Assembly (NCBI GenBank): GCA_944388695.1
Contig: CALXJT010000004.1
Location: 1-55,261 of the forward strand
Direction of reading: 5' to 3'
From: an uncultured Clostridia bacterium
GTDB taxonomy: Bacteria; Bacillota; Clostridia; TANB77; CAG-508
DNA: 55,261 bases
Position 1 is the stretch's first letter. The number at the start of each line of letters is the position of its first letter. Shown piece by piece: positions 1-55,261 of this stretch. The translations under genes were made by a program, and so were the position numbers. The notes under the pieces are model-generated. The model worked only from the letters and a program-made list of their open reading frames with translations. It did not search any database and was not told the DNA's origin.

Positions 1-68
1 AAGTGTTGGAAGCAATGGCATTTAAAGGATTAGAAAAAAAGATAAAAAAATTGCCTACATTTACTTGA
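1..68 (+). CDS. Possible 3' end of an upstream gene (...VLEAMAFKGLEKKIKKLPTFT*), truncated by the window edge
   Basis: Frame from position 3 is open to TGA at 66-68; too short to identify. Confidence 0.25.
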   Translation, partial: VLEAMAFKGLEKKIKKLPTFT

Positions 69-102
69 CACATACTTGCCCACCCAATTCGAACTAAAGT
101 AA

Positions 103-131
103 TTGAAAAATTCAATCTTGTATGATAAACT
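103..131 (+). promoter_or_regulatory. Putative sigma-A promoter of recD2
   Basis: TTGAAA (103-108), 17 nt, TAAACT (126-131), with TG extended -10. Confidence 0.45.
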
Positions 132-166
132 AATAATACAAATTTATAAAAAAAGGAAGTAGAAAA

Positions 167-2389
167 TTGGAGATTCAAGGAGAAATACAAGACTTTATAT
201 ATCAAAATGAATTAAATAGTTATACAATAGCAGTATTTGATACTGAAGAAGAAGAACTTACAGTTGTGGGGTATCTGCCTTTTGTTCAAAGAGGGGATAC
301 TTTAAATTTAATAGGGAAATTTGTAGACCATAAAGATTATGGAAGACAATTCAAAATAGATACTTTTGAAAAAATAATGCCACAAACTTTATCAGCATTA
401 GAAAAATATTTATCAAATGGAAATATTAAAGGAATAGGTGAAGCTACTGCGAAAAAGATAATAAAAAAATTTGGTGAAGATACAATAAATGTTTTAAGAA
501 ATGAACCAGAAAGATTAGCAGAGATAAGAGGTATTACGGCAGAAAAAGCTAAAGAAATGTCAGAAAGTTTTGTTGAAAATCAAGAAGTTTGGCAGATTGT
601 GAGTTTTCTAGAGAGGTTTGGAATCGGAGTAGAAAATGCTAAAAAAATATATGATAATTTAGGAATAAATAGTATAGAAAAAATAGAAACTGATCCATAT
701 ATTTTAATTGATTTAACTAGAGGTGTGGATTTTAGACAAATAGATCAAATGGCATTAGAGTTAGGAATTTCTTACGACAATGATAAGAGGGTTCAAAGTG
801 GAATTAAATATGGTTTAATTAGGGCAACATATAACGGAAATTCTTGTACATTAAAAGGTGGATTAATAGAATTTGTTATTTCATTATTAGATGTTAGTGC
901 AGAATGTGTAGAAAACCAATTAATAAATTTAAAGGTTAAAGATGAGATTGTAATAGAAAATAGAGATGATGGAGAATGGGTATATTTATCTCAATTTTAT
1001 AAAACAGAAGAAGAAATAGCATATAAACTTATTAGATTAAATAATAGTAAAAATGTAAAGAAAATAGATAAAATAGAAAAGGCATTAGAAAAGGTAGAGA
1101 AACAGTCTGATATTAGTTTATCTGATAAACAAAAAGAAGCAGTTTTAGCAATAAATGAAGAAAATGTAACAGTCATAACAGGTGGACCAGGAACAGGAAA
1201 AACAACAATTATAAAAACTATAATAGAGTTATACGAATCAAGAGGAAAAAAGGTAATACTTGCAGCACCAACAGGAAGAGCAGCAAAAAAAATGACAGAA
1301 GCTACTGGAAAAGAAGCTTCAACATTACATAGATTGTTGGGAATAGGAAAATTAGATGATGATGGTATATATTCTCGTCACAAGGAATTCCAAGGAGAAC
1401 CAATAGATGCAGATGTAATAGTTGTAGATGAGTTATCAATGGTAGATATGTTTGTTATGCAGTATTTATTAAGATGTATATATCAAGGAACAAAGCTTAT
1501 TTTAGTTGGAGATAGTGACCAATTGCCATCAGTAGGACCTGGGACAGTTTTAAAAGATATTATTTCATCTGAAAGGATACAAACAATTCATTTAGATAAA
1601 ATATTTAGACAAGCTGCAAAAAGTAAAATTATTCTAAATGCACATAGAGTCAATAAAGGAGAATTATTTTTAGGAAAAGAAGATATAGAGGATGAAACAA
1701 ATGATGATTTTTTTATGATACAACAAGTGTCACAAGAAAGAGCATTAAATGAGTTAATATCATTATGTACAGGACGTTTACAAAAATTCGGGAATTATGA
1801 TTTCTTTCAAAATATACAAGTTTTAACACCAACCAAAAAAGGACTTTTAGGAACTAAAGAATTGAATAAAGCATTACAACAGGCTTTAAATCCTAATCAA
1901 GGAAATTTTCCAGAGAAAGCTTATTCTGGAGCAATATATAGAGTTGGAGATAGAATAATGCAAATAAAAAATAATTATGATATATATTGGGAAAGAGAAG
2001 ATGAATATGGAAAAAAGGAAGTTGGAAGCGGTGTATTTAATGGAGAGATGGGAAGCATAATAAAAGTAAATGACAGAGAAAAATATATTGAGATAAGATT
2101 TGATGATGATAAACAAGCATTATATGAATATGCAGAATTAGATCAAATAGAACATAGTTATGCAATAACAATACATAAGGCTCAAGGAAGTGAGTTTGAT
2201 GTAGTAATAATGGTATTGCCAAGAACGGCACCGATGTTACTTACAAGAAATTTATTGTATACAGGAATAACAAGAGCGAAAAAGCTTTTAATAGTAATAG
2301 GTGATGAAAAAACTGTAGAATTTATGATAAATAATGTAGATAGTAAAAAAAGGAATACAGGCTTAAAAAATAAATTATATGCTGATTAA
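167..2389 (+). CDS. recD2: ATP-dependent RecD2-like SF1B DNA helicase
   Basis: 740 aa; HhH region (IKGIG), Walker A GGPGTGKT, LAAPTGRAA, VVDE, VGDSDQLPSVG, YAITIHKAQGSE, YTGITRA. Confidence 0.95.
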   Translation: MEIQGEIQDFIYQNELNSYTIAVFDTEEEELTVVGYLPFVQRGDTLNLIGKFVDHKDYGRQFKIDTFEKIMPQTLSALEKYLSNGNIKGIGEATAKKIIKKFGEDTINVLRNEPERLAEIRGITAEKAKEMSESFVENQEVWQIVSFLERFGIGVENAKKIYDNLGINSIEKIETDPYILIDLTRGVDFRQIDQMALELGISYDNDKRVQSGIKYGLIRATYNGNSCTLKGGLIEFVISLLDVSAECVENQLINLKVKDEIVIENRDDGEWVYLSQFYKTEEEIAYKLIRLNNSKNVKKIDKIEKALEKVEKQSDISLSDKQKEAVLAINEENVTVITGGPGTGKTTIIKTIIELYESRGKKVILAAPTGRAAKKMTEATGKEASTLHRLLGIGKLDDDGIYSRHKEFQGEPIDADVIVVDELSMVDMFVMQYLLRCIYQGTKLILVGDSDQLPSVGPGTVLKDIISSERIQTIHLDKIFRQAAKSKIILNAHRVNKGELFLGKEDIEDETNDDFFMIQQVSQERALNELISLCTGRLQKFGNYDFFQNIQVLTPTKKGLLGTKELNKALQQALNPNQGNFPEKAYSGAIYRVGDRIMQIKNNYDIYWEREDEYGKKEVGSGVFNGEMGSIIKVNDREKYIEIRFDDDKQALYEYAELDQIEHSYAITIHKAQGSEFDVVIMVLPRTAPMLLTRNLLYTGITRAKKLLIVIGDEKTVEFMINNVDSKKRNTGLKNKLYAD

Positions 2390-2406
2390 AAGATAAATGA
2401 AAGGTT

Positions 2407-3063
2407 GTGATTCAAAAATTTTTAAAAGATGAAATTATAAATATAATATTTCCTCAAGTGTGTGGAGTTTGTGGAAGAATCGATAAAAATTCACTATGTC
2501 CCAAATGTGAATATCTACTAAAAAAATACAAAGATTTTAAAATAGAAAAAGTTTTTGATAAAGATTTTGAAAATTTGATTTATATGTTTCATTATGAAGG
2601 AATAATACGTCAATTAATATTAAAATATAAGTTCAAAGAGAATGCATATTTATATAAGACCTTTGTAAATTTTTTGTTAAAAGATGAAAAAATATTTCAA
2701 AAATTTCAAACCTATGATAAAATAATATCAGTTCCGATAAGTAAAAAAAGGAATAAGCAAAGAGGATATAATCAAAGTGAATTAATAGCAAAAGAAATAG
2801 CAAAAAAAGTAAATATTTCTTATGATAATAATATTTTATATAAAATTAAAGATATTGTAGAACAAAGTAAATTATCAAAAGAGGAAAGAATAGAAAACAT
2901 AAAAAATGTTTATGATATTAAAAATAAGAAAAATTTAGAAAATAAAAAAATTTTACTTTTAGATGATATATATACAACAGGCAGTACTGTGCAAGAATGC
3001 TGTAGAATTTTGAAAAGAGGAAAACCTAAAAAAATAGATGTGTTTGTAATTGCAAAAGATTAA
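2407..3063 (+). CDS. comF: ComF family phosphoribosyltransferase-like protein with N-terminal zinc ribbon
   Basis: CxxC...CxxC, RGYNQSE, LLDDIYTTGST; follows recD2 as is common in Clostridia. Confidence 0.9.
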   Translation: MIQKFLKDEIINIIFPQVCGVCGRIDKNSLCPKCEYLLKKYKDFKIEKVFDKDFENLIYMFHYEGIIRQLILKYKFKENAYLYKTFVNFLLKDEKIFQKFQTYDKIISVPISKKRNKQRGYNQSELIAKEIAKKVNISYDNNILYKIKDIVEQSKLSKEERIENIKNVYDIKNKKNLENKKILLLDDIYTTGSTVQECCRILKRGKPKKIDVFVIAKD

Positions 3064-3120
3064 AAAAAATTGTTATGTAAAAGAGGAAATTAAAAAAGAA
3101 AAGTAGAAAGAATTAAACTT

Positions 3121-3327
3121 AAACTCTGAATAAGAGAGTATAACTCTAAAATAAAAAAGAATAAATTTCCGAGTAAAAGGGAGTGACTCTGAATTTTAAG
3201 AATACTTAAATTTCTGGATAAGAATGAATGGTATTGAAGTTAAGAAAATAAATTTCCGAATAAAAGGAATGTTCCTGAAGGTTTTAAGAAAATTAAGTTC
3301 CGAACAAAAAGGAGTGGAAATTCGGAG
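3121..3327 (+). repeat. Degenerate tandem array of five ~42-45 bp units related to the family-1 palindrome arm
   Basis: Units start ~3121, 3163, 3208, 3250, 3295 (aaatttccgagtaaaagggagtgactc; aaatttccgaataaaaggaatgttcc; aagttccgaacaaaaaggagtgg) versus the arm ttccgaacaaaatggagtgtccc. Confidence 0.7.
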
Positions 3328-3348
3328 ATGGAAGGAGGAAGAAATATA

Positions 3349-5331
3349 GTGGAAGATTTGGTAGAAAGTATTTTAGATTATGTTCGATCAGATTATACGG
3401 ATTATGCTGTAATGATTAATGGTGAGTGGGGGTCAGGAAAGACATATTTTTGGAACCATAAAATACGTAAAAAAATAGAATCAATGCAACTTAATGGAAA
3501 GAGATTTACAACTATATATATGTCATTATATGGTATTTCTAATCTTGAAGAAATAAGTAAGAAAATATTTATTGAGACTACACAGTTAATGGATAAAAAT
3601 TTGCGAAAATTTATGGATGAAAATGAGCAAACTACAATTCCAGAATACGCAAAAACAGGTTTAGATATGGCTAATTTTTTCGGTGTAACTCAAAACGGAA
3701 ATAAAGTAGATTATGGAGATTTCTTTTCTACAGATGATAAAGTACTATGTTTTGATGACTTGGAAAGAGCAAATGTTGATGTTATTGATATTTTAGGATA
3801 TATCAATAATTTTGTTGAACATGACCATATAAAAACAATTATTATTTGTAATGAAAAGGAATTGTCAACTAAGTTAAAAAGTTCTAATCTAGAAATGAAA
3901 ACTTTTATTGCCACATATTTATTGGATAAGCAGGGCGAATTAAATAAAGCTGATAAACCAATGGTAGAAAAAATTCAAGATAAGATAGAGCATGTTTTTG
4001 ATAAGGCAAATGATTATGAAAGAATAAAAGAAAAATTAATTGGAGAGACATTTGAATATGCACCAAAATTTGATTATATAATAAATGGTATTTTGATGCG
4101 TTATGAAAATAATCCTGATTTAATTCGTTTTCTAAGAGAGAGTACAAGATTAATAATTAGTACATTTGAGAGAAGCGGTACTAGAAACTTGAGAATTTTG
4201 AAACATGCATTAAATGATTTTAGAAAAGTTTATGAAATGGTGAATAAATCTTATCCAAATACAAGTCATAGAGTTATGCAAACAATGCTTATATTTACAA
4301 TAGCTATATCATTTGAAATAAAAGCAGGAAAAGTAACAAAAGACAAGTTTGTGAATATAAAAGATAATGAAGAGTATAAAGCTATTTTAGTATCTTCAAG
4401 AGTTTTATTAGATAATAGACAGTTCTATATTAAAGAATTTGATAATAATTATTATTATAACTTTAAATCAGACTATAGATTTTTTAAATTTATTGAATAT
4501 TATGTAAGAACTAGAATATTTGATATGAAGATTTTTAAAAATGATATGGAAATGATACGTAATACTATTGACACAGAAAATTTACCAGGATATAAAAGAC
4601 TTCTTACAGAAGAATATTGGAAGATTTCTGATGATGAATTTGGAGGAGTAGTAGATTCTGTAATGACAGATGTAAAAGAAGGTAATATTGAGTTAATAGA
4701 TATGGTTAAAATTTATGCGTACTTTAGTTATTTTTCTAAAAAGAAATTGATAGATATTGATATAAAAACATTGAAAAATGTATTTTTTACAGGTATGAAT
4801 TTATCATCATTAAAATCAAAATATTGTCCAAATGTCGAAGAAGAATTAAATAAGATAGCTGTAGAAAATTGGAATGATGATATGGAAGAAATATTAAAAT
4901 ATTTTAATCAATTAAATACACAGCTATTAGAAAAACAATATAAAGAAAAGGCAGAGGAAATATTTAAATGTATACCAATGCGTATGGAAGAATTTTATGA
5001 AAAATTTGATAAAGAATGTATGAATATTCCTATTTTTAAATATTATGATACATTCCAATTATTCCAAAGAATATCTTGTGCAACTAATGAAGATATTGTA
5101 TTGATAAAAGAAAAATTACTAGATAGAGCTAATATGTATCCAAAAGAAATTGAACCAGAAATGAAAAATATAAAACAATTTAAACAAGTATTAGACAGTT
5201 ATTTAGAGGGAAAAGATACTACTATAAAAATTGTTATGTTAAAAGAATTTTCAAAAACTTTGGAAGTAATTTTAGATAAGTATAAATTAACATTCTTACC
5301 AAAAAAGGATGAAGCTGTAAAAAAACAATAG
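3349..5331 (+). CDS. KAP-family P-loop NTPase
   Basis: Walker A GEWGSGKT, Walker B FDDLER, KEKLI and NLR motifs; GTG at 3349 follows SD aggagg (ORF track starts at 3328). Confidence 0.85.
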   Translation: MEDLVESILDYVRSDYTDYAVMINGEWGSGKTYFWNHKIRKKIESMQLNGKRFTTIYMSLYGISNLEEISKKIFIETTQLMDKNLRKFMDENEQTTIPEYAKTGLDMANFFGVTQNGNKVDYGDFFSTDDKVLCFDDLERANVDVIDILGYINNFVEHDHIKTIIICNEKELSTKLKSSNLEMKTFIATYLLDKQGELNKADKPMVEKIQDKIEHVFDKANDYERIKEKLIGETFEYAPKFDYIINGILMRYENNPDLIRFLRESTRLIISTFERSGTRNLRILKHALNDFRKVYEMVNKSYPNTSHRVMQTMLIFTIAISFEIKAGKVTKDKFVNIKDNEEYKAILVSSRVLLDNRQFYIKEFDNNYYYNFKSDYRFFKFIEYYVRTRIFDMKIFKNDMEMIRNTIDTENLPGYKRLLTEEYWKISDDEFGGVVDSVMTDVKEGNIELIDMVKIYAYFSYFSKKKLIDIDIKTLKNVFFTGMNLSSLKSKYCPNVEEELNKIAVENWNDDMEEILKYFNQLNTQLLEKQYKEKAEEIFKCIPMRMEEFYEKFDKECMNIPIFKYYDTFQLFQRISCATNEDIVLIKEKLLDRANMYPKEIEPEMKNIKQFKQVLDSYLEGKDTTIKIVMLKEFSKTLEVILDKYKLTFLPKKDEAVKKQ

Positions 5332-5355
5332 TAAAAAAGAATTTTTGAATAAAAT

Positions 5356-5384
5356 GAATAAAATTTTCCTAAATTGTCATAATA
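5356..5384 (+). promoter_or_regulatory. Sigma-G-type forespore promoter of spoVT
   Basis: GAATA-17 nt-CATAATA; spoVT is sigma-G controlled in Bacillus subtilis. Confidence 0.6.
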
Positions 5385-5417
5385 AGAGTAGACATAAATT
5401 TAAAAAGGAGGAAAACT

Positions 5418-5972
5418 ATGAAAGCAACAGGAGTTGTAAGAAGAATAGATGATTTAGGAAGAGTTGTAATTCCAAAAGAAATAAGAAAAACACTTCGAAT
5501 AAAAGAAGGTGACCCATTAGAAATTTTTACAGATAGAGAAGGGCAAGTTATATTGAAGAAATATTCTCCAATAGGAGAACTTTCAGAATTTGCATCTGGA
5601 TATGCAGAGACATTATCAAAAACAACTGGACATATAGCTTGTATTACAGATAAAGATACTGTAATTGCAGTGTCAGGAGGCTCTAAAAAAGAATTTTTAG
5701 AGCAGGATATTAGTCCAGAGTTGGAAAAGTTAATGGATGATAAAGAAGTATATACAAGTAAAGATAATAGTGATATGGCTATGCCAATTACTAGAAATGG
5801 TAATTCTGAAAGAAAACATAATGCACAGGTAGTTTATCCAATTATTTCAAATGGAGATACAATAGGAACTGTTATTCTAATTTCTAAAGAAGCTAATGGG
5901 AAAATGAATGAAGTTGAAAAGAAAGTAGCACAATCAGCAGCAACATTTTTAGGAAGTCAAATGGAAATATAA
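5418..5972 (+). CDS. spoVT: Stage V sporulation protein T (AbrB domain + GAF)
   Basis: MKATGVVRRIDDLGRVVIPKEIRKTLRI...LKKYSP; 184 aa; strong SD. Confidence 0.95.
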   Translation: MKATGVVRRIDDLGRVVIPKEIRKTLRIKEGDPLEIFTDREGQVILKKYSPIGELSEFASGYAETLSKTTGHIACITDKDTVIAVSGGSKKEFLEQDISPELEKLMDDKEVYTSKDNSDMAMPITRNGNSERKHNAQVVYPIISNGDTIGTVILISKEANGKMNEVEKKVAQSAATFLGSQMEI

Positions 5973-6076
5973 AATAAAAAAAGTTAAAAAAATTGAAAAT
6001 AATTGCAGTAAATATGAAGAAAAATTAAAGAAATTTGATAAAAATTACAGAAAAATATAAAAAAATGATTTTTTGT

Positions 6077-6105
6077 TTGACAGTAAAATAATTTTTTGCT
6101 AATAT
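6077..6105 (+). promoter_or_regulatory. Sigma-A promoter with no downstream CDS
   Basis: TTGACA (6077-6082), 17 nt, TG-c-TAATAT (6100-6105). Confidence 0.65.
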
Positions 6106-6111
6106 ATATCT

Positions 6112-6220
6112 GTAGTATGTTATATGAGCTTTTCTAAATTCCGAGGGGGAGCCCAAAGCTACTACCGTTTTAAGTTTTATTATAGTTACGGGAGGAATCT
6201 TTATTAAAGATTCCTCTTTA
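6112..6220 (+). ncRNA. Candidate ~110-nt structured small RNA, family unrecognised
   Basis: GC-rich island between promoter and terminator; stems gtagt/actac, agcttt/aaagct, ccgt/acgg. Confidence 0.5.
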
Positions 6221-6221
6221 T
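6192..6221 (+). terminator. Intrinsic terminator
   Basis: gaggaatcttt-att-aaagattcctc followed by tttat. Confidence 0.7.
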
Positions 6222-6288
6222 AAATTTTAGGAATTTTTATAATAGTTTGGTAAAAATGATAGAAGAGTAAATTGGTAAAAAAATCCAT

Positions 6289-6317
6289 TTGACTTTTCTT
6301 TGATTTTATGCTATAAT
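6289..6317 (+). promoter_or_regulatory. Sigma-A promoter about 610 nt upstream of rnj
   Basis: TTGACT-17 nt-TATAAT with TG extension. Confidence 0.6.
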
Positions 6318-6928
6318 TTTAAACAGTGTTTGCGTAAGGCAAAGTATGAGATTTATTAAAACCTAAAAAGATAGAATGAAATAAAGACAAAAATGTAGTT
6401 GTTTTTTATTCTTTAGGTGTGATGAAGTTAAGAATTGATCGGAAAAAGAAAATTTTAGGAATTTTCAGTATATTAGATATAAAAAAGAGATTTCGTAATT
6501 GTTTAAAATTATAGTATTATAAAAAGTATAACTAATCTAAATAATAATAAATGTTTTATATAAAAGTTATAACTAATTTAAGAAAATAAATATTTTATAT
6601 AAAGTAATATTAAATTATGATTTAATATAGAAGTTTTATGTATGAATTAATGTATTTTAAAATTTAATTAAGAGAAAAATTAAATTAATTGTCAAAAATG
6701 AAACTTTTAATGAAAAATATTAAGATTTAGTAAAAAATTGGTAAGAGAAATATTAAATAATGGGCGGATAAAATAATAATTTTTTAATTATTATTTATAC
6801 TAAAGATAGATACTATAAAAAATGTAATTATGAGAAAATATTATATTTAATAGATCAATTAGTTTAAATTCTTAAACTAATTTTTTTAGGTGGCAAATCT
6901 AGTAAAAATAATAAAGAAGGAGGAAATT

Positions 6929-8866
6929 ATGGCAGAAGAAAGAATTGAAAAACAAGAAGAGAGAAAAAATGAAAAAGTATTAGAAAGAAAACCAAGACAA
7001 TCAAGAAATACAAAAGCAAGAAAAAATAAAGAGGAAATAAGTTATAAAAATAGTAATGAAAAAAATACTCTTGTAAAGAAGACAAGAAAACCACGTAAAG
7101 GTTCAGAGCAAAAAGAAGGAGAGCAAAGAGAAAAAACAAAAAGAGTAGCAGGAAGTAAAAGTTTAAAGAAAAATACTAAAAAAGAGGATAGTAAATCTAT
7201 TTTTAAAAACTCAAAGTTAAAGATTATTCCTTTAGGAGGATTACACGAAGTTGGTAAAAATATTACAGTTTTTGAGTATGAAGATGATATTGTAGTCGTA
7301 GATTGTGGATTATCATTTCCAGAGGATGATATGTTAGGAATAGATTTAGTTATACCAGATATATCATATCTTGAAAAAAATAAAGAGAAGATAAGAGGAA
7401 TGGTTATTACACATGGACATGAGGACCATATAGGAAGTGTACCATATTTCTTAAAGCAAATAAATGTGCCAATTTATGCACCAAGATTAGCTGTAGGATT
7501 AATTAAAAATAAATTAGAAGAGCATAAATTATTGAGAAGCACTAAATTAGTAGAAGTTATGCAAGGACAAACAATTAAATTAGGTAAGAATTTTAGTATT
7601 GAATTTATAAGAAGTACACATAGTATACCAGATTCAGTTATGTTGGCAATAACTACACCAGTTGGAACTGTATTGCATACAGGAGATTTTAAAGTTGACT
7701 TTACACCAATAGATGGAAATATAATGGATTTTGGAAGAATAGCAGAACTTGGAAATCAAGGAGTATTAGCATTAATGTCAGATAGTACAAATGCAGAAAG
7801 AAAAGGATTTACAATGTCTGAAAGTTCTGTAGGAGAAGTTTTTGATAAATTATTTATTCATTGTACAAAAAGAATAGTTGTCGCAACTTTTGCTTCAAAT
7901 GTTCATAGAGTTCAACAAATTGTAAATGCAGCTGTAAAATATGGTAGAAAAATAGCAGTTTGCGGTAGAAGTATGATTAATATGATTACAACTGCAAGAG
8001 AATTAGGGTATATAGAATGTCCTGAAGATTTATTTATCGATATTGATATGATTGGAACATATAATGACGAACAATTAGTAATAATTACAACAGGAAGTCA
8101 AGGAGAGCCAATGTCTGCATTAACAAGAATGGCAGCAGGAGATCATAGAAAAGTAAAAATAACTCAAAATGATTTAGTAATTATATCAGCTAATCCTATA
8201 CCAGGAAATGAAAAATTTGTATCAAAAGTAATAGATGATTTAATGCAAATTGGTGCTGAAGTTGTATATAGTGCTTTAGCAGATGTTCATGTTTCTGGAC
8301 ATGCATGTCAAGAAGAGCAAAAATTAATATTGGCTTTATCAAAACCAAAATATTTTATCCCAGTACATGGTGAATATCGTCAATTAATGGCTCATGCAGA
8401 AACAGCATTAAGTATGGGAATTGAGCAAAAAAATATTATATTAATGTCAAATGGTAGAGTTTTAGAGATGGATGAAAATGAAGCTAAATTTACAACTACA
8501 GTTCCTAGCGGAAGAGTTTTAGTAGATGGATTAGGTGTAGGAGATGTAGGAAATGTTGTATTAAGAGATAGACAACATTTATCTCAAGATGGATTAATAG
8601 TAATAGTTTTAACAATGGATTCTACAACAGGAGAAGTTGTTGCAGGTCCAGATGTTATTTCAAGAGGATTTGTTTATGTTAAAGAATCTGAAAGTTTAAT
8701 GGATGATGTGAAATCTGTAGTACGTCATGAAATTAAGAAATGTGAAGAAAGAAATATTCGTGATTGGTCTACTATAAAATCTACAGTTAGAGAAAACTTG
8801 AAAGATTATATCTTTATGAAAACAAAGAGAAATCCTATGATTATACCAATTATTATGGAAGTATAG
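6929..8866 (+). CDS. rnj: Ribonuclease J with a charged, probably disordered N-terminal extension
   Basis: PLGGLHEVGKN, THGHEDHIG, HSIPD, DSTNA, HVSGHA; ATG 6929 follows aggagg. Confidence 0.95.
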   Translation: MAEERIEKQEERKNEKVLERKPRQSRNTKARKNKEEISYKNSNEKNTLVKKTRKPRKGSEQKEGEQREKTKRVAGSKSLKKNTKKEDSKSIFKNSKLKIIPLGGLHEVGKNITVFEYEDDIVVVDCGLSFPEDDMLGIDLVIPDISYLEKNKEKIRGMVITHGHEDHIGSVPYFLKQINVPIYAPRLAVGLIKNKLEEHKLLRSTKLVEVMQGQTIKLGKNFSIEFIRSTHSIPDSVMLAITTPVGTVLHTGDFKVDFTPIDGNIMDFGRIAELGNQGVLALMSDSTNAERKGFTMSESSVGEVFDKLFIHCTKRIVVATFASNVHRVQQIVNAAVKYGRKIAVCGRSMINMITTARELGYIECPEDLFIDIDMIGTYNDEQLVIITTGSQGEPMSALTRMAAGDHRKVKITQNDLVIISANPIPGNEKFVSKVIDDLMQIGAEVVYSALADVHVSGHACQEEQKLILALSKPKYFIPVHGEYRQLMAHAETALSMGIEQKNIILMSNGRVLEMDENEAKFTTTVPSGRVLVDGLGVGDVGNVVLRDRQHLSQDGLIVIVLTMDSTTGEVVAGPDVISRGFVYVKESESLMDDVKSVVRHEIKKCEERNIRDWSTIKSTVRENLKDYIFMKTKRNPMIIPIIMEV

Positions 8867-8908
8867 TAAAAATGTTGAAATGCCAACTAAAATATACCTT
8901 AAGGAAGG

Positions 8909-10576
8909 ATGAGAATAGAAATGGATTATAAAGATTTAGCAAATTTAATTTTTCCAGATGCAAAAGATATAAAATATTATGAAGAAAAATATCCAGAAAG
9001 AAACTTAAAAGAAGGGGCAATAGTAACAAGAATTGCCCCAAGTCCAACTGGATTTATACATATAGGAGGATTATACCAAGGTCTTATTGCAAAAAAACTT
9101 GCAAAACAAACAGAAGGGGTATTTTTTATAAGAATAGAAGATACAGACCAAAAGAGATTAGTAGAAAATGGCGTAATGGAGATTGTAGAATCATTAAATA
9201 ATTTTGGTTTTGAACCAGATGAAGGAATGGTAACTGAAACTGAATCAAAAGGTGAGTACGGACCATATAGACAATCCTTAAGAAAAGATATCTATCAAAG
9301 TTATGCAAAATATTTAATTGAACAAGGAAAGGCATATCCATGTTTTTGTTCAACAGAAGAAATAGAAGAAATAAGACAAAAGCAAGAAGCTGCCAAAATA
9401 AGACCAGGATATTATGGAGTATGGGCTAAATGTAGAAATTTAACAGTAGAAGAAATGATAGAAAGAATAAAAAATGGAGAAAATTATATAGTGCGTTTTA
9501 AATCACCAGGAAGAGAAGATAGAAAAATAAAACATCATGATTTAATAAAAGGAAATGTAGATTTTCCAGAAAATGACCAAGATATAGTTATAATTAAAGC
9601 AGATGGTTTACCAACATATCACTTTGCACATGCTGTTGATGACCATTTAATGAGAACAACACATGTTATTCGTGGTGATGAGTGGCTTTCATCTATGCCA
9701 GTGCATTTACAATTATTCCATGAATTAGGATTTAAAGCCCCTAAATATGCACATATAGCTCCAATAATGAAAAACGATAATGGAAATAAGAGAAAATTAA
9801 GTAAGAGAAAAGACCCAGAAGCTGCTGTTTCATATTATGTAGAAATGGGAATTCCAAAAGAAGCGGTTTCAGAATATTTATTAAATATAGCTAATTCAAA
9901 TTTTGAAAATTGGAGAAGAGCAAATAAAGATACATCAATAGATGATTTTGAATTACAAATAAATAAAATGAGTGTAAGTGGAGCTCTATTTGATATGGTA
10001 AAATTATTAGATGTAGGAAAAACAGTAATATCAAAATATACAGCTGAAGAAGTATATAACAAATCAAAAGATTGGGCAAAAACATTTGATGAAGAATTAT
10101 ATTCAATACTAGATAAAGATAAAGAATATGCATTAAAAGTATTTGGAATAGAAAGAGGAAATAAAAAACCAAGAAAAGATATTGCAAAATGGTCAGATGT
10201 AAAAGAAAATATAGAATATATGTATGACGAATTATTTGAAAAAAATAAACAAGATTACGAATATCAAGTTATATCTGATAAGAAAGAAATAGAAAAGATA
10301 TTAGACTTATACATAAATAAATATTATGATGAAAATGATGACAAACAAACATGGTTTGACAAAATAAAAGAGTTATCAGGAGAAATGGGATTTGCAAAAG
10401 AAGTAAAAGAATTCAAAGAAAATCCAGGAAAATATAAAGCACATGTTGGAGATGTAAGTACAGTTTTACGTGTTGCATTAACTAAAAGAACAAATACTCC
10501 AGATATGTATGAAATAATGAAGATATTAGGTAAAGACAGAATCCAAAAAAGATTTGAGCAAGCCAAAAATAATTAA
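8909..10576 (+). CDS. gltX: Glutamate--tRNA ligase (start may be ATG 8921)
   Basis: RIAPSPTG, HIGG (HIGH), IEDTD, THVIRGDEW, KLSKR (KMSKS). Confidence 0.92.
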   Translation: MRIEMDYKDLANLIFPDAKDIKYYEEKYPERNLKEGAIVTRIAPSPTGFIHIGGLYQGLIAKKLAKQTEGVFFIRIEDTDQKRLVENGVMEIVESLNNFGFEPDEGMVTETESKGEYGPYRQSLRKDIYQSYAKYLIEQGKAYPCFCSTEEIEEIRQKQEAAKIRPGYYGVWAKCRNLTVEEMIERIKNGENYIVRFKSPGREDRKIKHHDLIKGNVDFPENDQDIVIIKADGLPTYHFAHAVDDHLMRTTHVIRGDEWLSSMPVHLQLFHELGFKAPKYAHIAPIMKNDNGNKRKLSKRKDPEAAVSYYVEMGIPKEAVSEYLLNIANSNFENWRRANKDTSIDDFELQINKMSVSGALFDMVKLLDVGKTVISKYTAEEVYNKSKDWAKTFDEELYSILDKDKEYALKVFGIERGNKKPRKDIAKWSDVKENIEYMYDELFEKNKQDYEYQVISDKKEIEKILDLYINKYYDENDDKQTWFDKIKELSGEMGFAKEVKEFKENPGKYKAHVGDVSTVLRVALTKRTNTPDMYEIMKILGKDRIQKRFEQAKNN

Positions 10577-10591
10577 GTAATTTAAGGTTGA

Positions 10592-10636
10592 GGGATGGTC
10601 CTAAAATCCTTTTTAGAAGGACTTTTAGGACCATTC
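10592..10636 (+). terminator. Long hairpin after gltX
   Basis: atggtcctaaaa...ttttaggaccat inverted repeat. Confidence 0.6.
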
Positions 10637-10672
10637 TTAATCCTTTATAAATTGTGAAAAGAAGTGATTGTA

Positions 10673-10864
10673 ATGAATTATGATGTAGGAGATATAGTAA
10701 GAACAAAAAAAGTACATCCTTGTGGAAGTAAATTATGGGAATTAGTTCGTGTAGGTGTTGACTTTAAATTGAAGTGTTTAGGATGCGGACATGTTATTAC
10801 TTTAGAAAGACAGAAAGCTTTAAAGATAATAACTAAAAATGAAACAAAAGATAAAAAAGTGTAA
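10673..10864 (+). CDS. DUF951 family small zinc-binding protein
   Basis: GDIVRTKKVHPCGS...RVGVDFKLKCLGCGH. Confidence 0.85.
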   Translation: MNYDVGDIVRTKKVHPCGSKLWELVRVGVDFKLKCLGCGHVITLERQKALKIITKNETKDKKV

Positions 10865-10931
10865 TTATATATATTGAAGAAGGAATAAGATATTATTATT
10901 TATTTGTAATTTTTAAATAATGGTATAAATT

Positions 10932-10990
10932 AAAGACATTTGAGATGATAGCTTATCTGATTGATGTTAGCTATTAATCCAAATGTCTTT
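10932..10990. terminator. Probable bidirectional terminator between convergent genes
   Basis: aaagacatttg...atagct...agctat...caaatgtcttt. Confidence 0.6.
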
Positions 10991-11054
10991 TATTTTTGAA
11001 ATATATGAAAAATATGATTAAGATTTTTTGTTTTGTAAATTAATTATCTATTTT

Positions 11055-11636
11055 TTATATGTATAAACCAATTTCTTCCCATATTTTTTCTGAATATATT
11101 TTTCTTTCAGAAGAAAAAGGGTATGTAGGAATATCACCGATAGGATTTAATATTTTTTGTAAATTTTTTACTGTTTCATCTACTTTTGAAGGTGCAATCT
11201 TATCGGCTTTATTCGCAAGTATAATGCAAGGTAGTCCTGAACGAATTATATAATCATACATTAATTTATCATTTTCAGTTGGATTATGTCTTATATCAAT
11301 TAAAAAGATGACTAATGTAATTTCATTTCTATTAAATAAATATTCTTCGATAAATTTTCCAACTTGTTCTTGTTCTTTTTTTGACATTTTACTATATCCG
11401 TAACCAGGTAAGTCAACGAAATAGAATAGATTATCAATATTATAAAAATTAATTTGACGAGTTTTTCCAGGCTCACTACTTGTTCTGGCAAGTTTTTTTC
11501 TATTAATCATTGTATTTATAAAACTAGATTTACCAACATTTGATTTACCAACTAGAACTATTTCTGGCAAATTGTTTTTTGGATATTGAGTTGGTTTTAC
11601 AGCAGATATTTCGAACTTTGGATTTTTTACTATCAT
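11055..11636 (-). CDS. engB: Ribosome biogenesis GTPase YsxC/EngB
   Basis: GKSNVGKSS, PGKT, DLPGYG, NKADK. Confidence 0.95.
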   Translation of the reverse strand: MIVKNPKFEISAVKPTQYPKNNLPEIVLVGKSNVGKSSFINTMINRKKLARTSSEPGKTRQINFYNIDNLFYFVDLPGYGYSKMSKKEQEQVGKFIEEYLFNRNEITLVIFLIDIRHNPTENDKLMYDYIIRSGLPCIILANKADKIAPSKVDETVKNLQKILNPIGDIPTYPFSSERKIYSEKIWEEIGLYI

Positions 11637-11685
11637 AATTATTATAAGTGTTTCTAAAACACTTTCTCCTTTCTAATATTTCAAT

Positions 11686-12972
11686 CTATTTCTTTATTTC
11701 AATTTTCTCAAGTCCGCCCATATAAGGTCTTAAAACTTCAGGTATAATTACACTGCCATCTGGTTGATAATTATTTTCAACAATAGAGATAAGCATACGA
11801 GGTGGGGCAACTACTGTATTATTAAGTGTATGTGCAAAATAATTTCCATTTTCACCTTTTATTCTAATACCAAGACGTCTTGCTTGAGCATCTGTTAAAT
11901 TAGAACAACTACCAACTTCAAAATATTTTTGTTGTCTAGGTGACCATGCTTCTACATCGCAAGATTTTGCTTTTAAATCTGCTAAATCTCCACTACAACA
12001 TTCTAGAGTACGTACAGGTATGTTCATACTTCTAAAGAATTCAACAGTATATGACCACATTTTATCATACCAATTCCAACTATCTTCTGGTTCACAAACA
12101 ACAATCATTTCTTGCTTTTCAAATTGATGTATACGATAAACACCACGTTCTTCTATTCCATGAGCTCCTTTTTCTTTTCTAAAACATGGAGAGTATGAAG
12201 TCATAGTATATGGCATGTCTTCTTTTTTTAGAATTTGATCTTTAAATTTACCAATCATAGAATGTTCGCTTGTACCAATTAGGTATAAGTCTTCACCTTC
12301 GATTTTATACATCATTGCATCCATTTCTTCAAAACTCATAACACCTGTTACAACATCACTTCTTATCATATATGGTGGAATGCAATAAGTAAAACCTTTG
12401 TTAATCATAAAATCTCTTGCATATGTTAAAACAGCTGAATGAAGTCTTGCAACATCACCCATTAAATAATAAAAACCGTTTCCTGAAACACGTCTTGCAC
12501 TATCTAAATCAAGACCATTAAGTGCTTCTAAAATTTCACCATGAAAAGGAATTTCATAATCTGGTACAATTGGTTCACCAAATTTTTCTATTTCAACATT
12601 TTCACTATCATCTTTTCCTAGTGGAACAGAAGGGTGCATTATATTTGGAATTTTCATCATTCTTTTTTGAATTTCATTATAATATTCAGCTTCTAAATTT
12701 TCGTTTTCTTCTAGAGATTTATTTATTTCTTGAACTTTTTCTTTTATAGAATTTGCTTCATCTTTTTTTCCAGATTTCATTAATTCACCAATTTGTGAAC
12801 TTAAAGATTTTCTTTCTGCTCTTAAGTTATCTCCTTGAAGTTTTGCTTCTCTATATTTTTTATCATAATCTAAAACTTCATCAACTAAAACAAGTTTTTC
12901 ATCTTGAAATTTATTTTTTATATTTTCTTTTACCATATCAGGATTTTCTCTTAATAATTTTATATCTATCAT
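11686..12972 (-). CDS. serS: Serine--tRNA ligase
   Basis: MIDIKLLR coiled-coil arm, GTSEH, CFRKE, RIHQFEKQE, SCSN, HTLNNT. Confidence 0.95.
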   Translation of the reverse strand: MIDIKLLRENPDMVKENIKNKFQDEKLVLVDEVLDYDKKYREAKLQGDNLRAERKSLSSQIGELMKSGKKDEANSIKEKVQEINKSLEENENLEAEYYNEIQKRMMKIPNIMHPSVPLGKDDSENVEIEKFGEPIVPDYEIPFHGEILEALNGLDLDSARRVSGNGFYYLMGDVARLHSAVLTYARDFMINKGFTYCIPPYMIRSDVVTGVMSFEEMDAMMYKIEGEDLYLIGTSEHSMIGKFKDQILKKEDMPYTMTSYSPCFRKEKGAHGIEERGVYRIHQFEKQEMIVVCEPEDSWNWYDKMWSYTVEFFRSMNIPVRTLECCSGDLADLKAKSCDVEAWSPRQQKYFEVGSCSNLTDAQARRLGIRIKGENGNYFAHTLNNTVVAPPRMLISIVENNYQPDGSVIIPEVLRPYMGGLEKIEIKK

Positions 12973-13021
12973 AAAATAACCTCCTATAGAACATCATTAT
13001 TTTGATGTTTTACTATTTTTA

Positions 13022-13285
13022 CTATATATTTAAATAATTTTTTTGAATATTTTCTACTAATTCAAATCTATATTTTTGACCAGTAATATTATCAGGTCTT
13101 TCAGGGATTTCTTCTAAAACCATTTTTTCAGGACGAACCTAGATGGAGTGACCATCTTCTCTATAGTATAGTGGTTTATATACTACAATTCGTTCTTTAA
13201 TTTCCGAGTCATATGCTATGTTTTTTACAAAATAATAGTTTCCTTTAAAGTGATGATAGACTTTTCCGATTTCTACATCTTTCAT
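13022..13285 (-). pseudogene. DUF1653-family gene interrupted by an in-frame TAG
   Basis: Manual translation MKDVEIGKVYHHFKGNYY...VVYKPLY...SI*VRPEKM...QKYRFE; TAG (13139-13141) replaces the Trp of WVRP. Confidence 0.8.
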
Positions 13286-13363
13286 TAATAATCACATCCC
13301 TTTTGTTTAAATTTGGATTTTATATAGTATAAGTAATATTGATAGTTTTAATCCATTTGTGTG

Positions 13364-13392
13364 ATTATATACTATTTTAGCATAAAATTCAA
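13364..13392 (-). promoter_or_regulatory. Sigma-A promoter for DUF1653-serS-engB
   Basis: Minus strand TTGAAT-17 nt-TATAAT. Confidence 0.55.
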
Positions 13393-13442
13393 GGAAAATT
13401 GGTAAAATAGGTGTAGAGATTTGATGATTATGTAGGTGGATT

Positions 13443-14288
13443 ATGTTTTTAGAAATATTAAAATTTATATTTTTTTCATTATTAATTGTATTAATTTCAA
13501 AATATATGTTAGTAACTGTGCTTCGAAAATTAGCCGAAAATTTAAATTTGAAGCCAAATGTAATAGGTAATATAGCAGGTTATGCGACATCAGTTCCTGA
13601 ACTTTTAACAGTTTCTATTTCTAGTTTTACAGGTTTAACTGGTGCAAGTGTTTATAATATATTGAGTTCTAATATAATAAATCTGGTTCAGTATATTTGT
13701 GCAATAATAATGAATAATAATTTAAAAAAATTAAAAAATGAAGCTATAATTATAGATATTATATTAGTATTATTTACAATATTTATACCAATATTTATAT
13801 TAATAACAGATATGGAGATTAATGTAATTGTTGTGTTAATTTTTTTTGTTTTGGCATTTGTTTTTTGGAAAATAGATAATTTATTCCATAAAAAATTTTT
13901 AAATGATATAGAAAATAAGATTATACAAATAGAAAATGAGAAAGAAAAAGAAGAAACTAAAAATAATAAAAGTACTTTTTTATATATTTTTTTACTAGTA
14001 TTAGCTGGGGTGTTATTATTTTTTATAGGTAATATGTTAGGTGATACTTTAGAGGTTTTAGCAGAAAAATTTAATATTTCTCAAATGATAATTGGAATTT
14101 TATTAGGTTTTATAACGAGTATACCAGAATTAATTACATTTATTGAATCACAAAGATATTATAAGGAAGAAGAGGTAGATGATATATTAGGTGTAGTTGA
14201 AGCTACTAATAATTTATTTACTTCTAATGTGTTGAATTTATTTATTATTCAGTCTATAGGTGTTTGTATATTTCTTATTTGGACTTGA
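13443..14288 (+). CDS. Sodium/calcium exchanger (CaCA)-like membrane protein
   Basis: Two alpha-repeat motifs ATSVPEL and ITSIPEL, each with a downstream NxxxSN; many TM segments. Confidence 0.75.
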   Translation: MFLEILKFIFFSLLIVLISKYMLVTVLRKLAENLNLKPNVIGNIAGYATSVPELLTVSISSFTGLTGASVYNILSSNIINLVQYICAIIMNNNLKKLKNEAIIIDIILVLFTIFIPIFILITDMEINVIVVLIFFVLAFVFWKIDNLFHKKFLNDIENKIIQIENEKEKEETKNNKSTFLYIFLLVLAGVLLFFIGNMLGDTLEVLAEKFNISQMIIGILLGFITSIPELITFIESQRYYKEEEVDDILGVVEATNNLFTSNVLNLFIIQSIGVCIFLIWT

Positions 14289-14303
14289 TAATGAATCTTG
14301 AAA

Positions 14304-14433
14304 GCGAACATTAGGACACTCCATTTTGTTCGGATAAAAATAGAATTTTAATTTTTTCTATCCGAACAAAAAAGAGTGTCCCCAATGTTCTCCGAACAAA
14401 ATGGAGTGTCCCTAATGTTCGCCTAATGTTTGC
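14304..14433. repeat. Family-1 REP-like palindrome, copy A (right arm tandemly duplicated)
   Basis: gcgaacattaggacactccattttgttcgga (14304-14334); right arms at 14361-14390 and 14391-14422. Confidence 0.9.
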
Positions 14434-14479
14434 TCATAGTTTTTTCTTAGTTTATGTTCACAAAAAATTCACAAAAAAA

Positions 14480-14557
14480 TTAGCAAAAAGTATTGACAAC
14501 TGCTAAAAATGGATATAATATATATGAAGATTAGCAAACAACATACGCGAGTGCTAA
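14480..14557 (+). promoter_or_regulatory. hrcA promoter with two CIRCE-like operators
   Basis: TTAGCAaaa-N9-aacTGCTAA (14480-14506) over -35 TTGACA; TTAGCAaaC-N9-GAGTGCTAA (14531-14557). Confidence 0.8.
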
Positions 14558-14583
14558 AAAGTATTGCTAGAAGAGGTGAAAGA

Positions 14584-15594
14584 ATGTTGGATGATAGAAA
14601 GAAAAAAGTATTGCAGGCAATAGTAGAAGAATATGTAAATACTGCAGAACCTGTAAGTTCTACATCATTAACTAATCACGAAGATTTAAATTATAGTAGT
14701 GCAACCATACGTAACGAAATGGCTGATTTAGAAAAATCAGGATATCTTGAAAAGACACATACTTCTAGTGGAAGAATTCCTTCAGAAAAAGGTTATCGTT
14801 ACTATGTGGATGAATTATTACAAGATGATAATATAAGTATTGAAGAGATTAAATATATTAGTGACAAATTAGAAACTAAAGTTAATGAAATAGAAGAATT
14901 AACTAAAATTACAACAACAACGATTTCTGAAATAACGCATTATACTACAGTAGCTATAGGTCCAGGAACAGACAATCAATTGATACAAGAAATAAAGTTT
15001 GTGTTATTAGGACCAAGAATGTTAATGGCAATAATTTTAACAAATACAGGAATGGTAAAAGAAACAATAATTAAATTTGATGAAGATATAACAGAAAAAC
15101 AGGTAGAAACAATAAATTATATGTTCAATCAAAAATTAAAGGGTAAGCCATTAGATATAATAGATTTGCCATTAGAAAAATACTTAATAAATGAAATGAA
15201 ATATAGTGTTAAAGTAATAAAGCCAATTATTGAACAAATAAAAAAAGCTATAACAGAAGAAAGGCAAATTTATTTAGAGGGAACTAATAGATCATTTGAT
15301 TTACCAGAATTTAATAGTTTAGAAGTTGCGAAAAACTTTGTTAATATAATAGATGAAAAGGATTTAGTAGCAGATGTATTAAATTCAGGATTTGCTCAAG
15401 ATATTAATGTATATATAGGTGATGAAAATGAAAAAGAAGAACTTAAAGATTTTAGTGTAATCACTTTTAAACATAGAGTAGGTAATAAAGATTTGGGAAC
15501 AATAGGAATTATAGGACCAAAAAGAATGGATTATTCAAAAGTTATTTCGGTTATGAAGTACATAAGTAAAAAATTGAATGAAAAAAATATATAG
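14584..15594 (+). CDS. hrcA: Heat-inducible transcription repressor HrcA
   Basis: SSATIRNEMADLE, HTSSGRIPS, GIIGPKRMDY; ATG 14584 follows gaggtg. Confidence 0.95.
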   Translation: MLDDRKKKVLQAIVEEYVNTAEPVSSTSLTNHEDLNYSSATIRNEMADLEKSGYLEKTHTSSGRIPSEKGYRYYVDELLQDDNISIEEIKYISDKLETKVNEIEELTKITTTTISEITHYTTVAIGPGTDNQLIQEIKFVLLGPRMLMAIILTNTGMVKETIIKFDEDITEKQVETINYMFNQKLKGKPLDIIDLPLEKYLINEMKYSVKVIKPIIEQIKKAITEERQIYLEGTNRSFDLPEFNSLEVAKNFVNIIDEKDLVADVLNSGFAQDINVYIGDENEKEELKDFSVITFKHRVGNKDLGTIGIIGPKRMDYSKVISVMKYISKKLNEKNI

Positions 15595-15620
15595 TTATGC
15601 TATAAAGAATTATTAATAAT

Positions 15621-15698
15621 TGCAAGATAAAAGTATTGAATAGAAGTATTAATAAAAAATGCAAGATAGAAGTATTGAATAGAAGTATTAATAAAAAA
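15621..15698 (+). repeat. Tandem duplication of ~39 bp
   Basis: tgcaagata(a/g)aagtattgaatagaagtattaataaaaaa x2. Confidence 0.8.
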
Positions 15699-15842
15699 TG
15701 TTTAGTGATAATTTTATTGATAATATATAGTTTGGCAATAATATATAGTTAAGATAATATAGTTTAAATATTAAATAGATTAATTTAAGTGATTTCAAAA
15801 TATTATAAAATGAATATATAGTATAAAGAAAGAAGGTATAAG

Positions 15843-16373
15843 ATGTCAGATAAAAAAGATTTAAAAGAAAATGAAGTAACAGAAAACAATGAAGAGTTAA
15901 ATGAAACACAAAACGATGGAACAGCTAATGTAAAAGAACAATTAAAGCAAAAGGAACAAGAATTAGAAGATATCACAGATAGATATAAAAGAATATTAGC
16001 TGAATTTGAAAATCATAAGAAAAGAAGTCAAAAAGAAAGAGAAGGATTATATAATATGGTTTTATCAGATGTAGTATCAGCAATGCTTCCAATATTAGAT
16101 AATCTAGAAAATGCAGCAAAAGTAGAGACAAAAGATGAAGAATATAAAAAAGGAATAGAACTTGTACTTAAACAATTTCAAGATACATTAAAATCAAAAG
16201 GTGTAGAAGAAATAAAAGCATTAGGAGAGATATTTGACCCAGAGTTACATGAAGCAGTAAGTAGTGTTCAAGATGATACAAAAGGTGAAAAAGAAATTGT
16301 TCAAGAATATAGAAAAGGATATAAAATTGGTACAAAAGTAATTAGACATTCTATGGTAGTTGTAGCAAATTAA
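15843..16373 (+). CDS. grpE: Nucleotide exchange factor GrpE
   Basis: AEFENHKKR, FDPELHEAV, KGYKIG...IRHSMVVV. Confidence 0.95.
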   Translation: MSDKKDLKENEVTENNEELNETQNDGTANVKEQLKQKEQELEDITDRYKRILAEFENHKKRSQKEREGLYNMVLSDVVSAMLPILDNLENAAKVETKDEEYKKGIELVLKQFQDTLKSKGVEEIKALGEIFDPELHEAVSSVQDDTKGEKEIVQEYRKGYKIGTKVIRHSMVVVAN

Positions 16374-16591
16374 TAATAAATGTTAAAAAATTATTTTATA
16401 ATGAACGATGGTATTGGTATTAAGTAAAATAATATTGTAATATTGGTTAATACTTATACCATTAGTGATGTATAAAATATTTATAAAATAAATATCAATG
16501 ATAAAAAATATTTAACAAAAGAGAACAAATTAAGTAGAATTTTATATAACTTTATATAGTTATTAATTTTAAAAATATAAATTTAAATTAG

Positions 16592-18475
<1,884 letters not shown>

Positions 18476-18645
18476 CAGGGCAATTTTTTGAATTTATATT
18501 ATGTTTTATAATAATTTTATATGATTTTAAAAGATATAATAATTATTTTGTATACTGATTAGATTTAAAAAATTTAAAATTATGTTATGTGCAAATATTA
18601 AATCTATAGAGATCTTAACTAATATAATAGAAGTAATTTAGAAAG

Positions 18646-18677
18646 AGGTTGGACGCATAATTTTAAAATCCAACCTC
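18646..18677 (+). terminator. Hairpin between dnaK and dnaJ
   Basis: gaggttgga...tccaacctc; no clear U-tract on the + strand. Confidence 0.45.
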
Positions 18678-18868
18678 AAAATTTAATGTAAGAAAAATGA
18701 AATAAAGAATGAAATATTAGAAGAAGATTTGAGTATTTCAAAAATGCAGAGATGTAATTAGAATTATATTTAAAATTATTTTTAGAATTATATTTAGAAT
18801 TATATTTAAAATAAAATGAAGAAAATAAAGAAAAGTATAATAAAAAGACATTTTAATAGGAGGAAAAA

Positions 18869-20035
18869 ATGGCAGGAAAAAGAGATTATTATGAGGTTTT
18901 AGGTGTCAATAAAAATGCGACAGATGACGAATTAAAAAAAGCATATAGAAAACTAGCCAAAAAGTATCATCCTGATGCAAATCCTGATAATAAAGAAGAG
19001 GCAGAAGCAAAGTTTAAAGAAGTAAATGAAGCTTATGAAACTTTATCTGATCCTCAAAAAAGAAGAATGTATGACCAATTTGGACCTGATGGACCACAAG
19101 GATTTGGTGGTGGTGCAGGAGGACCATTTGGTGGTCAAGGAGGATATTATTCATATAGTAGTTCTGGTTTTGATGGATTTGGAGATTTTGGAGATTTAGG
19201 AGATATATTCTCATCATTTTTTGGTGGTGGTTTTGGAAGGCAAAGTTCTAGAAAACAAAGTGGTCCAAGAAAAGGTGCAGATTTGAATTTACATATGGAT
19301 ATTACTTTTGAAGAAGCGTATTTAGGAGTAGAAAAAGAGGTTGTAATTACAAGAAATGAAAAATGTTCAAATTGTAATGGAACGGGAGCAAAACCAGGAA
19401 CACATCCTATAAAATGTCCTGAATGTAAAGGAACTGGTCAAGTAAGACAAGTGCAAAATACAATATTAGGTCAAGTTCAAACTACAAGAACATGTAATAC
19501 CTGCCATGGAACAGGAGAGGTTATAAATGACCCTTGTGATGTGTGTAAAGGCAGAGGAACTGTGAGAAAGCAACCTAGAATAAAAGTAAAAATTCCAGCA
19601 GGAATAGATGACGGTCAAACTGTTGTATTAAGAGGTGAAGGTGACCCAGGAGAAAAAGGTGGACCTAATGGAGATTTATATATAACAATAAAAATAAAGA
19701 AACATAGTATTTTTACAAGAAAGGGCAATACAGTTTTATGTGATATTCCAATTACTATGACACAAGCAACTTTAGGAGCTGATTTGGAAATTCCTATGGT
19801 TGATGGAACAAAAGAAATTTATAAAATACCAGAAGGAACACAACCTGGAACAAAATTCACAATAAGAAATAAAGGATTTAAAGTAGTAAATTCTTCAGCT
19901 CAAGGAGATTTTGTATTTACAGTAAATGTACAAATTCCAAAACGTTTAACTAAAGAACAGAGAGATTTATTAGTTGAACTTGCAAAAACTATGAATGAAC
20001 AACCACCAGTTAAGAAAAGAGGATTTTTTGGCTAA
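18869..20035 (+). CDS. dnaJ: Chaperone DnaJ
   Basis: J-domain HPD, G/F region, four CxxCxGxG repeats. Confidence 0.98.
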
Positions 20036-20062
20036 AATTTGAATTCTAAATTTTTTAAAATA

Positions 20063-20088
20063 ACTTATTTTTTTACATTGCATATTAT
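20063..20088 (+). promoter_or_regulatory. Mother-cell (sigma-K/sigma-E-like) promoter
   Basis: AC-16 nt-CATATTAT. Confidence 0.4.
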
Positions 20089-20106
20089 TTACTAAAGGAG
20101 GTTTAT

Positions 20107-21354
20107 ATGAAGAAATATGCAAAAAAAATAAGTTTATTTTTTTCATTTATTGTAATGACATTACTATTTTTTAATTATTCGTATGCATTAACACCTATCT
20201 CCGAGCCAATTTATAATGGAATTGATGTAAGTAATTGGCAAGGATATATATCATATGATAGAGTGAAATCATCTGGAATAGATATAGTATATATAAAAGC
20301 AAGTCAGGGAACAACTTTTAAGGACCCATATATGGAATATAATTATTCTCAAGCCAAAGCGAATGGATTAAAAGTAGGATTTTATCATTTTCTAACAGCG
20401 ACTAATGAAGCAGAAGCACGAAGACAGGCTGAATTTTTTGTGTCTGTTATAGCTGGAAAAGAAGTTGATTGTAAGTTAGCAATGGATTTTGAACAGTTTA
20501 ATGGTGGTATTACAGTACCAGAAATACGAAGGATATCAAATGTGTTTTTAGAAACAGTTAAGCAATTATCTGGAAAAGAAGTTATAGTTTATAGTAATTT
20601 GAGTGATGCGCAAAATGTATTTGGTCAAGAAATAGCAAATAAATATCCACTATGGATTGCATATTATGGTTCAGAACAACGTTTGATTAATTCTAATTCT
20701 GCATGGAGTAGATGGAGTGGATGGCAATATACAAGCCAAGGAAGTGTTTCAGGAATTCAAGGATATGTAGATAGAAATATATTTACAAGTGATGTATTAT
20801 TAGGGCAAAGTACTGAAGTGCCAGGAAATTCAGGAGAAACGCCAAATGCAAATGATGATAATATACAGTATGTAGTTAAAAGAGGTGATACTTTAAGCCA
20901 AATTGCAAGGAGATATAATACTACTGTTACAAATTTAGTTAATTTAAATAATATAAGTAACCCTAATTTAATATATCCAGGTCAAGTGATTTATATTAGT
21001 AAAGCTGGTGTAGAATCAGAGCAGGAAACAAATGAAATGGGATGTGTAGTCTATACAGTAAAATCAGGTGATAATTTATCAAGTATTGCCAATAGATATG
21101 GAACGACAGTGCAAAAAATAATTAATTGTAATAAGATTTCAAATCCTAACTTAATATATCCAGGTCAAAAAATAAGAATACGAGTAACTACTGTAGCTGA
21201 TAATGATACCCAGATTCAATATGTTGTAAAAAGAGGAGATACTTTATGGAGTATTTCAAGAAGATATGGAGTAAGTATAGAAACTATAGTGAAAAATAAT
21301 AATATAACAAATAGAAATTTAATATATCCAGGTCAGACTTTATTAATAAATTAG
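20107..21354 (+). CDS. Secreted GH25 muramidase with three LysM domains
   Basis: Signal peptide, GIDVSNWQG, IKASQG, DFE; three YxVKxGD...NLIYPGQ LysM repeats. Confidence 0.9.
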   Translation: MKKYAKKISLFFSFIVMTLLFFNYSYALTPISEPIYNGIDVSNWQGYISYDRVKSSGIDIVYIKASQGTTFKDPYMEYNYSQAKANGLKVGFYHFLTATNEAEARRQAEFFVSVIAGKEVDCKLAMDFEQFNGGITVPEIRRISNVFLETVKQLSGKEVIVYSNLSDAQNVFGQEIANKYPLWIAYYGSEQRLINSNSAWSRWSGWQYTSQGSVSGIQGYVDRNIFTSDVLLGQSTEVPGNSGETPNANDDNIQYVVKRGDTLSQIARRYNTTVTNLVNLNNISNPNLIYPGQVIYISKAGVESEQETNEMGCVVYTVKSGDNLSSIANRYGTTVQKIINCNKISNPNLIYPGQKIRIRVTTVADNDTQIQYVVKRGDTLWSISRRYGVSIETIVKNNNITNRNLIYPGQTLLIN

Positions 21355-21372
21355 AAATATGATAATAAATTG

Positions 21373-21497
21373 AAAACTATTATGATTCAGATATAATAAA
21401 AAATTAAAAACTATTATGATTCGGATGTAATAAAAAATTAAAATCTATTATGGTTCAGATATAATGAAAAATTTAAAATCTGAATTATAATAGTTTT
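21373..21497. repeat. Three 34-bp direct repeats plus an inverted partial copy
   Basis: aaaactattatgattcagatataataaaaaatta x3, then atctgaattataatagtttt. Confidence 0.8.
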
Positions 21498-21677
21498 ATA
21501 TTTTATATATGATAATATATATTAATTGAAATATAAGTATCTGTACAATAATTACAAATATTGTAAATTTTACAAACTATAAAAGTTAAAAAAAATATTG
21601 ACAAAAAGTGTAATAAAATGTATTATTATGTTGAAAGTAATTTTAAATAATTACGCATAGAGAAAGGGGAGAATTTT

Positions 21678-22130
21678 ATGAGATGTCCTAATTGTGGAGC
21701 AGAGATTGAAGATGGATTAAATGTATGTTCTAATTGTGGAATAGGGCTAGAGACAGGAAATGGAGCACAAGCAAAAGAACCACAGATTTTAGAAGTAAAT
21801 TATCAAAATAATGAGGAATCAAGAGCATATTCAGAAAACATAAGAAATATGCAAAATCAACAAGAAGATAAAGGTTTAAGTATAACATCACTTATTTTGG
21901 GAATTGCTTGTTTTGTATGTATTGCTGTAAATACATTTTTAGCATTATTATGTTCAATATTAGCAATAGTATTTGGAGCAATTGGACGTAAAAAAGGTGC
22001 TAAAGGATTAGGAACAGCTGGAATGATACTAGGAATAATTGGTACAGTAGTAATAGTTATAATAATTATTTTAGCATTTGCTATAGTATTTTCAGCAGCT
22101 GATGTGATAATGAATAGTTCTTATTATTAA
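21678..22130 (+). CDS. Zinc-ribbon / DUF4190-like membrane protein
   Basis: CPNCG...CSNCG; SITSLILGI...AGMILGIIG. Confidence 0.75.
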   Translation: MRCPNCGAEIEDGLNVCSNCGIGLETGNGAQAKEPQILEVNYQNNEESRAYSENIRNMQNQQEDKGLSITSLILGIACFVCIAVNTFLALLCSILAIVFGAIGRKKGAKGLGTAGMILGIIGTVVIVIIIILAFAIVFSAADVIMNSSYY

Positions 22131-22136
22131 AATAAA

Positions 22137-22180
22137 TGAACCATTGAGGTATTTATTATTTCATATGGTTCTTTTTTTTT
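22137..22180 (+). terminator. Intrinsic terminator
   Basis: gaaccat...atggttc followed by a long T run. Confidence 0.55.
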
Positions 22181-22547
22181 GCTTTTTAATAATGTTTTTA
22201 TTAGAATTAAAATTAATAATTCAAGGCGATAAAATTAAAAAATCAGCTAGACATAAATAAAAAAAAAAGATATAATATATAAGAATAAATTAAATATTTA
22301 ATGGGAGATAGACAAGAAAATAATTAAAAATATAAAAGCAGTAAGAATATAATAAAAACAAGTAAAGGCTCAAAAAAATGTTGGAAAAGATATTTAAAAA
22401 ATGAGCAAAAAATAAAAGAAAAAATTCGAAAAATACTTAAAATGTGAGAGTAAAACTATAAAGAATAAATGAAACAAAAATTAGAAAATGAAAATTATAA
22501 AATTACAAAAAATATATTTTCATTTCTAAAAGAGGAATGTGATAAAA

Positions 22548-23021
22548 ATGAAAAAAAGAGTATTATTTATTTCAAGTACAGGAGGACACTTAAATGAACT
22601 ACTTCAATTAAGTCCACTATTTGAAAAATATGATTATTATATAATAACTGAAAAAGATAAAGCCAATGAAGATTTAAAGCAAAAATACGGAGAAAAGTTA
22701 TATTTTTTACCATATGGAACAAGAGCAAAAATATTTTCATATATATTTAGATATTTATATTTATGTTTAAAAACAATATATTTATACTTTAAAATAAGAC
22801 CAAAAGTAATAGTAACCACAGGAACTCATACAGCTGGTCCTATGTGTATTATAGGAAAAATATTTAGAAGCAAAATTATATATATAGAAACATTTGCAAA
22901 TACAAATAGAAAAACAGCAACTGGAAAATTAATATATCCTATAGCAGATTTATTTATAGTTCAATGGGAAGAAATGCTTAAATTATATCCTAAAGCTGTA
23001 TATGGAGGTTCGATTTATTAA
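22548..23021 (+). CDS. PssD/Cps14F (Alg14-like) glycosyltransferase enhancer subunit
   Basis: SSTGGHLNEL, TTG, IYIETFA, FIVQWE. Confidence 0.88.
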   Translation: MKKRVLFISSTGGHLNELLQLSPLFEKYDYYIITEKDKANEDLKQKYGEKLYFLPYGTRAKIFSYIFRYLYLCLKTIYLYFKIRPKVIVTTGTHTAGPMCIIGKIFRSKIIYIETFANTNRKTATGKLIYPIADLFIVQWEEMLKLYPKAVYGGSIY

Positions 23022-23500
23022 TGATATTAGTAATGTTAGGAACGCAAAATAATAGTTTTCATAGATTATTAGAAGAAATAGATAAATTAATAGAAAAAGA
23101 AGTAATAAAAGAAGATGTAATAGTTCAAGCAGGTTACACGAAATATGAATCTAAAAATATGAAGATATTTGATTTAATACCAAGAGAAGAACTAGAAAAA
23201 TATCAAAGTGAAGCCAGAATAATTATAACACATGGAGGAGTAGGTTCTATCATTAGTTCATTAAAATTAGGAAAAAAGGTTATAGCAGTTCCAAGATATC
23301 ATGAATATGCAGAACATGTTAATAATCATCAAATAGAAATAGTAGATACATTTAATGAAAAAGGCTATATTATAGGAGTTAAGCAAGTTTCAGAATTAGA
23401 GGAAGCATTAATCAAAATAGAAAAATTTGAGCCTAAAAAATATGAGCTAAATAATAAAAAAATGCTAAATATAATTGAAAATTTTATAGATAAAGTTTAA
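23021..23500 (+). CDS. PssE/Cps14G (Alg13-like, GT28 C-terminal) glycosyltransferase
   Basis: MILVMLGTQ, ITHGGVGS, VPR...EHVNNHQ; TAATG coupling. Confidence 0.88.
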   Translation: MILVMLGTQNNSFHRLLEEIDKLIEKEVIKEDVIVQAGYTKYESKNMKIFDLIPREELEKYQSEARIIITHGGVGSIISSLKLGKKVIAVPRYHEYAEHVNNHQIEIVDTFNEKGYIIGVKQVSELEEALIKIEKFEPKKYELNNKKMLNIIENFIDKV

Positions 23501-23662
23501 TAATTAATAAATAAAAAAATACATTCTCCTAGGCTTTAAAATGATTATTAAAAAGACAATATAAAAAATAGAAGGCAAAAGACAGAAGAGTGAAGATAAA
23601 ATATAGAATTACTAGCAGATAAAAAATAATAAGAAAAAATATTTATAATAGGAGAATCATAA

Positions 23663-25603
23663 GTGGAAAATAATATAGGACAAGAACTAATAGTTATAGA
23701 AACAAAAAGAACAAAAATAATGAATAAAATAAATCATATATTAAAAGCAATCATAAATTCTTTTGCTTTTCCAATAATAATAGGTATATGTTTATTTCTT
23801 AAGTCAATGTTTTTTTATTATAATACAATAATGATAAGAGAAACATTACCAATAGAAACAATATTAGGAACATTTGTATTTATTTTTGTAATAGTATGTA
23901 TTCAAAATGTTTTACCAAATAGAGCAAGAGTGTATACAACTATAATAACAAGTTTTTTAATAAGTGCACTTCTATTTGCTGATAATTTATATTATTTATA
24001 TTCAAGCAATGTATTATCAGTATTACAAATTTCCAATTTACAATATGGAGAAGAGATACTCACAACAATACCAAAGCTGATACAATTTAAGCATATAATA
24101 TATTTTATAGATATTATAATTGTTTTAATTTTAATATTCACAAAATATTGGAAAATAGAAAAGAAAAGTAATCTAAAAATGAGATATAAGATTGCTAAAG
24201 GCTTGGTAGGTGTAGTTGGTGTAATTGTATTTTGTGTAGTAGGAAATAAATATACATCAAAAGCAAATGAAGATCCATATAATAGAGATTTACAGATAAA
24301 AAAGGCAAGTATATATGGATATCATATTGCAGATGTAGCAAATTCAATGAAAATAAAGAACCAAGCAAAATATGCGAATAAAGAAGATATGATTAAAGAC
24401 TATGAAATTTTAAGAAATGAATATAATGAAAAATATAGTCAGCCGAATTATAATTTAGAAGGTTCAATAAAAGGAAAAAATATAATAGTACTGCAACTAG
24501 AGTCATTACAAGGTTTTTTAGTTGATGCAACTATTAATGGTAAAGAAATAACACCAAATTTGAATAAGTTTTTGAGAGAAAATATAAGATTTTCTAATAT
24601 GTTTATGCAAAGCTATTCATCAACAGCAGATTCAGAATTTTCTAGTATAACATCATTATATCCAATGGAAAATGGAATGTCATATAGTAAATATGCTTTA
24701 AATACATATGATGATATTTTTCATATAATGAATAATAATGGATATACAACTGCATATATGCATGGAAATGGAGGATATTTTTGGAATAGACAAACAGTGT
24801 ATAAAAATATGGATGTAGAGCATCTTGAATTTGAGGATAATTTTGAAGATATATCAGAACATATAATGGGATATTTATCAGATGAATTATTTTATAAGCA
24901 AGCAGTTCAAAAACTGAAAAACTACGAAAATCCATTTTTTACATATTTAGTTTCTGCGTCATCACATACATCATTTACTTTAGATGGATTGCAAGATAGA
25001 AATAAAATCAATATAGATGTAGGAAAATATAAAGATACATTTTTTGGAGAGTATTTAGAATCTGCTAATTATGCTGATTATGCATTTGGGTTATTCATAG
25101 ATGCTTTAAAAGAAGCAGATTTATATGACGATACAGTTATAATTTTATATGGAGATCATAATGGACTTGAGATGTATAATGAGGAAATGATAGATTTTCT
25201 AAAACAAATTAATCCAGAGATAAATACCGTAGATTTACAACTTAATTATATAAGAGTTTTAGCTGGAATGAAATTACCAGGAATCACTAATTTAACTATA
25301 GAAAAGCCAATTAGTAAATTAGATGTAAAACCTACAATTTGTTATTTAGTTGGAGTTGATGATAATTTTTCTTTAGGAACAAATATATTTGCAAAGAAGG
25401 ATTTTATTTGTTTGAATAATGAAAAAATAGTTACAAGTAGATATTATTATAATCAATATTGGTATGTAATAGATACAGGAGAGGAATTAGATTTGAATAA
25501 TATATCTGAAGACGAGAGAGAATTATTAGACTCGTATATGAATGATATGAGATATGAATTAGATATCTCAAAATCTTTAACAATAAATAATTTGTTAAAA
25601 TAA
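23663..25603 (+). CDS. LTA synthase family (sulfatase-fold) membrane protein
   Basis: N-terminal TM helices, LQLESLQ, STADSEF (catalytic Thr), SSH, YGDH. Confidence 0.85.
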
Positions 25604-25626
25604 ATCTCAAGAGAGGAGTAATAAGA

Positions 25627-26640
25627 ATGGACGATGAGAGATTAATAAATCCAGAATTAGAAAGTGCTGGGGAAGAGCGTTTAGAAAATTCTTTAAGACC
25701 TAAAACATTAGATGAATATATAGGACAAGATAAAATAAAAGAAAATATGAAAATATATATAGAAGCGGCTAAAAAAAGGGGAGAACCATTAGACCATGTA
25801 CTTTTATATGGTCCTCCTGGACTTGGAAAAACAACATTATCAAACATTATATCAAATGAAATGAATTCAAATATAAAAATAACGTCAGGACCAGCAATAG
25901 AAAAACCTGGAGATTTAGCAGCACTACTTACAAATTTATCAGAATTTGATGTTTTATTTATAGATGAAATACATAGATTAAGTAAAAGTGTAGAAGAAAT
26001 TTTATATCCTGCATTAGAAGATTATACATTAGATATTATAATTGGAAAAGGGCCAAGTGCTAGGTCAATAAGATTAGATTTACCAAAATTTACATTAATA
26101 GGAGCTACAACGAAAGCAGGTTCTTTAACAACACCATTACGAGATAGATTTGGAATTATTCATCGTTTAGAACTATATAGTGTAGAAGATTTAAAGAAAA
26201 TTGTTAAACGTTCAGCAAAAATTTTAGATGTAGAGATAGATGATGAAGCAGCTGTAGAAATAGCTAAAAGATCAAGAGGAACACCAAGAATTGCAAATAG
26301 ATTATTAAAAAGAGTAAGAGATTTTGCATTAGTTTTAGGTGATGGAAATATAAATTTAAAAATTACTAAGAATGCTTTAAATAAATTAGAAATAGACGAA
26401 TTAGGATTAGATGAAATTGACAGAAAATTATTAGATACAATGATAACACAATATGGAGGAAGACCAGTTGGAATAGAAGCATTAGCAGCAACTGTTGGAG
26501 AAGAAGTAGATACAATAGAGGATGTGTATGAACCATATCTTATACAACTTGGTTTTATAGCAAGGACTTTGAGAGGAAGAGTTGTGTTACCACCAGCATA
26601 TAAGCATATGGGATATGAATATAATTCTCAAGAAGGATAG
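25627..26640 (+). CDS. ruvB: Holliday junction branch migration helicase RuvB
   Basis: [42 protein letters not shown]. Confidence 0.97.
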
Positions 26641-26685
26641 TGAGCTAGAGAATGACCATATATAATTATATACAGATTTAAAGTA

Positions 26686-28254
26686 ATGCAGGAGAATGAA
26701 AGTATGAGTGAAATTGGAAAAAAAGTATGTAAATTTTTTAGAAAAGACTTTTTGTTTTTTATAATTTTTATGATGTTTTTTATAAGTATATATATTGTAA
26801 GACCAGTTGATAATCTAGATGAATTATGGAATTATAATTTTGCAAAACAAATAGCAGAAGGATTAATACCATATAAAGATATAAGTATGATAATAACACC
26901 ATTATCATCGTTTTTGGCATCAATATTTTTAAATATTTCTAATGAATTATTAACAATGAGAATACTTGGTATAATACTTTCAACTGCTATATTTTATATG
27001 ATTTATCGAATATTAAAGCAATTAACAGGTAAGGAAGAATATTCACTTATATGTACATTAATAATGATGTTTTTAATAAGTGGAATTTTATCATATGATT
27101 ATAATAATTTACTAGTTCTTTTCATATTGATAGCTTTGGCTGTAGAATTGTTTATGATAAAAAAACAAGAGAGTCAAAAATTAAGAAAATTACAAAATCT
27201 GTTAATAGGTTTAATTTCTGGATTAGTAATATTAACAAAGCAATCAATAGGTGTGATATTTACATTTGCAATGATAATATATCCTTTAATTAATATTAAT
27301 GAGACATATAAATTTAAAAATTATTTAAAAGAAATAATATATAGAATTATAGGATTAATAATTCCATGTTTATTGTTTATTATTTATTTAATTTTTACAG
27401 ATTCATATTCTGAATTTATTAGTTATACAATTCTTGGAATTGGAACATTTAATAATAAAATACCATTTTCTCACTTATTTAAAATAGATTTTATAACAAA
27501 AATTATGGCTATATTAGTTTTATTTACAATAGTTGCTTTAGTATGTTTTATTATAATCAGATTAGTAAAAAAGACAAAAGAAAAAGAGTTAATAGCTATT
27601 TTCTTATATGGGATGTCTTTAATGATGATGATTATACCAATATGTGATAAAAATCATTTTTATCTTGCAAGTTTAATTATATTTATTGGTTTAGCATATT
27701 TATTTTTAAAATTTTATAGATATATGTCAAATAAAAAAGTATTAAAAAATGAATCATTAAAAATATTTATAAAAAATTTTATTAAATGTTTAACTTATGG
27801 AGTACTTATAATTTTATTTTTTGGAACAATAATAGTTAATTTATATAATTATGCAATAGATAGTTCGAAAAATAATCAGATTAAACATTATGAAAATATT
27901 GTAATATCAGATAATTTAAAACAGAGGATTGAAGAGGTTGATGATTTTATATTAAATCAGGAACAAGATGAATATAGGACATATATATTAGATTCAGAGG
28001 CAGTAGTATATATGATTCCATTAGATAAATATTCAAAAAATTATGATATGTTTTTGAATGGTAATTTTGGAAAAGATGGAACAAAAGGAATTTTAAAAGA
28101 TATTTTAGAATTAAGAGAAAATTCAAAAGCAAAATTTTTGGTGAGAAATCCCAAATATTCATACAATTGGCAATTACCTGTAGATATAATAAATTACGTA
28201 AGAGAAAAATTTGAAAAGGTAGATAGTATTTCAATTTTTGATGTTTATGAATAA
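26686..28254 (+). CDS. Polytopic membrane protein, probable GT-C-fold glycosyltransferase
   Basis: First-loop LDELWNY...GLIPYKD, many TM helices with TKQ motif, C-terminal soluble domain. Confidence 0.55.
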   Translation: MQENESMSEIGKKVCKFFRKDFLFFIIFMMFFISIYIVRPVDNLDELWNYNFAKQIAEGLIPYKDISMIITPLSSFLASIFLNISNELLTMRILGIILSTAIFYMIYRILKQLTGKEEYSLICTLIMMFLISGILSYDYNNLLVLFILIALAVELFMIKKQESQKLRKLQNLLIGLISGLVILTKQSIGVIFTFAMIIYPLININETYKFKNYLKEIIYRIIGLIIPCLLFIIYLIFTDSYSEFISYTILGIGTFNNKIPFSHLFKIDFITKIMAILVLFTIVALVCFIIIRLVKKTKEKELIAIFLYGMSLMMMIIPICDKNHFYLASLIIFIGLAYLFLKFYRYMSNKKVLKNESLKIFIKNFIKCLTYGVLIILFFGTIIVNLYNYAIDSSKNNQIKHYENIVISDNLKQRIEEVDDFILNQEQDEYRTYILDSEAVVYMIPLDKYSKNYDMFLNGNFGKDGTKGILKDILELRENSKAKFLVRNPKYSYNWQLPVDIINYVREKFEKVDSISIFDVYE

Positions 28255-28323
28255 TTATTATATATAAAAGATATATGTTAAAAGCAATGAAATATATAAG
28301 TGGTAATGAAAGAGGGAAAAAAT

Positions 28324-28890
28324 ATGAAATTGTTAATGCATACATGTTGTGCACCATGTAGTGTATATTGTATAGATAGTTTAAGAGAAGAAGGAATTGA
28401 GCCAACAGTATATTGGTATAATCCAAATATTCATCCATATATAGAATATAAAACTAGAAGAGATACATTAAAAGAATATACGAAAAGTATAAATGTAGAA
28501 GCAATATTTCAAGAGGAATATGGCTTGGATGATTTTTGTAAAAATGTTATAGGTGACTTAAAAAATAGATGTATGAATTATTGTTATCCAGTTAGACTAG
28601 AGCAAACAGCAAAATATGCAAAGGAGAATGGATATGATACTTTTACTACAACATTACTTGTAAGTCCATATCAAAATCATGAAGGAATTTGTGAGGTTGC
28701 AGAAAGAATAGCTAAAATATATGATTTGAAATTTTTATATAGAGATTTTAGAGTAGGATTTAGAGAAGGACAAGCAAAGGCTAGAGAATTGGGACTTTAT
28801 ATGCAAAAATATTGTGGGTGTATTTTTTCAGAAGAGGATAGATATCAAAAGAAGATTGAGAAAGATAGAAGTTCATGTAATAATGGATAG
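28324..28890 (+). CDS. queH: Epoxyqueuosine reductase QueH (DUF208)
   Basis: HTCCAPC, YNPNIHP, RC..C, TTLLVSP, QKYCGCIFS. Confidence 0.9.
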   Translation: MKLLMHTCCAPCSVYCIDSLREEGIEPTVYWYNPNIHPYIEYKTRRDTLKEYTKSINVEAIFQEEYGLDDFCKNVIGDLKNRCMNYCYPVRLEQTAKYAKENGYDTFTTTLLVSPYQNHEGICEVAERIAKIYDLKFLYRDFRVGFREGQAKARELGLYMQKYCGCIFSEEDRYQKKIEKDRSSCNNG

Positions 28891-29011
28891 GAGTTATAAT
28901 TTTTAGAAGATTATTTATTTGTATATGAGGATATAATTCAGAACTAATGTGTTTTTTAGAAATTGATTTGAAGAGTATTGATTTAGAATAAATAGATTGG
29001 AAGGTAATTTC

Positions 29012-29470
29012 ATGATAAAAGTATTATTTGTATGTTTAGGAAATATATGTAGGTCACCAATGGCAGAATACGTATTTAAAGACATGTTAAAAAAATCAGG
29101 AGAAGAAGAAAATTTCTATGTGGATTCAGCGGCAACAAGTACAGAAGAAATAGGAAATTCAGTACATTACGGAACTAGAAATAAACTTAAACAAATGAAT
29201 ATAGAATGTGGAAATCATAAAGCAAGAAGAATCACAAAACAGGATTATGAAAAATTTGATTATATCATTGCAATGGAAGAAAGAAATATTATAGATATAG
29301 AGAGAATTGTGGGAAAAGACATAAAAGGGAAGATATATAAATTATTAGATTTTTCAGATTATCCAAGAGATATAGCTGATCCATGGTATACAGGAAATTT
29401 TGATAAAACTTATGATGATATAGTTCAAGGACTAAATGGATTTATGAAATATTTAAATAAGGCTAATTAA
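29012..29470 (+). CDS. Low-molecular-weight protein tyrosine phosphatase
   Basis: VCLGNICRSPMAE, DPWY. Confidence 0.92.
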   Translation: MIKVLFVCLGNICRSPMAEYVFKDMLKKSGEEENFYVDSAATSTEEIGNSVHYGTRNKLKQMNIECGNHKARRITKQDYEKFDYIIAMEERNIIDIERIVGKDIKGKIYKLLDFSDYPRDIADPWYTGNFDKTYDDIVQGLNGFMKYLNKAN

Positions 29471-29529
29471 AAAAATTAAGATTTTTAATATAATCAAAGT
29501 TTTTTAGAGTGGAAGGAATAGAAGTAGAT

Positions 29530-30462
29530 ATGAAAAAGATTTCATTAGTAATACCAATGTATTATGAAGAACAAGTGGTAGAAGAATGTTATAATCGAGT
29601 AACAAAAGTTTTAAAAGAGATACAAGATTATGAGTATGAAATAATTTTTATAAATGATGGAAGTAAAGATAATACTTTAGATATTTTAGAGAGAATAGCT
29701 AAAATAGATAATAATGTAAAAGTAATATCTTTTTCGAGAAATTTTGGGCATCAAGCTGCAGTAACAGCAGGATTAAAATATGTAACAGGAGATGTAATAG
29801 TTATAATGGATGCAGATCTTCAAGATCCACCTGAACTTATTCCAGATATGTTAAAAGAGTGGGAAAAAGGATATGAAGTTATATATGGAAAGAGAAAAAG
29901 CAGAAAAGGAGAGTCTGTATTTAAACTTTTAACAGCAAAAGCATTTTATAGTACATTAAACAAATTATCTGATGTTGAAATCCCAAAGGATACAGGGGAT
30001 TTTAGAATGGTAGATAGAAAAGTAGTAGATGTTGTAAATTCACTTCCAGAGCATAATAAATTTTTAAGAGGATTATTTAGTTGGGTAGGGTTTGAGCAAC
30101 TTGCCTATGAGTATGATAGAAAAGAAAGATTTGCAGGTAAGACAAAATATCCATTTGGCAAAATGTTGAAACTAGCATTGGATGGTATATTAAGCTTTTC
30201 AACTAAACCATTAAAAATAGTTGGAGGACTTGGTATATTATCTGTGATAATTTCTTTTGTAATTCTTATTTATTCATTATTATCATACATATTTAAGTGG
30301 AATAGTTTAACACCTGGTTGGACATCAATTATGTGTACAATTACATTTTTAGGAGGAATAATATTAATTTCAGTTTGGATGATAGGAGAATATATTGGTA
30401 GAATATATGATGAAGTTAAAAATAGACCTCAATATATAGTGAAGAAAACAATTAATATATAA
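29530..30462 (+). CDS. GT2 polyprenol-phosphate glycosyltransferase (GtrB/YkoT-like)
   Basis: NDGSKD, SRNFGHQAA, DADLQDPP, GDFR, two C-terminal TMs, RPQY. Confidence 0.9.
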   Translation: MKKISLVIPMYYEEQVVEECYNRVTKVLKEIQDYEYEIIFINDGSKDNTLDILERIAKIDNNVKVISFSRNFGHQAAVTAGLKYVTGDVIVIMDADLQDPPELIPDMLKEWEKGYEVIYGKRKSRKGESVFKLLTAKAFYSTLNKLSDVEIPKDTGDFRMVDRKVVDVVNSLPEHNKFLRGLFSWVGFEQLAYEYDRKERFAGKTKYPFGKMLKLALDGILSFSTKPLKIVGGLGILSVIISFVILIYSLLSYIFKWNSLTPGWTSIMCTITFLGGIILISVWMIGEYIGRIYDEVKNRPQYIVKKTINI

Positions 30463-30547
30463 GTTGACTATATAGGTACAAATGTATTGTGATAAAAAAT
30501 TTGAAAAATAAGTCAAACTAAATTAATTTTGATAGGAGAAATGAATT

Positions 30548-30934
30548 ATGAAAAAGCAAAAATTATATTTAGTTGTAAAAATAATATTATTAATAGCTAT
30601 AGTATTTCCAATAATTATATGTATAATGATTAATACAGTTTTAAAAGATAAGTTTGATGTTTATAATTCAACTAATTTTATAATTTTCTTAATTATTGAA
30701 TTTATTAATATTTTTATATTAATTAAATTAATAAATAAAAAAGATGTAAATAATAAAGTTTTTATACTAATTATATGTTATTTAATTATATCTGCATTAA
30801 TACCTGTTTTTCATTTAGGATATACAATTATACCTGAAGGACAAAAAAGTGAGCTAATGGGACTAGGATTAAAAGAAAGTTATAGAAGTATTTATGGTAT
30901 TAATATAACAAAGTTAGTAGATAATTTTTTCTAA
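30548..30934 (+). CDS. Hypothetical membrane protein (3 TM)
   Basis: SD aggag, 128 aa, hydrophobic; downstream hairpin tgttactatttaatag/ctattaaatagtaaca. Confidence 0.6.
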   Translation: MKKQKLYLVVKIILLIAIVFPIIICIMINTVLKDKFDVYNSTNFIIFLIIEFINIFILIKLINKKDVNNKVFILIICYLIISALIPVFHLGYTIIPEGQKSELMGLGLKESYRSIYGINITKLVDNFF

Positions 30935-31068
30935 TTTAATATATATAAATATTGTTACTATTTAATAGACTATTTTTGCATAAACCTATTAAATAGTAAC
31001 ATTTTTCTTTACATTTTAATTTACAAATGATAAAATCTCTATATGATAAAACGAAAGGAAGAAAATAA

Positions 31069-31602
31069 ATGAAATATTTAGTAGTGTCTGATATACATGG
31101 TTCAGGTTATTATGCTGAAAAGATAGAAGAAATAGTAAAAAAAGAAAATCCAGATAAAATTATATTGCTAGGAGATTTATACTATCATGGACCAAGAAAT
31201 AGATTGACAGATGGATATAATCCAATGGAAGTATCAAAAATTTTAAATAAATATAAAGATATAATATTATGTACAAGAGGTAATTGTGATGCAGAAGTTG
31301 ATGAGATGATATCAGAGTTTAAATTTGAAGATTCAATACAATTAACAATAGGTGAAAAAAGATTCTTTTTTACTCATGGACATAAATATAATATTGATAA
31401 TATTCCTCAAAATATAGATGTTTTAGTATATGGACATTTCCATACAGGATATATAAAAGAAAAAGATGGTGTATTATGTGTTAATGCAGGTTCAATTTCA
31501 TTACCAAAAAATGATACTCCACATAGTTATTTGATAATAGATGATAAGCAAATAATTTTGAAAGATATTGATTGTAATATAGTAGATTCTAAAAATTTTT
31601 AA
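31069..31602 (+). CDS. YfcE-family metallophosphodiesterase
   Basis: SDIHG, LGD...HGPRN, GNCD, THGH, GHFH, NAGS. Confidence 0.9.
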   Translation: MKYLVVSDIHGSGYYAEKIEEIVKKENPDKIILLGDLYYHGPRNRLTDGYNPMEVSKILNKYKDIILCTRGNCDAEVDEMISEFKFEDSIQLTIGEKRFFFTHGHKYNIDNIPQNIDVLVYGHFHTGYIKEKDGVLCVNAGSISLPKNDTPHSYLIIDDKQIILKDIDCNIVDSKNF

Positions 31603-31658
31603 TCGAACTTGTTAAATATTAGATTTTTTAGGTTCATGAAAGGAAGGAATATATAGAT

Positions 31659-32273
31659 ATGGTATTAAAAAACAAATTTGGAATAGAAGATTCATTAGAA
31701 CTGGCTAAATTAGAAGAAAGAATAACAAAATTAAAAGCAATACAGTTATTCGAATCTGATGAATTAGATTTAATTGAAGTAGGAACTTTTAAAGGATTAT
31801 CACAGATTCATAAATATTTATTTGAAGATATATATGATTTTGCGGGTGAAATTAGAACAGAAAATATTTCAAAAGGTAATTTTAGATTTGCATCATCAAT
31901 GTATTTAGAAGAAGCATTAAAGCAAATTGATAAAATGCCTCAATCAAATTTTGATGAGATTATAAATAAATATATTGAAATGAATATAGCACATCCATTT
32001 AGAGAAGGAAATGGAAGAAGTACTAGAATATGGTTGGATATGATTTTAAAAAAAGAAATAAAGCAAGTAGTAGATTGGAGTAAAATTAATAAAGAAGACT
32101 ATTTATTGGCAATGGAAAGAAGCCCAATAAAAGATGTAGAAATTAAAATCTTATTAAAAAATGGATTAACAGATAAAATAAATGATAGAGAAGTTTATAT
32201 GAAAGGAATAGATGCAAGTTATAATTACGAAGGATATTCTGTATACAAAGCAGAAGACTTAAAGAATGGATAG
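31659..32273 (+). CDS. fic: Class III Fic protein adenylyltransferase
   Basis: [12 protein letters not shown] catalytic motif and C-terminal inhibitory SYNYEG. Confidence 0.9.
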
Positions 32274-32332
32274 AATGGCTTATAATTATAAGATGTTTTA
32301 AAGATTCTTTAAACAATAGAAATAGAAAGGAT

Positions 32333-35053
32333 ATGAATATGAAAAAATTAGTATTAATTGATGGAAATAGTATTGCTAACAGAGCATTTTACGGAATTAT
32401 GGGAAGTAAAATGTTAATGACAAGTGACGGAAAATATACAAATGCAGTATATGGTTTTTTAGCAATAATGTTCAAATTATTAGATGACGAAAAACCAGAT
32501 TATATGGCAGTTGCATTTGACTTAAAGGCTCCAACAGCGAGACATAAACTATATGAAGGATATAAAGCAACAAGAAAAGGAATGCCTCAAGAATTAGCAG
32601 AGCAAATGCCAATAATAAAAGAAGTATTAAGAGCAATGAATATAGAAATAATAGAGAAGGAAGGATATGAAGCAGATGATGTTTTAGGAACATTATCACG
32701 TTTTGGAGAAAAAAATGGTTTAGAAGTTATTATTTTATCAGGAGATAGAGATACTTTTCAACTTGCGACAGATAATATAAGTATTCATATTCCAAGAACA
32801 AAAGGTGGAAAAACAGAAACAGAAATATATAATCGTGAAAAAATATTAGAAGTTTATGGAATTGAGCCAAAGCAATTAATAGAAGTAAAAGGATTACAAG
32901 GAGATACATCAGATAATATACCAGGAGTTCCAGGGATAGGAGAAAAAACAGCATTATCTTTAATAAAAGAATATGGTTCGATTGACAATTTATATAAAAA
33001 ATTAGAAAATGGTGAAGCTCAAATAAAAGGTAAACAAAAAGAAAAACTAGAAAGTAATAAAGATTTAGCAGAGCTTTCTAGAACATTGGGAACAATCAAT
33101 TTAGAAGTACCAATGGAAGAAGAAACATTAGAAAAATTAGAAGCTGAAGAGTGGAATAAACCAGAAGTTTTAAGATTGTTTAAAGAGTTAAAATTTAAAA
33201 GATACATAGATAGATTTCATTTATTAGATGAAGAGGAAGATGTATCATCAGAAAAAAATGAAAATATAGATGTATTATATAATGAAGGTAATTTATCAAT
33301 AGAGAAAATAAAAAAAGAGATTGAAAAAGATGGAGAGATGATATTTGATATTCAAACAGAAAAGGAAGAAAATCCAGAAAAAATAATCAAAGAAAAAATA
33401 GTAGGAATATCAATATATAGAAAAGAAAACAAAGAAACAAATTATTATTCATTTGAAAAAGAATTAGATTTTTTACAATTTAAAGAAATATTTGAGAATG
33501 ATAAAATAAAGAAAATAGGAATACATTTTAGTAAGACATATATTTTGTGTAAACAAATTGATATACAAATAAAAGGATTATATTTTGATGCTAAAATAGG
33601 AGCATATATTTTAGACCCTAATAATAATAAATTAGAAATAGAAAATTTAGCAGAAGAATACTTACATATATTTGTAGATGATTATATAAAAGAAGAAAAA
33701 CAAGAACAAATGAATTTATTTGATATGTCAGAAAATAAGGTCGATGATAGTAGAAAGAAAAAATCTCAATTTTATGCATATTTAATATATTCATTAGAAG
33801 AAAAAATAACTAAAGAATTAGAAAATATAAATGCAATAGAATTGTTCCAAGCAATTGATATGCCAACAGTAACGGTATTATCTGAAATGCAATGGAATGG
33901 AATGTATGCAAATCTTCAGAAATTAGAAGAATTTGGTGATGAATTAAAAAAGAATTTAGAGGAAAAAACTAAAAAGATATATGAACTTGCTGGAGAAGAA
34001 TTTAATATCAATTCTCCAAAACAATTAGGTGAAATATTATTTGATAAAATGAAATTACCAGTTATAAAGAAAACAAAAAGTGGATATTCTACAGATGTAG
34101 ATGTATTAGAAAAGCTAAAAAGTGAGCATCCTATAATTGAAGAAATTTTAGAATATAGACAATATACAAAATTAAATTCTACATATATAGAAGGATTAAA
34201 ACCATATATAAATCCAAAAACGAAAAGAATACATTCATTTTTTCATCAAACAATTACAGCTACTGGAAGAATAAGTTCAACAGAACCAAATTTACAAAAT
34301 ATACCTACTAGATTTGAATTAGGTAAAAAAGTAAGAAGAATATTTGAGCCAGAAAAAGGAAAAGTCTATATAGATGCAGATTACTCTCAAATAGAATTAA
34401 GAGTTTTAGCACATATGTCAGAAGATGTTCATATGGTAGAAGCATTTAAAAATAATGAAGATATCCATAAGCAAGCTGCTTCAAAAGTTTTTAAAACACC
34501 AATAGATGAGGTAACTAAAGAGCAAAGAAGTAGTGCAAAAGCTGTTAATTTTGGTATTGTATATGGAATTAGTGATTTTGGATTAGCAGAACAATTAGGA
34601 ATATCAAGAAAACAGGCTAAAAAATATATCGATGAATATTTGGAAGAATATTCAGGAATTCATCAATTTATGGAAAGTACAATAGAATCAGCAAAAGAAA
34701 AAGGATATGTAGAAACATTATTTCATAGAAGAAGATATATTCCAGAATTGACTTCTAAAAATTACATGGTAAGACAATTCGGAAGTCGTGCAGCAATGAA
34801 TACACCTATACAAGGGACAGCAGCAGATATAATGAAGATTGCAATGATAAAAGTATATAATGAGATGAAAGAACAAAATTTAAAAGCAAAAATAGTATTA
34901 CAAGTTCATGATGAAATGATGATAGAAGCACCTGAAAATGAAGTAGAGCAAGTAAAAGAAATACTAAAAAATTCAATGGAATCAGCAGCGAATTTAAAAG
35001 TACCATTGATTGCAGAAATTTCTGTGGCTAGTAATTGGTATGATTGTAAGTAA
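32333..35053 (+). CDS. polA: DNA polymerase I
   Basis: 5'-3' exonuclease (LIDGNS, EADD, GDTSDNIPGV), DYSQIELR, KAVNFG, QVHDE. Confidence 0.97.
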   Translation: MNMKKLVLIDGNSIANRAFYGIMGSKMLMTSDGKYTNAVYGFLAIMFKLLDDEKPDYMAVAFDLKAPTARHKLYEGYKATRKGMPQELAEQMPIIKEVLRAMNIEIIEKEGYEADDVLGTLSRFGEKNGLEVIILSGDRDTFQLATDNISIHIPRTKGGKTETEIYNREKILEVYGIEPKQLIEVKGLQGDTSDNIPGVPGIGEKTALSLIKEYGSIDNLYKKLENGEAQIKGKQKEKLESNKDLAELSRTLGTINLEVPMEEETLEKLEAEEWNKPEVLRLFKELKFKRYIDRFHLLDEEEDVSSEKNENIDVLYNEGNLSIEKIKKEIEKDGEMIFDIQTEKEENPEKIIKEKIVGISIYRKENKETNYYSFEKELDFLQFKEIFENDKIKKIGIHFSKTYILCKQIDIQIKGLYFDAKIGAYILDPNNNKLEIENLAEEYLHIFVDDYIKEEKQEQMNLFDMSENKVDDSRKKKSQFYAYLIYSLEEKITKELENINAIELFQAIDMPTVTVLSEMQWNGMYANLQKLEEFGDELKKNLEEKTKKIYELAGEEFNINSPKQLGEILFDKMKLPVIKKTKSGYSTDVDVLEKLKSEHPIIEEILEYRQYTKLNSTYIEGLKPYINPKTKRIHSFFHQTITATGRISSTEPNLQNIPTRFELGKKVRRIFEPEKGKVYIDADYSQIELRVLAHMSEDVHMVEAFKNNEDIHKQAASKVFKTPIDEVTKEQRSSAKAVNFGIVYGISDFGLAEQLGISRKQAKKYIDEYLEEYSGIHQFMESTIESAKEKGYVETLFHRRRYIPELTSKNYMVRQFGSRAAMNTPIQGTAADIMKIAMIKVYNEMKEQNLKAKIVLQVHDEMMIEAPENEVEQVKEILKNSMESAANLKVPLIAEISVASNWYDCK

Positions 35054-35197
35054 GATATTTTTTATATAGTATTTAGGGAAAATCAAATTGTAAAAAAATA
35101 AAAAAATTTTTTATATTGATTTTAGAATATTTGAAAATATAAATATAAAAAGGGGATAAGTATAATTATAAATATATTGGAGGAGAGAGTTTTATTG

Positions 35198-35767
35198 ATG
35201 CAAAAAGGACGTAGGATTTTTATAGTATTAATAATTATTCTGATAATGATTTTTATCTTATTCGGAGTATTAAAAATACATATAAGAATATTAGAAAAAA
35301 TGTATCCCAAAAATTATAGTAATTTTGTAACAATGTATGCAAAAGAATATCAAGTAGATGAAAATTTAATATATGCAATAATAAAGGCAGAAAGTAATTT
35401 TAATCCAGAAGCGGTTTCTGGTAAATCTGCTTATGGATTAATGCAAATAGTAGAAGAAACTGCTATAGATGTAGCAAGGAGAATAGAACCTAATTTAACA
35501 GCAGAAGAAGTAATGGATAATATATTTGATGTAGATTTTAATATACAATTGGGGACAAAATATGTTTCTATGCTATTAGAGCAATATGATGGAAATATAC
35601 CACTTGCACTTACTGCTTATAATGCGGGAATAGGAACAGTGAATAATTGGATAGAAAAAGGAGTTCTTCAGTCAGATGGCTCTGATATAGAGAATATACC
35701 ATATAAGGAGACAAATCAATATGTGAGAAAAATTTTGAGAGATTATGATATTTATCAGAATTTGTGA
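35198..35767 (+). CDS. SLT-domain lytic transglycosylase with N-terminal membrane anchor
   Basis: IKAESNF, GLMQ, AYNAG, ETNQYV. Confidence 0.9.
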   Translation: MQKGRRIFIVLIIILIMIFILFGVLKIHIRILEKMYPKNYSNFVTMYAKEYQVDENLIYAIIKAESNFNPEAVSGKSAYGLMQIVEETAIDVARRIEPNLTAEEVMDNIFDVDFNIQLGTKYVSMLLEQYDGNIPLALTAYNAGIGTVNNWIEKGVLQSDGSDIENIPYKETNQYVRKILRDYDIYQNL

Positions 35768-35773
35768 GCTAAC

Positions 35774-35879
35774 TTTGGTCGGATTTTGAGGCGAATTTTG
35801 GGGACACTCCATTTTGTTCGGAAAAAAATTTTACGAACAAAATGGAGTGTCCCCAAAATTCGACCAAAATCCGACTAAA
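35774..35879. repeat. Family-1 REP-like palindrome, copy B
   Basis: Perfect 29-bp arms at 35792-35820 and 35834-35862, plus outer stem gtcggattttg/caaaatccgac. Confidence 0.92.
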
Positions 35880-35993
35880 AATTGTCTCAAAATTTGAAAT
35901 TAGAGCTTTATTAAAAAAGTACTAGACAAATAGTCAAATATGATATAAAATTGAGGAAATAGAAAAATGTAATATAAAGGAGAATTAACAGTT

Positions 35994-37214
35994 ATGGTTG
36001 TAGAACAATTGATTTTTACAGTTATTGCATTTTTGCTCTTTGTTATTATGTTTTATCAAATGATAAAATATAATGATACAAGTTATGTTGTTATTTTTAT
36101 TTTACAGGCAATTGGAATAGCGTTAAATTTCTTTGAAGTTTTATTTGGAATCCAAATAACTCCTTTTTTTGTAATTTTAAAATATGTTTTTGCGATTTTA
36201 ATACCTGTTATAATAATTATAATGGATAAAAAGCATATACCATTAATAGAAGTTTTTAATGTAACTAAAGCAAGAATATGGATGAAATTTCATGTAAATA
36301 AGAGAGCAAAAGATAATTTAATTGATTTGCTTGACAAATATCCAGATAATTATAAAGCACATAAATTATTGGCACAAATATATGAACAAGAAGGTGGTAT
36401 GAGAAAAGCAATAGATGAGTATGTGCAAGCAATAGATGCAAATAAGCAGGATTATGATTCATATTATAAAGTAGCAGAATTATTAAATCAGTTAGAAAAG
36501 CCAGATGAAGCTTCAGAAATGCTTTTCAGGCTATTGTCAAAAAAACCAGAATATGAGCAAGCAACGGTTTTATTAGGCGATATTTTAATGAAAAAAGAAA
36601 TGTATAAAGAGGCTGTTAATGTATATCAAGATGCGTTAAAATATAATCCATTGAGTTATGATTTTAATTATTCATTAGGTATGGCATATACAATGTTAAA
36701 TGATTTCCAAAATGCAAAAATTTGTTATGAAAAGGCAGCGGAAATTAATTCATTATCATATAATTCTAAATATTCATTAGCTGAAATCGCATTAATATAT
36801 AAAGAAATAGAAGAAGCAGAAAAATATTTTATGGAAGTAGTAGATACAGAAGATTTAGCTGCGGATGCATATTATGAATTAGCTAAAATTTCTCTAATGA
36901 AAGGAAATAAAGATATGGCTATAAAATATGCAAATACTGCAATAGATTTGGATTCAAAGAAAATAGTTCCAAAAATTAAGAAAGATCCAATTTTTATACC
37001 AGTAATTGCTAGAATTCCTATACCATTTAATTTAGAAGGAAATAAAAAAGCAGGTAACTTGACAGAAATTGAACTTAAGACCAAGGAACATTTGGAAGAA
37101 ATGTTTGAAATTACAAGACATTTAAGCTATCAAGATATAGAGATGTTGAATTATCAAATGAGAAAGAAAGAACATGACGAAAAAGAGAATATTGATAGAG
37201 AAAAAGAAGAGTAA
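35994..37214 (+). CDS. Membrane-anchored tetratricopeptide-repeat protein
   Basis: 3 N-terminal TM helices followed by multiple TPR-like repeats. Confidence 0.75.
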   Translation: MVVEQLIFTVIAFLLFVIMFYQMIKYNDTSYVVIFILQAIGIALNFFEVLFGIQITPFFVILKYVFAILIPVIIIIMDKKHIPLIEVFNVTKARIWMKFHVNKRAKDNLIDLLDKYPDNYKAHKLLAQIYEQEGGMRKAIDEYVQAIDANKQDYDSYYKVAELLNQLEKPDEASEMLFRLLSKKPEYEQATVLLGDILMKKEMYKEAVNVYQDALKYNPLSYDFNYSLGMAYTMLNDFQNAKICYEKAAEINSLSYNSKYSLAEIALIYKEIEEAEKYFMEVVDTEDLAADAYYELAKISLMKGNKDMAIKYANTAIDLDSKKIVPKIKKDPIFIPVIARIPIPFNLEGNKKAGNLTEIELKTKEHLEEMFEITRHLSYQDIEMLNYQMRKKEHDEKENIDREKEE

Positions 37215-37404
37215 AAATGATACTTCAAAAATTGAAATTTAAGTAAATTATCTTTAGGAAAAAAGAGAGTGAAGTGCTATAAATATTATAGAGATATAGA
37301 AAACAATAAATCTAAATCATTAAAGATAGTTATAAAAAGCTTATTTAAAAATTTTCGTAATAAATAATAACTTTTTTTCATATATTTTTCTAGGAGGAAT
37401 TTAT

Positions 37405-38242
37405 ATGAAGAAAAGTTTTTTTATAATAGGGCGGAGATTTAAGAATGATAAAATTGGCAAATATGCTTGAAAAAGATGGGAACATAGTATATACTTATGG
37501 AATAGAAGAGGCAGAAAAAGAAGCAATTGATAAAGAGGTATTTGAGAGGTCAGATATTATTATTTGTCCTACTCCACTTTCTAAAGACGGCAATACAATT
37601 TTTATGCCTTATAGCCATAAAGAAATAACAATTCAAGAGGTATTGAGTGAGTCAAGAGGAAAAATATTTATTGCAGGTAATATACCAAAAAAATATATTG
37701 ATATAGCAAAAGAAAATGATGTAAATATTATAGATATTATGGAGTCAGAAGATTTAGTTATATATAATACAATTGCAACCGCAGAAGGAACAATAAATAT
37801 TATGATAGAAGATACAGATAAAATTTTACAAGGACAAAAAGTATTAATATTAGGTTTTGGTAGAGTTGCAAAAACACTAGCAATGAAGCTTAAAGGACTT
37901 CAGATGGAAGTTACTTGTGTGGCAAGGAAAGATAAAGATATTGCATGGATAGAAACCTATGGTTATAGAGCTCTATATTTATCTTTTATAGAAAACGAGT
38001 TGAAAAATTACGACTTTATAATAAATACAATACCATATCAAATATTAAAAGAAGAGCAATTGTCAAAAGTGAAAAAAGAAACACTTTTAATAGATTTAGC
38101 ATCTAGTCCAGGTGGAATTTGTCAAGATGATGCTAAAAAATTAGGGTTAAAATCTATTTGGGCATTAGCCTTGCCTGGAAAAATAGCACCAACATCTAGT
38201 GCGAAATTTATAAGAAAAGTTATATATTCAAAGATACTTTAA
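37405..38242 (+). CDS. dpaA: Dipicolinate synthase subunit A; N-terminus out of frame by +1 at codons 9-10 (programmed frameshift, pseudogene or sequence error)
   Basis: SD aggagg then ATG 37405 gives MKKSFFIIG; the +1 frame continues GDLRMIKLA; the body has NTIATAEG, GFGRVA, IDLASSPGG, ALPGKIAP. Confidence 0.8.
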
Positions 38243-38289
38243 AGAATTGTTAGGATAAAATATGTAACAAAAGAAGGGAGAAATGAGAA

Positions 38290-39081
38290 ATGGCAGAAAT
38301 TTTACAAGCATTAGTATTAGGAATAGTACAGGGATTAACAGAATTATTACCAATATCTAGTTCAGCACATTTAAATTTAATACCATGGATATTTAATTGG
38401 GATATACCAGAAAGTTTTGACGTAGCATTGCATTTTGGAACACTTCTTGCAATAGCATTATTCTTCTTTAAAGATTGGATTGAATTAATAAAAGGTGGAT
38501 ATAATCAAGTTGTAAAAAAGAAGAAATCATTTGAAGGTAAAATGTTTTGGTATATAGTAATAGCAACAATTCCTGGAGGAATAATAGGTTTTATATTAGA
38601 CCATTTTGTAGGAGATTCTTTAGGAAATATGCCATTATTAATAGCAATAGCCTTAATTGTAATGGGAATAATACTTTATGTAGTAGATAAAAAAGCACCA
38701 AATAAAACAAAATATGAAGATATGAATTTTAAACAAACATTTTTAATAGGATTATCACAAGCTTTAGCATTTATACCAGGAGTGTCACGCTCTGGAATTA
38801 CAATGACAACAGGTAGATTAATGGGAGTTGATAGAGCATCAACTGCAAAATATTCTTTTATGTTATCAGCACCTATTGTATTAGGAGCAACACTTTATAA
38901 GCTTAAAGATTTTGACTTTGGAATTCCATTTTTAGTAGGTGTTTTATCTAGCTTTGTTGTTGGATTATTGGTAATTAAATTTTTATTACAATATTTGCAA
39001 AAAGGTAGCTTTAAAGGTTTTGCAATTTATAGAGTTGTAGTAGGAATATTAGTGATTGGTTTATATATTATAAGATTGTAG
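38290..39081 (+). CDS. uppP: Undecaprenyl-diphosphatase
   Basis: QGLTELLPISSSAH, HFGT, PGVSRSG. Confidence 0.95.
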   Translation: MAEILQALVLGIVQGLTELLPISSSAHLNLIPWIFNWDIPESFDVALHFGTLLAIALFFFKDWIELIKGGYNQVVKKKKSFEGKMFWYIVIATIPGGIIGFILDHFVGDSLGNMPLLIAIALIVMGIILYVVDKKAPNKTKYEDMNFKQTFLIGLSQALAFIPGVSRSGITMTTGRLMGVDRASTAKYSFMLSAPIVLGATLYKLKDFDFGIPFLVGVLSSFVVGLLVIKFLLQYLQKGSFKGFAIYRVVVGILVIGLYIIRL

Positions 39082-39090
39082 TTAATGAAT

Positions 39091-39173
39091 AAAAGACGAA
39101 CGTTGGGGACACTCCATTTTGTTCGGGAAAAATTTTTCCGAACAAAATGGCGTGTCCCTAACGTTCGCCTTTT
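39091..39173. repeat. Family-1 REP-like palindrome, copy C
   Basis: cgaacgttggggacactccattttgttcgg-gaaaaattttt-ccgaacaaaatggcgtgtccctaacgttcg. Confidence 0.92.
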
Positions 39174-39241
39174 CCTCTTGAATTTGCCTAAAAAATATGA
39201 TAAAATAGGTAAAATTCTAGAAAAGACGAGGTCGAATATAT

Positions 39242-41122
39242 ATGTTAGAAAAAGTAAATTCACCAGAAGATTTAAAAAAATTAAATATAAATCAAAAAAC
39301 AGAATTAGCGCAAGACATAAGAGAATATATATTAAAAATAGTTTCAGAAAATGGAGGACATTTAGCATCAAATTTAGGAGTAGTGGAATTAACAATAGCA
39401 TTACACAGTGTTTTTAATGTGCCAGAAGATAAAATTGTATGGGATGTAGGGCATCAAACTTATGTACATAAAATTTTAACAGGAAGAAAAGAAGCATTAA
39501 AAACATTAAGAAAATTAGATGGTATTGCAGGTTTTCCTAAAATAAAAGAATCTGAAACAGATTGCTTTAATACAGGACATAGCAGTACCTCTATTTCTCT
39601 AGCACTTGGAATGGCAAGAGCGAGAGATATACAAGGAAAGAATAATATGGTTGTGGCAGTTATTGGTGATGGAGCATTAACAGGAGGAATGGCAATAGAG
39701 GCATTAAATGATGCAGGTTTTAGTCATTCAAAAATGATAGTAGTTCTTAATGATAACGAGATGAGTATTTCAAAAAATGTTGGTGGACTTAATATGTTTT
39801 TAAGTAAATTACGCACTAAAAAATTATATACAAAGTCTAATATATCTGCTAAAAAATTAATTTTAAAAATACCTGTAATTGGAAAACCAGTTGTAAAAAT
39901 AATACAAAGATTAAAAAGAAGTATTAAACAATTAATTATACCTAAAATGTTTTTTGAAGATATAGGATTTACATATTTAGGACCTGTAGATGGTCATAAT
40001 ATACAGGAACTTGAGAATATATTAAGATTAAGTGAGCAAGTCGAAGGACCTGTTTTAGTACATGTTTTAACTAAAAAAGGAAAAGGATATAAAATAGCTG
40101 AAGAAAATCCAGATAAATTCCATGCTACTTCACCATTTGATGTAGAAACAGGTGAATTAAAAAGTAAAAAGAAAAAGGATTATTCAAAAGTTTTTGGAGA
40201 TAAATTAGTAGAAATTGCAAAAAGAAATCCTCAAGTTGTTGCTATAACTGCATCTATGAAAGATGGAACAGGGCTTACAGAATTTCAAAAAGAATTTCCA
40301 GATAGATTTTTTGATATAGGAATAGCAGAGCAACATGCAGTGGGGCTAGCGGCAGGAATGGCAAAAGCAGGATTAATACCTGTAGTTCCAATATATTCAT
40401 CTTTCTATCAAAGAGCTTATGATCAAGTTATACATGATGTTGCAATTCAAAATTTACCAGTTGTTTTATGTGTTGATAGAGCAGGACTAGTTGGTGCTGA
40501 TGGAGAAACACATCAAGGTTTATTAGATATGGCATTTTTTAGATTAGTTCCAAATTTAACAATAATGGCTCCAAAAGATTTTAAAGAATTAGAGGATATG
40601 TTAGAGTTTGCAATAGACTTAAAAAAACCAGTAGTAATTCGTTATCCTAGAGGAGGAGAAGAAAGAACTTTTGAATTGAATGATGAAAAATATCAAACTA
40701 TACAAGAAGGAAAAGCAGAAATTTTATCAGAAGGAAATGATATTACAATAGTAGCAATTGGAAAGATGGTAGCAAGAGCTAAAAATATTCAAGAGAAATT
40801 ATTGGAAGACAACATACATGCAGAGTTAATAAATGCTAGATTTTTAAAACCATTAGATGAAGATATAATTATAAATTCAATATCTAAAACTAAAAAAGTA
40901 GTTACTATAGAAGATGGAACTTTAATAGATGGACTTGCTACAGCAGTTGAAGAATGTATTATAGAAAAAAAATTGGAGAACATAAATATTAAATCATATG
41001 GATATCCTGATAAATATATTCCTCATGGTTCAGTTTCAGAATTAGAAAAAATATATGGTTTGGATGAAGAAAAAATTTATGATGATATAAAGAATTTATG
41101 TCTTAAGGAAGAAAGTCTTTAA
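39242..41122 (+). CDS. dxs: 1-deoxy-D-xylulose-5-phosphate synthase
   Basis: GGHLASNLG, DVGHQ, GHSSTS, GDGA...LNDN, GIAEQHA, IRYPRG. Confidence 0.97.
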   Translation: MLEKVNSPEDLKKLNINQKTELAQDIREYILKIVSENGGHLASNLGVVELTIALHSVFNVPEDKIVWDVGHQTYVHKILTGRKEALKTLRKLDGIAGFPKIKESETDCFNTGHSSTSISLALGMARARDIQGKNNMVVAVIGDGALTGGMAIEALNDAGFSHSKMIVVLNDNEMSISKNVGGLNMFLSKLRTKKLYTKSNISAKKLILKIPVIGKPVVKIIQRLKRSIKQLIIPKMFFEDIGFTYLGPVDGHNIQELENILRLSEQVEGPVLVHVLTKKGKGYKIAEENPDKFHATSPFDVETGELKSKKKKDYSKVFGDKLVEIAKRNPQVVAITASMKDGTGLTEFQKEFPDRFFDIGIAEQHAVGLAAGMAKAGLIPVVPIYSSFYQRAYDQVIHDVAIQNLPVVLCVDRAGLVGADGETHQGLLDMAFFRLVPNLTIMAPKDFKELEDMLEFAIDLKKPVVIRYPRGGEERTFELNDEKYQTIQEGKAEILSEGNDITIVAIGKMVARAKNIQEKLLEDNIHAELINARFLKPLDEDIIINSISKTKKVVTIEDGTLIDGLATAVEECIIEKKLENINIKSYGYPDKYIPHGSVSELEKIYGLDEEKIYDDIKNLCLKEESL

Positions 41123-41197
41123 AAAGAAATATTAAGCAGTGGTAGACGGAAGATTCGTTACTAAAGAAAGAATTTTAGAAGACTATTATGTGAAGGG

Positions 41198-42001
41198 ATG
41201 AGATTAAGTATGGATAAAATAAAGCTATTAGAAGATTATAAGAAGCAAGAAGATAAAATGTTATTATCTCAAATTTTAGATAAGATGGAAATGAGCGAAA
41301 GAAAGGGTTCAGTTGAAGTTACTGATTTTTTAGATATGTATCAGAATGCTTTAGTTGAAAAATTCTTGAAAAAGATAAAGTTTGATAATGTTAAGTTATG
41401 GGGAGGATATGAAGAGGCAGAAAGAAAAATATGTATATTTTCCCAAGAAAATTTAGAGAACACAGATTATTCAAAAGAATTACAAATAATTAGAATTAAA
41501 TTACAAGAATCAGATAAAGGCAAATATTCTCATAGAAATTATTTGGGAGGAATTGTAAAAGTAGGTATAAAGAGAGAAAAAGTAGGAGATATCATAGTAT
41601 TTGATGATGGAGCTGATATTATAGTAAAAAATGAAATTTCAGAAGGATTAGTAAAGGAATTAAAAGGATTAAATAGATTTGAAAATGCTGAATTTCAAAT
41701 TTTAGATATTTCAGAATTAAGAAGAAAAGAGGTTCAAAAAGAAGAAATTAGTATAATTGTACCATCATTAAGGTTAGACAATATTGTATCAGATTTAGCT
41801 AGAACTTCAAGAAATAAAGCGGTAGAAATACTTAAACAAGAAAGAGTTTTTGTTAATGGTCAAAATGAGACAAAACCTTCTAAAAATGTTAAATTACAAG
41901 ATGTTATAACTATTAGAGGGAAAGGAAGATTTGTTATTAAGGAGTTTTCTGGAACAACAAGAAGTGGGAGAACAGTGGTTATTGTAGAGAAATTTGTTTA
42001 G
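41198..42001 (+). CDS. YlmH/Sll1252-family S4 RNA-binding protein
   Basis: TDFL, GGYEEAER, HRNYLG, SLRLD, IRGKGRF. Confidence 0.88.
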   Translation: MRLSMDKIKLLEDYKKQEDKMLLSQILDKMEMSERKGSVEVTDFLDMYQNALVEKFLKKIKFDNVKLWGGYEEAERKICIFSQENLENTDYSKELQIIRIKLQESDKGKYSHRNYLGGIVKVGIKREKVGDIIVFDDGADIIVKNEISEGLVKELKGLNRFENAEFQILDISELRRKEVQKEEISIIVPSLRLDNIVSDLARTSRNKAVEILKQERVFVNGQNETKPSKNVKLQDVITIRGKGRFVIKEFSGTTRSGRTVVIVEKFV

Positions 42002-42145
42002 ATGAGAAAACAAGAAGATAAATTTGTTAGTTTAGATAAAGTTATGAAGATAAACTTGAGTAGAGTTAGGTGAAAAATGTAAAAGTAAAATAGTATGAGT
42101 CTTAAAAATTCTTCTTCATTTTATTAAAAATCATTTTATCAAAAA

Positions 42146-42208
42146 ATTGAATGTCCATACTGGGAGATGATTTTAAAAGTTTTCATAACCCATTATGGAC
42201 ATTTAATT
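42146..42208. terminator. Long hairpin between convergent ylmH-like and tsaB-rimI genes
   Basis: aattgaatgtccata...tatggacatttaatt. Confidence 0.55.
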
Positions 42209-42294
42209 ATTATATTTATATTATAAATCAAATATCATAAATCAAATTTTTTTCTTATGCTTCTATCTGCTGACATTTAATTAATATATTATAT

Positions 42295-43404
42295 TTATAT
42301 ATTTAAAGTCATCAAAATTGCGTCTTCACTATTGTTATAATAATTTTTTCTTCTACCATCTTCGATAAAATTGAATTTCTTATAAAGTGAAATTGCAGGA
42401 AAATTATTTTCATTAACTTCTAGATGAATTTTTTCAATATTTAAACTTTGAGCATAGTTAATTAATTTTTCTAAAAGTAATTTTCCAATACCTTGTCTCC
42501 TAAAGTTATTTTTTATAGCTATATTCATAATTTCAGTTTCATCTAAAATTGTTTTTATTCCACCAAATCCAACTATTTCTTTATCAATCTTTGCAACAAA
42601 AAATGTAGAATTAGTAGAGTTTAATTCATCACTTAATTGGTTCAAATTCCAAAATTCATCAAATAAAGAAATATCTAAATCTTTTAAATCAGAAATATCC
42701 ATTTTATCAAAAGATAATGTTTTATTTTCCAATTGTCTCTGTGCTTGAGGCTTTTTTAGATATAGAGGTAAAAGTTCCTCATCGCTATTATTTTGATATT
42801 TTTCAATTCCTGCTAATCCCAAAGTATAAGTATCAAGATTTGATGGGTTATCTGGTATTAGACTATAGTTCTTAATCGTATTTTTAATACTTTCAGAAAA
42901 TATGTTGATATTTTCTCCAATAAAAGTGATATTAGAATCTGAATATTTATATTTTAGAAGTTCAAGGCAATTTTCTATGCTATCAGCTTTTGAATCACTA
43001 ATAACTGTAAAAGAGTTGTTATCTTTTTTGTATAATGCGTAATAGCAATTATTATTTTTACAGTCAATTAAACTACAAATTATTCCATTTGATGTAATTT
43101 TTCTAGCATAACATTCAAGAGAACTGATGCCAATAGTTTTTATATTTAAACTATCAGAAAATGCTTTTGCAGTAGCTACCCCTATTCGTATACCAGTAAA
43201 TGAGCCAGGACCAATATCACATACTATTAAATTGATATTTTTTATAGATATATTATTTTTAGTTAATATTTCTTGAATTGTTGGCATTAAAATTTCTGAA
43301 TGAGTTAATCCCTCATTTTTTTCTATTTTATCTATTAAATTTGTGTTTTCTAGTAATGCAACACTACAAATTTTGCTAGATGTTTCTATACAAAGAGTTT
43401 TCAT
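42295..43404 (-). CDS. tsaB: Fused TsaB (t6A pathway) and RimI-like N-acetyltransferase
   Basis: IETSS, GPGSFTGIRIG, PLYLK; then GNAT RRQGIG, LEV...N..AI.LY, GRRKNYY...EDA. Confidence 0.88.
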   Translation of the reverse strand: MKTLCIETSSKICSVALLENTNLIDKIEKNEGLTHSEILMPTIQEILTKNNISIKNINLIVCDIGPGSFTGIRIGVATAKAFSDSLNIKTIGISSLECYARKITSNGIICSLIDCKNNNCYYALYKKDNNSFTVISDSKADSIENCLELLKYKYSDSNITFIGENINIFSESIKNTIKNYSLIPDNPSNLDTYTLGLAGIEKYQNNSDEELLPLYLKKPQAQRQLENKTLSFDKMDISDLKDLDISLFDEFWNLNQLSDELNSTNSTFFVAKIDKEIVGFGGIKTILDETEIMNIAIKNNFRRQGIGKLLLEKLINYAQSLNIEKIHLEVNENNFPAISLYKKFNFIEDGRRKNYYNNSEDAILMTLNI

Positions 43405-43553
43405 TGTTAATATTCCTTATTATGTATTTAGGTTTTTATTAATATGGATTAGATAAGGAAGTACCTATAAACCTTTATGTTAGTTTGGATTATTGCATAA
43501 AATATATCTATTATAAATTATATTGAGATATATTATAAGATTTTTTAAATAAC

Positions 43554-44027
43554 TTATAAATTTTTAATAAGTGATTCAAGAATAAATTCAGAACGAGTTC
43601 CATTTGTTTCAAAATTTAAAATTCTTGAATTTTCAGAATCTTTATCCTTTGAAAAAGTGATTTTTAGTATATCATTTGGTAAAGCGTCTTGAATTATTTC
43701 ACCCCATTCAATAATAGAAATTCCTTTTTCAAAATATTCTTCTCCACCAATTTCATAAAATTCAGAAGAATCTTCTAATCTATATACATCAAAGTGAAAA
43801 ATGGTTGTGCTATCATTTTTATATTCATTTACAATTGTAAAAGTTGGGCTAGAGATTTCATCTTCTAAATTAAAATATGATAAAATTCCTTCTGTAAATT
43901 TTGTTTTTCCACAACCTAATTCACCAGTTAAGACAATAATATCTTTTTCTTTCAAAAAACTTGCTAGTTTTCTTGCAATTATTTTTGTTTCATTTTCTGA
44001 ATTTGTTTTTAAATGATAATTTTTCAT
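43554..44027 (-). CDS. tsaE: tRNA threonylcarbamoyladenosine ATPase TsaE
   Basis: GELGCGKT, SPTF, HFDVYRL, IEW. Confidence 0.95.
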   Translation of the reverse strand: MKNYHLKTNSENETKIIARKLASFLKEKDIIVLTGELGCGKTKFTEGILSYFNLEDEISSPTFTIVNEYKNDSTTIFHFDVYRLEDSSEFYEIGGEEYFEKGISIIEWGEIIQDALPNDILKITFSKDKDSENSRILNFETNGTRSEFILESLIKNL

Positions 44028-44085
44028 GTTTTATCCTTTATTATAAATTTAGATTTTTAAGAAAATCTATAAACTTTATGCACAT

Positions 44086-44114
44086 ATTATAATACATATA
44101 TTAGGATATTTCAA
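44086..44114 (-). promoter_or_regulatory. Sigma-A promoter of tsaE; -35 overlaps the base of the family-2 hairpin
   Basis: Minus strand TTGAAA (44114-44109), 17 nt, TATAAT (44091-44086). Confidence 0.6.
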
Positions 44115-44168
44115 GTAGAGGAAGTGGTCAATTGGGGACGGGTCCTGATTGACCATTTCCTCCACTTG
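44112..44168. repeat. Family-2 palindrome, left copy
   Basis: caagt-a-gaggaagtggtcaattgggga-cggg-tcctgattgaccatttcctc-c-acttg. Confidence 0.85.
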
Positions 44169-44170
44169 TA

Positions 44171-44242
44171 AGCGAACAATAGGGACACTCAATTTTGTTC
44201 GGAAAATTTTCCGAACAAAATCGAGTGTCCCTATTGTTCGTT
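44171..44242. repeat. Family-1 REP-like palindrome, copy D
   Basis: cgaacaatagggacactcaattttgttcgg-aaaatttt-ccgaacaaaatcgagtgtccctattgttcg. Confidence 0.92.
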
Positions 44243-44314
44243 CTGCAGTCTGATATGCTGTTTGTTACTTTCAGAATATCTCCCTCAAAAAAGTGTGGGA
44301 TGTAAGGAAAAACA

Positions 44315-44905
44315 TTATTTCTTTTTTTCGATATGAGGTTCTTGTGAAGAAAAAGCTATAATTCCTCCTTTTAGTCGAAAGGCATATGCTGTAAAGCCAT
44401 TCTCTGGGTCAATAGTTTTAGAAATTTTGCTTTCTAAAGTGAATTCTTGAGGTTTCCCCATTTTTTCTAGACAACTGCTGTCTTTATAAATATAAAAGTC
44501 AGGTGCATCGTTAGTAAGCTGATATTCTTTTCCATCTGTCCAGAACATGATATCGATAATGGAGTTTGAAGAATCCTGTGCTGCTTTATAAGTTTCGATA
44601 TCATTTGTTAACTTTTCTACATTTGTTTGAGACTCTTCAAGCTGATTCTTAAGGCTTTGGTTTTCTGTTTCTAATTCTGTTATCTGGTTTGTTTTTTTCT
44701 GGTAACTAGAATTTTCTTGTTTTAATTTTTCGTTTTCATCTTCAAGGGTTTTATTTTTTTCTTGAAGACTTTCGACTTGAGTTTTATAGCTTTCAAGTTC
44801 TTTTGAATCCGTATTACTAGAATTTCCACAGCCAGTTAAGGCGATTGAAAATACTAATAATACAAAGGTTGTTAATAAATAGTGATAGTTTCTCCGTGTT
44901 TTCAT
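44315..44905 (-). CDS. Hypothetical lipoprotein with a long coiled coil and small C-terminal domain
   Basis: SD aggagg, lipobox LTGC, heptad-rich region; own promoter TTGAAA-17-TATAAT (44967-44939). Confidence 0.8.
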   Translation of the reverse strand: MKTRRNYHYLLTTFVLLVFSIALTGCGNSSNTDSKELESYKTQVESLQEKNKTLEDENEKLKQENSSYQKKTNQITELETENQSLKNQLEESQTNVEKLTNDIETYKAAQDSSNSIIDIMFWTDGKEYQLTNDAPDFYIYKDSSCLEKMGKPQEFTLESKISKTIDPENGFTAYAFRLKGGIIAFSSQEPHIEKKK

Positions 44906-44955
44906 ATGTTTTTCCTCCTATATATATAATATGAGTATATTATATCATAAAATTT

Positions 44956-45135
44956 ACATAATTTCAATTTTTACTAGTGGTTAATTGGGCTCGATGGCCA
45001 ATCGGGATAATCGGGACCCGTCCCCAATTGACCACCTGTTCCAAATAGACCACATAATTTCAATTTTTGGTCAGTGGTTAATTTGGACCCGTCCCCAATT
45101 GACCACCAATAGATCACCCAATAGATCACCCGTTT
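44956..45135. repeat. Family-2 palindrome, two right-hand copies in a ~96-bp tandem duplication
   Basis: ggacccgtccccaattgaccac at 45014-45035 and 45085-45106 (exact reverse complement of 44124-44145); acataatttcaattttt duplicated. Confidence 0.85.
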
Positions 45136-45184
45136 CCAATTAATTATCCATTCAAAAGAAAATTAACAAAATTGGGAAAAGCTA

Positions 45185-45230
45185 TTGATAAATAATTCCA
45201 AATGTAATATAATTGCAATATATTTGTAAT
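45185..45230 (+). promoter_or_regulatory. mreB sigma-A promoter overlapped by three 11-bp-phased TG(T/C)AAT boxes
   Basis: TTGATA-17-TATAAT; tgtaat 45203, tgcaat 45214, tgtaat 45225. Confidence 0.55.
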
Positions 45231-45267
45231 AAAAATGAAAAATATTAGATTAGTGAGGGAAAGATTT

Positions 45268-46269
45268 ATGTTTAAGTTCGGACAAGATGTTGGTATCGAT
45301 TTAGGTACAGCAACAGTTATTGTATATGTAAAAGGTAAAGGAATAGTTTTAAGAGAGCCATCAGTTGTAGCTGTTGATAGTAATACAGGAGAAGTTTTAG
45401 CAGTAGGAGGAGAAGCAAGAAGAATGTTAGGAAGAACTCCAGGAAATATTATAGCTACAAGACCATTAAGAGATGGTGTTATTTCTGATTATACTGTTAC
45501 AGAGAAAATGCTTAAATATTTTATAAATAAAGTATGTGGAAAGTTTGTTTTTTCTCCAAGAATTATGATATGTATCCCTTCACAAGTTACAGAGGTAGAA
45601 AAGAAAGCGGTAATTGATGCTGCAACACAAGCAGGAGCAAGAAAGGTTTATTTAATAGAGGAACCAATTGCCGCAGCAATAGGAGCAGGAATAGATATAG
45701 CAAAACCATGTGGAAATATGGTAGTAGATATTGGTGGAGGTACTACAGATATTGCAGTTATTTCACTAGGAGGATCAGTTGTAAGTAGTTCTTTAAAAGT
45801 AGCGGGAGATAAGTTTGATGAAGCTATAGTAAAATATATAAAGAAAAAACATAATATAGCTATAGGAGAAAGAACAGCTGAAGATTTGAAGGTGAATATA
45901 GGATGTGTATATCCAAAAATGCAAGATGTAGAGATGGATATAAGAGGAAGAGATTTAATAACAGGACTTCCAAAAACAGTTACTATACATTCTTCAGAGA
46001 TGTTAGAAGCATTGATAGAACCTGCAATGATGATAGTTGATGCAGTTCATGGTGTATTAGAAAGAACTCCACCAGAACTTGCAGCAGATATTAGTGATAA
46101 GGGAATCTACATGACAGGTGGAGGATGTTTAATAGACGGATTAGATAGATTATTACAAGAAAAAACAGGAATAAATGTAATGATAGCACAGGATACAGTA
46201 TCATGTGTGGCTTTAGGCACGGGAAAAGCGTTAGAAAATTTAGACATTTTAGATGGTAAGATTAGATAA
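45268..46269 (+). CDS. mreB: Rod shape-determining actin homolog MreB/Mbl
   Basis: GIDLGTA, EPSVVA, RPLRDGVI, DIGGGTTD, TGGG; stand-alone with no mreCD, so possibly mbl. Confidence 0.9.
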   Translation: MFKFGQDVGIDLGTATVIVYVKGKGIVLREPSVVAVDSNTGEVLAVGGEARRMLGRTPGNIIATRPLRDGVISDYTVTEKMLKYFINKVCGKFVFSPRIMICIPSQVTEVEKKAVIDAATQAGARKVYLIEEPIAAAIGAGIDIAKPCGNMVVDIGGGTTDIAVISLGGSVVSSSLKVAGDKFDEAIVKYIKKKHNIAIGERTAEDLKVNIGCVYPKMQDVEMDIRGRDLITGLPKTVTIHSSEMLEALIEPAMMIVDAVHGVLERTPPELAADISDKGIYMTGGGCLIDGLDRLLQEKTGINVMIAQDTVSCVALGTGKALENLDILDGKIR

Positions 46270-46348
46270 TTTAGATATTAAAAATAGAGATTTAATATAC
46301 TAGAATTAGATAAATTTGATAGTAAGAATAAATAAAAAGAGGTAATAA

Positions 46349-47749
46349 ATGAAGAAAGTAGCTTTTATAACATTAGGATGTAAAGTAAATCAATACGAAA
46401 CAAATGCCATGTCACAGAAGTTTATAGAAAGTGGATATCAATTAGTAGAGCATACAGAAGAAGCAGATATTTATATAGTAAATACTTGTACAGTTACAAA
46501 TATGTCTGATAGAAAATCAAGACAAATGTTGAGAAAAATGAAAGAACAAAACCCAAAAGCAATTCTTATAGCTGTTGGGTGTTATGCACAAGTAGGTAGA
46601 CAAGAATTGGAAAAAATACCAGAAATAGATTTTGTTTTAGGAAATCATGAAAAAGTTAATATTGTTGAGTATTTAGAAAAAAAAATAGAATTTAAAATTT
46701 CTGATTTAATGCAAGAAAAAGATTATGAAGAATATGGAGATATTACATTTTCAGAAAAAACAAGAGCAGTTATAAAAATACAAGATGGATGTGATAGATT
46801 TTGTACATATTGTATAATTCCTTATGCAAGAGGTAGAGTTAGAAGTAGAAATCCAGAGAATATTATATCAGAAATAACTAAAATTGCACAAAGAGGAATA
46901 AAAGAAGTTGTAATAACAGGTATACATATAGCTTCATATGGCAAAGATTTCAAAAATGATTATTATTTAATAGATTTATTAGAAGAAATAAATAAAATTC
47001 CTGGAATAGAGAGAATAAGATTAGGTTCAATAGAGCCATTATTAATTACACAGGATTTTGTAAAAAGATTAAAAGAATTAGATAAAGTGTGTCATCATTT
47101 CCATTTATCATTACAAAGTGGATGTAATGATACTTTAAAAAGGATGAATAGAAGATATACTACTCAAGAATTCCAAAATATAGTAGATATATTAAGAGAA
47201 AATTATGATGATGTCATATTAACAACAGACATTATAGTAGGATTTCCAGGAGAAACTGAAGAAGAATTTAATGAAACATATGAATTTTTAAAGAAAATAA
47301 AATTTTATAAAATGCATGTTTTCAAATACTCTCCAAGAAAAGGTACTAAAGCAGCTGTGATGAAAAATCAGATAGATGGAAATGTAAAGGAACATAGAAG
47401 TAAGATTTTAATTGAACTATCAGATAGTAATGAGGCTAAATATCAAGAAGAATTAATCGGAAAAGAAGTAGAAATTCTATGGGAAGAAGAAAAAGATGGT
47501 TTTTATAAAGGACATACAGCAAATTACATTTTAGCATATTATAGTGAAAACAAAGAAAATGAAATAAATGAAAAAGATAGAAATAACGAAGAAAATGAAA
47601 AAGAAAAAGATGAAGAAAAAATCAATTTTAATATGGCTAATTTGAATGAAGGAAAAATTCAGCAAAATGAAAAATTGGAAAATCAAATAATAAAGATGAA
47701 ATGTATTGGAAGAGAGGGAGATCATATTTTTGTAACAAAAATGCAATAA
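46349..47749 (+). CDS. mtaB: tRNA t6A methylthiotransferase MtaB
   Basis: TLGCKVNQYE, NTCTVT, GCYAQ, CDRFCTYC, HLSLQSG. Confidence 0.93.
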   Translation: MKKVAFITLGCKVNQYETNAMSQKFIESGYQLVEHTEEADIYIVNTCTVTNMSDRKSRQMLRKMKEQNPKAILIAVGCYAQVGRQELEKIPEIDFVLGNHEKVNIVEYLEKKIEFKISDLMQEKDYEEYGDITFSEKTRAVIKIQDGCDRFCTYCIIPYARGRVRSRNPENIISEITKIAQRGIKEVVITGIHIASYGKDFKNDYYLIDLLEEINKIPGIERIRLGSIEPLLITQDFVKRLKELDKVCHHFHLSLQSGCNDTLKRMNRRYTTQEFQNIVDILRENYDDVILTTDIIVGFPGETEEEFNETYEFLKKIKFYKMHVFKYSPRKGTKAAVMKNQIDGNVKEHRSKILIELSDSNEAKYQEELIGKEVEILWEEEKDGFYKGHTANYILAYYSENKENEINEKDRNNEENEKEKDEEKINFNMANLNEGKIQQNEKLENQIIKMKCIGREGDHIFVTKMQ

Positions 47750-47791
47750 TTTTACAACAAAAGTGTAATAAAAATGTAATTAAAAAGTAAT
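47731..47791 (+). promoter_or_regulatory. Array of 11-bp-phased TGTAAT-like hexamers (OmpR/WalR-type boxes)
   Basis: tgtaac 47731, tgcaat 47742, tacaac 47753, tgtaat 47764, tgtaat 47775, agtaat 47786. Confidence 0.5.
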
Positions 47792-47875
47792 AAAAAAAGA
47801 AATGAAAAATCTTGAATAATTTGTAAAAATATAGTATATATATGTTATAAGATTTACTACAAAGGAGGAATAAAG

Positions 47876-48214
47876 ATGGCTGATTTAGGAGAAGAAAACA
47901 GAGTAGCAGGAGTCTTTGGTGGAGTTGAATTTGGAAATCAAGGAGAGCAAAACAATCAAAATATTTATGGTCAAGAAGCAGGTACAATAAGAAATCAAGA
48001 TTTACCAGTCAAAAGAGGATTCTGGTCAAAATTCAAAGCATTTTGGTTACAAGAAATAGATTGGAATAAAGAAATCAGAGTTGAATTAACACCATATCAA
48101 CAAAAAGTAGAAGATGAGATTAATGAATTTTTACATCAAGAAATTACTTGGGAAAAAGTACATGATTTTCTATTCCAAGAAATAACATTTGGAAAAAATA
48201 ACAAAAATGCTTAA
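47876..48214 (+). CDS. Small hypothetical protein with an amphipathic helix and three QEI(T/D)(W/F) repeats
   Basis: Strong SD aaggagg; 112 aa. Confidence 0.8.
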   Translation: MADLGEENRVAGVFGGVEFGNQGEQNNQNIYGQEAGTIRNQDLPVKRGFWSKFKAFWLQEIDWNKEIRVELTPYQQKVEDEINEFLHQEITWEKVHDFLFQEITFGKNNKNA

Positions 48215-48654
48215 ATGTTATGAATATAATCCTTAATATTTGTAGAAAAAATATAAAAATATGAATTAGTAATTTTTATATTTAGTATTTTTCTGTTTAA
48301 AGATTATATGTGTATTTTAGTATATTAAAGTTTAGTTCTGATATGTTTTAAGAATATATCAGAATTTTTATATATATAGGTGAATGTCAATAGTTGGGGA
48401 GGAAAAATTCGAAAGTTTTTTTAATGCGTAAAAATAAGAGATTAGTATAAATAAAAGTTGAAAAATTTTATTTTAAATATGTAAATTATTAGAAATAATT
48501 TTAGATAGTATAAAAAAGTTTTGATGTTGTTATAGTGAATAATAGAAAAGTTGATTAATAAAAAATATAAAAAGTAAGTCAAAACACATGATAATATATA
48601 GAGAAAGGAGAGTATGATTATAAATTAATAATTTTATAATCATATAGTAAATAG

Positions 48655-50019
48655 ATGGCAAAAAATAAAACGGTATTTGTATGTAATGAATGTGGATATG
48701 AATCAAGTAAATGGCTAGGAAAATGTCCAGCATGTAATAGTTGGAATAGTTTTTTTGAGCAAAAAGTTGTAGAAACTAAATCTAATTTATTAGATAAGTC
48801 AGATAATAAAAAAATGAATGTTCCACAAACATTAAATTCATATCAAGCTAAAGAAACAATAAGAACATCAACAGGTTTTGGAGAATTAGACAGAGTTTTA
48901 GGTGGAGGATTAGTAAAAGGTTCACTTATATTATTAGGTGGTGAACCAGGAATTGGAAAATCTACATTAATTTTACAAATATGTGATAAAGTCCAAGGAG
49001 AAGGAAAAGTTTTATATGTATCAGGAGAAGAGTCAGCAGAACAAATAAAACTTCGAGCAGATAGATTAGGAATAAATAATGAAGATATATTATTTTTAGG
49101 AGAAACAGATATAGATATAGTAAATCAAGCGATACTTTCTTTAACACCAAAACTTGTAATAATAGATTCAATACAAACAATGTATTCAGAAGAATTATCG
49201 GCTGCAGCAGGTAGTGTTAGTCAGGTAAGAGAGATAACATCACAAATTATGAGAGTATGTAAGTCAAGAGATATTACAACAATTATAATTGGTCATGTTA
49301 CAAAAGACGGAACTATAGCAGGTCCTAGAGTTTTAGAACATATGGTAGATACTGTATTATATTTAGAAGGAGAAAGATATTTTTCATATAGAATATTAAG
49401 GGGCGTAAAAAATAGATTTGGTTCAACAAATGAGATTGGAATGTTCGAAATGCAAGAGCAAGGTATGACAGAAATATTAAATCCATCAGATATATTGATA
49501 TCAGAAAGAGAAGATAACCCAGCAGGTTCTTGTATAGTATCATGTATGGAAGGAACAAGACCAGTTTTAGTGGAATTACAAGCATTAACAGCACAAAGTG
49601 TGTTTGGATTTCCAAAAAGAACAGCAAACGGTGTTGATTTTAACAGATTAGCATTGTTAATAGCTGTTATGGAGAAAAAAGCAAAGATAATGCTTGGAAA
49701 TCAGGATGTTTACTTAAATGTTGTAGGTGGGTTAAAAATAAGTGAGCCATCAGTAGATTTAGGAATGATATTAGTAACAGCTTCAAGTTATAAAAATGTA
49801 CCAATACCAAAAGATATGGTAATAATAGGAGAAGTAGGTTTAACAGGAGAAGTTAGAAGAATAAATTTAATAGAAAAAAGATTGAAAGAAGCAGAAAAAA
49901 TGGGATTTAAATCATGCATAATTCCAGAAAGTAATAAAAAAGTATTGAAAGATAAATTTAAATTGGATATAATAGGGGTTAGAAATGTGAATGAAGCTTT
50001 GAAGAGAATAGGAATTTAA
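48655..50019 (+). CDS. radA: DNA repair protein RadA/Sms
   Basis: C4 zinc finger, GEPGIGKST, KNRFG, Lon-like C-terminus. Confidence 0.97.
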   Translation: MAKNKTVFVCNECGYESSKWLGKCPACNSWNSFFEQKVVETKSNLLDKSDNKKMNVPQTLNSYQAKETIRTSTGFGELDRVLGGGLVKGSLILLGGEPGIGKSTLILQICDKVQGEGKVLYVSGEESAEQIKLRADRLGINNEDILFLGETDIDIVNQAILSLTPKLVIIDSIQTMYSEELSAAAGSVSQVREITSQIMRVCKSRDITTIIIGHVTKDGTIAGPRVLEHMVDTVLYLEGERYFSYRILRGVKNRFGSTNEIGMFEMQEQGMTEILNPSDILISEREDNPAGSCIVSCMEGTRPVLVELQALTAQSVFGFPKRTANGVDFNRLALLIAVMEKKAKIMLGNQDVYLNVVGGLKISEPSVDLGMILVTASSYKNVPIPKDMVIIGEVGLTGEVRRINLIEKRLKEAEKMGFKSCIIPESNKKVLKDKFKLDIIGVRNVNEALKRIGI

Positions 50020-50080
50020 AAATAGGAATTTTTGGAACGAACTTAAAATTCCTTATTAAAATAAGAATGGGGGCTTTTAT

Positions 50081-51163
50081 TTGAGAAAGAAGAATGAAAA
50101 TCCTATAACAGATATCTTAAAATTAATAGCACCAGGAACTCCAATACGAGATGGTTTAGAGAATATTTTAAGAGCAAAAACAGGTGCTTTATTATTAATA
50201 ACAGATAGTAATGAGGTAATAAAAGAAGTAGTAGATGGAGGTTTTTCAATTAATGAAGATTATACTTCATCTAGATTATATGAACTTGCAAAAATGGATG
50301 GAGCCATAGTTTTAAGTGGTGATTTAAAGAAAATATTATTTGCAAATGCTCAATTAATACCATCAAGAGAAATAGAAACTAGAGAAACAGGAACAAGGCA
50401 TAGAACTGCTGAAAGAACTGCAAAACAAACAGGTGAATTAGTTATAAGTATTTCTCAAAGAAGAAATATAATAACAGTTTTTAAAGGAAATGATAGATAT
50501 ATATTAGAAGATACAGATGTTGTATTAAATAAAGCAAATCAAGGAGTACAGACATTAGAAAGATATAAAAAAGTTTTTGATAATAAGTTAAGTACTTTAA
50601 ATGAATATGAATTTAATGATATAGTCACTTTAGAAAATGTAATTATAGCAATTCAAAGAGCAGAAATGGTTATGAGAATAGTTGATGAAATTCAAACTCA
50701 AATATTCGAACTTGGTAGTGATGGAAGACTTGTAAAAATGCAACTTGAGGAGTTAATTGGTGGAATAGAAAAGGAAGAATTATTTATTATAAAAGATTAT
50801 TTAGTTCCACAGAAAAAGAAAATTACTCCAGAAAGTGTAATGGATAAAATTGCAGAATTGTCATATGAAGACTTGACAAAAGAATCTAATATTGCTAAAT
50901 TATTAGGGTATGATACTTTTGATAATTATGATGAAGTTGGAGTCTATACTAGAGGTTATAGAATATTGAATAAAATTCCTAGAATGCCAAGTAATATAGT
51001 AGAAAATTTAATTGCTTCTTTTAAATCTTTTCAACATATTTTAGCAGCAGATATTGAAACTTTGGACGAAGTAGATGGAATAGGAGAAATTAGAGCAAGA
51101 ACAATTAAGCAGTCATTAAAGAGGATGCAAGAGCAATTTGTTTTTGATAATGTATTAATTTAA
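50081..51163 (+). CDS. disA: DNA integrity scanning diadenylate cyclase DisA
   Basis: ELAKMDGA, TGTRHRTAER, C-terminal HhH; radA-disA synteny. Confidence 0.96.
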   Translation: MRKKNENPITDILKLIAPGTPIRDGLENILRAKTGALLLITDSNEVIKEVVDGGFSINEDYTSSRLYELAKMDGAIVLSGDLKKILFANAQLIPSREIETRETGTRHRTAERTAKQTGELVISISQRRNIITVFKGNDRYILEDTDVVLNKANQGVQTLERYKKVFDNKLSTLNEYEFNDIVTLENVIIAIQRAEMVMRIVDEIQTQIFELGSDGRLVKMQLEELIGGIEKEELFIIKDYLVPQKKKITPESVMDKIAELSYEDLTKESNIAKLLGYDTFDNYDEVGVYTRGYRILNKIPRMPSNIVENLIASFKSFQHILAADIETLDEVDGIGEIRARTIKQSLKRMQEQFVFDNVLI

Positions 51164-51340
51164 GCTTTTTAATTTTTTAGGTTTTTAGTTTTTTGTTTTT
51201 TTGGTTTGAAAAGTTACGGCTATAAATTAAAAAGTTTATAAAAAATTCATATTAATAAAAAGTGAAAAAATGAAAATATAATTTTAGGATTTTTATTATA
51301 TAAAATTTATATTTACTTAAAGATAAAGTAAAAAGAAAGG

Positions 51341-52126
51341 GTGGAAAATATGAACTTAGCAAAAAAAATAATTTGGATTATAGCATTAGCTGTAATAATA
51401 GTATTATTAGGAGTAGTAGGGTATGGATATTATAGAAAAGCAACATTAAATATATCTAATCCAGTAGCTACAATGGAAGTTGAAGGATATGGAACAGTAA
51501 AGATGGAATTATATCCAGACCAAGCTCCAGAGACAGTAGCAAATTTTATAGCTTTGGCTAATAGAGGATTTTATAATGGGTCATCTTTCCATAGAGTTGT
51601 AAAAGACTTTATGATACAAGGTGGAACAAAATCAGGAGATGGAACATCAGGAGCAAAAATAGCTGATTTAAAAGACGGTGGAGCAGATGAAGATTATACA
51701 ATAAAAGGTGAATTTGTTGCAAATGGAGTAAATAATACAGTTAAATTTGAAGAAGGAGTAGTAGGACTTGCTCGTTCAGATTATAGTCAATATTCATCAT
51801 CATTAGATAACGAATCATATAATTCTGGTTGTGCACAATTCTTTATAATGACAGCAGAAAATACAACTCTTAATGGAAACTACACAGCATTTGGAAAAGT
51901 AATTGAAGGAATGGATGTAGTACACAAAATAGAAAATGTAGAAGTAAAAGCACCAGATGATGCTGAAGAAACTGGTAATACAGAGGTTAGTACACCAGTT
52001 ACTGATATAAAAATTACATCAATTCAAGTAGAAACATATGGTGTAGATTATGGATTACCAGAAACTTTAACACCATTTGATTATACAAATTGGTTCTATC
52101 AAAATTATATGGGATCAGTTGAATAG
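51341..52126 (+). CDS. Membrane-anchored cyclophilin-type peptidyl-prolyl isomerase
   Basis: APETVANF, FHRVVKDFMIQGG, QFFI, FGKVIEGMDVV. Confidence 0.92.
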   Translation: MENMNLAKKIIWIIALAVIIVLLGVVGYGYYRKATLNISNPVATMEVEGYGTVKMELYPDQAPETVANFIALANRGFYNGSSFHRVVKDFMIQGGTKSGDGTSGAKIADLKDGGADEDYTIKGEFVANGVNNTVKFEEGVVGLARSDYSQYSSSLDNESYNSGCAQFFIMTAENTTLNGNYTAFGKVIEGMDVVHKIENVEVKAPDDAEETGNTEVSTPVTDIKITSIQVETYGVDYGLPETLTPFDYTNWFYQNYMGSVE

Positions 52127-52297
52127 GTAGAATAGATTAATAGTAAAAGTTTTTGGAGTGAAATTGAATTAGTGTAAGGTATTTGGTGTAGAAAAATTAA
52201 TGTAAGTAGATTGATATAGATAATTTTATATAGATGATTGATGGCAAGTATTTTAATACAAATATTTGAAAGTTTGAATATTTGAATCTAAAAGTTG

Positions 52298-52337
52298 GGG
52301 TGGGAAATTTTTAAAGTTTTCCACCTCGATTTTTTGA
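52298..52337 (+). terminator. Terminator-like hairpin
   Basis: ggtgggaaa...ttttccacc followed by a T run. Confidence 0.55.
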
Positions 52338-52356
52338 TTGGTATAGGAAAAATTAT

Positions 52357-52847
52357 GTGCTTATAAGAATTTGTCATATTATATTATTAAGTATATTTGT
52401 ATTAAGAAATTTTAAAGAAAGAAAAAGTGAAAAAACGTATTTAAATTTCACTCGGCTGAACATATGATAATTAACGCATATAAAAAACTAGAAAGAATTC
52501 CATCTCTTGAAGAGATACGTGAATTTTCTCGATTTTCTAACTCTTGTGGTACAAATGTAATAACTCAAATTGTTTTGAGTTTTATATTGATGTTTTTTTG
52601 TACATTTATTCCTAATATACGGCTCATGAATGTAGCAATATTATCTGTTAATTTTGTAATTCTTATATTATTGCAATGTGGATTTTTAAATTTTTTACAG
52701 AGATATACTACTATTGTACCAACAGACAGAGAGTTATTGGTTGCCATTTCAGGTATGAATGTGTGGCTTGAAAATGAAAAAAAGGAGAAGGAAAAGTTTA
52801 GATTTAAAAAGTTCCTTCATCGGCTTTTTCCGAAAGTTTTTATTTAA
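52357..52847 (+). pseudogene. Short DUF1385-like membrane protein, frameshifted at an A6 tract
   Basis: FKFHSAEH lies upstream of the ORF-track ATG, with SR...CGTN and TT..P...EL.VAI downstream; in-frame TGA 52428-52430; one extra A at 52430-52435 joins an upstream TM frame starting at GTG 52357. Confidence 0.6.
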
Positions 52848-52848
52848 A

Positions 52849-52890
52849 ACTTTTTCCCCCGATAATTGTAAAATTATTGGGGGAAGTTTC
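52849..52890 (+). terminator. Hairpin after the DUF1385-like gene
   Basis: ttccccc-gataattgtaaaattatt-gggggaa. Confidence 0.55.
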
Positions 52891-53154
52891 TATGTAGAGG
52901 ACATGGGTCTTTTACATATTTTTTTATTCTTAAAGATATGTAAAATGTTTTAAGTAAAAATTAATTTAAAATAAGTTTTATATGAAAATAAAAATACTTT
53001 GAAAATTTGAATTTGGATAATAAAAAATAGTAAAACTAGATTACAACTTATTTACATAAAATCAGATAAAAGCAAAAAAATTTTTGATAAAATAATTTCA
53101 ATACAAGAAGTGTACGATAGAGAATTAAGGAAAAACAAATGAGGGGGAATTATT

Positions 53155-53439
53155 TTGAAGAAACAAAAAAAGTCAAAAGGAATAACATTAATAGTATTAG
53201 TAATCACAATAGTAATATTACTTATACTAGCAGGAATAACGATTGCTACAATTACATCAGATAATGGAATACTAAAAAATTCAGTAGATGCAAAAGTAAG
53301 TGCAGAAATCTCTACTGAAAAAGAAATGGTACAAAGAGCAGTAGCACAATCAATGGGACAAAATTCTAGAGGATTATTAGAAGAAGATGAATTTCGAAAA
53401 AAATGGATATTGAGGCAGGTAATGAAAAAACAGAAGTAA
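53155..53439 (+). CDS. Type IV prepilin-like N-terminal part
   Basis: Basic leader, then KG/ITLIVLVITIVILLILAGITI (no Glu5); SD gagggg. Confidence 0.85.
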   Translation: MKKQKKSKGITLIVLVITIVILLILAGITIATITSDNGILKNSVDAKVSAEISTEKEMVQRAVAQSMGQNSRGLLEEDEFRKKWILRQVMKKQK

Positions 53440-54992
53440 CAGATATAGGTGATGAATTTGAAGTATGGTTTAAAGAAACCAATAGAGTATATACAGTAAG
53501 TGATAATGGTGATTTAGAAGAAGTAAAAGATGTTGCTTTTGATAAAAATCCAGGAGATATAACAAAAGATAAAAATGGAAATAACCTTGATGGAACAGAA
53601 GAAAAGCCATATGAAATCTGGTGTATAGAAGATTTAGTAGCATTATCTAATATGGTAAATGGAAATGGAAAAATATATGTTAATGGTAAATTAGTAAATG
53701 CCACAAGAAATTCTTTTAAAGATAAATATGTAAAATTAAAAACTACATTAAATTTTAAATCAAAATTATCATATCAAGATTCAGAAAGGACAGATTTTGG
53801 AGATATAAATGGAAATGATACTGATGGAAATAAATTAATTGAGGAATTATCATCTGGAACAGGATTTATACCTATTGGTTTTGGTAAGAGTTTTGATGGT
53901 ATATTTGATGGGGAAAATAATCAAATAAAAGAGATATTTATTAATTATGAAAATGATACAAATTTGACTGATAACCTGGGTAGAGCAGTAGGTTTATTTG
54001 GAGTTGGAAATATAACAAGTACAGTTATAAAAAATTTAACAGTTTCTGGGCAAATAAAAGGTAGAGGACATGCAGGAGGAATAATAGGAATTAATGCCCA
54101 ATGTATAGAAAATTGTATAAATAATGCAGATGTATTAGGATTTAATATAGTTGGTGGAATAGCTGGAGGATATGTTAAGAAAATAGTAAATTGTATTAAT
54201 AATGGTCAAGTCGAAATATCAGGTTCAACTTATCAATATGCTGGTATAGGTGGAATAATCGGATTTATGAATTCAGAATTTGAAATGAATAATTCTAGTA
54301 ATACAGGAAATGTGATAGAAAAGGCTGGAAATGCGAATGTGGGTGGATTAATAGGTACAACTGGATATAACGTAAACATTGATAACTGTTGTAATTCTGG
54401 AAGGCTTATAGACGAAACAAATGGAGTCTCTATAGGAGGGTTAATAGGCTTATATAGAGAAGGAATTTTGAAGATTTATAATTCTACGAATATGGGTCAA
54501 GTAGAAGGAAAGGATTCAGGAGGTATAATAGGAGCTTGTAATTTGCCGGCATATACAGCGACAGGAAATTGTTATATAGAAAATTCTTATAATATAGCGG
54601 AGATAAAGGGAAGTGCAACTTCAGGAGGAATAATTGGCAAAATAGGAGGACATGCATATAAAGAAATGAATATTTACATTACAAATTCTTATAATAGTGG
54701 AAATGTTTCTGGAGGTACTAATGGTGGAATAGTTGGAGGAGTTTATAATAATGGTCATGGAGAAAAGGCTCAAAGTTTATATATAAATAGTGTATATTAT
54801 TTGAGTACTTCATCTACAAAATCTATAGGTAGAGGAAATCCAGATAAAGGAAATATTAGTGAAATATTAAATGTTAATGCAACAGAATTTGAGGAAAAAT
54901 TGAATTCATATAGAGATGATACAAATCAGTATCCTTCAAATTGGTTAAGGTGGAAAATTGGTGAAAAAGGATATCCTGAATATATAAATTGA
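53403..54992 (+). CDS. GLUG/GGxxG-repeat adhesin-like domain, probable -1 frame continuation of the prepilin
   Basis: PYEI...EDL, FDGIFDG, repeated GGIIG/GGIAG...N.G motifs, C-terminal GYP; no signal peptide or good SD of its own. Confidence 0.75.
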   Translation: MDIEAGNEKTEVTDIGDEFEVWFKETNRVYTVSDNGDLEEVKDVAFDKNPGDITKDKNGNNLDGTEEKPYEIWCIEDLVALSNMVNGNGKIYVNGKLVNATRNSFKDKYVKLKTTLNFKSKLSYQDSERTDFGDINGNDTDGNKLIEELSSGTGFIPIGFGKSFDGIFDGENNQIKEIFINYENDTNLTDNLGRAVGLFGVGNITSTVIKNLTVSGQIKGRGHAGGIIGINAQCIENCINNADVLGFNIVGGIAGGYVKKIVNCINNGQVEISGSTYQYAGIGGIIGFMNSEFEMNNSSNTGNVIEKAGNANVGGLIGTTGYNVNIDNCCNSGRLIDETNGVSIGGLIGLYREGILKIYNSTNMGQVEGKDSGGIIGACNLPAYTATGNCYIENSYNIAEIKGSATSGGIIGKIGGHAYKEMNIYITNSYNSGNVSGGTNGGIVGGVYNNGHGEKAQSLYINSVYYLSTSSTKSIGRGNPDKGNISEILNVNATEFEEKLNSYRDDTNQYPSNWLRWKIGEKGYPEYIN

Positions 54993-55220
54993 TTTATAAA
55001 TATATTTATAGCTTTTATAATTAAATATTGAATTTAATATATTTGGAGTTTTAATATTTATATAAATTTTTATTGATATATAATAATAAATTAGAATTTT
55101 GTAGAAATAGTTATTTTACAGTAACTTAATTGAAAGTGTAACTTATACTTGAGAATCTAGAAAATCCATTTATGGGATTAATAGCTATTTTATAAACTTT
55201 ACTAAATGTTTACAAATTAC

Positions 55221-55249
55221 TTGTATTTGCTAAATAAAAATGATAGAAT
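55221..55249 (+). promoter_or_regulatory. Putative sigma-A promoter for a gene beyond the window
   Basis: TTGTAT-17 nt-TAGAAT with TG extension. Confidence 0.4.
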
Positions 55250-55261
55250 ATGAAAAAAGAT

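Follow-up and report, generated by a model that had tools for sequence, protein, structure and literature searches.

The DNA analysed here, termed the window throughout, is the whole of a 55 261-nucleotide stretch from an uncultured Clostridia bacterium. It carries four long hairpins, all of them 3′ of a gene as originally predicted; their positions (14304, 35774, 39091 and 44171) were borne out, and the CGAAC...GTTCG limits were fixed for each. The repeat units of the hairpin family (fam1) and of a second palindrome family (fam2) in the window are as follows:

14305 to 14421, plus strand: copy A, a composite array of one plus and two minus units (+--) with a nested extra unit
35774 to 35879, plus strand: copy B, an inverted doublet with its CGAAC...GTTCG core at 35792-35862
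39097 to 39167, plus strand: copy C, an inverted doublet whose short centre reads A5T5
44173 to 44240, minus strand: copy D, an inverted doublet with CGAACAATAG in both arms
3299 to 3332, minus strand: a weak degenerate single unit (CCGAACAAAAAGGAGTGGAAATTCGG; nhmmer E = 0.016)
44126 to 44154, plus strand: a fam2 unit, GGTCAATTGGGGACGGGTCCTGATTGACC
45005 to 45033, minus strand: a fam2 unit with a degenerate left half
45076 to 45104, minus strand: a fam2 unit, reading GGTTAATTTGGACCCGTCCCCAATTGACC on the plus strand

Copy A opens with a plus unit at 14305 and, after a long palindromic spacer, continues with a nested degenerate minus unit (ending at about 14392) and a second minus unit (ending at 14421); an additional degenerate 11-mer occupies 14422-14433. 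Its CGAAC lies 16 nt from the stop codon (TGA, 14286-14288) of an Na_Ca_ex ORF (13443-14288), and hrcA is located downstream. Copy B carries the CGAATTTTGG variant in both arms, and its pairing is extended to 35774-35879 by one extra 11-mer per side (TCGGATTTTGA / ACCAAAATCCGA); the stop codon (TGA, 35765-35767) of an SLT-domain ORF (35177-35767) is separated from CGAAC by 24 nt and from the first outer 11-mer by about 9 nt. Copy C, with the rare CGAACG variant in both arms, starts 15 nt from the stop codon (TAG, 39079-39081) of a BacA/UppP ORF (38290-39081) and is followed by dxs. Copy D is situated 73-74 nt 3′ of the stop codon of a minus-strand lipoprotein-like ORF (44315-44905). The outer-arm pairs had been quoted correctly (cgaacatta/taatgttcg, cgaattttg/caaaattcg, cgaacgtt/aacgttcg and cgaacaata/tattgttcg), and the description of the hairpins as GC-rich is valid relative to the genome (26.5% GC) and in no other sense. 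With up to 3 mismatches allowed, the 20-mer GGACACTCCATTTTGTTCGG has nine matches in the window (0.02 in shuffled sequence; 0 of 100 shuffles reached nine). An Rfam search of the window returned no match at the gathering threshold, and the window holds no Y1 gene, in keeping with the earlier statement that it contains no mobiliser.

Genome-wide counting was performed on the 1.6 Mb assembly (94.8% complete, 86 contigs) and established the family as dispersed: 102 units were found with nhmmer at 63 loci, and an arm search at up to 2 mismatches gave 89 matches (reversed control: 0). The 29-nt unit, CGAACA + 17 nt (TTGGGGACACTCCATTT) + TGTTCG, is a small imperfect palindrome in which the intervening 17 nt begin with TTGGGGAC, a sequence shared with fam2; when folded, it forms the 6-bp CGAACA/TGTTCG stem plus a 5-bp inner stem. 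Two head-to-head units around a palindromic A/T centre make up a doublet of 66-90 nt. The loci comprise 29 singlets and 26 head-to-head pairs, together with tandem and mixed arrays; among neighbouring units 12 tandem and no tail-to-tail pairs were counted. Outer 11-mers recur with a period of about 11 bp. The copies are spread over at least 35 contigs and adjoin housekeeping genes (hrcA, dxs, uppP, tsaE), not cassette arrays; 53 of the 63 loci are clear of any ORF of at least 70 aa, and most of the other ten overlap short, doubtful ORFs (71-89 aa). The organisation is REPIN-like, as proposed: units in inverted doublets differ from the master sequence at 1.95 positions on average (11 of 42 exact), those in singlets at 4.67 (1 of 27 exact; Mann-Whitney p = 0.0024). 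Every doublet is unique, the nearest pair differing at 3 of about 70 positions.

The family is also lineage-specific. The 14-mer core was matched 66 times in the window's genome and 84 times in that of a sister species (G054), and at most three times in each of the other 149 of the 151 genus genomes; the exact 19-mer gave merely two single chance hits in a collection of species representatives. Eleven of 21 element loci of the sister species could be mapped by both flanks to one contig of the window's genome, where ten lack a family unit and one is shared. In relatives, the sites corresponding to copies B and C are vacant or occupied by a plain terminator; at that of copy C there is a plain terminator hairpin or nothing. 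No within-species insertion polymorphism was found at the loci examined: contigs from other runs bridge copies C and D without gaps, and no excision joints of these two copies were seen in them.

In the sister species, a 245-aa Y1/HUH ORF (the C88 gene) with HAH and Y---NP motifs and a putative C-terminal HTH is bracketed in inverted orientation by the family units CGGACAATAGGGACACTCCATTTCATCCG and CGGATGATAGGGACAGGCCGTTTTGTCCG, at L041 1253(+) and 2601(-), which supports the predicted tie to an HUH Y1 transposase. The flanks of 19 Y1 loci of the genus contain 58 GGGAC sites, of which 20 have a stem of at least 5 of 6 bp at the family positions (3.3 under permutation, maximum 10 in 2000), with stem sequences that vary between species. 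The Y1_Tnp cut-off was passed by all nine Y1 proteins scanned, and weak, sub-threshold C-terminal HTH hits (Pfam) were obtained for six of them. A Y1 gene flanked by copies is accordingly present in the sister species; in the window's genome no cognate gene for fam1 was found, a search with PF01797 returning only a gene on contig C32 and a broken IS200-like gene. The former, the only intact Y1 gene of this genome, is bracketed by fam2, not fam1; its protein scored 58 bits against NCBIfam REP_Tyr_transpos (cut-off 80 bits) and was the only match, at 30% identity, when the sister species' Y1 protein served as query. The locus syntenic to the sister species' Y1 gene (C6:8289-8686) is devoid of the gene and retains only degenerate 11-mers. 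Ends of an IS200/IS605 element were considered and rejected, the sole IS200-like tnpA (C57) being broken and without flanking family units.

The hairpins are best read, with a probability of roughly three in four, as REPIN-like non-autonomous mobile elements, moved as single-strand hairpins by a Y1/HUH system of the TIRYT / TnpA-Y1 subclass 2.1 type. The 63 loci, the restriction to 2 of 151 genomes, the inverted doublets and the Y1 link in the sister species all support the lineage-specific, non-autonomous, REP/REPIN-like character that had been predicted. The doublet would be the replicating unit, and singlets and loose 11-mers (such as GCGAACATTGG) would be products of decay or processing. 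On single-stranded DNA, the cognate enzyme would recognise the GGGGACAC-tagged hairpin of the unit, which would give a bias towards the leading-strand sequence; 26 of 37 single-orientation arrays lie on that sequence. It seems rather likely that the cognate Y1 gene was lost from this genome, leaving an orphan family that is frozen or decaying. Cross-mobilisation of fam1 by the paralogous Y1 gene on C32 is a clearly weaker candidate, and a cognate gene that is present but unassembled is weaker again.

Covariation of the arms within copies, noted for the four hairpins, holds throughout the genome: over 29 positions in 25 doublets, a mean of 1.76 arm mismatches was obtained, as opposed to 3.90 (sd 0.19) with right arms permuted (0 of 10 000 permutations as low). 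It would arise if folding of the doublet were needed for movement, or if mismatches were corrected from arm to arm. Quasi-palindrome template switching is a generally known mechanism, and a purely mutational origin would need no selection on structure, whether each doublet arose in place from a single unit through fold-back or template-switch copying or arm mismatches are erased by correction within the hairpin; it competes for the cause of the covariation only, not for the identity of the family. Consistent with such an origin, the palindrome continues through the doublet centre (A(n)T(n), or GGATAGAAAAA..TTTTTCTATCC) with almost no true loop, variants otherwise unseen occur in both arms of one doublet (AACGG at C8:23138, CGAACG at C4:39097, CGAATATT at C19:6046), identical arm variants are found with both loop classes, and the doublet at C9:27950 is palindromic for about 25 nt past the element. 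Long-loop doublets, however, have a homologous spacer in common, which indicates that doublets were copied whole, and the palindrome ends sharply at (G)CGAAC in the majority of the 25 doublets, which in-place duplication including the flanks would not predict. The same covariation in REPINs is ascribed to hairpin constraint (PMC3116915). We regard the mutational explanation as possible, though the less probable course.

The placement of the elements was evaluated from gene contexts derived with a custom greedy ORF caller. Insertions lie about 0-25 nt from a stop codon and are sense-oriented: 34 of 41 loci between co-directional genes are closer to the stop than to the next start (p = 2.5e-5; medians 20 and 119 nt, respectively), and sense orientation is shared by every one of the 17 single-orientation arrays that lie no more than 40 nt from a stop (Fisher p = 2e-5 versus other arrays). 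The sister species behaves alike: 17 of its 21 loci are close to the end of an ORF, and sense orientation prevails in 7 of its 8 single-orientation arrays. With insertions so placed, transcription of the elements into very stable 3′ hairpins is almost certain; the predicted RNA folds of the four hairpins have energies of -54 to -73 kcal/mol (z-scores -11.7 to -14.9; 0 of 200 shuffles as stable). The role as a 3′ mRNA structure that had been suggested may exist, to judge by position and orientation only. As a rival explanation, the family could persist mainly as a host RNA element, a 3′ hairpin that shields the upstream mRNA or modulates translation termination, with position and orientation reflecting RNA-level selection instead of insertion preference. 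The placement in both species, the stability of the hairpins and the ordinary terminator found in relatives at the site of copy C would fit. Against this, no U-tract enrichment was observed (mean of 3.96 T among the first 10 nt past the hairpin in 28 sense contexts; genome T frequency 0.387), so the elements as a class are not canonical intrinsic terminators. Moreover, G.U exceeds A.C among sense-strand mismatches by 19 to 11, a non-significant difference confounded by a GC skew of about 0.3, and the near-stop genes are all on the leading strand, so that the directions of transcription and replication are not separable. We consider this explanation possible but rather unlikely.

Insertion into existing terminator hairpins, a structure-directed targeting that would by itself suffice for placement after stop codons, is rather improbable. 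The flanks of copy C (AAAAGA...CCTTTTCC) do resemble the terminator stem GAAAAGGA...TCCTTTTC at that site in a relative (G080), the doublet at C9:27950 stands within a longer palindrome, and at C2:13378-13510 the window's genome has a fam2 doublet where the sister species carries a fam1-like one. Palindromic flanks are nevertheless limited to 2-3 of 25 doublets, and in several cases the stop codon is supplied by the unit itself (TAG in CATTAGGG at C18:1439 and C18:10674; TGA of TGAACG in the sister species), which implies insertion in an ORF end and not in a terminator loop.

Although the fam1 elements, as imperfect palindromes directly 3′ of ORFs with AAC...GTT ends, resemble integron attC sites, and the roughly 11-bp period of the outer 11-mers might suggest phased arrays for an HTH protein, recombination sites or operators of another system are very improbable given copies on so many contigs beside housekeeping genes and units that bracket the Y1 genes of relatives.

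A bolder extension of the preferred mobile-element reading, which we consider unlikely, is that the HTH-bearing Y1 enzymes of the genus (TIRYT type) would place hairpins in fixed orientation at the extreme 3′ ends of ORFs, in some cases providing the stop codon, by directed targeting and not through a post-insertion filter; a paralogous enzyme able to read the common TTGGGGAC tag would then sustain the orphan family, whose own enzyme is lost. If so, the genus (more than 150 species, in which each genome has 1-5 paralogues and each paralogue a repeat of its own) would constitute a natural experiment in enzyme-repeat co-evolution.

Among known systems, Rho-independent terminators share with fam1 a stable hairpin a few nucleotides past the stop codon, and relatives have a real terminator at the site of copy C; the fam1 stems are far longer (30-45 bp) and lack the U-tract enrichment. 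The BIMEs of E. coli are mosaics of Y and Z REP types. The sister species, which nests two unit types (TGAACG..CGTTCA and CGGAYR..YRTCCG) in one palindrome, resembles such alternation, whereas in the window's genome, loose 11-mers apart, essentially a single unit type occurs.

With the REPIN-RAYT system (Bertels and Rainey 2011, PMC3116915) and with E. coli TnpA-REP, fam1 has in common inverted doublets that form long hairpins, compensatory changes on both hairpin sides, a Y1 gene bracketed by its own repeats (here in the sister species), lineage-specific families and no target duplication; arm covariation and the better conservation of doublets than of singlets are already published there. 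In contrast to that system, the fam1 unit consensus has no GTAG or CGTC tag, the linked enzyme has an HTH-like tail and is of another Y1 subclass, the palindrome of the doublet runs on through the centre, and excision intermediates, seen in population reads in the published case, were not seen here. The predicted HUH Y1 link stands but has to be amended as regards the enzyme, which matches the TIRYT / TnpA-Y1 subclass 2.1 type (long, with an HTH and a GGGGWSAS tag) and not a canonical GTAG-REP RAYT.

TIRtron/TIRYT repeat families (Di Nocera et al. 2013, PMC3733652) are equated with TnpA-Y1 subclass 2.1 (Quentin et al. 2018, PMC6006769). The repeats that flank TIRYT genes carry a GGGGWSAS tag and are described as occurring singly, as dimers and in groups (PMC3733652; PMC6006769), dispersed as those of fam1 are; the activity of TIRYTs on such repeats is proposed, not demonstrated, in these papers, and Quentin et al. 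report no REP-like structures adjacent to subclass 2.1 genes. The Y1 proteins of the genus resemble TIRYTs in being long Y1/HUH proteins (245-290 aa) with a Y---NP motif and a C-terminal HTH-like tail, a likeness to subclass 2.1 in motifs, length and domain layout alone. As with TIRYT genes, which are bracketed by GGGGWSAS inverted repeats, theirs are bracketed by GGGGACAC (fam1, in the sister species) or GGGGACAG (relatives); the GGGGACAC of the fam1 master fits the tag, and GGGGACGG of fam2 matches it at 7 of 8 positions. Fam1 departs from TIRYT repeats in that the repeat itself is a small hairpin (6-bp stem, 17-nt loop), in its strict, sense-oriented placement by stop codons, and in its roughly 100 copies in a 1.6 Mb genome of 26.5% GC, probably from the Bacillota, where no cognate gene was found. 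The family is REPIN-like, of a known kind, and probably orphaned in this genome.

All four hairpins of the original prediction were found in the window as placed, and the outer-arm pairs quoted for them were correct. They belong to a dispersed hairpin repeat family (fam1, 29-nt unit) and are collated here with adjacent features, among them three units of a second palindrome family (fam2):

14305..14421, fam1 hairpin, copy A
35774..35879, fam1 hairpin, copy B
39097..39167, fam1 hairpin, copy C
44126-44154, fam2 unit
44173..44240, fam1 hairpin, copy D
44315-44905, minus strand, lipoprotein-like ORF with no Pfam match, bracketed by fam2 units and copy D
45005-45033, fam2 unit
45076-45104, fam2 unit

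When the window was searched for the shared 20-mer with up to three mismatches, nine matches were obtained against 0.02 expected, and none of 100 shuffled sequences reached nine. Folding as RNA gave -54 to -73 kcal/mol for the four hairpins (z -11.7 to -14.9), and folding as DNA was also good for the two hairpins tested (z -10.9 and -15.1). The genes upstream of the hairpins are ordinary chromosomal ones (Na/Ca-exchanger-like, SLT-domain protein, BacA/UppP and the lipoprotein-like ORF), and those downstream include hrcA, dxs and tsaE. The Rfam search proposed with the original prediction gave no match for the window at gathering thresholds, and copy C gave no match to plasmids and phages by blastn.

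The structure of the family was observed across the whole assembly (1,595,078 bp, fragmented into 86 contigs, 94.8% complete, 26.5% GC), in which the window makes up contig C4. The genome-wide count with a 19-mer core, one position being left free and up to two mismatches allowed, returned 89 matches, and the reversed control returned 0. With a profile built from 92 units, 102 units in 63 loci were detected at E ≤1. The units share the consensus (G)CGAACATTGG-GGACACTCCATTTTGTTCG(G), in which positions of the outer 11-mer and three in the core vary, and the layout is CGAACA + TTGGGGACACTCCATTT + TGTTCG. Neighbouring units formed 26 head-to-head pairs (doublets), 12 tandem pairs and no tail-to-tail pair. 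The doublet centre is either a short A/T palindrome or a longer homologous stretch, GGATAGAAAAA..TTTTTCTATCC; the whole doublet is therefore palindromic almost to its midpoint. In most of 25 doublets the palindrome stops sharply at (G)CGAAC, and neither a flanking direct repeat or target duplication nor a conserved target word was seen at the element borders. Additional GCGAACATTGG-type 11-mers, often degenerate, lie ahead of many units on the side proximal to the stop codon. At one doublet (contig C9:27925-28045) the palindrome runs about 25 nt past the element ends (AATTTGATGCTGAAAAAGG / CTCTTTTTCGGCATTAAATT), which may reflect either insertion into an older hairpin or an inverted duplication that took in the flank. 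A reading of fam1 as integron attC sites was rejected because of how the copies are distributed.

The arms of a copy were predicted to co-vary, and the 25 doublets bear this out: a mean of 1.76 mismatches per 29 positions was found, compared with 3.90 (sd 0.19) when the right arms were permuted among the doublets, and 0 of 10,000 permutations gave a value as low. Variants private to one doublet yet present in both of its arms were found at C8:23138, C4:39097 and C19:6046; together with the permutation result they confirm the covariation. Tandem neighbours differed at 4.5 positions. Covariation itself is not new, being a property of REPINs already described in the available part of the literature (PMC3116915). 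A second property described there, the better conservation of doublets, holds in fam1 too, with 1.95 mismatches to the reference unit of the family (master) in doublet units versus 4.67 in singlets, that is, lone units (p = 0.0024). Identical doublets were not found; even the closest pairs had 3 differences over about 70 positions, and these fall mostly within the A/T centre. For the cause of the fam1 covariation, and for any function that its RNA may have, we rely on inference.

Position and orientation of the loci were biased relative to ORFs, which were taken from a heuristic greedy caller (1393 ORFs of at least 70 aa, 84% of the genome covered). The 63 loci comprise 41 in co-directional, 7 in convergent and 3 in divergent intergenic regions, 2 at a contig end and 10 that overlap an ORF, mostly a short and doubtful one of 71-89 aa. 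Co-directional loci lay closer to the stop than to the next start in 34 of 41 cases (p = 2.5e-5), at median distances of 20 nt and 119 nt, respectively; with a 50-nt zone before the next start excluded, 29 of 41 were stop-proximal (p = 0.012). All 17 single-orientation arrays situated up to 40 nt past a stop were sense (Fisher p = 2e-5 when compared with the other 20 arrays). A similar pattern was obtained in the sister species (G054): an ORF end is close by at 17 of 21 loci, and the sense orientation applies to 7 of 8 single-orientation arrays. The stop codon can be provided by the repeat itself, as TAG within CATTAGGG at C18:1439 and C18:10674, or as the TGA of TGAACG at two G054 loci (L072, L061), where it ends the upstream ORF; the insertion has therefore taken the place of the last few codons. 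The strand asymmetry of the genome is very strong, with a contig GC skew of up to about ±0.3 that correlates with the gene-strand fraction at 0.97, and most genes are on the leading strand. Leading-strand sequence holds 26 of the 37 single-orientation arrays; because all near-stop genes are on that strand, the directions of transcription and replication are inseparable here. A U-tract was absent after the fam1 hairpins, and the 19 to 11 ratio of sense-strand G.U to A.C mismatches was not significant and is confounded by skew. Liang, Rudd and Deutscher reportedly worked on REPs close to stop codons. The strict sense placement by stop codons, observed independently in both species, provides a handle on site choice and on a possible host use as 3' RNA structures.

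The genome was found to contain a single intact gene of the tyrosine transposase class (Y1/HUH), located on contig C32 and coding for 264 aa (Pfam Y1_Tnp, E = 2.7e-13). Its protein scored 58 bits with the NCBIfam model of REP-associated tyrosine transposases (cut-off 80) and carries HIH and Y---NP motifs together with a weak C-terminal HTH match, the HTH matches of the Y1 proteins being below curated cut-offs; phmmer against PDB sequences gave no match at E ≤0.01. In the protein atlas only IS200-like clusters were found, with Bacillota as the commonest phylum. The inverted flanks of the C32 gene (L001 960-1010 and 1970-2105) consist of fam2 (GGTCAATTGGGGACGGGTCCCAATTGACC), a palindrome other than fam1, for which 24 matches were found in the genome, including the three in the window. 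A further Y1 match, at C57:2578-2881, is a broken IS200-like tnpA with internal TAG, TAA and TGA stops and with end hairpins in the style of IS200/IS605; it has no relation to fam1 or fam2, and was ruled out as the fam1 mobiliser because the gene is broken and no family units adjoin it.

The adjacency of enzyme and repeat holds both for the sister species and more widely in the genus. Of 61 genus genomes sampled, the present one included, 46 encode homologues of the C32 protein (1-5 matches per genome). In five relatives the genes of this type are flanked by species-specific palindromes, each consisting of a 6-bp stem that encloses about 17 nt starting T(T)GGGGAC, and the fam1 unit has exactly the same layout. 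G054 (80% complete; 84-87% identity to the present genome in flanking genes) harbours an abundant family related to fam1 (111 matches at up to three mismatches), and its contig C88 carries a Y1 gene whose 245-aa product has HAH and Y---NP motifs and shares 30% identity with the C32 protein; units with the fam1 core flank this gene as inverted copies. The expectation that a Y1 gene would be flanked by copies was thus borne out in G054 but not in the present genome, where the C32 gene has fam2 flanks. Homologues of the C88 protein (E ≤1e-40) were found in 24 of 101 sampled genomes, again flanked by units of a stem plus TT(G/A)GGGAC.... Among 58 flanking GGGAC sites at 19 Y1 loci, 20 had at least five of six complementary bases at the stem positions equivalent to those of fam1, as against 3.3 by permutation (maximum 10 in 2000); since the stem sequences vary between species, this constitutes covariation in favour of a small hairpin. 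A second Y1 gene of the C88 type was not found in the present genome. The syntenic locus exists on its contig C6, with about 400 nt in place of the 1.4-kb gene-bearing interval of G054, and all that is kept there is a degenerate 11-mer run without the core, in the exact place of the left repeat of the G054 gene (C6:8283-8330; CGAACATTCAG CGAACATCAG CAACTGTTGG CAAACATTAG); this run looks like what a lost gene cassette would leave behind.

The 14-mer core with up to one mismatch was matched 66 times in the present genome, 84 times in G054 and at most three times in each of the other 149 sampled genus genomes. Elsewhere in the species-representative collection the exact 19-mer gave only two single matches (one in an Enterococcus record, the other in a MAG record of the Chitinophagales), which were taken as chance; among metagenome contigs it was found in one, 100% identical to C18:1189-1967. 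Comparison of orthologous sites, as originally suggested, revealed that occupancy differs from that in G054: 11 of 21 fetched G054 element loci map by both flanks to one contig here, and 10 of these are without a family unit, 1 being shared. Site B is unoccupied in G050, G103, G088 and G080, and G054 has only 11-mer-like debris there; at site C, G088 and G080 carry an ordinary terminator hairpin and G103 carries nothing; at site A synteny is lost in the relatives examined. At C2:13378-13510 a fam2 doublet occupies the place of a fam1-like doublet in G054 (L061, contig C9), in the gap that separates an ORF end from the next ribosome-binding site, which suggests re-use of the site or a common target.

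Neither within-species polymorphism nor an empty-site joint was seen in contigs from four sequencing runs (X3, X7, X13, X16) over 33000-47000. Contigs from the runs of other studies span copies C and D gap-free, and contigs break within copy B. The contigs of all four runs have one joint in common, which jumps from 44157 to 45075 and leaves out 917 nt; with a fam2 unit on either side and a shorter side of only 30 letters, this joint probably reflects a k-mer effect of the repeats rather than a deletion allele. A 19-nt insertion after window position 35046 was present in three of the four runs. The runs containing the stretch are mostly labelled as chicken gut metagenomes.

The best-supported reading is that a TIRYT-type Y1 enzyme has fam1 as its REPIN-like passenger family, which is probably orphaned in the present genome. 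Mobilisation would proceed via single-stranded hairpins, with the doublet as the putative replicating unit. The pair of sister species, one with the cognate gene and the other with repeats and an empty syntenic locus, permits a test of repeat decay after enzyme loss.

A hairpin family of about 100 dispersed copies is tied to the HTH-bearing Y1 class (TIRYT, subclass 2.1); in the available part of a large survey of this class, no REP-like sequences were identified beside subclass 2.1 genes (PMC6006769). There, Quentin et al. equate TIRYT with TnpA-Y1 subclass 2.1, whose proteins are long, carry a C-terminal HTH and have the Y---NP motif of class 2. In G054, two unit types (TGAACG..CGTTCA inside CGGAYR..YRTCCG) are combined in one long palindrome at four loci (L025, L055, L066, L068); these nested palindromes form a BIME-like mosaic, whereas the present genome is without one. 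Unlike canonical REPs, fam1 is not of the GTAG type. In the accessible text of Di Nocera et al., RAYT-like genes with terminal inverted repeats sharing GGGGWSAS are named TIRYT or TIRtron, and the corresponding repeat families are moderately abundant and occur as singles, dimers or groups (PMC3733652). The fam1 sequence GGGGACAC fits GGGGWSAS, and fam1 is therefore filed among the TIRYT-type repeat families, as one that behaves like a REPIN.

Follow-up and report, generated by a model that had tools for sequence, protein, structure and literature searches.

The window, a stretch of DNA of 55,261 nt, is contig C4 of a 1.595-Mb draft genome (86 contigs, 26.5% GC). The host is an uncultured chicken-gut Clostridia genome of an AT-rich gut genus. 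At the locus studied here, the conserved left neighbour is tsaE (43554-44027, minus strand; Pfam TsaE, E 3e-40), and the conserved right neighbour is mreB (45235-46269, plus strand; Pfam MreB_Mbl, E 3.7e-143). Between them lies a lipoprotein gene of 196 aa on the minus strand (44315-44905). The 22-mer GTGGTCAATTGGGGACGGGTCC has exact matches at 44124-44145 (+), 45014-45035 (-) and 45085-45106 (-). In 100 shuffles it had no match, with up to 3 mismatches tolerated. The initial annotation had described a perfect 22-bp inverted repeat around one lipoprotein gene, and the three exact copies lie where it placed them.

All three copies of the 22-mer are imperfect palindromes individually. The left copy (copy L, 44123-44158, plus strand; nhmmer E 1.5e-11) is contained in an extended hairpin of 57 nt (44112-44168), whose arms outside the repeat are specific to the tsaE-mreB locus. 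Folded as DNA, the left copy (44110-44170) gave -17.9 kcal/mol (z -6.5). REP-A (44976-45035, minus strand) carries about 25 extra nucleotides in its loop; its nhmmer match covers 45005-45035 (E 6.6e-9), and its fold (44970-45040, as DNA) gave -13.8 kcal/mol (z -2.7). REP-B (45073-45106, minus strand; nhmmer E 5.1e-11) gave merely -6.8 kcal/mol (45065-45112, as DNA; z -1.9). The hairpin character first attributed to these ends holds. A direct repeat of 17 nt (family D6, plus strand, 100% identical, spacing 96) occurs at 44956-44972 and 45052-45068. Since it stands before each right-hand REP, REP-A with its flank resembles a duplicate, about 96 nt long, of REP-B with its flank. Outside REP-B there are two degenerate 12-nt reiterations of the REP arm (45106-45129, plus strand, family D3); arm reiterations of a similar kind adjoin REPs on contigs C5, C13 and C32. 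No direct repeat or target-site duplication was found at the outer ends of the repeat pair.

A second palindromic family, family-1, is present in the 3' region of the lipoprotein gene as an inverted doublet of 68 bp (44173-44240), recognised by its palindrome and fold. The initial annotation had placed it 2 bp from the left hairpin; it starts within a few bases of that hairpin (44168 to 44173). Its 34-nt arms are 97% complementary without a spacer, and the DNA fold gave -34 kcal/mol (z -11.8). The family-1 unit is 31 nt long, and 93 units were found at 58 loci in the genome. Neighbouring units at most 120 nt apart were arranged as (+-) in 25 cases, (++) in 6, (--) in 4 and (-+) in none. Against known RNA families, the 68-bp hairpin gave only sub-threshold look-alikes of miRNA precursors.

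The lipoprotein ORF has a signal peptide, a lipobox (LTGC) and a GGAGG ribosome-binding site. In the AF2 model (mean pLDDT 81.6), a helix of about 90 residues is followed by a C-terminal beta domain of about 75 residues. Searches against Pfam and NCBIfam gave coiled-coil noise under the cut-offs and nothing else. The best Foldseek hit of the C-terminal domain in the PDB, an SH3-type cell-wall-binding part of an endolysin, was not significant (E 0.64); Atlas features, which scored 0.85 at most, point to SH3b-like domains, which we treat as a lead only. Among 5.8 billion proteins, only three matching clusters were found: two variants in metagenomes, 97% and 89% identical, and one truncated form. 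In 337 other species of the genus, no homolog exceeded 35% identity, the value of the best one, and 9 of the 337 species had matches at E<=1e-8. These distant relatives occupy other loci, and no REP of the present family lay within 1.5 kb of those in G080, G054 and G006. The gene is present in one copy in this genome. A phage or plasmid origin was rejected, with the gene unmatched by tblastn in both collections (50,697 phage and 72,556 plasmid records).

The elevated GC content claimed for the gene was upheld in part. At 31.5%, it lies above tsaE (23.6%), but mreB is higher (33.7%), and 8.6% of all 600-bp windows of the genome reach the value of the gene. Its GC3 of 23.9% corresponds to the 95.7th percentile of 1087 ORFs of at least 150 aa. 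The gene is no outlier, and GC content was rejected as a sign of foreign origin. The CGG and CGA codons that had been pointed out are present, one of each. A promoter-like site on the minus strand (44939-44967) matches 11 of 12 consensus positions, a consensus match only: TTGAAA at 44967, 17 nt, and TATAAT ending at 44939, with TG before the -10 hexamer. It is separated from REP-A by 9 nt. The promoter-like site of tsaE extends from TTGAAA at 44114 to TATAAT at 44086. Thus, both -35 boxes adjoin repeats, as first described, on the evidence of consensus sites. The region holds 6 promoter-like sites, compared with 6.0 in shuffles, so there is no excess.

The tsaE-mreB junction was compared at 28 loci from the same genus. 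At 15 of them, the two genes are immediate neighbours in divergent orientation, about 110-330 bp apart; most of the others have no mreB close by, and a few are truncated by contig ends. Species G080, which shares the repeat family, is among the adjacent loci, yet its junction is free of repeats. In G024, a different protein of 462 aa, membrane-anchored, is encoded between the two genes. Because relatives have tsaE next to mreB without an insert, the lipoprotein gene and the repeats are additions in this lineage. Together with the best homolog at 35%, these loci support the gene being an accessory insertion relative to the genus, a point in favour of the earlier reading. The lipoprotein gene is thus accessory and species-specific, and it sits at a junction that is variable in other species too.

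Alleles of the locus were then sought in metagenomes. A scan of metagenome contigs with TsaE returned 80 loci, the best of them 73% identical, and no conspecific strain. At least half of the words of the locus were present in 20 of the 24 runs listed (10 studies), and the runs holding the locus were mostly chicken-gut metagenomes. Logan contigs were compared for four runs, each from a different study. The lipoprotein gene was covered in all four, and in run X14, from an independent study, a single contig (record 11) spans 43725-45538 with 14 differences. In run X13, one contig (record 5, depth 6.42) lacks a segment of 898 bp (44178-45075), which contains the family-1 doublet, the lipoprotein gene, REP-A and spacer. 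This contig of 359 nt consists of 49 nt ending at 44177, 8 filler nucleotides, and 45076-45378 with 6 differences; it also carries a 10-nt tandem duplication after 44158. The gene-less allele is thus represented by a single contig in one of the four runs, with a left side of just 49 nt and tsaE off the contig. The left-flank sequence 44156-44177 occurs nowhere else in the genome. Run X13 also contains contigs of the filled allele, at a depth of about 5.

The breakpoints of the gene-less allele (44177/44178 and 45075/45076) lie inside the REP pair. The right breakpoint falls exactly at the foot of REP-B, and there is a shared 5-nt sequence (CGAAC) at the left junction. The left REP and REP-B are retained, about 40 nt apart, as a doublet of the usual kind. 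As far as this single strain comparison goes, the gene and the repeats do not move together. Joints from 44157 and 44158 to 45075, seen in runs X19, X13 and X18 with a shorter side of 30-31 nt, were rejected as empty sites. They were read as cross-mapping of other doublets, since the X19 contig ending at 45106 continues into the REP cluster of contig C5; this continuation was matched by eye to the reverse complement of that cluster.

The repeats at the locus are members of a family dispersed over the genome. Its core, GGGACGGGT, occurs 24 times, compared with 0.11 expected. A profile was built from the core copies and searched against the genome with nhmmer, and copies were counted at E<=0.05. 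The REP/TIR family so defined has 28 copies on 11 contigs, and 26 of the 28 are intergenic. The REP unit is an imperfect palindrome of about 35 nt with a consensus of about TGGTCAATTGGGGAC-GG-GTCCCAATTGACCA, and one extra G in the 5' arm sets its direction. The 22-mers are the better-conserved arm of this palindrome. REPs occur singly, in tandem (contigs C3 and C21) and as inverted doublets; neighbours of opposite orientation at most 200 nt apart are (+-) in 4 of 4 cases (C2, C5, C6 and C10). No conserved GTAG was found beside 24 aligned copies, and CGTC lies at the hairpin tip, at neither end. Many copies then run into a T-run. The orientation of REPs has no relation to the direction of neighbouring genes. 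When 200 other genomes of the genus were searched for the REP 20-mer with at most 2 mismatches, only 6 had hits, and G080 had the most (10); a reversed-pattern control gave 0. The 22-mer copies belong to this REP/TIR family and are not a new system. A reading as integron attC sites was set aside, as the locus is without an integrase, the repeats are inverted rather than unidirectional, and the family is dispersed.

The initial annotation had stated that no transposase or integrase is present. This is true at the locus, but a matching Y1 gene exists elsewhere, on contig C32 (8904-9698, minus strand), and it is the sole intact Y1 gene in the genome. It encodes a HUH transposase of the RAYT/TIRYT type (264 aa), which scores 50.5 bits against Pfam Y1_Tnp (cut-off 23). 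REPs surround the gene at C32:8811-8844 (+), 9792-9825 (-) and 9900-9936 (-). The suggestion of a HUH enzyme acting in trans was apt, and the RAYT/Y1 gene that had been proposed as something to look for beside the same motif is present, flanked by the repeats. Of 200 other genomes of the genus searched, 147 encode a homolog of the protein. Across 19 homologs, PNHIHL (the HUH motif), GHxFENRF and RYIHQNP show little or no variation, and the C-terminal tail is conserved. In this tail, the HTH_23 match is weak (E 0.0049; 17.1 bits, below the cut-off of 24.6). The curated RAYT model NF047646 of NCBIfam matched the protein over profile positions 6-146 of 146 with 58 bits, below its cut-off of 80. 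No relative with a solved structure was found by sequence.

The closest ortholog (73% identical) is that of G080, where copies of a variant repeat containing GGGGACAGG stand on both sides of the gene in the order (+,+,+ ... -,-). Of the 24 ortholog loci examined, 6 have on both flanks, in (+ ... -) order, a palindrome that includes GGGGAC(A/G)G. Judging from these flanks, the Y1 enzyme on C32 is a candidate cognate of the REP/TIR family. The Y1 and lipoprotein loci have a layout in common, namely REP(+), a minus-strand gene, REP(-) and REP(-), and the repeat pair spans 1126 bp at the former and 984 bp at the latter. The similarity of the two loci is limited to the repeats, and the Y1 locus was rejected as a template for the lipoprotein locus because nothing is alike beyond them. 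No Y1 gene was found beside family-1 copies. A Y1 match on contig C57 was rejected as the family-1 partner; the match is the remnant of an IS200-like gene, interrupted by stop codons and lacking family-1 copies at its flanks.

Two known kinds of repeat/transposase system were compared with these data. In TIRtron/TIRYT elements, the inverted repeats share the motif GGGGWSAS (Di Nocera et al. 2013, PMC3733652). Y1 proteins of the TnpA_REP-like subclass 2.1, to which TIRYTs correspond, carry HTH tails of the HTH_23, HTH_28 or Bac_DnaA_C type (Quentin et al. 2018, PMC6006769), and RAYT Group 1 has been reported in Clostridia (Bertels et al. 2017, PMC5581495). As in these descriptions, the present genome has a RAYT-like Y1 protein, here with a putative HTH tail at its C-terminus (PMC3733652, PMC6006769). 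The gene lies between inverted, partly self-complementary repeats, copies of which are also dispersed, in moderate number, as singles, dimers and clusters (PMC3733652). The motif GGGGWSAS is fitted by GGGGACAG in G080 and other relatives (loci L140, L142, L146, L154 and L156), and the family-1 consensus contains GGGGACAC, which fits it too. The repeat of this genome itself, GGGGACGG, agrees with the published motif at 7 of 8 positions, and the HTH_23 match is below Pfam's cut-off.

The REP/REPIN-RAYT system (Bertels and Rainey 2011, PMC3116915; Nunvar et al. 2010, PMC2817692; Bertels et al. 2017, PMC5581495) is similar in its short extragenic palindromes with recurring inverted doublets. A single-copy Y1 gene between its own repeats is also shared, as is the co-variation of repeat and gene between species, here seen in G080. 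The present genome differs from that system in having 28 copies instead of hundreds, in the lack of a conserved GTAG at the repeat end, and in a protein below the NCBIfam RAYT cut-off. On these points, TIRtron/TIRYT elements appear to fit more closely than REP/REPIN-RAYT systems. The proposal of an undescribed system was accordingly abandoned. REPs have also been described as targets of insertion sequences, with foreign DNA lodged in a REP cluster (Tobes and Pareja 2006, PMC1525189). The locus resembles that account in this respect, but its lodged segment is without a transposase and without IS ends. Overall, the locus is a known kind of repeat/transposase system at an intergenic hotspot.

We believe that the data are probably best explained by a REP/TIR family with a cognate Y1 gene, one doublet of which, at tsaE-mreB, holds an accessory gene that is not transposon cargo. 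By analogy with studied RAYTs, the RAYT/TIRYT-type enzyme would bind and nick the folded single-stranded repeats, and its action would spread them as singles, tandem copies and inverted doublets in a REPIN-like manner. One REP doublet lies between tsaE and mreB, and its halves are parted in this genome by the 898-bp segment. This segment comprises the fast-diverging lipoprotein gene with its own putative promoter, the family-1 doublet behind the gene and the duplicated REP. Most likely, it was gained or lost by illegitimate or hairpin-stimulated recombination. The event may have been an insertion into the doublet spacer or a deletion with filler nucleotides, and either direction would suit. 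Hairpins downstream of the gene may serve to terminate or stabilise its transcript, and they may also keep the tsaE promoter shielded. Against this explanation, a cut directed by the repeats could equally account for the right breakpoint at the REP-B foot, and the order of repeats and gene on C32 is identical. In addition, 28 copies are a low number for a classical REP family, and the RAYT model gave 58 bits where 80 are called for.

A possible, though doubtful, alternative is that the hairpins are kept mainly for effects on transcripts, namely termination, insulation or stabilisation where divergent genes stand close together, and that their pairing around the gene is incidental. The intergenic position of 26 of 28 copies and the T-runs after many of them would agree with such a role. 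The stretch from the lipoprotein stop codon to the promoter-like site of tsaE also contains the family-1 doublet and the left REP. However, there is no U-tract past the 68-bp hairpin on the strand of the gene, and REP orientation would be expected to be related to the direction of neighbouring genes, which it is not. Such a role would also leave the spread of the repeats and the flanked transposase gene unexplained. It is compatible with the preferred reading of a REP/TIR family with a cognate Y1 gene, and both can hold.

We regard it as improbable that the gene entered from another strain or locus by recombination between repeats acting as portable homology, with REP-A as a scar and family-1 as the other anchor. 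Such an event would agree with the duplication of REP-B and its 17-nt flank in REP-A, with the position of a family-1 doublet at one edge of the segment and of a REP at the opposite edge, and with the CGAAC common at the left junction. These homologies are very short, 5 nt on the left and about 30 nt on the right; moreover, the gene-less allele has 8 filler nucleotides, and neither this genome nor 337 other species yielded a donor locus.

The initial annotation had favoured a non-autonomous cassette, in which the inverted repeats are the ends and a RAYT-type enzyme cuts and pastes in trans, swapping surface-protein genes. We consider this very unlikely. The matching Y1 gene, the like layout and the similar size (1126 vs 984 bp) speak for it, as do the accessory nature of the gene, its GC3 percentile and the right breakpoint at the REP-B foot. 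The 22-mers, however, are not the limits of the variable segment: in the gene-less allele, both the left REP and REP-B are still there, with the breakpoints between them. Given that the outer repeats persist in the allele without the gene, the lipoprotein gene is not cargo of a repeat-bounded transposon. Nor was swappable cargo supported: there was no second gene copy, no other cargo between the repeats of this locus and no target-site duplication. The gene is single-copy, its relatives in G080, G054 and G006 are without nearby repeats, the outer ends are without a direct repeat, and C4 and C32 are similar only in the repeats.

Other repeat pairs in the genome likewise speak against a cassette. 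The inverted 22-mer pairs were expected to mark variable genes, but the (+ ... -) pair at C13:18041/20802 encloses core genes, a thioesterase gene (tes) and pyk, which stand in a gene order, pgi-tes-pyk, that the genus conserves in the absence of these repeats. Kilobase-scale (- ... +) pairs occur around the spoIIIA operon on C3 and once on C6, so that, apart from the Y1 locus, there are 2 (+ ... -) and 2 (- ... +) pairs. With these balanced orientations and the core genes in the C13 pair, the kilobase-scale geometry carries no signal. No cargo was found between other close REP pairs in the genome. Cassette movement by a RAYT-type enzyme is thus unlikely. Mobile insertion cassettes are MITE-like elements whose IS ends enclose a passenger gene. 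The locus is like them in having a transposase-less gene between inverted copies of a transposase-associated repeat, but unlike them in its lack of a target-site duplication, its single copy and the persistence of the repeats without the gene. The minimal mobile elements of Neisseria are variable genes between conserved neighbours, exchanged by flanking homology. Here, too, a small accessory gene lies between two housekeeping genes, and G024 holds a different gene; however, exchange via flanking genes is hypothetical here, and transformability is not known for the host.

Little weight can be given to the view that REP doublets are landing pads, at which the Y1 enzyme nicks the hairpin feet and gene segments enter or leave the spacer. 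On that view, cargo such as this surface lipoprotein gene could be taken up and given off by REPIN-like elements. A repeat-directed cut would be compatible with the data, since the right breakpoint lies at the foot of REP-B, and nothing requires one. An assembly artefact, in which the gene was joined into the contig via the repeats, might be feared in a draft of 86 contigs where repeats invite misjoins, but misassembly is practically ruled out because one X14 contig spans the whole stretch from tsaE into mreB and the gene is covered in all four runs.

In this genome, two doublet-forming palindromic families are present, yet there is one intact cognate gene. The REP/TIR family with its candidate Y1 enzyme illustrates in detail a RAYT/TIRYT-repeat system in a gut genus of Clostridia that is uncultured and AT-rich. 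The locus also gives cause for caution: inverted repeats around a gene mimic a cassette, yet in the strain comparison they stay where the gene is missing. To our knowledge, no role of REPIN-like elements in the exchange of accessory genes has been demonstrated to date. If it is true that the repeats guide the gain or loss of the lipoprotein gene, REPIN-like elements would have a part in such exchange.

A second palindromic family, with a 31-nt unit whose consensus contains GGGGACAC, was more abundant in the genome under study (G000) than the 22-mer family, the palindromic repeats found around the lipoprotein gene. The whole genome held 93 units at 58 loci, and every doublet was arranged as (+-). 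The copies in the window were located at 3299-3316, 14305-14421, 35792-35862, 39097-39167, and 44173-44240. No Y1 gene was found beside this family at any copy seen. An IS200-like Y1 gene on contig C57 of G000 (2578-2881) was decayed, with several stop codons, and was flanked on each side by a housekeeping-looking gene.

The 5' arm was reiterated in short, degenerate form (10-12 nt) just outside several copies of the 22-mer family. Such reiterations were present at 45106-45129 in the window and, elsewhere in G000, at ~29370 on contig C5, ~20838-20860 on C13, and 8798-8812 on C32, the contig that carries the RAYT-type transposase gene. These reiterations might be additional binding sites or slippage products. 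The 22-mer family also formed arrays on both sides of the spoIIIA operon (C3:16346-22192), at 16244-16340 and 22212-22370, with the copies of one array oriented (-,-) and those of the opposite array (+,+,+).

Several species of the genus carried a RAYT-type paralog, 41-48% identical to the C32 protein, on the same contig as tsaE, approximately 3.5 kb from it and beyond mreB (G148:C33, G097:C3, G016:C3, G007:C4, G021:C44, and G006:C21). This paralog was absent from the window. The tsaE-mreB locus of another species (L038, G024:C56, 555-2452) contained a different gene between tsaE and mreB, which encodes a membrane-anchored protein of 462 aa with a borderline match to 3-keto-disaccharide hydrolase and is adjoined by an inverted repeat with 72-nt arms. 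In the window, positions 42295-43404 form a single ORF of 369 aa, which combines tsaB with a GNAT (rimI-like) acetyltransferase; the two parts were recovered as separate tblastn pieces in many relatives.

At position 44146 of the window, in the left repeat, T was replaced by C in contigs of all four metagenome runs compared (X13, X14, X18, and X19), giving GGGTCCC instead of GGGTCCT. In X19 and X14, every contig that spans this position carried the substitution; it made up the larger share of the depth in X18 and the smaller share in X13. One contig of X14 matched the window only from ~44942 rightwards, and one contig of X18 matched it only as far as ~44963; each extended past its matching part by ~255 nt of unlike sequence. 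These part-matching contigs may represent further alleles at the boundary between the promoter and REP-A, the repeat copy next to the promoter-like site of the lipoprotein gene, or may come from other organisms.
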